Source: an uncultured archaeon (GTDB taxonomy: Archaea; Iainarchaeota; Iainarchaeia; Iainarchaeales; Iainarchaeaceae). From it: a stretch of 32,000 nucleotides of DNA. The translations under genes and the position numbers were made by a program. The stretch spans positions 3,012-35,011 of the forward strand of contig CAZNZM010000002.1 of NCBI GenBank assembly GCA_964577555.1, read 5' to 3'. The notes below the pieces were generated by a model. That model had not been told where the DNA came from, made no database searches, and worked only from the letters and a program-made list of their open reading frames with translations. Below are positions 1 through 32,000 of the stretch, one piece after another. Every line of letters starts with the position of its first letter. The first letter of the stretch is position 1.

Positions 1-175
1 TATGGGCTCTGTTGTTGCAGGTTTTGGTGTTTGAGTGGGTGGTTTTTCTGGTTTTTTGGTGTTAAGTTGTGTTGTTGGTTGTGTTGGTGTTGTTTGTGGG
101 TTTTGTGGTGTTTTGCTTATTATGGGCTCTGTTGTTGCAGGTTTTGGTGTTTGAGTGGGTGGTTTTTCTGGTTTT
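1..175. repeat. Direct repeat: 55 nt identical (1-55 = 121-175) at 120-nt spacing
   Basis: tatgggctctgttgttgcaggttttggtgtttgagtgggtggtttttctggtttt occurs at 1-55 and again at 121-175. A 120-nt period equals 40 codons of the open minus-strand frame. The window edge may hide further copies. Confidence 0.9.
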
Positions 176-306
176 GTTTGTTGCATTGCTTTTGCTGATC
201 CAAAACTCTTTTTGAATGGTGTTTTAGGGGTTGGTGGTTTTTCGGTTTTATAATATGTAGGTTTGCGAGGATAACGCAGTAATAATAAATAAATTTTTTT
301 TGGCAT
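1..306 (-). CDS. Hypothetical P/T/K/Q-rich repeat protein, N-terminal 102 codons; frame stays open to the window edge
   Basis: ATG at 306 on the minus strand. Hand translation MPKKIYLLLLRYPRKPTYYKTEKPPTPKTPFKKSFGSAKAMQQTKPEKPPTQTPKPATTEPIISKTPQNPQTTPTQPTTQLNTKKPEKPPTQTPKPATTEPI has no stop down to nt 1. A TATA-like palindrome lies at -20..-31. Caveat: the minus strand is A/C-rich here, so stop-free frames arise easily. Not in the supplied ORF track because it has no stop in the window. Confidence 0.35.
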   Translation of the reverse strand, partial: MPKKIYLLLLRYPRKPTYYKTEKPPTPKTPFKKSFGSAKAMQQTKPEKPPTQTPKPATTEPIISKTPQNPQTTPTQPTTQLNTKKPEKPPTQTPKPATTEPI

Positions 307-325
307 TTTATAATTATATTTTTGA

Positions 326-337
326 TTTAATATTAAA
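326..337 (-). promoter_or_regulatory. Candidate TATA box (palindrome TTTAATATTAAA) for the minus-strand ORF starting at 306
   Basis: It lies -20..-31 from the ATG, which fits a leaderless archaeal transcript. No experimental support. Confidence 0.35.
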
Positions 338-386
338 CTTATTGTTTTTTTTTTGTTGATTTTTATTTGTTGCTTGTTAGCCTTAG

Positions 387-401
387 TTTTAATAAAATAA
401 A
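387..401 (+). promoter_or_regulatory. Candidate TATA box (TTTTAATAAAATAAA) for priS
   Basis: It lies -34..-20 from the ATG at 421, and no SD-like purine run sits between them, consistent with a leaderless or very short leader. Confidence 0.35.
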
Positions 402-420
402 GGGGTTTTTTATTTTGTTT

Positions 421-1662
421 ATGGGGGTTGAAGATTATTTAAGGCAGTTGCTTGGTGGGTATTATGGTTCTGTGAATGTTTGTTCTGTGCCTGATATTGC
501 CAAGCGTGAATTTGGGGTTGGGGATTTTGGGAAGAAGATTTCTGCTAGGCATCTTTCTTTTTCCAGTTTTGTGGATTTGAATTTTTTTTTGCGTGAAAAG
601 GTTCCTTTTTATATTTCTTATTCTAATGCACTTTATGATTTTCCGAGTGCTCGGCCTATGGAAGCTAAGGGGCTTGTTGGTGCTGATTTGGTTTATGAGT
701 TTGATGCTGATGATTTGAAGACCGATTGTAAAAAGTCGCATGATTCTTGGCGGTGTCAAGGTTGTGGTGCTTTTGGCAAAGGTAATTTGCGTAATTGTCC
801 TGAGTGTGGTTCTGGTACTTTGGTTGATGAGTGGGTTTGTCCTGATTGTCTTGGCGAGGCCCGTTCTCAAGCTAAAAAATTGATTTCTTTGCTTGAAAAT
901 GATTTTGGCGTGTCTTCTGGTGTTTTTGTAAATTTTTCCGGGAGCAAGGGTTATCATGTTCATGTTAGGGGTGATTATGTTCGCGGGTTTTCAAAGTCTG
1001 CGAGGATTGAGTTGCTTGATTATATTACTGGCAATAATCTTGATTTTGAGTCTTTGGGTTTTTTTTATGATGAAAAGAAAATTTATCATTGTCCTAAATA
1101 TTCGCGTGCCAAGGGTTGGGCGAGGAAGATTCTTGATGATGTCAAGTCGTTGTTTGTGGAAGGTGATGTTGAAAAAATTCGTGTTATTGGAAGTAGTGGT
1201 TTGCCTAAAAGGGGTGGTGTTGCTGTTGTTGAAAGTTTATTAAAAGAAAGGCAGTTAATATTCAAGGGGCTGGATGATGGTTTTTTTTGGGGGGTTAAGG
1301 GTTTGAAGCTTAAGGAATTTTGGGGGTCTGTGATTAAGTCTGTTGCTGATGAGTTGAAGCTTGATGTTGATAGGCAGACTTCGGTTGATATTAATAAGTT
1401 GATAAGGGTGCCTGATACGATTCATGGTTATACTGGTTTGTCTGCGAAAAGTTTTGATTTGGAGGTTTTTTCAAGGTTTGATCCTTTGTCTGATTCTGTT
1501 GTTTTGCCTGGTGATGAGGTGCGTGTTTGCAAGGTAGTTTCTCCAAGGTTTTTTCTTGGCGGGAAATGGTTCGGGCCTTTTAAGGGAGATAGTTTTTCTT
1601 GTCCTGCTTATGTTGCGTATTATTTGCTTGCAAGGGGTTCCGCGGAGCTTGATGTTTTATGA
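421..1662 (+). CDS. priS: DNA primase small (catalytic) subunit PriS
   Basis: ORF 367..1662 trimmed to the first ATG (MGVEDYL). Archaeo-eukaryotic primase motifs are present: LVYEFDADD (DxD), Zn knuckle CQGCG..CPECG, SGSKGYHVHV, RVPDTIHGYTGL. Confidence 0.85.
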   Translation: MGVEDYLRQLLGGYYGSVNVCSVPDIAKREFGVGDFGKKISARHLSFSSFVDLNFFLREKVPFYISYSNALYDFPSARPMEAKGLVGADLVYEFDADDLKTDCKKSHDSWRCQGCGAFGKGNLRNCPECGSGTLVDEWVCPDCLGEARSQAKKLISLLENDFGVSSGVFVNFSGSKGYHVHVRGDYVRGFSKSARIELLDYITGNNLDFESLGFFYDEKKIYHCPKYSRAKGWARKILDDVKSLFVEGDVEKIRVIGSSGLPKRGGVAVVESLLKERQLIFKGLDDGFFWGVKGLKLKEFWGSVIKSVADELKLDVDRQTSVDINKLIRVPDTIHGYTGLSAKSFDLEVFSRFDPLSDSVVLPGDEVRVCKVVSPRFFLGGKWFGPFKGDSFSCPAYVAYYLLARGSAELDVL

Positions 1663-2210
1663 TTTCGTATGATGATGTGAGGCGCATTCACAGGTTGGAG
1701 AAGAATTCCTCAAGGCTTGTTGATGTGAATCAGGAGTTTTATAGTGATTTGCAGGATTTTGTTCAGGCTGAAAAGAAAAAGTATTTGAGCAAGGCTAATG
1801 ATTCAGGCCTTGTTGATTCTAGGGATTTTGTGAATTTGAAGAAGATGGTTGAGGAGATTTTTTCAATGCGTGAAAAAAAAATTATGAATGCTGCTCTTGT
1901 GGCTTCTCATACTGGCGAGCCTTTGGAGGAAGGCATGACTTTGCAGGAGAGGAAGCTTTTCAAACAGGTTTTTGAGTTGCTTCGTTCTCATAAGGCTCTT
2001 TTGAATGTGGTTTTTTGCGGGGTTGAAAAAGGCCAGGGTTGTGATACGGATTTAAATAATCTTTCAGTGGAAATTTTGTCTGATATTCCTGCTTTTGTTG
2101 GAACTGATATGAAGGAATATGGGCCTTTTAAAAAAGGCGCGGTTGTGGTGTTGCCTGCAAAAATTGCTAAGGTTTTGTTGCAGAGTAATCTTGCAGAGGT
2201 GAAATCATGA
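1659..2210 (+). CDS. GINS-like replication protein (Gins51/Gins15-type)
   Basis: 183 aa with an ATGA overlap onto the priS stop. The N-terminus YDDVRRIHRLEKNSSRLVDVNQEFYSDL resembles archaeal GINS A-domains, and the size fits. A GINS gene adjacent to priS is a described archaeal arrangement. The call is from memory, not a search. Confidence 0.55.
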   Translation: MISYDDVRRIHRLEKNSSRLVDVNQEFYSDLQDFVQAEKKKYLSKANDSGLVDSRDFVNLKKMVEEIFSMREKKIMNAALVASHTGEPLEEGMTLQERKLFKQVFELLRSHKALLNVVFCGVEKGQGCDTDLNNLSVEILSDIPAFVGTDMKEYGPFKKGAVVVLPAKIAKVLLQSNLAEVKS

Positions 2211-2389
2211 AGTCTTTTGCGAATCGTAAAAATGTTTTTTTTAGGGTTAAATGTCGTTGTGGGCACGAGCAGGTTGTTTTTGGTGCGGCCAAGACAAAGG
2301 TGAGGTGTCTTTCTTGTGGTTCTCAGCTTGTGAAAACCACTGGTTCCAAGGCGGTTTTTATGGCAAAGGTTTTAGAGGAGCTTAATTGA
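2207..2389 (+). CDS. rps27e: Ribosomal protein eS27 (S27e)
   Basis: 60 aa with a C4 zinc ribbon (KCRCGHEQVVF...VRCLSCGS). ATGA overlap with the upstream stop. Confidence 0.85.
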   Translation: MKSFANRKNVFFRVKCRCGHEQVVFGAAKTKVRCLSCGSQLVKTTGSKAVFMAKVLEELN

Positions 2390-2399
2390 GGTTTTTTTT

Positions 2400-3170
2400 A
2401 TGCAAGAATTGCCTGAACAGGGTGAAATTGTAATTGGGCGGATTGTAAAGGTTTTGGATTACGGGGTTTTTCTTGAACTTTTGGAGTATGAGGGTGTTCA
2501 GGGTTTTGTGCATATTTCGAATGTGAGTTCCAGTTGGATAAAGAATATTAGGAATTTTGTTAAAGAAGGACAAATAAGGGCTGGCAAGGTTATTGCAATT
2601 GATCCTAATAAAAAGCAGATTGATATTTCTTTTACAAAGGTTTCTCAAAGCCAGCAAAGGGAAAAGATTGAGGCTTTCAGGCAAGCCAAGAGGGCTCAAA
2701 AGCTTATTGAGTTGTTGGCTCAAAGCACTAATCAAAGCACTGATGTTGCTTGGGTTGAAGTTGGGGATCCTTTGCTTGAAAAGTTTGATTCTTTGTATGA
2801 GGCATTTCAGGCTGTTCTTGTTTCTCCTGAAAAGGTTTTGCCTTTGGTTCCTCAAAAATGGGCTGGTCCATTGAAGGAGCTTGTGGAGAAGAATTTTGAG
2901 GTTCCTGAGAAAACTGTTAAGGGTGTTGTTGTTGTGCATGTGCCTGGTTCTAATGGTGTTGAGGCTTTGAAAAAGTCTTTGCTTGCTGGAGCCAAAAAGG
3001 GTGGCAAGAATGTTTCTATTTCTTATGAAGGTTCTGGCAGGTATTTGATTTGGGCTACTTCAACCAATTATAAGAATGCTGAAAAAATTTTGCGTTCCGT
3101 TTCTGATGAAATAATTTCTTTTGCAAAGTCTGTTGGTGGCGAAGCTGAATTTGAGAAAATAGATAATTGA
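2400..3170 (+). CDS. eif2a: Translation initiation factor aIF2 alpha subunit
   Basis: 256 aa. N-terminal S1/OB domain LPEQGEIVIGRIVKVLDYGVFLELLEYEGVQGFVHISNVSSSWIKNIRNFVKEGQ. GAGG at 2388-2391 lies 8 nt upstream of the ATG. Confidence 0.85.
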   Translation: MQELPEQGEIVIGRIVKVLDYGVFLELLEYEGVQGFVHISNVSSSWIKNIRNFVKEGQIRAGKVIAIDPNKKQIDISFTKVSQSQQREKIEAFRQAKRAQKLIELLAQSTNQSTDVAWVEVGDPLLEKFDSLYEAFQAVLVSPEKVLPLVPQKWAGPLKELVEKNFEVPEKTVKGVVVVHVPGSNGVEALKKSLLAGAKKGGKNVSISYEGSGRYLIWATSTNYKNAEKILRSVSDEIISFAKSVGGEAEFEKIDN

Positions 3171-3230
3171 TTTCTTAAACTTTTTAGGAGTATTTTTTAA
3201 GCTTTTGCAAATCAATATTTTGTTGGTTGT

Positions 3231-4001
3231 ATGCCTACTAGTGTCAAATTTGTGTCCAATAAAAAATTCAAGGATGCTGTGCTTTTTACAGGTTTGCCTG
3301 GAATTGGGCTTGTTGGCAAGATTTGTGTGGATTATTTGCTTAAGCAATTCAAGGCTGAAAAGGTTGCTGAAATTCATTCTGATTTTTTTCCGCCAAGCGT
3401 TCAAACTGAAAATGGCATTGTTGAAATGATAAAGGATGAAATTTATTATTTGGATTTTGGTGGCAAGGATTTTCTTTTTATTTCAGGCCCTATTCAACCG
3501 ACATTGGATGGGCGGTATTCGTCAATGCAGGAGCATTTTGAATTTTCAAGAAGCATAATCGAGTCGTTGAAAGGCAGAGGGCTTGGCGAGATTTGTACTT
3601 TAGCAGGCATAAATATTGGGGACAAGCGAATGCAAGTAGAGCCGCGCGTGGTGGTTGCTGCTACTAATAAAAAAAAGCTTGAAGAGTGGAAAAAGCTTGG
3701 AGCGGTTTCCGACAGGCCGATTGGAATGATAAGCGGCGTTGCCGGTTTGCTTTTGGGGATTGGCAAAGAAGAGGGGATTGAAGGCGCTTGTCTTATGGGT
3801 GAAACGAATGCTCGTATGATTTATGGCGATCCAGGAGCCGCCAAAAAAGTGGTTGAAATACTAATAAAGCGTTATGGGTTCAAAGTTGATATGACTTCCA
3901 TGGATCGAGAAGCAAAGGAAATTGAAAAAGCGTTTGCCGAACTCAACAAGCAATTTGAAGAACACGAGGACACTCCTGCTCATTTATCGTATGTCAGATA
4001 A
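3231..4001 (+). CDS. PAC2-family proteasome-assembly-chaperone-like protein (COG1938-type)
   Basis: 256 aa. FTGLPGIGLVGKI near the N-terminus and ISGVAGLLLG are typical of the family. It sits downstream of eS27 and aIF2-alpha, as in the known archaeal superoperon. Confidence 0.6.
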   Translation: MPTSVKFVSNKKFKDAVLFTGLPGIGLVGKICVDYLLKQFKAEKVAEIHSDFFPPSVQTENGIVEMIKDEIYYLDFGGKDFLFISGPIQPTLDGRYSSMQEHFEFSRSIIESLKGRGLGEICTLAGINIGDKRMQVEPRVVVAATNKKKLEEWKKLGAVSDRPIGMISGVAGLLLGIGKEEGIEGACLMGETNARMIYGDPGAAKKVVEILIKRYGFKVDMTSMDREAKEIEKAFAELNKQFEEHEDTPAHLSYVR

Positions 4002-4110
4002 TTAAAGCTTGCGTAATATTTTTTTAATTTTTTTGTGTCTGAAAGAAAATTTTAATATCGTGTATACGATAATTTTCAAGATTTTTTCTAATCAGTTTTT
4101 TGTAGAAAAT

Positions 4111-4830
4111 TTGTTTTTTTTGGTGAGCCGATTTTGTTTTTTTTTTCTTATTTTTTTTTGGTTTGTTTTTTTTTGTTTGTTTTTTTTTGGCGAGCCATTT
4201 TTTTGTCATTTTTCTTTTTTTTTTGAATTCTTTTTTTTTGTCAATTATTTTTTTAATTGGATTTTGTTTTTTTTTGTTTGTTTTTTTGTGAATTCTTTTT
4301 TTTTGTGAGCTGTTTTTTTTATTTTTTTTATTTTTTTTTGTTTTTTTGCAAGCTGTTTTTTTTATGGAATTTGTTTTTTTTTAGCAAGCCAATTTTTTTT
4401 GAATTATTTTTTTGATTTTTGTTTTTTTTTGGCGAGCCGATTTTGTTTTTTTTCTTATTTTTTTTGATTTTTGTTTTTTTTTGGCGAGCCATTTTTTTGT
4501 CATTTTTCTTTTTTTTTTTGAATTCTTTTTTTTTGTCAATTATTTTTTTAATTGGATTTTGTTTTTTTTGTTATTTTTTTTTGTGAATTTGTTTTTTTTT
4601 TCGTTTTAGTTATTTTTTTTTGTTTTTGTTGGTTTGGTTTTTTTTTGCAAGCTGTTTTTTTTTATGGAATTTGTTTTTTTTTAGCAAGCCAATTTTTTTT
4701 TGAATTATTTTTTTTGATTTTTTTTTTTTTTTGGCGAGCCGATTTTGTTTTTTTTTCTTATTTTTTTTTGGTTTGTTTTTTTTTGTTTGTTTTTTTTTGG
4801 CGAGCCATTTTTTTTGGGCAATTTTATTTT
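4111..4830 (+). repeat. Higher-order tandem array, unit ~302-309 bp, ~2.3 copies, built of T-tracts and GYRAGCY cores
   Basis: GG(T/C)GAGCCGATTTTG occurs at 4122, 4431 and 4733. GGCGAGCCATTTTTTTGTCATTTTTC occurs at 4189 and 4483, with a third copy at 4799 that diverges after the T-run. GCAAGCTG..ATGGAATTTG..TTAGCAAGCCAATTTTTTTTGAATTA occurs at 4348 and 4647. Copies differ mainly in T-run lengths. Confidence 0.9.
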
Positions 4831-4911
4831 TTTATTTTTTGTCAGACATTTTTTTGATATTTTTTTAATTGAGTTTGATTGAAATTCGTTTTTTTTTGTT
4901 TTAATATTCTC

Positions 4912-6174
4912 CTATTTTTTTTGTGGTTGGTTGTTGGTTGGGCATTTTGTTTCGTATTTCATTTCTTTACTTATTTTTTCAAATTCTTTTTCGTTTTTGC
5001 ATATTATTGGTTTTCCGTATTTTCCTCCACCGCCAGGAATATAAAGCACTAGTCCTTTTCTGAATGCTGTTATCATTTCTCCTATTTCTTTGTCTTCTTT
5101 CATTAGTTCTGCTTCTGGGGTTTCTGTCAGTATTTTTATTTCGTTTCCGAATTTTTCCACGAGTTCCATCCATTTTGCTTGGACTTTTTTTGTTTCGATT
5201 CCTTTTGAGTTTGTTGCTGTTTGGATTATTTCTGCAAGTGGCAGCATGTATTGGTATGGTGGCCTAAATTTTGGGTGTTTTTCTTGTTCCGTGTCTTTGA
5301 GCATCATTATTCTGTCCATTACTCCGCGTTTAATGTCTGTTTTGCATTTTATGCATTTCCATTTTAGTGTTTCCGCTTCTTTCAGCGAATATTTTTTGTG
5401 GCATTCTGAGCAAGCCGTGCAGTGGTATTTTCCTTCTTTTGGATTAAGTCCTGCGTTGAGTGTTATTAATTTGTCTTCGCGTTCGTTGAATGCTTTTTTT
5501 AGTGATTTGAAATCTGGTTTTTCCATTTTTATTTTTATGAATTCTCTGCCAATGCGGTGTGGCCAAGGTGAATGTGCGTCAGAACTTGTGAGGAATGCGT
5601 ATGAATGGTTTTCTGAAATCATGTCCGCCATGTTTGTGTCTGCGCTTAATCCCAATTCTATGAATTTGAGTTCTTTGTGCATGTTGCCGTATGCTGTTTT
5701 GAGTGAGTCGTAGAATGCATAAATGCCTGTGTATGGCGTGAATGAGTGTGCAGGTCCGAATATTCCACCAGAGTCGTGTATTTTTTCAGCCAATGCTTCT
5801 GGGGTTAGTTTGATGTATGGTCTGCCGCACATTATGCAGTCAAGGTTGCCGTGTGGCAAAAGTTTTTCTCTTAATTCTAAAGCGTTTTCAATTGCTGGGA
5901 GGTAGAAGAGGTGGTGTATTCCGTTTTTGTCTTCTGCTTCTCCGCCTATTATGTAATTGCAGTTTTGGTTTTTGTCTGCATAAACCCCGTTTTCTGTTTC
6001 TATTATGTTTTGTTTGACGTGTTTGAGCCATTCTTTGTGCAGTATGTCGCCTGTTGATAGCACTTCTATTCCTTTGAGTTTTGCTTGTTCGGATAAGATG
6101 GGTATTTCCATGTTTTTGCTTACCCCTCCAGCGTATTTTCCATGTATTTGCAGGTCTAAAACGAATTCGCGCAT
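4912..6174 (-). CDS. Endonuclease Q-like protein (PHP-domain phosphoesterase with Zn ribbon, COG1379-type)
   Basis: 420 aa. Blocks recalled from EndoQ are present: GPAHSFTPYT, ELGLSADTNMADMI, SDAHSPWPHRIGREF, NAGLNPKEGKYHCTACSEC...KWKCIKC, RGVMDRI, PLAEII, IPGGGGKYG. Confidence 0.75.
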   Translation of the reverse strand: MREFVLDLQIHGKYAGGVSKNMEIPILSEQAKLKGIEVLSTGDILHKEWLKHVKQNIIETENGVYADKNQNCNYIIGGEAEDKNGIHHLFYLPAIENALELREKLLPHGNLDCIMCGRPYIKLTPEALAEKIHDSGGIFGPAHSFTPYTGIYAFYDSLKTAYGNMHKELKFIELGLSADTNMADMISENHSYAFLTSSDAHSPWPHRIGREFIKIKMEKPDFKSLKKAFNEREDKLITLNAGLNPKEGKYHCTACSECHKKYSLKEAETLKWKCIKCKTDIKRGVMDRIMMLKDTEQEKHPKFRPPYQYMLPLAEIIQTATNSKGIETKKVQAKWMELVEKFGNEIKILTETPEAELMKEDKEIGEMITAFRKGLVLYIPGGGGKYGKPIICKNEKEFEKISKEMKYETKCPTNNQPQKK

Positions 6175-6197
6175 TGATGATTTTTTGCCAAGACATT

Positions 6198-6207
6198 GTT
6201 TTAAATT
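6198..6207. promoter_or_regulatory. Candidate shared TATA element GTTTTAAATT in the 68-bp divergent spacer
   Basis: It lies -24..-33 from the EndoQ ATG (6174, minus strand) and -36..-45 from the methyltransferase ATG (6243, plus strand). Near-palindromic A/T core. Confidence 0.3.
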
Positions 6208-6242
6208 GGTTGCAGGAGGGTTTTTTTGTTGTAGGCGTTTTT

Positions 6243-6869
6243 ATGTCAACTGAATTTGATTTAGGACATACAATGAGAATAACTGGCGAGTCTAAAAGTG
6301 AGTGGTTGAAAAGAAAGTTTGAGACAATGGTGTTGCCGCAGTTTAGGGTGGTTAGCCAAAATTCTGTGCTTGATGGAAAAAGAGTTCTTGAGTTTGGTTG
6401 TTTTGCAGGTCAATTGACTGATTATATTAACAAAAATTCTTCAGCTAAGTGTGTTGGGCTTGACGTAAAATTGCTTGAAAAGAGAAAGGGTTTGTATGAG
6501 TATGATGGGAAAAGAATTCCTTTCAATGATGGAGAATTTGATATTGTCACTTGTTTTGAAGTGATTGAACATGTTTTTAATCCTGTTGAAACTTTGGCTG
6601 AAATAAACAGGGTGTTGAAAAAGGGCGGGGTGCTTTATATTACTGCGCCGAACAAGTTTTGGGTTTCGTTGGGTTGGGGGCATAACAGTCTTGAAATGCA
6701 TTTGCGTCATATTTTTCGTAAAAATCCTGATTGTGTCAATCTTTTTTCTTGGTGGGAAATAACTAAACTGCTTGAAGATGCTGGTTTTAATTGGGTTTCT
6801 TTGCAAAAAAAGCCTTTTTGGTTGTCGCGCGGCTGGTTGCTTAAATGCGTGAAAATAAAAAATAAATAA
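6243..6869 (+). CDS. Class I SAM-dependent methyltransferase
   Basis: ORF 6081..6869 trimmed to the ATG at 6243 (MSTEFDL), because the upstream part overlaps the EndoQ start. Motifs: VLEFGCFAGQLT (degenerate motif I), FDIVTCFEVIEHV, LKKGGVLYITAPN. Confidence 0.7.
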   Translation: MSTEFDLGHTMRITGESKSEWLKRKFETMVLPQFRVVSQNSVLDGKRVLEFGCFAGQLTDYINKNSSAKCVGLDVKLLEKRKGLYEYDGKRIPFNDGEFDIVTCFEVIEHVFNPVETLAEINRVLKKGGVLYITAPNKFWVSLGWGHNSLEMHLRHIFRKNPDCVNLFSWWEITKLLEDAGFNWVSLQKKPFWLSRGWLLKCVKIKNK

Positions 6870-6923
6870 GCATTAATATTGTGTTGGTTGTATTTTTTTG
6901 GGTTTGGAAAAAAAGGTTTTTTT

Positions 6924-7571
6924 ATGGTAAAGTTTACTGAGACGCAAAGAAAAATAGCTGTGTTGCTTTTACATGCTTCTAAAACTGCTGATGACATTTC
7001 AAAGCAGTTGAATTTGCCTTTGATTGAGGTTAATGATGCTTTGAAGGATATGTTGAAGCTTAAGGTTGTGAAGCTTGATGGTTATCCGCCTAAGTATTCT
7101 TTGATGGAAAGTATTGTTGAAGCCGTGAAAAGGCGAAAGGAGTTGCAGGAAAAGGATCCTTTTGAATTGAGGTTGAAAGCCATTATTGAGTTTAAGGCTG
7201 TGGAAGAAAGTCTTCTTGAAAAAATGGTTTCCGAAATAGAGGCAAAGTTGCGCAAGGAAAAGAATTTTACTATTTATGAGATTTACCGGGCCAAGCCTAT
7301 TAAGGAAGGGACTCATTATAGCGCTTATTTGGAGGTTAATTTCAGTGTTGCTGATTTTTCAACTTTGGTTCAATTCATGTATTATTATGGGCCTGTTTCT
7401 GTTGAGGTCATAAAGCCGCAAAAAATAGTTATTTCAATGGACGATCTTCAGGATGGGCTTATGGACATGGCTGAAATGATTCAAGCTTATAATGCTTCCA
7501 TGCTTAAATACATGGAAAAGGAAGAGCTTGAAGAATTCGCAAAAAACCTTTACAAGCCAAGCCAGGATTGA
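6924..7571 (+). CDS. Hypothetical protein with N-terminal winged-helix-like domain
   Basis: ORF 6879..7571 trimmed to the ATG at 6924 (MVKFTETQRKIAVLLLHASKTADDISKQLNLPLIEVNDALKDMLKLKVVKL). The C-terminal domain is not recognised. Confidence 0.5.
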   Translation: MVKFTETQRKIAVLLLHASKTADDISKQLNLPLIEVNDALKDMLKLKVVKLDGYPPKYSLMESIVEAVKRRKELQEKDPFELRLKAIIEFKAVEESLLEKMVSEIEAKLRKEKNFTIYEIYRAKPIKEGTHYSAYLEVNFSVADFSTLVQFMYYYGPVSVEVIKPQKIVISMDDLQDGLMDMAEMIQAYNASMLKYMEKEELEEFAKNLYKPSQD

Positions 7572-7612
7572 TTTTTCGTTTTAAGTCGTAATTGTTATTA
7601 TAAATTGTTTGG

Positions 7613-7620
7613 TTATATAT
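7613..7620 (+). promoter_or_regulatory. Candidate distal TATA box TTATATAT upstream of the S-layer gene
   Basis: It is the same octamer as the candidate pyrH TATA (16913-16920). It would place a TSS near 7643 and give a ~210-nt structured leader. Confidence 0.25.
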
Positions 7621-7639
7621 TTTTTGAGTGTTTTTCAAT

Positions 7640-7737
7640 GGGTTTCCAACCTTATTTTCGTCGCTTGCCAAATACCTTTTCTTTAATAGCCATAAAAAAA
7701 AGGGTTTTTTTGGCGGTTTTTTATGGTTTGGAAATCC
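7640..7737 (+). other. Nested inverted repeat upstream of the S-layer gene
   Basis: GGGTTTCCAACC (7640-7651) pairs with GGTTTGGAAATCC (7725-7737): a 7-bp perfect core TTTCCAA/TTGGAAA plus terminal GG/CC. Inside it, A8-GGG-T7 (7694-7711) can form an A:U hairpin. Confidence 0.6.
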
Positions 7738-7751
7738 TAAAACGAAATGTA

Positions 7752-7759
7752 TTTAAATA
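7752..7759 (+). promoter_or_regulatory. Candidate proximal TATA box TTTAAATA for the S-layer gene
   Basis: Consensus-like archaeal TATA about 93 nt upstream of the ATG at 7852. It implies a ~70-nt leader carrying the SD. Confidence 0.35.
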
Positions 7760-7837
7760 AAGTGAGTCAAGATTATGAAAGTTTTCTTAGCCATAAGTGA
7801 CATGGTTAAGAATATGTATTTTCATTGGATAAAACGT

Positions 7838-7844
7838 GAGGTGA
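7838..7844 (+). promoter_or_regulatory. Shine-Dalgarno-like site GAGGTGA for the S-layer gene
   Basis: A perfect 7-nt purine-rich SD lies 7 nt upstream of the ATG at 7852. It is the strongest SD seen in the window. Confidence 0.6.
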
Positions 7845-7851
7845 AACGAAA

Positions 7852-10800
7852 ATGAAAGGATTCAACGTAAAGAAATTGGCTGCAATTGCAACCGGCGCAG
7901 CTTTGCTCGGTACTGCAGTGGCTCCAATTGTCTCAGCAATAACTGTTACTAAAGGAGACATCTATAATTCTGATGGTACTCCAAAAGTCAACATTGTTGT
8001 TGGATCTCAGGCCGCGGCTTCAGACGGTGTCTGGGCTGGAAATTTGGCGGCAAAGATAGCTGAAAAAGCTACTACAACAAAGCAAGTTAAGGTCTCGCTT
8101 GGTAGCGGTGCGGAAGGCAGCGAACCAACAGCTAATTTGGATCTTTCAGATCTTGTTGTTGACGTTACTATAGGCGGAAAAGTGACAATTAGCGGTCAAA
8201 GCAAGAGGTATTCAGAGTATATGAGCTCTGTTTCTAACTCTAAAGAAGTAAATTCAGCTCTTGACAATACAAACGATTCAAACGCTTTGACAGATTCGAC
8301 TTTGCCGTTCTTGTTCAACAACAGCTCTATGAGGGCTAAAGTTGACAATAATTCTTCAACCATTACGGTTCAAGAAAAAGTCGGGGTAAATGTTGACGCA
8401 AAGTTTTCAACAGACCAAGACTTGAAGGATTTGGTTGCCACAATAGGCACAAATGATATGACTTATCAAGTCAATTTTGGTGGCACCACCGGAGTGAATT
8501 TGGGAACAACCAACTTTACTGATGGGTCAGACGACGATGTTGAGGTGGCTTTCTTTGGAGAGAAATATAAGTTGAACGAAGCCGTCTTGACAGGACAAAA
8601 AAAGGTAAAATTAGTTAAATCCAGCGCAAAAACATCATTCAATGAAGGCGAGGTTATTGAAGGCCTTGTTGGTGATGGAATGTATGCTGGAAAAGATGTT
8701 AAAGTGAAAGTTGTTCAAGTCGTGTCAACAGGTCCATCGGCAAGTTCTTATCAAGCAACTTTCCAATTATTGGATAGCGAGGGCAATATAATTGATGTCC
8801 AAACAGTAGGCTCTGGAAACAATTTGAGGGATTACTTCAAGGACAGCAAAGACGATTATGCTCTCTCAAGCAATGTGTATATTGATACAATTGCAACAGG
8901 TGCAACATCAGGCGCTGGCTATGTTGAAGTAACCAAAGGCTCTGATACGCTTGAACTTTGGGATACTAAAATCTACCCATACAAGAGCGACTATACAGGG
9001 ACAAAACCTTATTCGGTTTCAATAGGCACTAATGATAACTATTTGAAGTCAATCAAAATTGTGAACACTGCTGAGAAGTGGGAAGAAACCAAAACAGGTT
9101 ATGACCTTGGTGCTCTTTACCCTACCAACTCTGGCCAGTCCTTGACCGGCAAAACAGGAACAACAGCAGTATTTGGGCAATCTTGGCCTGATGGAACCCT
9201 TGGAAAAGGTTACTTCAAGGTTGAGTTCCTCGGATTCCAAGGAAGCGAGGAAAGAACAACCACTATGATTGGCAAGTCAACTGAAAATCTGCCATCAGGT
9301 TCAACTGGTGGAATAACATTGTATGCCGACGACGACACCAAAATGGAAATTCCGTTCTACATCCAAGTTGATGATTCAAACGGCTCGTTTGAATTCATGC
9401 AAAAACCATATTCAGTGTTTTATGACTTTGGTTCAGGCGGAAAAACAGGGACTTACGACGTGAACGTTGTTGTCACATCAGGCGACTACGTGAACGGCAG
9501 ACAGTGGACGGTTTCAGCTGATACTATTGGCTCTGCTGACGTTAACATAACTGTTGGTTCTACCACCCACAGTAATAAACAAACAGGCTTTATTTTCCAA
9601 GTCGAAGATGTAAATTATATGATAGTAGATGCTAACACAGCGACTAACAAGACAACAATCGCTGTTGACACCGCTGTTGAGTTGTTCTATGGTAATGTGT
9701 CTGATGACGCGAGTTCAAAGAATGCGGCTACTGCTGTATTCAACACAACCAGTGGAACATATCAAACAAAAGGGGCTTATGGTAGAATCCTTTTGTCAAA
9801 CAATGCAGCGTTTGACATAAATGGAACTACTGTTGGTCTTTACGGCACCGACAACCAAAGAAAGATTTATTACGTGCCAAAGTATAACGGCAACGACTTT
9901 TACTTGTTGCTTGAGGCACAGCAATTAAACAAAGACAAGTCAGGGCTACAAAATGGCCATAACTTGTACTTCTTGGGTACAAGCTTGCCGGTAGATACTT
10001 CATATACTGAAGTAAAAGGCGTATCCGCCAACTATTATTTAGGTAACATTGGTGGTGACACAACTTTAGGCTCTACTGCAAGGCAATACGGCTATTATGT
10101 GCCTAAAACAACTGACTTCAATTCAGCAGCTGCATACTCTGCAAGCGACGCATACTTCGTTGCAGAATTCAGATACATTAGCGCTATAACAAGCGATTCA
10201 AACACAGACATATACATCGATACTTCGAAGGGAGCACCTCTCGGTACATTCCCGATACAGAACTTGACAGGATACTCTAGCGCAGTAAGTTATAATTCTG
10301 ACGCTATTGTATTAAAGCCTGGTTCCGATGCGGCTTACTTCCAATCGATGTATACGGATTCAGGCTCTAAATTTTCAGTGACCAACGACGACGTCACTTT
10401 GAGTTCGCCTCAAAGAGCGGAAAAAGTTGAAGTTGTTGTCTACGGCACTGAATTGCAGAGAACTGTTGAAGGCGAAAAAGTCAGTTTGAAAGAAGGTGAA
10501 ACAAAAGAATTGCCTTCAGGCACAAAGGTGACTTTCAGCGGAGTCAAGGGAGGAGCTTGTAAAGTAAGCGCAGGCGAACCTGGACAACCAGGTATTTGTA
10601 AAGCGGAACCATCTTCTTACGTTGTTCCGGCTCCAATTAGAGGAAACCTCGTATTCCTTGACACGGAAAGCCCGGCAGGAACCAACATAATTGTTGGTGG
10701 TTGGGCAGTCAACAAAATGGCTGAAAAAACCAAGTCAAAGCTCGTAGCAGCAGGCGACATGGTTGCCGAAGTTGACGCAGCAAGCGGCGACATATACGTT

Positions 10801-10872
10801 GCAGGCTATACTGCTGAAGACACCGGAAGGGCAGTAAAAGAACTCATAGACGCAATAGATGCATTGCAATGA
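7852..10872 (+). CDS. S-layer (surface layer) protein precursor
   Basis: 1006 aa. Signal peptide MKGFNVKKLAAIATGAALLGTAVAPIVSA. The mature protein is T/S/N/G/D/V-rich, acidic and nearly Cys-free. The C-terminal block NIIVGGWAVNKMAEKT...IYVAGYTAEDTGRAVKELIDAI resembles the conserved end of methanogen-type S-layer proteins. Strong SD and a double-hairpin terminator flank it. Confidence 0.75.
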   Translation: MKGFNVKKLAAIATGAALLGTAVAPIVSAITVTKGDIYNSDGTPKVNIVVGSQAAASDGVWAGNLAAKIAEKATTTKQVKVSLGSGAEGSEPTANLDLSDLVVDVTIGGKVTISGQSKRYSEYMSSVSNSKEVNSALDNTNDSNALTDSTLPFLFNNSSMRAKVDNNSSTITVQEKVGVNVDAKFSTDQDLKDLVATIGTNDMTYQVNFGGTTGVNLGTTNFTDGSDDDVEVAFFGEKYKLNEAVLTGQKKVKLVKSSAKTSFNEGEVIEGLVGDGMYAGKDVKVKVVQVVSTGPSASSYQATFQLLDSEGNIIDVQTVGSGNNLRDYFKDSKDDYALSSNVYIDTIATGATSGAGYVEVTKGSDTLELWDTKIYPYKSDYTGTKPYSVSIGTNDNYLKSIKIVNTAEKWEETKTGYDLGALYPTNSGQSLTGKTGTTAVFGQSWPDGTLGKGYFKVEFLGFQGSEERTTTMIGKSTENLPSGSTGGITLYADDDTKMEIPFYIQVDDSNGSFEFMQKPYSVFYDFGSGGKTGTYDVNVVVTSGDYVNGRQWTVSADTIGSADVNITVGSTTHSNKQTGFIFQVEDVNYMIVDANTATNKTTIAVDTAVELFYGNVSDDASSKNAATAVFNTTSGTYQTKGAYGRILLSNNAAFDINGTTVGLYGTDNQRKIYYVPKYNGNDFYLLLEAQQLNKDKSGLQNGHNLYFLGTSLPVDTSYTEVKGVSANYYLGNIGGDTTLGSTARQYGYYVPKTTDFNSAAAYSASDAYFVAEFRYISAITSDSNTDIYIDTSKGAPLGTFPIQNLTGYSSAVSYNSDAIVLKPGSDAAYFQSMYTDSGSKFSVTNDDVTLSSPQRAEKVEVVVYGTELQRTVEGEKVSLKEGETKELPSGTKVTFSGVKGGACKVSAGEPGQPGICKAEPSSYVVPAPIRGNLVFLDTESPAGTNIIVGGWAVNKMAEKTKSKLVAAGDMVAEVDAASGDIYVAGYTAEDTGRAVKELIDAIDALQ

Positions 10873-10945
10873 AGCTGTTTTGCTTCATTGTAACTTATTT
10901 TTTTGGTTGCTCCTGAAAAGGAGCAATCAACTCTTTGTTTTTTTG
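10867..10945 (+). terminator. Double hairpin plus T-tracts downstream of the S-layer gene
   Basis: Hairpin 1: CAATGAAGC (10867-10875) / GCTTCATTG (10882-10890), a 9-bp perfect stem with a 6-nt loop that includes the stop codon. Hairpin 2: TTGCTCC (10907-10913) / GGAGCAA (10920-10926). T7 runs follow each hairpin. Confidence 0.6.
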
Positions 10946-10959
10946 TGTTGGATTAAACC

Positions 10960-11545
10960 CTTGTTTTTCTTAATTTTTTGCAATTTTTTTTGAAATTTGT
11001 TTTATTTTTTTTGCTAGCCGTTTTTTTGTTTATTGTTTTTTTATTTTGAAAACTTGTTTTTTTTTGCAAGCTTTTTTTATCGTTTTTTTGGCATTTTTTT
11101 GTTTTTTTTTGAAGCCGATTTTTTTGTATTTTATTTTTTGTTTGGTTTTGTTTTTGTGTGCCTAATTTTTTTTAGCCATTTATTTTTTTGTCTTTTTGCG
11201 AGTCGTTTTTTTGGTCTATTTATTTTTTTATTTTTTTTACCAGGCATTTTTTTTGAAATTTGTTTTATTTTTTTTGTTTATTATTTTTTTGTTTTTTTAG
11301 TCAGTTTTTTTTGGCGTTTTTCTTTGTTTTTTTTTGCGAGCCGTTTTTTTTATTTTGCTTTTTTGTTGTTTGTTTTTTTTGGTGAGCCATTTTTTTGTCT
11401 TGTTTTTGCGAGCCAATTTTTTTTAGGCGTTTTTTTTGTTTTTTTAGCACAGTTTTTTTAGTTTTGATTTTTGTTTTTAGCCATTTTTTTGGGTTTTTAA
11501 GCATTTTTTTTAAGGTGTTTTTTTTTGCGGGTTTTCTTTTTTTAA
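10960..11545 (+). repeat. T-tract/GYRAGCY intergenic array (degenerate, ~15 cores)
   Basis: Cores: GCTAGCCG 11013, GCAAGCT 11066, GAAGCCGA 11111, TAGCCA 11173, GCGAGTCG 11198, GCGAGCCG 11336, GGTGAGCCA 11381, GCGAGCCAA 11408, TAGCCA 11478. Each is flanked by T6-T9 runs. There is also an internal 31-nt perfect repeat (10983-11013 = 11246-11276). Confidence 0.85.
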
Positions 11546-11568
11546 GAGTTTTGGGGTGTTATTGTTTG

Positions 11569-12186
11569 ATGGATTCAAAAGAAATTTACTTTTATCTTAC
11601 CTTAGTTGTTGTAATTCTTATTGTGGTTTTTGGTGTTTATGTAGTGCTTAATATTGATTTTTCAGAGTATAAGCATGTTGTTGTCAAGCAGAATGTTGAG
11701 TTTGTATCTAACAGTGCAGAGCCTTCTTTAATAATTGATTCAATAAGGTCTGCTGATACTTTGGTATTTTCTCCTGCTTTTGTTGAAAGCGGGGAGGAAA
11801 ATTCTTATATGGTTGAGTCTCTTACAATGTTTTCAACTGTTTTTTCCGCTAAAGGTAAGAATTTGATAGTTTTGGCAAGGGTTTTTGATTCTTCTGGCAA
11901 TATGGTGTCTTGTAATTCCAATTTTGGGGATTTGAAGAGGAACGAAGAGGTTTCTTTGGAGGATTGCAAAAAAATGTTGTCTGATAAGGATTCTGCAATT
12001 GTGCTTGTTCAATTGCCTTCTAATTCGCGAAAAGCAAGGGTTGTTTTGGAGGGCAAATCCGCTGAAATAATTTCTCCTGATATAAAGGCTGTTCCTTATG
12101 TTTCTTTTGCTTTGTTGGAAGCCATTTATCCTGACTCTGCTAATATAATAAAAAATGTCAATTTGGCTTTGGCTGGAATGAAGTGA
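11569..12186 (+). CDS. Hypothetical membrane-anchored protein
   Basis: ORF 11395..12186 trimmed to the ATG at 11569 (MDSKEIYFYLTLVVVILIVVFGVYVVL gives one N-terminal TM helix). The upstream 58 codons are poly-Phe read from the T-rich array. No recognisable domain. Confidence 0.6.
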   Translation: MDSKEIYFYLTLVVVILIVVFGVYVVLNIDFSEYKHVVVKQNVEFVSNSAEPSLIIDSIRSADTLVFSPAFVESGEENSYMVESLTMFSTVFSAKGKNLIVLARVFDSSGNMVSCNSNFGDLKRNEEVSLEDCKKMLSDKDSAIVLVQLPSNSRKARVVLEGKSAEIISPDIKAVPYVSFALLEAIYPDSANIIKNVNLALAGMK

Positions 12187-12197
12187 GGCATTAAAAC

Positions 12198-13484
12198 ATG
12201 GTTGTTAGGCTTCGCACTATTTTAGTTTTTTTCATGATTTTTGCAATTGTTTATTTTATAGTAAAGCTTGTTTCTTTTTATTGGCTGGTTGTTTTTTTTA
12301 ATATAATTCTTATTTTCATAAATAGTATTTTTTTGTTTGCGTATTTTGAAATCAAGAAGCCTAAAAAGTTTTTTTTTGATGAATGGCCTTCTGTTTCTGT
12401 AGTTATTCCTAATTATAATGGCGCAAAAACTGTTAAAGCATGTATTGAGGCTGTTAAAAAGCTTGATTATCCTTTGAAAAAGGAAATAATTGTGGTTGAT
12501 GATGGTTCAAAGGATGATTCGCTTGGCATTATTTCAAAAATTAAGGGTATTAAAATAATTTCTTTTAAAAAGAATCGTGGAAAGTCGGCTGCGCTTAATG
12601 CGGGGATTAAAATTGCAAAAGGCGAGCTTGTTGTTACAATAGATTCTGATACTTATCCTTCTTCTGATTGTTTGATGAAAATGGTGCCTTATTTTGGCGA
12701 GGGTGTTGGGGCGGTTACTGGTTTTGTCAAGGCTCATAATGCGAGGAATTTTATTCAAAAAATCCAGGAGATAGAGTATTTGATTTCTTTTGGTTTTTTT
12801 CAGAGCGTGCTTTCTGACATAAACGCTATTTTTGTTACTCCTGGGCCAATGAGCATTTATCGAAAAGATGTTTTGAGAAAAATAGGTGGCTTTGATGAAA
12901 ATAATATTACTGAGGACATGGAGATAGCTTTTCGTTTGAGAAAGTATGGTTATAAAATCGTGGCTTGTACAGAAGCCTTTATTTTTACTGAAGTGCCTTG
13001 CACTATAAAGCAATTGTTTAAACAACGTGTGAGGTGGTATAGGGGGAAGTTTGCCAATACTTTGATTTACAAGAACATGCTTTTTAACCCTAAATATGGC
13101 GAATTTGGGCTTTTTACTTTTCCGTTTTCGGTGATAGTTGAGTGGTGTATTGTGTTGTTTATTTTTGTTTTTGTTGCTGGCAATATTGATGGTTTTGTCA
13201 ATTATTTGTCTTATGTTTTTTCTTATTTGCAATTGTCCAATGTTAATGCTTTTGCTTTGTTGCCTGTTTTTACTGGTTTTAATCCTAACTTGTTTTTTTA
13301 TATTATAGGCGGAGTTTTTTATTCTGTTTTTATATATTTGAGTCATTTGCTTGCAGGCGACAATTTAAGGCTTTCCAAGTTGCCTGAAATAACACTGTTT
13401 TTATTGGTTTATGGATTATTTATCCTTGTAGTCTTTTTTGTAGGTTTTTATAAGGAGATAAATAGTAGTGAAAAGATATGGTGA
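12198..13484 (+). CDS. Family 2 glycosyltransferase, processive synthase type (NodC/IcaA/chitin-cellulose-synthase-like)
   Basis: 428 aa. Motifs: VSVVIPNYNG...IIVVDDGSKDDS, TIDSDT (DxD), QRVRWYRG (Q-x-x-RW). TM helices flank the catalytic domain. Confidence 0.85.
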   Translation: MVVRLRTILVFFMIFAIVYFIVKLVSFYWLVVFFNIILIFINSIFLFAYFEIKKPKKFFFDEWPSVSVVIPNYNGAKTVKACIEAVKKLDYPLKKEIIVVDDGSKDDSLGIISKIKGIKIISFKKNRGKSAALNAGIKIAKGELVVTIDSDTYPSSDCLMKMVPYFGEGVGAVTGFVKAHNARNFIQKIQEIEYLISFGFFQSVLSDINAIFVTPGPMSIYRKDVLRKIGGFDENNITEDMEIAFRLRKYGYKIVACTEAFIFTEVPCTIKQLFKQRVRWYRGKFANTLIYKNMLFNPKYGEFGLFTFPFSVIVEWCIVLFIFVFVAGNIDGFVNYLSYVFSYLQLSNVNAFALLPVFTGFNPNLFFYIIGGVFYSVFIYLSHLLAGDNLRLSKLPEITLFLLVYGLFILVVFFVGFYKEINSSEKIW

Positions 13485-14128
13485 ACAAGTATTTTTTGGC
13501 TATTTTGCTTACTTCCATATTGGTTTTGCTTGGTTTTTCTTTTACTCGTTGGGTTGACGAACAGCGTTTAATGGAGTTCAAAAATTCTTTTGACGAAGCT
13601 TATTTGGATTATCAAAGCGTTGAACAATTGTTGCTTTATGAATCGCTTTTTTCTGATCGGGAACATGTTTGTCCGGTTATTCGTGCAAGCATAGATTATC
13701 AAATTGGAAAGTTAAGGAAGTTGCTTTTTGAGCTTGAGGTTGCTCAAAAACAAAATGTTTTTTCAAATTTTGAGGTTCTTAAAAGAAAGTATCATTTTAA
13801 CAATTTGCAATTGTATTTGCTTATTCAAAAGGCAACTGATTCTTGCGGTTATTCTGATTTGGAGCCTGTGCTTTTCTTTTATTCTGATAAAGAAAATTGT
13901 CCCGAGTGTGTTGTTCAAGGAAAGGTTTTGGATTCGCTTACTTCTAATTGTTCAAACTTAAGGGTTTTTGCTATTCCTTATGATTTTAATATTCCGCTTA
14001 TTAGTGTTTTAAAAGAGAGAAATAGTGTTGTAAGGGTTCCAACTGTTATTGCTAATGATAAAAATTATGTTGGCTTGGTTTCCGGCAACAGGCTTTTGGA
14101 AGACGGACTTTATTGTCAGACGAATTAA
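13478..14128 (+). CDS. Membrane-anchored thioredoxin-fold-like CxxC protein (hypothetical)
   Basis: 216 aa. The ATG overlaps the GT2 stop. N-terminal TM helix. The C-terminal half reads VLFFYSDKENCPECVV...VFAIP...RVPTVI, which is a beta-CxxC-alpha layout with a cis-Pro-like VPT. Confidence 0.45.
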   Translation: MVNKYFLAILLTSILVLLGFSFTRWVDEQRLMEFKNSFDEAYLDYQSVEQLLLYESLFSDREHVCPVIRASIDYQIGKLRKLLFELEVAQKQNVFSNFEVLKRKYHFNNLQLYLLIQKATDSCGYSDLEPVLFFYSDKENCPECVVQGKVLDSLTSNCSNLRVFAIPYDFNIPLISVLKERNSVVRVPTVIANDKNYVGLVSGNRLLEDGLYCQTN

Positions 14129-14137
14129 CTTGTTTTT

Positions 14138-15412
14138 TTATTGTTTGTTTTTATTTATTGTATTTTTATCGTTTTTCATTAGTTCTCTTAGTATTGTGGT
14201 TGCGTAACCGCCTTTTTCCAGTTTGAATGAAATTTTCATTTTGAGTTTTTCTTGGTTTAGTTCGTCTTTTGTTATTTCAATTATTTTTGTTTGTTGTGGG
14301 TATATAAGCATTTTTTTTCTTGCTCCGCTGCAGCTTACTTGCATGAAGCTTTTTACTTTGAAGTCTTCTAATTTTATTTGTTCTTTTTCCAATATTTTTT
14401 TTTCAATTTCTCCGGCTTTGCCTTCTGCTAATTTTAGGTCGAATCCGAATAATGGTCCTGCCGCGTATTTTTCTTCTATAATAATGTCTCCTTCTATTGG
14501 TTCCAAACCCAATCCGGATTCTATTCTTTCGTTTATCACCATGTTGAATAAGTAGCTTTGGTACGCGTGTGTGAAAAGATAGATTAGGTGTTTTGGCATT
14601 TTTTGAAAAGCTCCAACAAAGTCATGAGGGTAGTTTGCAAGGTGATGCATTATGGTTCTTTCGTATCTGAATTTTTTTGGAAATTCGCGTAGTCCTTTTT
14701 TAAAGTCTTTGGTTTGTGCCAAGTTTTTTCTTGCTTCAAGTATTTCTTTTTCTTCTTCCGAACCATGGGTTAGGTATGTCATTATCGCTTTTTCAAAATT
14801 TCCTTTGATTAATTCTTTTCCAACCAAGTGTGTTACTTTTCTTATTCCGCCAAATCTTTGTTCTCCGAAGTAATTTGCCACTCCTTTTGTTTCCATTTCT
14901 GAAAAGCATTTTTTTGTTGTCTCTCTTAATTCTTTTTCGTTCATTTCTATGTTTCTTATTGTAATTTCAAATTCGTTTCCTTGCAAGTCGCCTATTTGTA
15001 TTGGCTTGTCTTTCCATTCAGGTTCTGTTAATGCAATGTATCTTGCTTTGAAATTTTTGAGCTTGTTTATATCAGGTTTCCAAATTGAAATTTTTTGGGA
15101 TGTTATTGCTCGCCTGTCTTTTAAGCCAGCGTATCCTGTTCTTTTTGGCGAAATTCTGAGTATTCTGCCGATTCTTCTTATTGCTTCTGTTGTGTCCAAA
15201 TTGAATTTTTCCATTGTGAGATGAAGGTATTCTTTTTCGTTTTCAGGTATTTCAATTGGTTCTTGTGTTATTTCGTTGTTTTTTCCGAAGGCTTTTGTTT
15301 CAAGTTTTTTTCCTTCAAGCGTTATTTCTCTTACAATGAAATCGGAGATTCTTTTTTTTATTAAACCGCCTATCCCGTTTGTTGAAGTAGTGTAGTGTTT
15401 TATTTCAACCAT
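14138..15412 (-). CDS. truD: tRNA pseudouridine synthase TruD/Pus7 family
   Basis: 424 aa. GYAGLKDRRAITSQ (catalytic Asp motif) and NYFGEQRFG. Confidence 0.85.
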   Translation of the reverse strand: MVEIKHYTTSTNGIGGLIKKRISDFIVREITLEGKKLETKAFGKNNEITQEPIEIPENEKEYLHLTMEKFNLDTTEAIRRIGRILRISPKRTGYAGLKDRRAITSQKISIWKPDINKLKNFKARYIALTEPEWKDKPIQIGDLQGNEFEITIRNIEMNEKELRETTKKCFSEMETKGVANYFGEQRFGGIRKVTHLVGKELIKGNFEKAIMTYLTHGSEEEKEILEARKNLAQTKDFKKGLREFPKKFRYERTIMHHLANYPHDFVGAFQKMPKHLIYLFTHAYQSYLFNMVINERIESGLGLEPIEGDIIIEEKYAAGPLFGFDLKLAEGKAGEIEKKILEKEQIKLEDFKVKSFMQVSCSGARKKMLIYPQQTKIIEITKDELNQEKLKMKISFKLEKGGYATTILRELMKNDKNTINKNKQ

Positions 15413-15431
15413 AAAAAATCATTTTTAATTT

Positions 15432-16646
15432 TTATATTTTGTACCTTAAAATGGCTCCCAATCCGCCGAATCCTTTGAAAAATTGGTCTCCTTCTGGTGT
15501 TTCTGTTGAGATTGCCGCTACTTTTGTGTTTGTGTTTGCCGCCAATTCTTCTATATAGTCAATGTATTCCATTTCTTCTATTATTTCAATTTGTTCTGTT
15601 TCTTTGAATTTTTTTTCTTTGTCTACAATGTATTTTATTCCGTTTGTTTGGTTTTCTTTGATTTTGTATACTTCCCATTCTATTCCTTCGCTTACCAATA
15701 CTAGGCTTGCTTGTCCCAATTCAAGAGCTTTGAGTACTTCTTTTTCGCCGTATGTTGCTAATTCGTCTTTTGCAAGTTTTTCAAAAAAATCTGCTATTAG
15801 TTTTCTTTCTTTCATGAGGTCTGTGTCTTTTAGTACAGTTTCGCTTTTTTGTACTAGTTCTCTTATTCCTCCTTCGTCAGTGTATGATGCGTCAAGCATT
15901 GCAATTATTTTGTTTTTGAGCCTGTGGTCTAGCAAGTCTTTTTCCACAAAAAAGTTTTTTGACATTCCGGGGCCGCCTATTATTAATCCTTTGAATTTTT
16001 CTCCGTATGGCAGGAATGCAGCATTTGCTTTTTCGCTTATTCTTTTATAGAATTCTTGTTCTGCTTCTTCTCTGAGTCTTTCAAATCTTTGAGAGCTTTG
16101 TCCTCCGGCCCTTGATTTTCCGCTGTATCCTGAAGTGAATTTTCCTATTATTTCATATCTTTTGCCTATTAATGTCGCTATTGTTGCTTCGCTTTTGTCA
16201 ATTGTTATTAATCCGTAAATGTTTTGTGGTTTTGACATTTCTTTTAATGGTTCAAGGTAGAATTTTGAGTCGCACCAGTATAATTTTGTTCTGAGGTCTT
16301 TTATTGGTTTTATTGTGAAAAGCCGGATGTCTGTTTTGCCTTCTGTTTCGGAAATGTTGCCGGCAAAAATCGCTATTCCGTTTTCAGGTATTTTGAAGTC
16401 TATTTGTTTGAGAAAATTTATTATTTTTCTTAATGCGGCTTGGACGTTTTTTCTTGTTGTCGGGCTTTTAATGTTTGAGCTTTGGCTTATTTCTTCTGTG
16501 AGTTGTCCCATTACTCCGCTTCTGTCTGCTTTGTTTGGAATATATACGCTTATAAGTTCTGTTCCTCTTCCTTGGTATTCTGCCATTTTTTTTAGTTTTT
16601 TTTTGAATACTATTTCTTCGCTTTGTGTTGTTTCATATTCTGGCAT
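15432..16646 (-). CDS. prf1: Peptide chain release factor aRF1
   Basis: 404 aa. NIKS motif (SSNIKSPTTRKN) and GGQ motif (SRAGGQSSQRFERLRE). Confidence 0.9.
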   Translation of the reverse strand: MPEYETTQSEEIVFKKKLKKMAEYQGRGTELISVYIPNKADRSGVMGQLTEEISQSSNIKSPTTRKNVQAALRKIINFLKQIDFKIPENGIAIFAGNISETEGKTDIRLFTIKPIKDLRTKLYWCDSKFYLEPLKEMSKPQNIYGLITIDKSEATIATLIGKRYEIIGKFTSGYSGKSRAGGQSSQRFERLREEAEQEFYKRISEKANAAFLPYGEKFKGLIIGGPGMSKNFFVEKDLLDHRLKNKIIAMLDASYTDEGGIRELVQKSETVLKDTDLMKERKLIADFFEKLAKDELATYGEKEVLKALELGQASLVLVSEGIEWEVYKIKENQTNGIKYIVDKEKKFKETEQIEIIEEMEYIDYIEELAANTNTKVAAISTETPEGDQFFKGFGGLGAILRYKI

Positions 16647-16769
16647 ATTGTTACCTTTTTATGAAAATCAGTGATTTTTCTAAGAATTATTGGTTTGCAT
16701 CATTTTAATTCATTTATTGCATAAAGCTTAAATACCCAGGACGCTGTTGTCGGCGTGTTTCATGTTTTC

Positions 16770-16905
16770 ATGTTTTTTTTGTTTTGGCCCGCTTTTTTTT
16801 GGGTTGTTGTTTGTTTTTTATATTTTTTTTGCAACTCATTTTTTTTTGAGTTTGTTTTTTGCAAGCCAAGTTTTTTTGAATTTATTTGTTTTTTCTTGGC
16901 TTTTA
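16770..16905 (+). repeat. T-tract/GYRAGCY intergenic array
   Basis: Cores GGCCCGC 16786, GCAACTCA 16831 and GCAAGCCAAGTTTTTTTGAATTTA 16861 (compare 4384 and 4684). It lies between divergent gene starts (aRF1 minus, pyrH plus). Confidence 0.75.
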
Positions 16906-16912
16906 GTAAAAG

Positions 16913-16920
16913 TTATATAT
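16913..16920 (+). promoter_or_regulatory. Candidate TATA box TTATATAT for pyrH
   Basis: It lies -33..-26 from the ATG at 16946, which is leaderless-type spacing. Confidence 0.35.
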
Positions 16921-16945
16921 TCTTTATTCTTAATTTTTAGGAATT

Positions 16946-17854
16946 ATGTTCGACATGTTTCAGGAGGGTGGCGAGACTTCTTCGCCTGATGCGGGTTATT
17001 TGCAGTCTTCAAATGTTTTTGTTGTTTCAATTGGTGGCAGTATTTTGTTTGAAGAGAATGAGCCAAGCCCTGAAAAGTTCAAGGCTATTGTTGATGTTGT
17101 AACCCAATTGCATCGTTCTGGAAAGAAAATTGTTTTGGTTGTTGGAGGTGGAAAGGTTGCAAGGCTTTATTCTGGTGTTGCAGGTTCTTTGAATTTGAAT
17201 AAGTTTGAACAGGACTTGGTTGGCATAAAAGTAACGAGGCTTAATGCTTCTCTTTTGGCTGCTGCAACGCCTGACGCTCATAAAAAAGTCCTTGAAGAAA
17301 TTGTTGATGCCAAGAATGTTTTGGACAATGGGAAAATTCCTGTTTTTGGAGGCTTGGTTCCTTTTTTTACCACTGATTCTGTTGCTGCTCTTCTTGCTGA
17401 ATTTCTTAATGGGGTTTTTGTGAATTTGACTGATGTTGATGGAATTTATGATTCCAATCCAAAGGAAAATCCTGATGCCGTCATGTTTTCTGAAATATCA
17501 TATTCTCGCCTTGTTTCTCTTGCAATTGCTGCAGGTTCTGCGCCGGGGCAGAATGTTGTTGTTGATATTGCGTGTGCAATGATTTTGAAAAGAAGCAAAA
17601 TTCCTGCTGTTTTTTTGAATGGAAACAATTTGGACAATTTTATGGCTTATATTAATGGCCAGTCGTTTGTTGGTACTGTTGTGAGAGATATTCCTGAAGA
17701 TGTTTCAAATTCCAATTTGTCGGATGTCGGTGGTTTTCCAGATTCCGTTGTAGTGGGAAAAAAGAAGCCTAGGAAAAGGCGTTCAAAAAAACCTGTTGTC
17801 GGAAAATCCAAAGACGATTATTCACACCCTGACCCTTATCAAATTGATTTTTGA
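16946..17854 (+). CDS. pyrH: UMP kinase (archaeal PyrH type) with a ~55-aa basic C-terminal extension
   Basis: 302 aa. Motifs: VVSIGGSILFEE, VLVVGGGKVARLY, TTDSVAALLAE. Tail: ...GKKKPRKRRSKKPVVGKSKDDYSHPDPYQIDF. Confidence 0.85.
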   Translation: MFDMFQEGGETSSPDAGYLQSSNVFVVSIGGSILFEENEPSPEKFKAIVDVVTQLHRSGKKIVLVVGGGKVARLYSGVAGSLNLNKFEQDLVGIKVTRLNASLLAAATPDAHKKVLEEIVDAKNVLDNGKIPVFGGLVPFFTTDSVAALLAEFLNGVFVNLTDVDGIYDSNPKENPDAVMFSEISYSRLVSLAIAAGSAPGQNVVVDIACAMILKRSKIPAVFLNGNNLDNFMAYINGQSFVGTVVRDIPEDVSNSNLSDVGGFPDSVVVGKKKPRKRRSKKPVVGKSKDDYSHPDPYQIDF

Positions 17855-17872
17855 TTTTTTGGAAAGTTTTTT

Positions 17873-18883
17873 TTAGTGCATGAATTCGTCTGGTTTCCAG
17901 TCTTCCCATTTTTTTATTCCTATTGCGATCAGGCATTCTGTGGGGTTTATTATTAGCATTTTCCAGTTTTCTGCGTCGTCTAAAACTATTCTGTTGCATG
18001 CCGTGTTTACTAGGCAGTCAAATCCTGTTCCAAGCATGTAATTTTCATTTACTAAATCCATTTCAAGCAGGTATGCTTTTTTTCCTGTTTTTTCAATTTG
18101 TTTTTTCAGTTCCAGTGCTTTTTCTTTTTGTCTTTGTCCTGATTTTATTGAAACGATTATTCCGAATGTTTTGGCTTGGGATGCCATGGCTATTGCGGCA
18201 AATCTTTTTCTCATTAATTTGTCTTTGTTTTTTTCGCTTATTTCTTCAATTGTTTTTGTAATTGGATTCACTACTATTACTGGTTTTTTTGTGTTGAACA
18301 CTAACCCCATTGGGTGGAAGTAGCCGTCTCCAAAGTAGACGTTTGCTTGTATGTTTGGTTGTGCTTCTTCCACAACGGTATAATTGCATCCTAATATTTG
18401 TCCTTCGGATGCTATTCTTTGGCTGCCTTTTCCAATGTATGTTTTTATTCCGTTTCTGAATAGTATTTCTCTTATTTTTGGGATGTGTGTGTTGTATTGT
18501 GCGTTTGCTACCAGTGTAATTGTTTCTATTTTTCTTTTTTTTAGTTCTTTTAGCAGTTTTTCTGTGCTTTCTTTTATTTCTTCTTCGCTCAGCTTGTATT
18601 CCAATGGCAGATAAAGTATTTTTTCGCTTTTATGAATTGGACTGTGTCCTATGTGTATTATTGCATCAGCATTAAGCACTTTCATGTCGTGCAATGGGAG
18701 GTCGCATGCTCCGTAGCATGGATCCATTTTTATGAAAATGTTTTCGCAGACTGTTGATAAGGTGTCTGCTATGAATTTGGTTTTTTGTTTCAAGCCTTCA
18801 GGTATTTGTATTATTGCTGTTTGTGCTTTTTTTTCCTTTAAAAATTTTTTTGCAGGTTCAAGGTCTATTATTAATTCTGCCAT
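17873..18883 (-). CDS. dph2: Diphthamide synthesis protein Dph2 (2-(3-amino-3-carboxypropyl)histidine synthase)
   Basis: 336 aa, the archaeal Dph2 size. Three spaced Cys contexts are present (MDPCYGACD, QILGCNYT, VNTACNRI), along with ADAIIHIGHS. Confidence 0.75.
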   Translation of the reverse strand: MAELIIDLEPAKKFLKEKKAQTAIIQIPEGLKQKTKFIADTLSTVCENIFIKMDPCYGACDLPLHDMKVLNADAIIHIGHSPIHKSEKILYLPLEYKLSEEEIKESTEKLLKELKKRKIETITLVANAQYNTHIPKIREILFRNGIKTYIGKGSQRIASEGQILGCNYTVVEEAQPNIQANVYFGDGYFHPMGLVFNTKKPVIVVNPITKTIEEISEKNKDKLMRKRFAAIAMASQAKTFGIIVSIKSGQRQKEKALELKKQIEKTGKKAYLLEMDLVNENYMLGTGFDCLVNTACNRIVLDDAENWKMLIINPTECLIAIGIKKWEDWKPDEFMH

Positions 18884-18959
18884 AGTATTGTTTGTGTGTT
18901 AGAAAGTTGTTAATACTTTATGTATTTGGCGATTTTTTTTGTTTGATGTGTTTATGTTT

Positions 18960-19045
18960 TATTAATAAATCAGTTGTTTTTTTGTTGTTTGTTTTTGTCG
19001 AGCCATTTTTTGAGTCAATTTGTTTTTTTTTTGAGTCATTTTTTT
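18960..19045 (+). repeat. T-tract/GYRAGCY intergenic array
   Basis: GTCGAGCCATTTTTTGAGTCAATTTG..TTGAGTCATTTTTTTG. The uL16 stop codon (TCA on the plus strand, 19036-19038) lies inside the last core. Confidence 0.7.
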
Positions 19046-19749
19046 GTTGTTTTTGTTTCAGTTTTCTTTTCTGTTGTTTTTGTTTCTTCTTTCTTTGTTT
19101 CGGTTTTGCTTGCTTCTGTGGTTGTGCTTGTTATTGTGCTTGCTGCTGCGGCTTTTGCTGTTTCTTCTTCTGCAATTATGTCTCTTGTTTTCTTTGGTTT
19201 TGTGCCTATGCTTTGAACGTCTTTGTGTATTATTACTTCTATTTTGCATGGAAATCTTGCTTTTGCATACATTAATGCTTTTTTTGCTTTTTCTTTGAAT
19301 TCGTCATTTACAAGTACTGAGAATATTTTTTGTTTGTCTCTTACTCTTACTGCCCTGCCTATTGTTTTGCCAAATGCGTGGCTCATTCCTTTTTGTATAC
19401 GGTCCGCGTGTGCTCCTTGTGCTTGCTTGTTTTCTCTTAATATGTGGTATGAGTATACTCTTAGTTTTAAGAAAAATTCTTCTTTTCCAACTAGTTTTAT
19501 TAGTTGTCTGTTTATCATTAGTCTTGCGCTTTCAATTGCGTTGTCTCTTATTTGGATTCCCATTGGCGGGACTCTTACTATGAGATCAAGTATTGTGTCG
19601 AATTCTTTTTGGCCGTTTCCCATGTTCCATTGTCTTGTTTTTAATCCTGGCACTGCTCCGATATAGTCTTTTTCTTGCACTTTTTCTGCGTGCCTTGTAT
19701 ATGCCCTGTCTCTTGTGTGTCTATAGCAGTATCCTGGCCTTAAACCCAT
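19036..19749 (-). CDS. rpl10e: Ribosomal protein uL16 (L10e) with a ~59-aa K/T/E/A-rich C-terminal tail
   Basis: ORF 19036..19764 trimmed to the ATG at 19749 (MGLRPGYCYR). Conserved blocks LRVYSYHILRENKQAQGAHADRIQKGM and FPCKIEV. Tail: TKPKKTRDIIAEEETAKAAAASTITSTTTEASKTETKKEETKTTEKKTETKTTKK. Confidence 0.9.
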   Translation of the reverse strand: MGLRPGYCYRHTRDRAYTRHAEKVQEKDYIGAVPGLKTRQWNMGNGQKEFDTILDLIVRVPPMGIQIRDNAIESARLMINRQLIKLVGKEEFFLKLRVYSYHILRENKQAQGAHADRIQKGMSHAFGKTIGRAVRVRDKQKIFSVLVNDEFKEKAKKALMYAKARFPCKIEVIIHKDVQSIGTKPKKTRDIIAEEETAKAAAASTITSTTTEASKTETKKEETKTTEKKTETKTTKK

Positions 19750-19879
19750 ATTATAATCACTCAAAATAAGTTTTTTTTATGCCTAAAAGTTACTTATTTT
19801 TCCTTAGAATGCTTTAAAAAGCTTCTCTCGGCGCTTTTGCTTGTTCTTTTTGCTTTCGCTTTTGCATCTTGTTCTTTGT

Positions 19880-20093
19880 CATTTTTTTTGTTTTGGCGAG
19901 CCGTCTTTGGCAATCATATTTTTAATTTAAATTTTTTTGTCTTTGTTGGTTTGGTTTTTGTGTGTTTTTTTTGTTGTTTTGTGAGATGTTTTTTGGTATT
20001 TTTTTTATTTTTCGTGTGTTTTTTTGTTTTTGTGTGGCAATTTTTTTTAGTTAATTTTGTTTGTATTTTGGCTTGGTTTTGCAAGTTGTTTTT
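19880..20093 (+). repeat. T-tract/GYRAGCY intergenic array
   Basis: Cores GGCGAGCCG 19895, GTGAGATG 19981 and GCAAGTTG 20081. It lies between two minus-strand genes. Confidence 0.75.
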
Positions 20094-20591
20094 TTATAAA
20101 TATTTTCTTCTTATCATTTCGAGGCTTTCCATTCTTGTTTCTAATTTTTTTCTTTGGTAGTAATCAAGTTTTTTTATATTTTTGAGGAATTGTTTTAATG
20201 CAATGGCTTGTTTGTATGCTTCTTCGTTTCCGTTAAGTGCTTTGTTTTCGGCTTCTTTTATCATTTCTGTTATTGTTTTTTCTAATTGGTCAAATTTCGT
20301 TATTTTATTTTCTAATATTATTTGAATCAGGCTTTCAACCAATTGTTTTTTTTCTTCCTCTTTCATTCCTGTTTTTGGCCAAAATATTTCCCCTATTAAT
20401 TTCATTTCATTTTCCAAACTTACTTCTAATTTTTTTTCTCTGGTGAATTTTATTCCGTAGTTATGGGTTCCGCTTGTGTTTATTGGCGGTCTTTTTTTGG
20501 GTTCTCTCTGTGCAACTATTATATTTAATAAGTTTTTTAATCCTGTGGCCAAGACTGTTTTATTGGTTCGTGATTGCATTCTTTTTTTCAT
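20094..20591 (-). CDS. Hypothetical protein (165 aa, K/E-rich, predicted helical)
   Basis: Intact ORF with ATG. A TATA-like TTATAAAATAAAAG lies ~20-33 nt upstream on the minus strand. No recognisable motif. Confidence 0.5.
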   Translation of the reverse strand: MKKRMQSRTNKTVLATGLKNLLNIIVAQREPKKRPPINTSGTHNYGIKFTREKKLEVSLENEMKLIGEIFWPKTGMKEEEKKQLVESLIQIILENKITKFDQLEKTITEMIKEAENKALNGNEEAYKQAIALKQFLKNIKKLDYYQRKKLETRMESLEMIRRKYL

Positions 20592-20685
20592 AGTATAAAA
20601 TGGTGTTCTTTTATTTTATAATTTTGGTGTCGTTTTTTTGTGTCGATAGTTTTATTTAGTTTAAAAACAGATATATTGTTTATTT

Positions 20686-21465
20686 ATGCCGAACAATGCT
20701 GAAGAAATTTCTTTTGAAGATAATGAATTAGTTAAAAGAGTTTTTGAAGATAGGCAAAGGGATATAATTTTAAAAGTCAAGGTTTATCTTTCCGCGAAAA
20801 TGGGAAAACAGGAGATTTTGAAGCGTCTTGAGGAAAATAATTTGTCTCCGCAGGAAAAAAAAATGGTTTGTGATATGATTGAAGAGTATTATTTTGTCGA
20901 GCAGGAAAAGTTAAACAAGTTTTTGATTAAGGGTTTTTTGGCTTTGTTGTTTGTTTTTTTTGTTTTAGGTGTTTTTTATTACGTATTTTTTTTGTATAAT
21001 TCCACTTATTTTTCTTCCAAGTGTTCTAATGTTGGTGAATTTTCAATTGATGGGGATATTATGCAAAGATCTTATGTGGTTAATGCTCTTAAAATAATTG
21101 AGTATGATTGTGATTATTTGAAATTTGTTAATTCTTTTGTTCCTAATCTTATCGTGAGGAATATTTCTTTGTTTGAAGGTGGTTTTTATGAAAAGGATTC
21201 TCGCACTGCTGTTTTGGATATTAAAAAATTTTCTTATTATGGTTTGGCCGGAGTAATTGTTCATGAAGCATGTCATGGTTATCAAGATGCTTTTGGTTTG
21301 GATTTTTCAGAGTCTGAATGCGTTTCTACACAATACAATTTTTTGGAGAGTATCAATGCTTCTGATTCAGAGTTGATTTATGTAAGAAATATTGCTTCTT
21401 TTAATCCAAAGTATTCTTTTGGGAAGAAAGATGTTTTTGCTGAATGGAAATCCAAGCAAAAATAG
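20686..21465 (+). CDS. Hypothetical membrane protein with an HExxH motif (possible Zn-metallopeptidase-like ectodomain)
   Basis: 259 aa. Soluble N-terminal ~85 aa, then one TM helix (FLALLFVFFVLGVFYYVFFLY), then a C-terminal domain containing VIVHEACHGYQD. Confidence 0.45.
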   Translation: MPNNAEEISFEDNELVKRVFEDRQRDIILKVKVYLSAKMGKQEILKRLEENNLSPQEKKMVCDMIEEYYFVEQEKLNKFLIKGFLALLFVFFVLGVFYYVFFLYNSTYFSSKCSNVGEFSIDGDIMQRSYVVNALKIIEYDCDYLKFVNSFVPNLIVRNISLFEGGFYEKDSRTAVLDIKKFSYYGLAGVIVHEACHGYQDAFGLDFSESECVSTQYNFLESINASDSELIYVRNIASFNPKYSFGKKDVFAEWKSKQK

Positions 21466-21474
21466 TTTTTGACT

Positions 21475-22107
21475 TTATTTGATTATTTTTTGGAGTTCTG
21501 CTGCGCTTTTTATTGAATTTTTTCCTAGTTGTTTTTTTGTTCCGAGTCCTGTCAATACTCCTATGAATTTCATTCCTGCTGCTTTTGCTCCTTGTTTGTC
21601 GTATACGGAGTCTCCTACTACTATGCATTCTTCTGGCCTGAGCCCGAGTTTTGCTGCTGCAATTAGGAAGCAGTCTGGTGCAGGTTTTCCTTTTGTGACG
21701 TCGTCTATTGTTATTACTGCGTCAAAGAGTTTTCTGAATTTTTTTTGGGTTGAATGGAAATATATTATGTTGCTTGATCCTGTTGCTATCGCCATTTTTA
21801 TTCCTTGTTTTTTGAGTTTTTTTATTGCATTTATTGTTCCTTTGAATTCCAATTTTTTTTCTCCTATTAATTTGAAGTAATAGTAGTGCCTTTCTTCTCT
21901 GAGATCAGCCAGTCTTAGCCCGGATTTTTTGACGCTGTCAAGTCGTTTTAGTATGTCAAGTGTGCTCATTCCCATTAGTTTTTCTATTTCTTTTGGCTTG
22001 ATTTTTATGTTGTAGTCTTTTAAGAGTAATTTGAAGGCTTTGTAGTGGTATGGTATGCTGTTTATTAGTGTTCCGTCCAAGTCAAAGATTATTCCTTTTG
22101 TTTGCAT
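21475..22107 (-). CDS. HAD-IA family hydrolase (beta-phosphoglucomutase/phosphatase-like)
   Basis: 210 aa. Motifs: IIFDLDGTLINS (motif I), ATGSS (motif II), GKPAPD, VGDSVYDKQGAKAAGM (motif IV). Confidence 0.8.
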   Translation of the reverse strand: MQTKGIIFDLDGTLINSIPYHYKAFKLLLKDYNIKIKPKEIEKLMGMSTLDILKRLDSVKKSGLRLADLREERHYYYFKLIGEKKLEFKGTINAIKKLKKQGIKMAIATGSSNIIYFHSTQKKFRKLFDAVITIDDVTKGKPAPDCFLIAAAKLGLRPEECIVVGDSVYDKQGAKAAGMKFIGVLTGLGTKKQLGKNSIKSAAELQKIIK

Positions 22108-22142
22108 TTAATCAAAATTATTGTAAATGTTTTATTTTAATG

Positions 22143-22210
22143 TGTTGTTTTTTTTGTGAGATATTTTTTTGGTATTTGATTTTTTTTAGCAAGCCAATTT
22201 TTTTGTCAGG
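22143..22210 (+). repeat. T-tract/GYRAGCY intergenic array
   Basis: TGTTGTTTTTTTTGTGAGATATTTTTTTGGTATTT (a copy of 19972-20003) followed by TTAGCAAGCCAATTTTTTTG. The last three FTR1 codons and its stop are read from the core. Confidence 0.75.
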
Positions 22211-23100
22211 TTTTTGTTTCGTTTTTTTTTTAGGTTTTGCAAGTAGTGTTTGTAGATTAAAATTATGCCGATTATTAGGACAATTGTTTGTGTTATTGTT
22301 GTTTCTGCTGTTTGGTATATTCCGAGTTCTTTTATTTTTGGAATTTGAATTATTGTTTCGTTTATTATTTTTGCTTCTTGTAGTTCGTGTATTCCTTTTC
22401 CAGCAAATTTGAATGATAGTATAAAGAGAATTATGCTTGTAATTGAGAAAATTGTTTTGGTTGGGAGTTTGTTTTCTATTTTGTTAATTAAAAAATACGC
22501 AATTGAAAGGAAAATTATTCCTAATATGAAACCTGCTATTATGTTTGGTTGGTTTGTGGTTATTGCAAGTGCTTTGTAGAATAATACTGTTTCAAATCCT
22601 TCTCGGTAAACTGCTAAAAAAGCTATTATGGTGAGTGTTTTTTCGCTGTTTTTGTTAATAGCGTTTTTTGTTTGTTTTTCTATGTGATTAACCCAAATTT
22701 TTTTGTCTATTTTTCCTAAAAACCAGTTTGTGGTGTATAACATTATTATTGCTGCAAGGATTGTTGTTATTCCTTCTATTATTTCTTTTTGGCTTTTGTT
22801 GCTTTCTAGTGTTTCATTAAGGGCTATTCCTGTGATAATGCTTGTGATTATTCCTAGTGCGACTCCGTAGTATATGTATTTTTTCTTTTTTTCATTTCCC
22901 GTTTTTGAAAGGTAAGCTATGATAGTTGATATTATGATAATTGTTTCAAGTCCTTCTCTTGCAATTATTGAAAATGATTCGGCTAAAATCATTGTGCTGT
23001 TTTCTTGGTTGTTATTTTTTTGTGCGTAATTGCTTATTGTTATTTGCGAAATTAATATTATTGATATTGCAAGTGTTGCGAAAATTGTTGTTTTTTTCAT
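22186..23100 (-). CDS. FTR1/EfeU-family high-affinity iron permease
   Basis: 304 aa, multi-TM. Two REXXE motifs are present: REGLETIIIIS and REGFETVLFY. Confidence 0.8.
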   Translation of the reverse strand: MKKTTIFATLAISIILISQITISNYAQKNNNQENSTMILAESFSIIAREGLETIIIISTIIAYLSKTGNEKKKKYIYYGVALGIITSIITGIALNETLESNKSQKEIIEGITTILAAIIMLYTTNWFLGKIDKKIWVNHIEKQTKNAINKNSEKTLTIIAFLAVYREGFETVLFYKALAITTNQPNIIAGFILGIIFLSIAYFLINKIENKLPTKTIFSITSIILFILSFKFAGKGIHELQEAKIINETIIQIPKIKELGIYQTAETTITQTIVLIIGIILIYKHYLQNLKKKRNKNLTKKLAC

Positions 23101-23135
23101 GGATTTATTCTTTGGCGGGTGTTTTTAATTTAAAT

Positions 23136-25805
23136 CTATTTTTGTGTTAATATTTGTTGATTGTTTTCTGTGAGAAATATTTTGGTTGTTTCCATTAGTA
23201 TGAATCCGATAATTGAGATTGTTATTATTTCCATCCAATTATTTAATGTGATTGGCGTTGTTTCAAAAATTTGTTGTAGTGGTGTTAGATAGATTATTGC
23301 TATTTGTAATATTATTGATGAAGTGATGCCAATTACAAGCCATTTGTTTTCCGTTATTTTTGAAAATCCTTTGAATGGTTGGATTGATCTGCTTCCTATT
23401 GCCGCAAACATTTGGAATATTACAAGGGTTGTGAATGCTATTGTTTTGGCTTTTTGTTCCCCTTCCCAAGCATGTTTTAGAAAAAGTAGAAAACTTCCTA
23501 TCCCCATTGTAATGCCGAATATTATTATTGCGAGTAGCATTTTTCCTTGCAGTGGTTGTTCTTCTTTTTTTATTGGTGGGTTTTTCATTACTTCTTGGCC
23601 TGATTTTTCAAATCCTAATCCTATTGCTGGCAGTCCGTCTGTGAGAAGGTTCATTACAAGTATTTGCAATGGGTTTAATGGTAATGCCGTATTTTTTATC
23701 AAGGCTGCTATTACTATTGTTATTTCTCCAAGGTTGCATGATAAAAGGTATTTTGTGGAGTTCATTATTTTGTAGTATGTGTTTCTGCCTTCTTTTATTC
23801 CGGTTATTATTGTTGTGAAATTGTCGTCTGTTATGGTTGTGGCTGAGACTTCTTTTGCTATGTCTGTTCCTGTTATGCCCATTGATATTCCGACGTCTGC
23901 TTTTTTGAGGGCTGGTGCATCGTTTACGCCGTCTCCGGTCATTATGACTACTTCGCCTTTTTTTTTGAGTGCTTTTATTATTTTGAGTTTTTGTATTGGC
24001 AATGCGCGTGAAATTATTGTTACTTTGTCTATTATTTTTTGCAGGTTGTTTTCGTCAATTTTTTCAAGTTCTTCTCCTGTTAGTACTATGTCTTCTTTTT
24101 TGTAAATTCCTATTTTTTCAGCTATTGCTTTTGCTGTTTCTGAGTGGTCTCCGGTTATCATCATTATTTTTATTCCTGCGTTTTTTGCATTTTCAATTGA
24201 TTCTTTTACTTCTTCTCTTGGAGGGTCAATCATTCCTATTAAACCAACAAAAATCAGGTCTTTTTCTATTTCTTCTATTGTGTATTTTTCTTTCATATTT
24301 TCTTTGTATGCAAAGCCAAGGACTCTTAGGGCGTTTTGCGCGAATTTTGAGTTGGTTTGCAGTATTTTTTTTCTGTCTTCTTCGGTGATTTTTCTTTTTT
24401 TTCCGTTTTTTTCCAAAATTGTTGTGCATTTTTTTAATAGAATGTCTGGGGCTCCTTTTGTGAGGGCTTGTTTTTTTCCTTTGTCGCTTATTATTGTTGT
24501 CATTAGTTTTCTTTCTGGATCAAATGGCAATTCTTTGATTATTTTGATGTTTTTGTCTTCGGTTTTGTATCCTGTTTTTTTTGCAAATACTAGGAGAGCG
24601 GCTTCTGTAGGGTCTCCAATTACTTTCCATTTGTCGTTTTCTTTGAATATTCTTGAATTGTTGCAGAAGGTTGATATTTGAGCCAGCATTTGTATTGCAG
24701 GATTTTTTTTGTCTTTTGTGATTAGTTCTCCTTTTGGTTCGTATCCTGAGCCAGTTATTTCGATTTCTTGGTTTTCAATAAAGATTTTTGTGACTGTCAT
24801 TTCGTTTTTTGTTATTGTGCCTGTTTTGTCAGAGCAGATTATTGTTGCTTGTCCTAAGTTTTGTATTGCGTCAAGTTTTCTGACAATCATTTTGTTTTTT
24901 GCTAGTTCGTTTGCTCCAAGGGAAAGGCTTATTGTTACTACTGCTGGAAGGGAATTTGGTACTGCCGCTACTGCAAGGCTTATTGCAAAGACGAGCATTT
25001 CGTCCGGTTTTAATTTGCTTTGTATTATGCCTAATAAAAAAACTATTCCTATTATTGCTATTACTAATAAGCCTATTTGTTTTGACATTTTTTCAAATTT
25101 TTCTTCTAACGCGGTTTTTTTGATTTCTTGATGCATTATTGTTTCTGCTATTTTTCCAAATTCCGTGTTTTTGCCTGTTGCTGTTGTTATTGCGTTTCCT
25201 TTGCCATAAGTTACTATTGTTCCTGAAAAAGCCATGTTTTCTTGGTCTGCAATAGGGCAGTTTTCTGGCAGTATTTCAGTTATTTTTTTTGAGGGCACTG
25301 ATTCTCCGGTCAGACTTGATTCTTCAATTTGGAGGCTTGTTTCTTCAAAAATTCTGCAATCTGCTGGCACTATGTCTCCTGCTTCAAGAAGTATTATGTC
25401 GCCTGGCACTATTTCTTTTGCGGGTATTTTTTTTTGTTTTCCTTCTCTGATGACTTTTGCTATTGGTGCAAAAAGCCTTTCCAGTTTTTCCATGGATTTT
25501 TCAGCTTTGTATTCTTGGAAAAACCCCAACAAGCCTGAAAGTATTATTATTGTGATTATTGCAGTTGCTTCAAGATAGTCTCCTAATATTATTGAAAAGC
25601 ATGTCGCCAAAAAAAGTAGTAATTGCAGAAAGCCGGTGAATTGCGATGTAAGTATTGTCAGCCATTCTCGTTTTTTTGTTTTTGGGATTTCGTTCAAGCC
25701 GTATTTGTTTATTCTTTTTTTTGCTTCTTCTTCGGAAAGCCCGTTTTTTGAAGATTGGAAGTATTCAAATATTTTGTCAATGCTTGTTGAATGCGGATTT
25801 TTCAT
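23136..25805 (-). CDS. P-type cation-transporting ATPase (P2-type, SERCA/PMR-like architecture)
   Basis: 889 aa. Motifs: TGES, CSDKTGTITKNEM, MITGDH, MTGDGVNDAPALKKADVGISMG. N-terminal cation-ATPase domain GLSEEEAKKRINKYGLNEIP. The TM4 motif reads VPNSLPAV. Confidence 0.9.
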   Translation of the reverse strand: MKNPHSTSIDKIFEYFQSSKNGLSEEEAKKRINKYGLNEIPKTKKREWLTILTSQFTGFLQLLLFLATCFSIILGDYLEATAIITIIILSGLLGFFQEYKAEKSMEKLERLFAPIAKVIREGKQKKIPAKEIVPGDIILLEAGDIVPADCRIFEETSLQIEESSLTGESVPSKKITEILPENCPIADQENMAFSGTIVTYGKGNAITTATGKNTEFGKIAETIMHQEIKKTALEEKFEKMSKQIGLLVIAIIGIVFLLGIIQSKLKPDEMLVFAISLAVAAVPNSLPAVVTISLSLGANELAKNKMIVRKLDAIQNLGQATIICSDKTGTITKNEMTVTKIFIENQEIEITGSGYEPKGELITKDKKNPAIQMLAQISTFCNNSRIFKENDKWKVIGDPTEAALLVFAKKTGYKTEDKNIKIIKELPFDPERKLMTTIISDKGKKQALTKGAPDILLKKCTTILEKNGKKRKITEEDRKKILQTNSKFAQNALRVLGFAYKENMKEKYTIEEIEKDLIFVGLIGMIDPPREEVKESIENAKNAGIKIMMITGDHSETAKAIAEKIGIYKKEDIVLTGEELEKIDENNLQKIIDKVTIISRALPIQKLKIIKALKKKGEVVIMTGDGVNDAPALKKADVGISMGITGTDIAKEVSATTITDDNFTTIITGIKEGRNTYYKIMNSTKYLLSCNLGEITIVIAALIKNTALPLNPLQILVMNLLTDGLPAIGLGFEKSGQEVMKNPPIKKEEQPLQGKMLLAIIIFGITMGIGSFLLFLKHAWEGEQKAKTIAFTTLVIFQMFAAIGSRSIQPFKGFSKITENKWLVIGITSSIILQIAIIYLTPLQQIFETTPITLNNWMEIITISIIGFILMETTKIFLTENNQQILTQK

Positions 25806-25848
25806 TTAACCTAAATAAAAGAAGTTTTGTTAATTAAATATTTCTATT

Positions 25849-26583
25849 TCAAAACGAAAAAATGAATATTAATAGATTGTCTGTGATGTGTGCTATGATT
25901 GACGGTGCAAGGCTTTTTTGTTTGTAACAAATCCAATTAATGAAATATAATGAGCCATACATAATACCTCCTCTAAATGCAGATAATTGATTTATTGGCG
26001 GGTGAATTATTGCAAATAAGAATGCTTGGTCAATTATAATAAGAATGATTAGTAATAAGTGTAATAAGTTTTTTTTGCCGATTTTGATAAAAATGTCTGT
26101 TATTTTTGCGTTGGTCGGTATTTGTTGAATTGTTTCTTCAATTCTTGTTGTTTTATTAATTATTGCAAAACCAATGACTCCGAATATGATCCCTCTGAAT
26201 ATTATTTCTTCGAATATTGGCATCAAGAAAACAACAGTTATTATAATTCCCTGCAAGTTATTTGTTGGCAATTTTATTATTGGATGCTGGAGAATACAGT
26301 ATATTGATATGATGCAATTTATCAATAAATAAATTATCATTCCGGGGTGAAATTTAAATTCTAAAGGTTCGATTATTGTTTTTATTGTTTTTTTGTTTTT
26401 CTGTAAAAATTCTTTTATAGGGTATTTTCCTTTATCTTTATAAAATTCTGTCGCATCAATAATTTTTTTATGAATGATTTTCTTGGTTGTTGGAAAATTG
26501 GCAATTATGTAAATAATTACTATTATAAGCAAAGATATTAAGTCTGGTTTTGGAATGTCTATGTAAATGTAATTTTCAAACAT
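25849..26583 (-). CDS. CPBP-family intramembrane metalloprotease (CAAX protease/Abi type)
   Basis: ORF 25849..26658 trimmed to the ATG at 26583 (MFENYIY), because the first 25 codons overlap the tRNA. Motifs: PIFEEIIFRG, FLFAIIHP, IIAHITDN. Confidence 0.8.
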   Translation of the reverse strand: MFENYIYIDIPKPDLISLLIIVIIYIIANFPTTKKIIHKKIIDATEFYKDKGKYPIKEFLQKNKKTIKTIIEPLEFKFHPGMIIYLLINCIISIYCILQHPIIKLPTNNLQGIIITVVFLMPIFEEIIFRGIIFGVIGFAIINKTTRIEETIQQIPTNAKITDIFIKIGKKNLLHLLLIILIIIDQAFLFAIIHPPINQLSAFRGGIMYGSLYFINWICYKQKSLAPSIIAHITDNLLIFIFSF

Positions 26584-26607
26584 TTTTTTATCACTATTTT
26601 TGGCCGA

Positions 26608-26678
26608 AGCTGGGAGAGGGAGTCGAACCCCCCTAGCCCGCTCTGCAGGCGGGTACATAGCCGCTCTGACATCCCAGC
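26608..26678 (-). tRNA. tRNA-Cys (anticodon GCA), no encoded CCA, weak D-stem
   Basis: Hand fold of the reverse complement: acceptor GCTGGGA/TCCCAGC (7 bp), anticodon stem CCCGC/GCGGG with loop CTGCAGA, T-arm GGGGG-TTCGACT-CCCTC, discriminator T73 (a tRNA-Cys identity element). D-stem TCAG/ATGT gives only 2 Watson-Crick pairs. Confidence 0.7.
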
Positions 26679-26749
26679 TGTTGTTTTTTTTGTTTTAAGA
26701 AGAAGTGTTGAGAAAGGATTAAAAGCAGTCGTGTGTTTTTGTGTTTTGA

Positions 26750-26850
26750 TTTTTTTGTTTTTTTTAGCCATTTTAGGTTTTTTTTTATTTCGTTTTGTTT
26801 TTGGTTATATTTTTTTGCCGAGTTTTTTTGAATTTTACTTTTTTTAGTTT
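26750..26850 (+). repeat. T-tract/GYRAGCY intergenic array (short, degenerate)
   Basis: TTTTTAGCCATTTTAGG (26761) and TTTTTTGCCGAGTTTTTTTG (26811), located between the H+-PPase 3' end and the tRNA. Confidence 0.55.
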
Positions 26851-28890
26851 TTATAAAAAGAGTGGTGCTAGTACAAGTGTGATTGTTGCTAATAGTTTTA
26901 TTAGTACGTGTAGTGATGGTCCCGCGGTGTCTTTGAATGGGTCTCCTATTGTGTCTCCGATTACTGCTGCTTTGTGCGTTTCGCTTCCTTTTCCGCCTTC
27001 ATACCCTTCTTCTATGAATTTTTTTGCGTTGTCCCATGCTCCGCCTGCGTTGTTGAGGAATGTTGCGAATAGTATTCCTGTTATTGTTCCTACCATTAGC
27101 ATTGCTGCTACGGCTTCGTATTTTAATGCAAGTCCTATTACTAATGGGAATATTACTGCTAGTGCTCCTGGTATTATCATGTTTTTTAGTGCTCCTTGTG
27201 TTGTTATGTCCACGCATTTTGCGTAGTCTGGTTTTTTCTTGCCGTTCATTATGTCTTTGTCTTTGAATTGTCTTCTTACTTCTTCAATTATGTATGTTGC
27301 GGTTTTGCTTACTCCTCTGATTGCTCTTGATGTGAATAGAAGTACTAGTAGTGCTCCCATTGCTGCTCCTACGAATACTTCTACTTTGGCTATGTTGACT
27401 ACTTCAAATGTGTTTTTCGATAGGTGTGTTATTTCGCTCATGTATGCTGAAAATAGGAGGAATGCTGCAAGTGATGCGCTTCCTATGGCGTATCCTTTTG
27501 TGAGTGCTTTTGTCGTGTTGCCTACTGAGTCTAGTTTGTCAAGTCTTGTTCTTGTTTCTTTTTTTTCTCCTGAGAATTCTGCTATTCCTGCTGCGTTGTC
27601 TGTTATTGGTCCGAACATGTCCATTGCTAGTACGTATGTTGCTGTCATTAGCATTCCTATTGTTGCTATTGCTGTGCCGAATAATCCGCCGTTTTCGATG
27701 CCTGTTTGTTCGCCAAAGTTGTATGCCATTAGTAGTGCTATTGAAATTGTTATGAGTGTTGGGCCTGTTGATTCTAATGCTAATGCAAATCCTGATAGGA
27801 AGTTTGTTGCGGCTCCTGTTCTTGATCCTTCAACTATTCTTTTTACTGGTCTGTGTTTGTGTTCGGTGTAGTGTTCTGTTATGAAGACGAATATTATTGA
27901 AGTGGCTATTCCTATCATGCCTGCTCCAAAAAACCATATGTTGTTGAATAACCAGTCTGTTGCGAAGTAAAGGAAAATAGAGGATAGTATTGCTGTTAGC
28001 CAGTATCCTCTGTTCATTGCTTCCATTGGGCTTTCTTTTTCGTTGAGTTTGACATACATTATTCCTGCTATTGATGCTATTATTCCTAATGCACTGGCGA
28101 GTAGCGGGAATACTACTCCGTTTTGTCCGAATATTGGGAATAGTGCTACTCCAAGTATCATTGCTCCTATGTTTTCTCCTGCTGTGCTTTCAAATAAGTC
28201 TGCTCCTCTTCCTGCGCAATCGCCTACGTTGTCTCCAACCAAATCTGCTATTACTGCTGGGTTTCTTGGGTCGTCTTCAGGTATGTTTGCTTCTACTTTT
28301 CCGACTAAGTCTGCTCCTACGTCTGCCGCTTTTGTGTATATTCCTCCGCCTAGTTGTGCAAATAGCGCCACAAATGATGCTCCAAATGCATATCCAACTA
28401 TTATGAAGGGTGTTTGTTCCGGGTTAGATCCAAATAGAATGTATGTTATTGAAACGCCAAGCAATGACATTGAAACTAGTAAAATTCCTGCTACTGCGCC
28501 TCCTTTGAATGCTATGTCAAATGCTGTGGCGAGTGATGTTTTTGCTCCTGCTGCTGTTCTTGAATTGGTGTTGACCGCCATTAGCATTGAAAGTATGCCT
28601 GCCAGTGCGCTGAGTGTTGCTCCTATTAAGAATGAAATTGATGTTGTCAGGGATTTTTCATGGGAGAAGAATTGGAATATTATGTAAAGTGCTGTTGCCA
28701 CTATTATTGCAAAAATTGCTATTGTTTTTGTTTGTCTTTTCATGTATGCGGCTGCTCCTTCCCTTATGTATTCGGCTACTTCAATCATTTTTTCTGTGCC
28801 TTCTTCTTTTTTGAAGACGTAAATTGCCAGCAATGCCGAAATAACTAAAGTGATTATGCTTATTATGAAAACAATTAGTATTGGATCCAT
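26851..28890 (-). CDS. hppA: Membrane-bound proton-translocating pyrophosphatase (H+-PPase)
   Basis: 679 aa. Motifs: GGGIYTKAADVGADLVGKVE, DNVGDCAGRGADLFES, AGGAWDNAKK, GDTIGDPFKDTAGPSL, GNTTKALTKG. GAGG lies 8 nt upstream (plus-strand CCTC at 28900-28903). Confidence 0.95.
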   Translation of the reverse strand: MDPILIVFIISIITLVISALLAIYVFKKEEGTEKMIEVAEYIREGAAAYMKRQTKTIAIFAIIVATALYIIFQFFSHEKSLTTSISFLIGATLSALAGILSMLMAVNTNSRTAAGAKTSLATAFDIAFKGGAVAGILLVSMSLLGVSITYILFGSNPEQTPFIIVGYAFGASFVALFAQLGGGIYTKAADVGADLVGKVEANIPEDDPRNPAVIADLVGDNVGDCAGRGADLFESTAGENIGAMILGVALFPIFGQNGVVFPLLASALGIIASIAGIMYVKLNEKESPMEAMNRGYWLTAILSSIFLYFATDWLFNNIWFFGAGMIGIATSIIFVFITEHYTEHKHRPVKRIVEGSRTGAATNFLSGFALALESTGPTLITISIALLMAYNFGEQTGIENGGLFGTAIATIGMLMTATYVLAMDMFGPITDNAAGIAEFSGEKKETRTRLDKLDSVGNTTKALTKGYAIGSASLAAFLLFSAYMSEITHLSKNTFEVVNIAKVEVFVGAAMGALLVLLFTSRAIRGVSKTATYIIEEVRRQFKDKDIMNGKKKPDYAKCVDITTQGALKNMIIPGALAVIFPLVIGLALKYEAVAAMLMVGTITGILFATFLNNAGGAWDNAKKFIEEGYEGGKGSETHKAAVIGDTIGDPFKDTAGPSLHVLIKLLATITLVLAPLFL

Positions 28891-28984
28891 TAGGAATTCC
28901 TCGTTTTTCTTTTGTTTTGGCTTTGTATAAAGTAATTTGGCTAACCCTTATAAAACCTTCTTTTTTGGCCGTTGCGTTACTATT

Positions 28985-29075
28985 GTTTTATGTTTTTTGC
29001 AAAGTTTTTTTTCGTTTTTTTTTGTTAGAAAACTTTTTTTTATTTCAACTCATTTAAAAAAATAAGAAATTTTTT
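28985..29075 (+). repeat. T-tract-rich spacer with degenerate cores
   Basis: TTTTTTGCAAAGTTTTTTTTCGTTTTTTTTTGTTAGAAAACTTTTTTTTTA, lying between divergent gene starts. Cores are weaker than elsewhere. Confidence 0.4.
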
Positions 29076-29135
29076 TTGTCTTTTTTTTGGCTCGTTAATG
29101 TGCTTGTTTTAATATTTTGTTGTTTTTATTTTGTT

Positions 29136-29654
29136 ATGCAGAAACCTATTTTTTCTATTGTGGCTGTTTTGTCTTTGGATGGAAGGATTGCGCGTGATTC
29201 TAAGCATTTTACTGGTTGGTCTTCAAGAGAGGATAAAGAATTTTTGCATTCTTTTCTTGACAATTCGGATGTAGTGGTTGTTGGCAGGAATACTTGGGTT
29301 GCTGCGAGGCATCGTCTTTCAAAGCGTAATTGTGTTGTTTTTACTTCAAAAGTTGATGGTGTTGTTGTCAAAGGTGAAAATCTTGTTTTTTTCAATCCTC
29401 GTAAATCTGATTTTTTTGATTTTGTTTCCAAATCAGGTTTTGTCAAAGTGGCTGTGCTTGGCGGTTCAATGGTTTTTTCTTATTTTTTGGATAATGGTTT
29501 GGTTGATAATATTTATTTGACTGTTGAGCCATTGGTTTTTGGTTCTGGTTTGTGTTTGTTTGATTCCAAGTTTGAGATTAGAAAATTCAATTTGGTTTCT
29601 TTCAAGAGGTTGAATTCTAATGGGTCGTTGCTTTTGCATTACTCAAGGCAATAA
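29136..29654 (+). CDS. RibD C-terminal domain / dihydrofolate-reductase-like reductase
   Basis: ORF 29076..29654 trimmed to the ATG at 29136 (MQKPIFSIVAVLSLDGRIA). Motifs: VVVGRNTW and GGSMVFSYFLDNGLVDNIYLTVEPLVFGSG. Confidence 0.7.
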   Translation: MQKPIFSIVAVLSLDGRIARDSKHFTGWSSREDKEFLHSFLDNSDVVVVGRNTWVAARHRLSKRNCVVFTSKVDGVVVKGENLVFFNPRKSDFFDFVSKSGFVKVAVLGGSMVFSYFLDNGLVDNIYLTVEPLVFGSGLCLFDSKFEIRKFNLVSFKRLNSNGSLLLHYSRQ

Positions 29655-29691
29655 AATATAATAAAATATTTTTGTGGCAATTGTTTTTTTT

Positions 29692-30339
29692 ATGGTTGGG
29701 CTTGAAGCGGTTTTTTTTGATTTTGATGGCGTGATTGTTGATACTATGCGTTTGCATTCGATTGCAACTGATTTGGTTTTTAAGGATCTTGGCGTGGCTT
29801 TTCCGCGTGATAAGTTTAATGGAATGAGTTCTATGAGAACTTATGATGTTTATAAGGCTGTGTTGCCTGATTTTTCTGAAAGCGAATTGCGTTTGCTTGA
29901 GGCAAAAAAATATTCTAAGTTGAAGGAGTTGTCAAATTCCGTGGTTGTTTATCCGGGTTTTTTGGAATTTTTGTCAAAGCTTTCAGGGTTTAAAATTGGC
30001 GTTGTTTCAAATTCGAGGCGTGATTTTATTAATTGGGTTCTTGGAAGGGTTTGCAATAATTGTAAGTTTGATGTTGTTGTTTCGGCTGATGATGTTGTAA
30101 ATGGCAAGCCTGATCCTGAGTGTTATTTGAAGGCGGCTTCTATTTTTGGTGTCAAGCCTGAAAATTGTGTGGTTATTGAGGATTCTGTTGCCGGCGTGCT
30201 TGCTGGAAAGTCTGCCGGCATGAAGGTTGTGGCTCTTACTCATACTCATGACAGGATTTTTTTGTTGGATGCCGATCTTGTTGTTGATTCTTTTAAAGAG
30301 CTTTCAGTTGAAAAGTTGAGGGGGCTTTTTGTTGCTTGA
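29692..30339 (+). CDS. HAD-IA family hydrolase (paralog A)
   Basis: Trimmed to the ATG at 29692 (MVGLEAVFFDFDGVIVDT). Motifs: VVSNS, GKPDPECYLKAA, IEDSVAGVLAGKSAGMKVV. Confidence 0.8.
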   Translation: MVGLEAVFFDFDGVIVDTMRLHSIATDLVFKDLGVAFPRDKFNGMSSMRTYDVYKAVLPDFSESELRLLEAKKYSKLKELSNSVVVYPGFLEFLSKLSGFKIGVVSNSRRDFINWVLGRVCNNCKFDVVVSADDVVNGKPDPECYLKAASIFGVKPENCVVIEDSVAGVLAGKSAGMKVVALTHTHDRIFLLDADLVVDSFKELSVEKLRGLFVA

Positions 30340-30982
30340 AGCCGTGATTTTTGATTTTGATGGCGTGATTGTTGATACTCCTGGAATTTATTTTAAGCAT
30401 ATGAAGAAATTGTTGCAAAAGTATCATGCTGATATTTCCAATGAGGATGTTTCAAATCTTGTTGGCAGGCATTTTGAAGAGGAATTGGATTATATAAATA
30501 AAAAATATGGTTTGAATATTTCGCTTTATGAGTTTGTGGCTGAAACAATAAATTCTGCAAAGGAAGACTTTGCAAAGCTTGTGCTTGATCCTTGTCTTAA
30601 AAATTTGCTTGTTGAGCTTTCACAGTTTGGTGTCAAGTTGGCAATTGCTTCAAATGGGCCTAAAAGCAATATAGATTTTATTGTTTCGCGTTTGGGTGTT
30701 GGAAAGTATTTTTCTGTAATAATTTCAGGCGATGATGTTGAAAATTATAAGCCTTTTCCTGATGTTTATCTTGCCGCTGTTGAAAGGCTTGGCGTGTCTA
30801 AGAGAAATTGTGTTGCTGTTGAGGATACTTTGATTGGCTTGAAGTCTGCTCAATCTGCGGGTTTGAAGGTGGTGGTTATTCCAAATGAGTTTACTGTTTT
30901 TTCGGATTTTTCTGGAGCCAGTCTTGTTGCCAAAGGTTTTAATGGTTTAACTTATAAGGTTCTTAATGGGCTGGTGGAATGA
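30329..30982 (+). CDS. HAD-IA family hydrolase (paralog B), apparent TTG start
   Basis: LLEAVIFDFDGVIVDT, IASNG, YKPFPDVYLAA, VEDTLIGLKSAQSAGLKVV. There is no in-frame ATG before motif I. It overlaps the upstream stop by 11 nt. Confidence 0.8.
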   Translation: MLLEAVIFDFDGVIVDTPGIYFKHMKKLLQKYHADISNEDVSNLVGRHFEEELDYINKKYGLNISLYEFVAETINSAKEDFAKLVLDPCLKNLLVELSQFGVKLAIASNGPKSNIDFIVSRLGVGKYFSVIISGDDVENYKPFPDVYLAAVERLGVSKRNCVAVEDTLIGLKSAQSAGLKVVVIPNEFTVFSDFSGASLVAKGFNGLTYKVLNGLVE

Positions 30983-32000
30983 AGATTGCGTTTTTTTCTG
31001 ATACTCATCTTGGTTTTGATGAAAAGGGTGAAAGGGCTGATGATTCTTTTCTTGCTCTTGAATCAGCTATTGAACTTTCAGGCAATCATCGGGCTGATTT
31101 GATTGTTATTTCTGGGGATATTTTTGACATGCGAATTCCTTCTCATTCTGTTCTTTACAAGTCTATTGTTTCTTTTTCCAAGGCAAAGAATTTTTCTTCC
31201 AATGTAATGCTTTCAATTGGAAAGGCTGGTGAAGAGAAGTCTATTTCGTTTTCAGGCATTCCGATTTTAGCAATTCATGGGAATCACGAGTATTTGGGCA
31301 AGGGTGTCAGGTCTGCTCTTGATTTGCTTGATCTTTCTGGTTCGTTGATTTATTTTCATGGAGCCAAAATAGTTGCAAGAAAGGGCTCTGAAAGAGTTTG
31401 TATTTTTGGGCTTGGCGCTGTGCCTGAAAAATCGGCTCTTGATGTTATTAGGTATTGGTCTCCAAAGCCGGAGGAAGGTGCTTCCAATGTTTTGGTTTTG
31501 CATCAGGGTTTTAAGGATTTCATGGCTGTTGATGACGAAATGATTGCTTCGCTTAGCTTGGATGATTTGCCTAAAGGTTTTGATTTGATTGTGAATGGCC
31601 ATTTGCATTGGAGTAGTATTCAGGATTTGGGTGGTTCGATTTTTCTTCTTGCAGGCTCGACAATTCCTACTTCTATTAAAAAGCTTGAAGCTGAAAAATT
31701 GAAGGGTGTTTTTTTCTTTGATACTGTTTCCAAGTCTCTTGATTTTGTGGCTTTGCCTTTTCAAAGGAAAATGTTTTATCATAAAATAGTTTTTTCAGAT
31801 GCAGATGCTGACAAAGTGCTTTCGGAATGTCGTAGTTTTGTTCTTGGTGATTTAAGTGTTTCTGGTGTTTTGAAGCCTCTTATTAGACTTAATCTTGTTG
31901 GCACTTTGAAAAAGGGTCTTTCTAATGCCGATGTTGATTTGGGCCCTTTTATTAATGAATTTTCTTCCAAGACTTTTCTTTCTGTTTCAAAGAATTTTTC
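30979..32000 (+). CDS. mre11: DNA double-strand-break repair nuclease Mre11 (5' 340 codons; continues past the window)
   Basis: Not in the ORF track because it has no stop in the window. Hand translation MKIAFFSDTHLGFDEKGE...ISGDIFD...LAIHGNHE...VLHQGF...NGHLHW shows phosphoesterase motifs I-V in order. ATGA overlap with the upstream HAD stop. Confidence 0.85.
   Translation, partial: MKIAFFSDTHLGFDEKGERADDSFLALESAIELSGNHRADLIVISGDIFDMRIPSHSVLYKSIVSFSKAKNFSSNVMLSIGKAGEEKSISFSGIPILAIHGNHEYLGKGVRSALDLLDLSGSLIYFHGAKIVARKGSERVCIFGLGAVPEKSALDVIRYWSPKPEEGASNVLVLHQGFKDFMAVDDEMIASLSLDDLPKGFDLIVNGHLHWSSIQDLGGSIFLLAGSTIPTSIKKLEAEKLKGVFFFDTVSKSLDFVALPFQRKMFYHKIVFSDADADKVLSECRSFVLGDLSVSGVLKPLIRLNLVGTLKKGLSNADVDLGPFINEFSSKTFLSVSKNF

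Follow-up and report, generated by a model that had tools for sequence, protein, structure and literature searches.

Several kinds of short repeats and strand-biased words have been described in the spacers and chromosomes of other organisms. The GC clusters of yeast mitochondrial DNA are 30–50 bp long, palindromic, found in both orientations, and are suspected of being selfish and of promoting recombination. A stable palindrome or terminal inverted repeats are the hallmark of REP/BIME elements and MITEs, while architecture words of the KOPS and Chi type occur throughout genes, where their strand bias persists. In archaea, transcription terminators consist of runs of 4–7 U, and termination rises with the number of tracts (PMC8716108); consecutive oligo-dT terminators are also known (PMC2253867). 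On the scale of whole chromosomes, the CPR bacterium Ch65 and its relatives carry a chromosome-wide G/C disparity (15% vs 30%) without an A/T disparity (PMC7143001), and a complete Diapherotrites genome displays a bacterial-type GC skew from origin to terminus (PMC5905446).

The stretch analysed here, called the window, comprises 32,000 nucleotides of chromosomal DNA; named homologues of 65–70% identity place the archaeon among the DPANN, near Ca. Diapherotrites. An earlier note on this DNA described a family of intergenic repeats in which T-tracts are punctuated by a GYRAGCY core; the extreme strand asymmetry, independent of gene orientation, is absent from that account.

Strand composition of the window and its relatives

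Over the whole window (1..32000) the plus strand contains T 42.2%, A 22.7%, G 20.9% and C 14.2%. Cumulative GC skew climbs almost monotonically with no sign switch within the window, and one skew polarity persists throughout the 38.9 kb read, up to position 38890 in a 6.9-kb extension beyond the window (L009) reached through an H+-PPase look-up. A look-up with a 217-aa HAD protein for rightward extension found no record. At four-fold degenerate sites, plus-strand genes show T 0.555 and A 0.181, and minus-strand genes, read in gene sense, show A 0.655 and T 0.109. Neutral sites of the plus strand are rich in T and poor in A in both gene directions, with G above C too, so that the four-fold counts per gene display a replication-type skew (more G than C and more T than A on one strand, for genes of either orientation) and a neutral T:A ratio near 5:1. 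Owing to this asymmetry at neutral sites, amino-acid usage shifts with gene orientation: Val makes up 10.1% of residues in plus- vs 3.5% in minus-strand genes, and Ile 5.8% vs 12.5%. Nowhere in the 38.9 kb does a 100-bp window reach 50% A. As the earlier note had it, the T-tracts lie on the plus strand, where spacers hold 118 runs of T7 or more vs two of A7 or more; at a neutral T:A of about 5:1, only T-runs would be expected to persist on the plus strand of spacers. This extreme, gene-orientation-independent strand asymmetry is the main anomaly of the window and is more remarkable than the repeats. No report of a comparable archaeal T/A skew was found in the literature searched, the nearest being the G/C disparity of CPR bacteria (PMC7143001).

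A sister species (93–95% protein identity) shares the skew and the repeat vocabulary, and its arrays differ. The two species differ at 30% of four-fold sites. Among 1596 shared four-fold sites, T here faces C in the sister 114 times and the converse occurs 49 times; for T and G the counts are 63 and 36, and for the complementary A/G pair 36 and 34. When the two sequences are compared, these counts show that the plus strand of the window lineage has a net flux of C>T and G>T, with no comparable net gain for the complementary changes. Relatives at 82%, 71% and 54% identity have weak or no skew and lack the arrays. A scan of GTDB species-representative genomes with EndoQ recovered only the 54%-identity relatives, which lack both. 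Across the sister and these relatives, arrays co-occur with strong skew.

The repeat units and their arrays

Every core coordinate listed in the earlier note was exact on re-check (Table 1). The 3.8 kb of spacers contain 18 forward copies of GYRAGCY and one reverse copy, vs 0.60 and 0.40 expected and a maximum of 4 in 2000 first-order Markov simulations; the core is therefore more frequent than composition-matched spacers would give. The composite T6-D-GYRAGCY-RW-T4 matches 14 times, in each case on the plus strand, vs 0.00 in 100 shuffles. GCGAGCC itself has 12 exact spacer copies in the window and the 6.9-kb extension and none on the reverse strand, and among the 140 permutations of its letters only its one-base shift occurs besides the true word. 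In coding DNA the core word is found without strand bias (6 forward, 4 reverse), and over the whole window GYRAGCY is mildly enriched (29 vs 19.1 ± 4.6). Moreover, 40 units fit the proposed grammar, in which T7–9 and an optional G or A precede the core and one of A, G, AA, AAG or GA, then T6–9 and G, follow it. As had been claimed, the copies are not chance words: they form a real strand-locked family of related units, far above Markov and shuffle expectation.

The eight spacers first described total 2781 bp, or 8.7% of the window, in keeping with the rough 8 percent put forward before. The statement that C is concentrated in the core stands for the largest array, where a hand count places about half of it there, but not for the spacers overall, where the share is only 21%. 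The spacer that holds the 16861 copy starts at 16647 and not at 16747. Of 12 variants that differ from GCGAGCC at one base, 10 are transitions, and core positions are not conserved from one species to the other, which leaves the suggestion of a maintained core without support; such transition-type variants are expected from decay under the observed C>T pressure.

Table 1. Positions of cores, arrays and associated features in the window and its extension
Feature	Position	Strand	Remarks
GCGAGCC cores	4190, 4432, 4484, 4734, 4800, 11336, 11408, 19896	+	exact match
GTGAGCC cores	4123, 11382	+	exact match
GCAAGCC cores	4384, 4684, 16861, 22189	+	exact match
GCAAGCT cores	4348, 4647, 11066	+	exact match
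Core variants	11013, 11111, 11198, 18997	+	position confirmed
GTGAGCT core	4305	+	copy overlooked in the earlier note
Largest array	4002..4911	+	convergent spacer, PAC2(+)/EndoQ(-)
S-layer array	10873..11568	+	3' of S-layer gene, 5' of 205-aa gene
Cores and variants in the S-layer array	11013, 11066, 11111, 11198, 11336, 11382, 11408; AGCC 11173, 11478	+	
GC-rich hairpin	10903..10928	+	directly 3' of S-layer stop codon; outside repeat family
Two 30-nt units, GCAACTC and GCAAGCC (16861)	16770..16905	+	between divergent aRF1/UMP-kinase promoters; TRF period 30
L10e(-)/Dph2(-) spacer	18884..19035	+	unit GTCGAGCC-A-T6-GAGTCAATTTG-T10 at 18997
Spacer between two minus-strand genes	19765..20093	+	T-rich; GCGAGCC 19896; decayed GTGAGAT, GCAAGTT
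Short T-tract spacer with GCAAGCC 22189	22108..22201	+	
H+-PPase(-)/tRNA-Cys(-) T-tract spacer	26680..26850	+	degenerate words only: AGCCA ~26765, GCCGAG ~26817
Weak member, divergent spacer	28891..29135	+	T-rich, exact core absent
Three further arrays in extension L009	32203-32699, 34559-34876, 38235-38667		cores on same strand as window

T-run lengths peak sharply at 7–9 with a ceiling near 10: T7, T8 and T9 number 67, 62 and 36 vs geometric expectations of 21.6, 13.7 and 8.6, and short runs are in deficit. The tracts show no helical phasing. The idea of bent DNA was dropped, as spacings are mostly about 14–19 nt and lack a 10–11 nt series. A hairpin terminator or REP-like structure was likewise rejected, the units folding at -1.2 to -5.1 kcal/mol (z +0.1 to -1.0 vs shuffles). 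In Rfam only tRNA-Cys reaches the gathering score in the window and the arrays have no match at E <= 1; no Pfam domains were found in array ORFs. A metagenome-wide scan for TTTTTTTDGYRAGCCRWTTTT returned at least 120 single matches in unrelated contigs of all compositions, so that a single unit is not diagnostic alone, and no further contigs of the window lineage were among the matches listed. Viral contigs gave seven singletons, which does not indicate a viral or mobile source.

The largest array, amplified from about 4100 to 4880, contains 11 GYRAGCY cores, 57 T-runs of five or longer and, as a higher-order repeat, a 295-bp unit in about 2.1 copies (88% matches). TRF finds head-to-tail copies in 4098-4833 with periods of 14–66 nt and 295 nt, and further periods of about 11–54 nt in other arrays. 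The same PAC2/EndoQ spacer measures 910 bp here, 107 bp in the sister and 15 bp in the 71% relative; the sister spacer holds one degenerate GCAGAGCC unit between conserved left and right edges. In the S-layer spacer the sister also has a long array, and alignment is convincing only at both ends. Its core columns are 26–48% identical between species vs 35–43% for other non-T/T columns in a low-complexity, ambiguous alignment. Orthologous array alignments score 147–188 vs 72–293 for non-orthologous ones, with core pairing that changes with the settings. This weak comparison gives no sign of extra core conservation, which falls short of establishing neutrality. The hairpin beside the S-layer stop (-18.3 kcal/mol, z = -5.6, none of 200 shuffles as stable) is kept in the sister and marks the conserved proximal end of this spacer. 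Between aRF1 and UMP kinase, insertions of 24 nt and about 52 nt relative to the sister contain the units, and both promoter-proximal parts are conserved. The place matching 18997 reads GCAAGCC-G-T7-GTCAATTTTG-T8 in the sister, and spacers 5' of Dph2 measure 152, 206 and 829 bp, the last being that of the sister on another contig, with an array of roughly 400 bp. The 22189 core overlaps the stop and last codons of an FTR1-like minus-strand gene (22186-23100).

Independent assemblies, namely two JGI samples for the left side and a JGI contig with Logan SRR12686701 contigs for the rest, give identical sequence outside 4583-4757, and all six inter-assembly differences lie inside that interval. 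Three contigs of other samples end within the 910-bp array, which makes its exact copy number uncertain and would suit an artefact of low-complexity reads. However, two assemblies from different samples read through this array with only three differences, the remaining arrays are identical in every covering independent assembly, and the sister species has arrays of like kind; an artefactual origin is hardly credible.

Origin of the arrays

Plus-strand units that end at a spacer with a T5+ run have that run starting 0–39 nt past the stop, and plus-strand gene ends accordingly look like U-tract terminators. The same does not hold for the gene that each array follows, since six of the eight arrays have no preceding plus-strand gene; the earlier objection that a simple oligo-T terminator account fails to cover these six was sound. 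Minus-strand genes read A-runs downstream, with no T5+ runs or one or two distant ones. Four of the five largest arrays follow plus-strand genes.

On balance, we lean towards the view that the arrays are junk-like, lineage-specific, fast-turnover, minisatellite-like repeats which grew from ordinary AT-rich archaeal spacers with oligo-T gene ends, their polarity being a by-product of the extreme strand-asymmetric mutation regime and not a dedicated signal. The plus strand resembles what is seen on the leading strand of one replichore, with an asymmetry of mitochondrial-like magnitude, and the net flux against the sister is C>T and G>T. A T:A ratio of about 5:1 would remove long A-runs, so that AT-rich spacers may resolve to T-runs, which slippage may shape to T7–9. 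In two spacers, units of T-run, short word and T-run have been amplified in place through slippage or unequal recombination, one of them having passed from a single ancestral unit to a tract of about 780 bp. With all T-runs on the same strand, homology-driven copying would be restricted to the direct orientation and GCGAGCC would travel strand-locked with them, decaying by transitions into GTGAGCC, GCAAGCC and GCAAGCT. As archaeal termination is understood, plus-sense tracts would act as highly redundant U-tract terminators and minus-sense ones could not, which fits the position of four of the five largest arrays after plus-strand genes. The best reading of GCGAGCC itself is a hitchhiking signature within amplified terminator-like spacer DNA.

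Among the roles offered in the earlier note, that of a selfish, expanding minisatellite agrees best with the data: a 107-bp single-unit spacer in the sister stands where the 910-bp array lies here, and inter-assembly variants are confined to this array. By contrast, strand locking loses its value as evidence for a polar architecture or replication signal because T exceeds A at neutral sites along the entire plus strand, in genes of either direction; if A-runs cannot persist and T-run homology aligns only direct copies, a strand lock would follow without any such signal. Some observations speak against our favoured account. Composition leaves unexplained one particular 7-mer, GCGAGCC, common to at least 10 separate spacers of two species, which calls either for between-locus copying, whose mechanism is not shown, or for selection on the word. 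The sharp T7–9 peak could reflect selection instead of slippage, and for arrays between minus-strand genes or divergent promoters a terminator origin is not obvious.

A rival reading, which we regard as unlikely, takes the GCGAGCC core as a protein-binding site with a role independent of orientation, for example a roadblock-type terminator or boundary element. It would make up for the inability of minus-strand genes on this replichore to retain oligo-U terminators; downstream of these genes, T5+ runs are indeed missing, or few and distant. At most non-operonic minus-strand ends, a core or a near match to it lies within about 20–110 nt of the stop (EndoQ 4800, L10e 18997, FTR1 22189, CoA-ligase gene 32627, Top6A 34848), and the word is extremely over-represented and common to two species. 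Nevertheless, core positions differ between species, the variation by transitions resembles decay, 11 copies in one 910-bp spacer face one degenerate copy in the sister, and some gene ends lack a core. To our knowledge, no protein is known to bind it. A wider form of this proposal is less probable still: mitochondrial-grade asymmetric mutation would bar oligo-U terminators on one strand, and the GCGAGCC units would be a compensating orientation-independent signal and not junk. Here C>T and G>T would arise on whichever strand is left single-stranded, perhaps through unidirectional or single-origin replication, and the units would serve as protein roadblock terminators or boundaries, or as lagging-strand priming sites.

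The T7–9 tracts might instead be selected as poly(dA:dT) that stiffens DNA and excludes chromatin proteins from intergenic regions, the skew merely setting the T strand; T-run lengths lie far off the geometric expectation, with short runs deficient, and tracts occur in every spacer type, divergent promoters included. We hold this to be improbable, as the length peak may stem from copied units alone, the largest arrays are located where convergent genes end, distant from promoters, the 14–19 nt spacings are unphased, and one site carries arrays that differ 8-fold in size between the sister species. Similarly, a replication-linked signal on the lagging-strand template, such as primase start sites or a fork-polar element, is quite improbable. 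Judged by its skew (more G than C, more T than A), the T-tract strand would template lagging-strand synthesis, and archaeo-eukaryotic primases favour pyrimidine templates, but the arrays are confined to spacers, very uneven in size and absent from relatives sharing the replication genes, and the core inside genes has no strand bias.

The interest of the repeat family is probably no more than local, and the skew that it reveals matters more. At least 39 kb of an archaeal chromosome carries a neutral T:A of about 5:1 on one strand whatever the gene direction, strong enough to alter protein composition by orientation and to strip oligo-T terminators from the genes of one strand. If confirmed genome-wide, the skew would offer a natural experiment in archaeal termination without U-tracts, inform on replication mode and DNA-repair losses in ultra-small archaea, and show how mutation bias alone makes strand-polar "elements" that look designed. 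It also advises caution in motif searches, where orientation bias should be judged against local strand composition.

Comparison with known systems

Like KOPS and Chi words, the core has an orientation tied to one presumed replication strand; unlike them, it occurs only within T-tract arrays, without the bias they keep inside genes. The units share with REP/BIME elements and MITEs a short, intergenic-only nature and frequent clustering at gene 3' ends, whereas they fold no better than shuffles and lack the hairpin that defines those families. As in yeast mitochondrial DNA, short GC-containing words are dispersed in extremely AT-rich spacers, the yeast clusters being strain-variable; here, however, the word has 7 nt, is non-palindromic and keeps one orientation.

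The arrays resemble archaeal oligo-dT terminators in having T-runs (4–7+) on the coding strand past the stop, often serial and hairpin-free (PMC2253867; PMC8716108). They differ in that up to 57 tracts fill 910 bp, for minus-strand genes the tracts are always on the wrong strand, and a 7-mer recurs between them, features not described for such terminators. With Ch65 the window shares strong enrichment of one base of a pair on one strand regardless of gene direction, in a lineage-specific manner and in ultra-small uncultured prokaryotes (PMC7143001). Unlike Ch65, the main disparity here is T/A (42% vs 23%), the organism is an archaeon and the skew was read over 38.9 kb; repeat arrays, present here, are not reported for Ch65 (PMC7143001). 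With minisatellites and higher-order tandem repeats formed by slippage or unequal recombination, the arrays share head-to-tail copies in nested periods (14–17, about 30, 52–65 and 295 nt), copy number that varies among close relatives and polymorphism confined to the array. What sets them apart from minisatellites is a vocabulary dispersed over at least 10 spacers, with its orientation locked to one chromosome strand.

Repeat family in the intergenic arrays

The spacers contain a repeat family in which a GYRAGCY core, with GCGAGCC as its probable master form, stands between plus-strand T-runs. An earlier note had described it as locked to one strand in eight spacers. Its core coordinates all proved exact and the strand lock is upheld: 3.8 kb of spacers contain 18 forward copies of GYRAGCY and one reverse copy, against 0.6 and 0.4 in Markov simulations. 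Within coding sequence, the word favours neither orientation (6 forward, 4 reverse). The composite pattern of T-tract, core and T-tract yields 14 matches versus 0.00 in shuffles. Of the 140 words that can be made by permuting the letters of GCGAGCC, the spacers contain two, GCGAGCC itself in 12 copies and the same word shifted by one base, and none occurs on their reverse strand. Further arrays past the window carry their cores on the same strand. Unrelated contigs, both metagenomic and viral, also contain chance occurrences of single units. The proposed concentration of C in the core is only partly borne out, with 21% of spacer C's in cores overall and, by a hand count of the listed cores, about half in the largest array.

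T-runs are most often 7–9 long (T7, T8 and T9 observed 67, 62 and 36 times versus 21.6, 13.7 and 8.6 expected), a peak compatible with copied units, slippage limits or selection. The T-tracts are spaced mostly ~14–19 nt apart and 10.5-nt phasing is absent, which rejects phased T-tracts. The units fold no better than shuffles and are therefore neither REP-/MITE-like elements nor bacterial-type terminators. Additionally, an Rfam search found no family matching the array units, and a Pfam search of low-complexity array ORFs found no domain. The arrays are not assembly artefacts, with just six inter-assembly differences, all within 4583–4757. Three contigs end inside the 910-bp array between PAC2 and EndoQ, so the copy number of that array is uncertain.

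The window carries archaeal housekeeping genes, and its closest named homologues are Candidatus Diapherotrites MAGs at 65–70% identity. Parts of it were found again, at essentially 100% identity, in a second JGI sample and a Logan assembly. The G/T-rich repeat upstream of PriS is an assembly break point, since four independent contigs all start within ~300 bp of it; beyond it, the sister species has PriL and two PCNA genes. Because the tRNA-Cys covers the beginning of an Rce1-like gene's longest ORF, the true start of this gene must be further downstream.

Features of the window, its rightward extension (L009) and relatives' contigs (L136, sister species; L012, 71% relative)
Feature	Position	Remarks
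PriS primase, GINS, S27e, eIF2-alpha, PAC2, endonuclease Q	window	Pfam/precomputed annotation
S-layer protein, aRF1, TruD, UMP kinase, Dph2, L10e	window	Pfam/precomputed annotation
P-type ATPase, H+-pyrophosphatase	window	Pfam/precomputed annotation
G/T-rich tandem repeat	1-172	~60-bp unit, upstream of PriS
PAC2	3231-4001	four-fold T 0.41
Conserved palindrome	~4044-4080	tatcgt-N4-acgata within gaaagaaaattttaatatcgtgtatacgataatttt
Spacer upstream of S-layer gene	7572-7851	T-tract array absent
S-layer gene	7852-10872	four-fold A 0.34, T 0.37
Hairpin ggttgctcctgaaaaggagcaatc	10903-10928	directly 3' of S-layer stop codon; -18.3 kcal/mol, z = -5.6
Rce1-like gene, longest ORF	25849-26658	
tRNA-Cys	26606-26679	minus strand; single copy
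Further arrays	32203-32699, 34559-34876, 38235-38667	L009
Weakly asymmetric block	1-9171	L136
Lysine-rich ORF	9407-9595	L136; 62 aa
Similar basic peptide	~9570-9640	L012

Turnover of the arrays among relatives

A graded series of relatives was obtained via EndoQ and Dph2 homologues. It comprises a sister species (93–95% protein identity; 30% of shared four-fold sites differ) and relatives at 82%, 71% and 54% identity. The sister shares the repeat vocabulary, e.g. T-run GCAAGCC AAG T8 and GGCGAGCC G T8, and the arrays are absent from the examined sequences of the other three. Against 910 bp in the window, the PAC2–EndoQ spacer has 107 bp in the sister species and 15 bp in the relative at 71%. 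The sister's 107 bp consist of the window's left edge with its small palindrome, its right edge and one unit between (T6 GCAGAGCC G T8 GGCA T7), from which it follows that ~780 bp were amplified in place in the window. Only the palindrome region and the last 20 nt are conserved between the two, and copies of a 295-bp higher-order repeat within this array are still 88% alike. In the divergent aRF1–UMP kinase spacer, both promoter-proximal parts are kept in the sister, and two 30-nt units (GCAACTC, GCAAGCC) are insertions with T-runs at their bounds. The unit upstream of Dph2 reads GTCGAGCC in the window and GCAAGCC at the corresponding place in the sister; one sister contig has there an 829-bp spacer with a ~400-bp array inside, joined to different genes. 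Orthologous S-layer arrays are no more similar than non-orthologous ones, and in them the columns of the core show no higher conservation than the remaining non-T columns; alignments of this kind are, however, ambiguous. Of the one-mismatch variants of GCGAGCC, 10 of 12 are transitions (G3>A, C2>T, C6>T), and the degeneracy of GYRAGCY therefore appears to reflect a single master word decaying under the mutation pressure seen here.

Several neighbouring features were also recorded. The spacer that precedes the S-layer gene is nearly identical in the sister and still recognisable in the 71% relative, which suggests that a strong promoter and 5' leader (tatttaaata ... gtgaggtgaaacgaaa) have been conserved. 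The hairpin behind the same gene is kept in the sister with one change, in the loop. A lysine-rich ORF (MAARKKNEKKGKK...) adjoins an array in the sister, and a similar basic peptide is encoded upstream of PriS in the 71% relative. Furthermore, a 9-kb sister block (L44e, SMC, Lon, P1, L10, L1) with much weaker asymmetry and ordinary spacers is bordered by arrays on both sides. Another sample with an identical Dph2 protein has L10e at the block junction, which reflects rearrangement or, alternatively, chimeric joining at an array.

Strand asymmetry of the window

The plus strand of the window is 42.2% T, 22.7% A, 20.9% G and 14.2% C, and cumulative GC skew climbs almost monotonically. Four-fold degenerate sites are 55.5% T and 18.1% A in plus-strand genes and, in their own sense, 65.5% A and 10.9% T in minus-strand genes; neutral plus-strand T:A is thus ~5:1 regardless of gene direction. 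The asymmetry carries on past the window to 38890 in L009. Amino-acid usage tracks gene strand as well (plus versus minus: Val 10.1% versus 3.5%, Ile 5.8% versus 12.5%, Ser 8.3% versus 4.4%). In the spacers, runs of T7 or longer number 118 and runs of A7 or longer two, and the A content of every 100-bp segment in 38.9 kb stays below 50%. An excess of G over C and of T over A is the classical leading-strand signature, here far stronger than usual. The S-layer gene and PAC2 are much less skewed than their neighbours, which may reflect codon selection or recent exchange.

The sister shares the skew on the same strand (four-fold T 0.51–0.56). The 82%, 71% and 54% relatives, with GC contents of 0.48, 0.48 and 0.30, have weak or ordinary skew. 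At shared four-fold sites, window T faces sister C 114 times (converse 49) and sister G 63 times (converse 36); the complementary A/G comparison on the plus strand comes out even (36 versus 34), and A/C counts of 33 and 18 give no net A gain in the window. C>T and G>T changes are therefore building up in this lineage, specifically on its plus strand. Both are of the kind that damage to DNA exposed as single strands typically leaves, and such damage may be their cause.

Nature of the arrays and comparison with known systems

Archaeal transcription terminates at a run of 4–7 U, and more tracts give better termination (PMC8716108; PMC2253867). Plus-strand transcription units end with a T5+ run 0–39 nt past the stop, and plus-strand genes precede four of the five largest arrays; on this analysis, the arrays would most likely be, at the very least, terminators of very great redundancy in the plus sense. 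Minus-strand genes (ends in 14138–38234) have almost no downstream T5+ run in their own sense, and composition bias has overridden any selection for such signals there. The suggestion that the strand lock is a polar signal is not supported, as the lock of the T-tracts is compositional. That of the core would follow from its being copied along with its T-runs, which, all lying on one strand, should permit only direct-orientation slippage or recombination. Why one 7-mer should be shared by ten or more spacers in two species is not explained by composition; the word may have gone on being copied from locus to locus, or it may have a function. Overall, the earlier observation stands and the interpretation given to it finds partial support. 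Most likely the family is tandem-amplified oligo-T spacer DNA, a known kind of sequence in a new form specific to this lineage, to which extreme strand asymmetry most likely lends the appearance of a polar element.

The notable finding is this asymmetry itself. No comparable orientation-independent strand asymmetry in an archaeon was found in the literature searched. A complete Diapherotrites genome has a bacterial-type origin-to-terminus skew (PMC5905446), and the chromosome-wide disparity known from CPR bacteria lies in G/C, not in A/T (PMC7143001).

Follow-up and report, generated by a model that had tools for sequence, protein, structure and literature searches.

Among the described systems closest to the locus presented in this work are the archaeal oligo-U terminators (aCPSF1/FttA) known from Methanococcus maripaludis and Thermococcus, in which T-runs of at least 4–7 nt closely follow a gene on its sense strand (PMC8716108, PMC7515710). 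In M. maripaludis, the minimal element bound by aCPSF1 consists of two U4 tracts lying within 18 nt, and a larger number of U-tracts gives stronger termination (PMC8716108). The known archaeal oligo-U terminators contain 1–3 tracts in approximately 30 nt, whereas the locus described here, situated between two convergent genes, contains 51 tracts over 841 bp. Comparable in another respect are the REP/BIME, BOX, and S. aureus STAR elements, which, like the arrays analyzed here, consist of short modules combined in varying order, are intergenic, often occupy the 3' ends of genes, and are species-specific. Our literature search found no described family of oligo-T or A-tract arrays in archaea.

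Localization of the array and its flanking genes

The analyzed window (a stretch of 32,000 nucleotides, C2:3012–35011; positions given below without a contig name refer to this window) is a part of a 979-kb genome composed of 15 contigs, with 95.5% completeness and 0.24% contamination. The genes of this genome are archaeal and the organism is a DPANN archaeon. On the plus strand of the window a PAC2-family gene was distinguished (3231–4001; Pfam PF09754, E 1.4e-43), which, based on the gene order, is the final gene of a priS-GINS-S27e-eIF2alpha-PAC2 run. It is followed, on the minus strand, by the gene of endonuclease Q (EndoQ; 4912–6174; PfuEndoQ, PDB 5ZB8, E 2.8e-101). The sense strand of PAC2 is the T-rich strand and that of EndoQ is the A-rich one. 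The stop codons of both genes (3999–4001 and 4912–4914, respectively) delimit a convergent spacer of 910 bp, whose unusual length had already been pointed out in the first-pass annotation.

At a distance of 18 nt past the PAC2 stop codon, and upstream of the array proper, the plus strand carries a T7-AA-T7 element (4019–4034), which, judging by its sequence, is a putative ordinary terminator of the archaeal two-U-tract type. The whole oligo-T array, delimited by clustering of the runs, covers positions 4082–4922 of the plus strand (841 bp; C2:7093–7933) and comprises 51 runs of at least six T, separated by G/A/C-containing words of 1–22 nt. The T-tract period of this array is 16.5 bp, and the word GCGAGCC occurs in it five times. 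The final T-run reaches into the KK codons of the EndoQ 3' end. Inspection of the EndoQ sense strand revealed no T5+ run anywhere in the 910-bp spacer.

Structure of the tandem repeat

A higher-order tandem repeat of about 305 bp, present in approximately 2.3 copies, had been proposed for this spacer, and two analyses bear this out. The TRF tool indicated a repeat at 4152–4785 with a period of 295 bp (2.1 copies, 88% matches, score 1010), while the MAFFT alignment distinguished two full copies and a partial third one, arranged head-to-tail, with a unit of 295–309 bp (~2.3 copies over 4111–4815). The two landmarks given with the proposal, i.e., GG(T/C)GAGCCGATTTTG starting at 4122, 4431, and 4733, and GGCGAGCCATTTTTTT starting at 4189, 4483, and 4799, are all exact in the sequence. 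On the plus strand, copy 1 (4111–4419) is composed of the blocks A1 (4111–4198), B-left (4199–4289), B-mid (4290–4347), and B-right (4348–4419), and copy 2 (4420–4721) of A2 (4420–4492), B-left (4493–4584), B-mid (4585–4646), and B-right (4647–4721). The partial copy 3 (4722 to ~4815, plus strand) contains the A3 block only, its homology stopping past GGCGAGCCA-T8. The resulting layout is A-B-A-B-A, and the direct repeats identified in a repeat search are spaced by 295–301 bp.

The blocks are conserved to a different degree. Between copies 1 and 2, B-left and B-right are 95.7% and 96.0% identical, respectively, and B-mid shows only the background level of identity (71%). In the case of the A blocks, A1 and A3 are 96.6% identical, A1 and A2 78%, and A2 and A3 82%, in agreement with the earlier observation that copy 3 is nearer to copy 1 than to copy 2. 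The conserved blocks (A1/A3, B-left, and B-right) differ by seven single-T indels versus about three substitutions; this excess of single-T indels is a signature of homopolymer slippage.

In copy 2, the A block carries a 15-nt deletion or replacement, and B-mid is a replaced patch, 38 nt of which (4610–4647) are 100% identical to C2:132724–132761. The sequence comparison thus suggests that two patches, i.e., the middle part of the A block of copy 2 and B-mid, were replaced after the duplication; with at least two such later events, the suspicion that more than one event had shaped the repeat appears justified. The A3 block has the C of GGCGAGCC in common with A2 and the 15-nt segment in common with A1, and therefore both the T of A1 and the deletion of A2 can be later changes. 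As far as the alignment indicates, both of these differences can be explained without conversion.

To compare the repeat with the low-complexity background, 400 random pairs of 300-bp pieces, each pair drawn from distinct T-rich arrays of this genome, were aligned. Local alignment of copy 1 with copy 2 gave a score of 197, while the background pairs had a mean score of 44.5 (sd 11.6, maximum 95), which corresponds to z = 13; for copy 1 and shuffled copy 2 the mean score was 33. In the blastn search, copy 2 gave 367 bits (86.5% identity over 319 columns), and all other loci stayed within 148 bits and 77% identity. The possibility, raised in the first-pass annotation, that the identity between copies is merely that of unrelated T-rich spacers is thereby refuted, and the ~300-base repeat is real and goes beyond low complexity. 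The same comparison, together with the identity of 96–97% within the conserved blocks, speaks for the recent expansion proposed there.

Support from independent assemblies

Exact-protein look-ups revealed that the locus of the same strain is present in three assemblies originating from different samples. A 149-kb contig of JGI 3300037501, another version of the assembly analyzed here, spans the whole locus and differs from the window by only three bases (4723, 4733, and 4757), all of them at the copy 2/copy 3 junction. A contig of JGI 3300043177, which is an independent sample, matches positions 3951–4609 with no gaps and three mismatches, all in the last 27 nt, and two other contigs match positions 4775–4959. 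In the overlapping parts of the three assemblies, the length of every T-run is identical, i.e., no hypervariability of the array is visible on the time scale covered by them. Independent confirmation is thus available for copy 1, for its junction with copy 2, and for both outer junctions. The junction of copies 2 and 3, and with it the exact copy number, is supported by a single assembly.

It may be asked whether the repeat is an assembly artefact, with a true copy number or block order different from that presented here, as short reads cannot span 300-bp homopolymer repeats. Two of the three assemblies do break within the array (the contigs of JGI 3300043177 and Logan SRR12686701 end at 4609 and 4167, respectively, when approached from the left, and at 4775/4785 from the right), and the three base differences mentioned above coincide with the junction of copies 2 and 3. 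Moreover, arrays of this kind are localized at many contig ends and beside most N gaps, i.e., they are what breaks the assembly of this genome. Against the artefact, the contig of the independent sample runs through copy 1, across its junction with copy 2, and 190 nt into the latter with zero indels; the fixed patches in A2 and B-mid set copies 1 and 2 apart and give unique paths to an assembler; and both outer junctions are backed by two further contigs. We consider an artefact very improbable.

Other features searched for within the spacer

The spacer was also screened for other features. The Rfam search revealed no family at E ≤ 1, and within the spacer there were no hairpin terminators, no excess of promoter-like sites, and no inverted repeats of at least 20 nt; the folding z-score was about −2 for both strands. 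A structured RNA and a hairpin (bacterial-type) terminator were therefore rejected. The lack of inverted repeats and hairpins, together with the single orientation of the arrays per contig, also speaks against a mobile repeat of the REP/BIME or MITE type. A coding function was rejected too, as the only ORFs, none of them longer than 101 aa, are low-complexity frames, Phe-rich on the plus strand and Lys-rich on the minus strand. A CRISPR array was excluded as well, since there is no constant repeat of 24–48 nt and the direct-repeat families are spaced by 295–301 bp.

The dense T7–9 tracts could in principle form curved or otherwise structural DNA, phased for nucleoid organisation or protein exclusion, and poly(dA:dT), being stiff, is wrapped less readily. 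Examination of the phasing, as advised in the first-pass annotation, gave a negative outcome. The Fourier spectrum has its peak at 16.5 bp (power 6.43), and the power at 10.5 bp is 0.34 (~5% of that peak). The tracts are thus about 1.5 helical turns apart, so that no additive static bend arises and individual bends would cancel; furthermore, a role of the duplex itself would need no strand polarity. A structural function is, in our opinion, extremely unlikely.

Genome-wide family of oligo-T arrays

Clustering of the runs of at least six T or six A across the whole genome resulted in 172 strand-polarised arrays of 39 kb in total. These oligo-T arrays are a very unusual class of DNA, which takes up 4% of this reduced archaeal genome of 1 Mb. 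The array of the PAC2/EndoQ spacer is the longest of the 172 and a member of this strand-polarised oligo-T/GCGAGCC family, which is characterized by T7–9 runs, short G/C words, and local polarity. The mode of the T-run length is 8 (742 runs of 7, 935 of 8, 328 of 9, and 50 of 10), the start-to-start spacing of the runs has its mode at 15–16 bp, with a family-wide Fourier peak at 15–16.5 bp, and 1282 distinct words were found among 2274.

Genome-wide TRF analysis showed that the PAC2/EndoQ repeat is the top-scoring long-period tandem repeat, and that 27 of the 31 long-period tandem repeats fall within arrays, though the arrays occupy such a small part of the DNA. Block duplication is therefore the usual growth route of the arrays. 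Taken alone, this block duplication is nothing out of the ordinary, and its value lies in being the clearest example of array expansion in the genome.

Parts of the repeat unit were also found elsewhere. A module of about 100 nt, present at 4181–4276 and again at 4475–4569 (plus strand), has the order GGCGAGCCA-T7-GTCA-T5-C-T10-GAATTC-T9-GTCAATTA-T7-AATTGGATTTTG, and its copies of 88–98% identity are dispersed in about ten other arrays, on contigs C10, C1 (several), C14, C6, C4 (three), and C3. In every case the dispersed copy has the local T polarity, and many copies are localized at contig ends. The stretches shared between arrays are 50–170 nt long, and blocks of up to 174 nt retain the module order of the PAC2/EndoQ array (e.g., C10:49–219, 88% identity); B-right has a further counterpart at C3:42150–42349. 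A 23-nt signature of the module occurs eight times in this genome, and the search for it in five relatives (G001–G004 and G021) gave no match.

Distribution of the array in related genomes

Of the 19 relatives' loci examined, 13 have the convergent PAC2-then-EndoQ pair. The spacer between the two genes is 0 bp in G010, 6 bp in G017, 18 bp in G011, and 89 bp in G007, and reaches ~240–310 bp in three further relatives. These junctions contain at most four T6+ runs, and the relatives compared have 44–54% GC and no strand bias. As the junction is 0–18 bp long in several relatives, the ~0.9 kb of the spacer arose in this lineage, which makes it a dated case of array growth.

The congener G001, whose PAC2 protein is 69% identical, carries a T-run array of ~500 bp directly after PAC2. 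Its words are different (GTC and GTTTGTC, without GCGAGCC), its T-runs are 6–9 nt long (mostly 6–8), and its similarity to the array analyzed here is only at the background level (at most 76%). In G002, likewise a congener, there is no array after PAC2, and EndoQ is relocated elsewhere. The search for the pattern T8-N4-14-T8-N4-14-T8 gave 426 matches in this genome, 53 in G001, 30 in G002, and 34 in G021, and at most five in each of 57 other genomes. A scan of metagenomes for closer relatives revealed only loci of 64–77% identity. The sequence of the array is young, and the array architecture is somewhat older or recurrent.

The EndoQ gene itself was also considered as a cause of the T-rich strand, since the encoded protein has DLQIHG instead of the HxH metal site and could be defective. 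The DLQxHG motif is present in all 13 relatives' loci examined, including genomes of ~50% GC without skew, and the defect was ruled out as a lineage-specific cause; EndoQ is present in 53 of the 61 genomes searched.

Strand polarity of the arrays

The polarity of the arrays is uniform per contig: C2 carries 30 T-type and no A-type arrays, C3 38 and none, and C4 none and 30, respectively. In C1, there are 15 A-type arrays up to ~148 kb and nine T-type arrays from ~150 kb on. Whether the switch at C1:~150 kb could be an origin of replication was considered as well; Orc1/Cdc6 are encoded elsewhere (C1:61 kb and C4:16 kb). This site adjoins a tyrosine recombinase gene and a tRNA gene.

In C2, C3, C4, and C1:150–171 kb, the T-rich array strand has a four-fold T/A skew of +0.57 and a GC skew of +0.23 (four-fold T is 0.54–0.67 in the part of C2 where the PAC2/EndoQ array lies). 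Polarity as a mere consequence of a T-rich strand holds for C2–C4 and fails for C1:0–120 kb and C5–C8. These other 368 kb contain 42 arrays, all of a single orientation within each contig, and at their four-fold sites the T/A skew amounts to only +0.01; for GC skew the value is −0.14, all five regions having the same sign (−0.10 to −0.17), and 65% of the genes are A-sense. To have array polarity persist in 368 kb without a four-fold T/A skew is a new observation. Since the uniform polarity exists there without such a skew, local substitution bias alone does not account for it, and it must be set by a directional process or by selection beyond base-substitution bias. The candidates are fork direction, homology-driven copying among arrays of the same orientation, and selection. 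It should be emphasized that the polarity of the family, rather than the function of the repeat itself, is the interesting part, as polarity without substitution skew bears on the mitochondria-like strand asymmetry and the replication mode of this organism.

One possible explanation is that the arrays are polar elements linked to replication, either priming or fork sites or the outcome of tract expansion on one template, with the orientation reflecting the fork direction and the duplication being the growth of a site. Uniform polarity over contigs of 50–150 kb with a single flip would fit such elements, and so would its coupling, in five of five regions lacking T/A skew, to a weak GC skew and to the 65% gene-strand bias. 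In the hyper-skewed compartment, however, the sign of the GC-skew coupling is reversed (+0.23), the Orc1/Cdc6 genes lie away from the polarity switch, no conserved word is common to this genome and its congeners, and nothing connects the arrays with any replication protein. We regard this explanation as highly doubtful.

In a broader version, the arrays would make up a system of chromosome polarity instead of mere filler, i.e., one-directional signals tied to fork direction, which are either selected or mechanistically generated. Possible roles would include polar barriers for replication-transcription or convergent-transcription conflicts and lagging-strand priming zones, and block duplications would then tune the signal strength. 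This proposal is based on the persistence of orientation across hundreds of kilobases, also without T/A bias, on the young modules (88–98% identity) keeping the local polarity, and on the similar T-run length in G001; it is speculative and, in our estimation, decidedly unlikely.

Placement of the arrays and predicted effect on transcription

The placement of the arrays was analyzed for the whole genome, using crude ORF-based gene calls. Arrays occur in 29% of convergent spacers and in 10% of the remaining spacers (odds ratio 3.6, p = 3e-8). On the hyper-skewed contigs, they are found in 9% of the spacers between two T-sense genes versus 19% of those between two A-sense genes (p = 0.04), and this lower frequency fits harm caused by arrays inside T-sense operons. 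The distribution fits arrays being tolerated where no promoter or operon gets cut, and is no proof of a terminating purpose.

An orthologue of aCPSF1 is encoded at C1:78217–80097 (TIGR03675, 843 bits with a cut-off of 580 bits). At least two U4+ tracts within ~18–36 nt are present just downstream on the sense strand of PAC2, and not on that of EndoQ. Given the two-U4-tract rule of aCPSF1 and the presence of its orthologue, the array is therefore predicted to halt transcription in one direction: the PAC2 RNA should encounter about 50 U-tracts, and the EndoQ RNA only A-tracts. If the arrays do act as one-way transcription stops, the locus would offer a natural test bed, with two convergent genes facing ~50 versus 0 stop signals. 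Beyond this predicted polar stop, the repeat probably has no function of its own.

Such an effect could also be the reason for which the array is maintained, i.e., it could be adaptive, acting as an insulator or as a barrier to transcription from one side. Such a barrier would stop the priS-PAC2 transcript very efficiently and space the convergent units, of which that of EndoQ lacks a U-tract terminator, and would for this reason have been kept and enlarged by duplication. The array begins right behind the PAC2 stop codon on the PAC2 sense strand, convergent spacers are 3.6-fold enriched in arrays, and aCPSF1, whose termination is strengthened by additional U-tracts, is present. Furthermore, on the hyper-skewed contigs only 28% of A-sense genes, versus 79% of T-sense genes, are followed by a T5+ run in the next 100 nt, hence read-through from A-sense genes would be a real problem here. 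Nevertheless, one or two U-tracts suffice and ~50 are not known to add function in any studied archaeon, the T7-AA-T7 element at 4019–4034 already precedes the array, and there is no general enrichment behind T-sense genes (8% of >> versus 12% of << spacers). Several relatives cope with junctions of 0–18 bp, and the sequence has been completely turned over between congeners. On balance, we consider an adaptive barrier possible but unlikely.

Proposed origin of the repeat

The explanation that we favor, and hold to be rather probable, is that the arrays are non-coding satellites of fast turnover, growing by unequal exchange and T-run slippage, with the one-way U-tract stops as a by-product. The region 4111–4815 would then be a recent segmental tandem duplication inside a non-coding, lineage-specific T7–9 array. 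Behaving as satellite DNA, the arrays would expand and contract via unequal exchange or template slippage between internal repeats, and one misaligned exchange between the two A blocks of an A-B-A progenitor could have produced the 2.3 copies, followed by at least two patch events. The arrays would further drift through single-T slippage and trade modules of 40–170 nt via homology-driven copying, and by such growth a junction like those of 0–18 bp seen in several relatives could have become the spacer of 910 bp. In the PAC2 direction, the RNA would contain ~50 successive U-tracts, i.e., a many-fold reiterated terminator/aCPSF1 signal; this polar stop would be tolerated rather than being the reason for the existence of the repeat. 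Nearly neutral, the arrays would accumulate where no promoter or operon is broken, above all between convergent genes.

Some of the observations do not sit easily with the satellite explanation. Filler making up 4% of a reduced 1-Mb genome would be unexpected if the arrays were truly neutral. T-run length is sharply peaked at 7–9 nt in this genome, and the runs of G001, whose words are different, are 6–9 nt long (mostly 6–8); selection, and not an equilibrium of slippage, could be responsible. The uniform polarity in 368 kb without T/A skew and the lack of visible hypervariability in three assemblies also count against it.

Comparison with known systems

With its head-to-tail copies of above-background identity and no coding content, the PAC2/EndoQ repeat is a tandem repeat (minisatellite). 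It resembles prokaryotic minisatellites (VNTR) and eukaryotic higher-order satellites in the head-to-tail arrangement and in the nested periods of 16, ~66, and ~300 bp. The resemblance extends to copies differing mainly in homopolymer length, to a fast turnover between species, and to the presumed growth by unequal exchange or slippage. Unlike VNTRs and satellites, the arrays have a strict single-strand polarity chromosome-wide, are built of homopolymer runs and a small vocabulary of words, and exchange modules among ~170 loci.

In the case of the archaeal oligo-U terminators, the spacing of ~16 nt observed here matches the aCPSF1 element of two tracts within ~18 nt. The differences are that the locus contains a duplicated 300-bp unit, that modules are shared among ~170 loci, many of which are not behind a T-sense gene, and that the arrays are known here from sequence. 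The REP/BIME elements are palindromic and occur in both orientations, whereas the arrays have no inverted repeats and one orientation per contig.

Finally, a strand composition bias regardless of gene direction links this genome with Ca. Chazhemtobacterium aquaticus Ch65 (PMC7143001) and with vertebrate mitochondrial DNA. In Ch65, there is a G/C disparity without an A/T disparity, and no repeat arrays were reported (PMC7143001). Unlike in Ch65, the disparity found here is mainly of T/A and concerns ~45% of the genome, and the polarity of the arrays persists outside of it.

Repeats and arrays in the window

Beyond the repeat-bearing spacer next to the endonuclease Q (EndoQ) gene, the window contains further strand-polarised oligo-T intergenic arrays. 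The second large one (window 10974-11546) belongs to the same family, with GCGAGCC words and T7-9 runs. It separates an S-layer-like gene (7852-10872) from the plus-strand gene that follows. Smaller arrays are found at about 16773-16894 and about 19965-20048. A repeat of another composition was observed at the window start, where a 55-nt, nearly G/T-only stretch (1-55) has an exact second copy at 121-175, directly following an assembly gap; this G/T repeat (1-175) is located inside an open minus-strand frame which extends past the window edge.

Compositional compartments and polarity of the arrays

The genome under study comprises two compartments that differ in composition. One consists of contigs C2, C3, and C4 together with C1:150-171 kb; the other consists of C1:0-120 kb plus contigs C5-C8. 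In the first compartment (approximately 440 kb), the four-fold-site T/A skew is +0.57 (maximum 0.79), independent of gene direction, whereas in the second (approximately 370 kb) it is close to 0. Calculated relative to the strand carrying the T-runs of the arrays, GC skew has opposite signs in the T/A-skewed and unskewed compartments (+0.23 and -0.14, respectively). Along C3, the skew falls gradually from 0.67 to 0.25.

At C1:147988-151500 (locus L044, 3989-7500), the four-fold T/A skew switches abruptly from -0.22 to +0.79, and the arrays change from A-type to T-type. This polarity switch is adjoined by genes encoding a 292-aa tyrosine recombinase (Phage_integrase and SAM-like domains), a PRC-barrel protein, and a tRNA, and the two Orc1/Cdc6 genes are localized away from it (C1, ~61 kb, and C4, ~16 kb).

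Within the hyper-skewed contigs C2, C3, and C4, a run of at least five T residues is present no more than 100 nt downstream of 79% of genes whose sense strand is T-rich, but of only 28% of those whose sense strand is A-rich. Oligo-T terminators are rare after the latter, which include genes of the window, e.g., EndoQ (4912-6174, minus strand).

Arrays and assembly fragmentation

The majority of contig ends and scaffold N gaps fall at arrays (e.g., C1:1-417, C10:1-638, both ends of C12 and of C14, and C3:5737-5836). The arrays are the chief cause of the fragmented assembly, and their copy numbers are probably too low across the whole genome as assembled.

Comparison with related genomes

The sole genome from a different family of the same order that is also rich in T-run arrays is G021 (34 hits to the pattern T8-N4-14-T8-N4-14-T8). 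Its EndoQ matches are divided between contigs C39 (148-768; residues 200-406) and C59 (1090-1806; residues 1-237), which could reflect a broken gene or merely a fragmented assembly.

The N-terminal motif of EndoQ in the window is DLQIHG, at the place where the HxH metal site was expected. A defect peculiar to this genome was ruled out, as DLQxHG was found in all 13 loci of relatives examined and is therefore a family trait.
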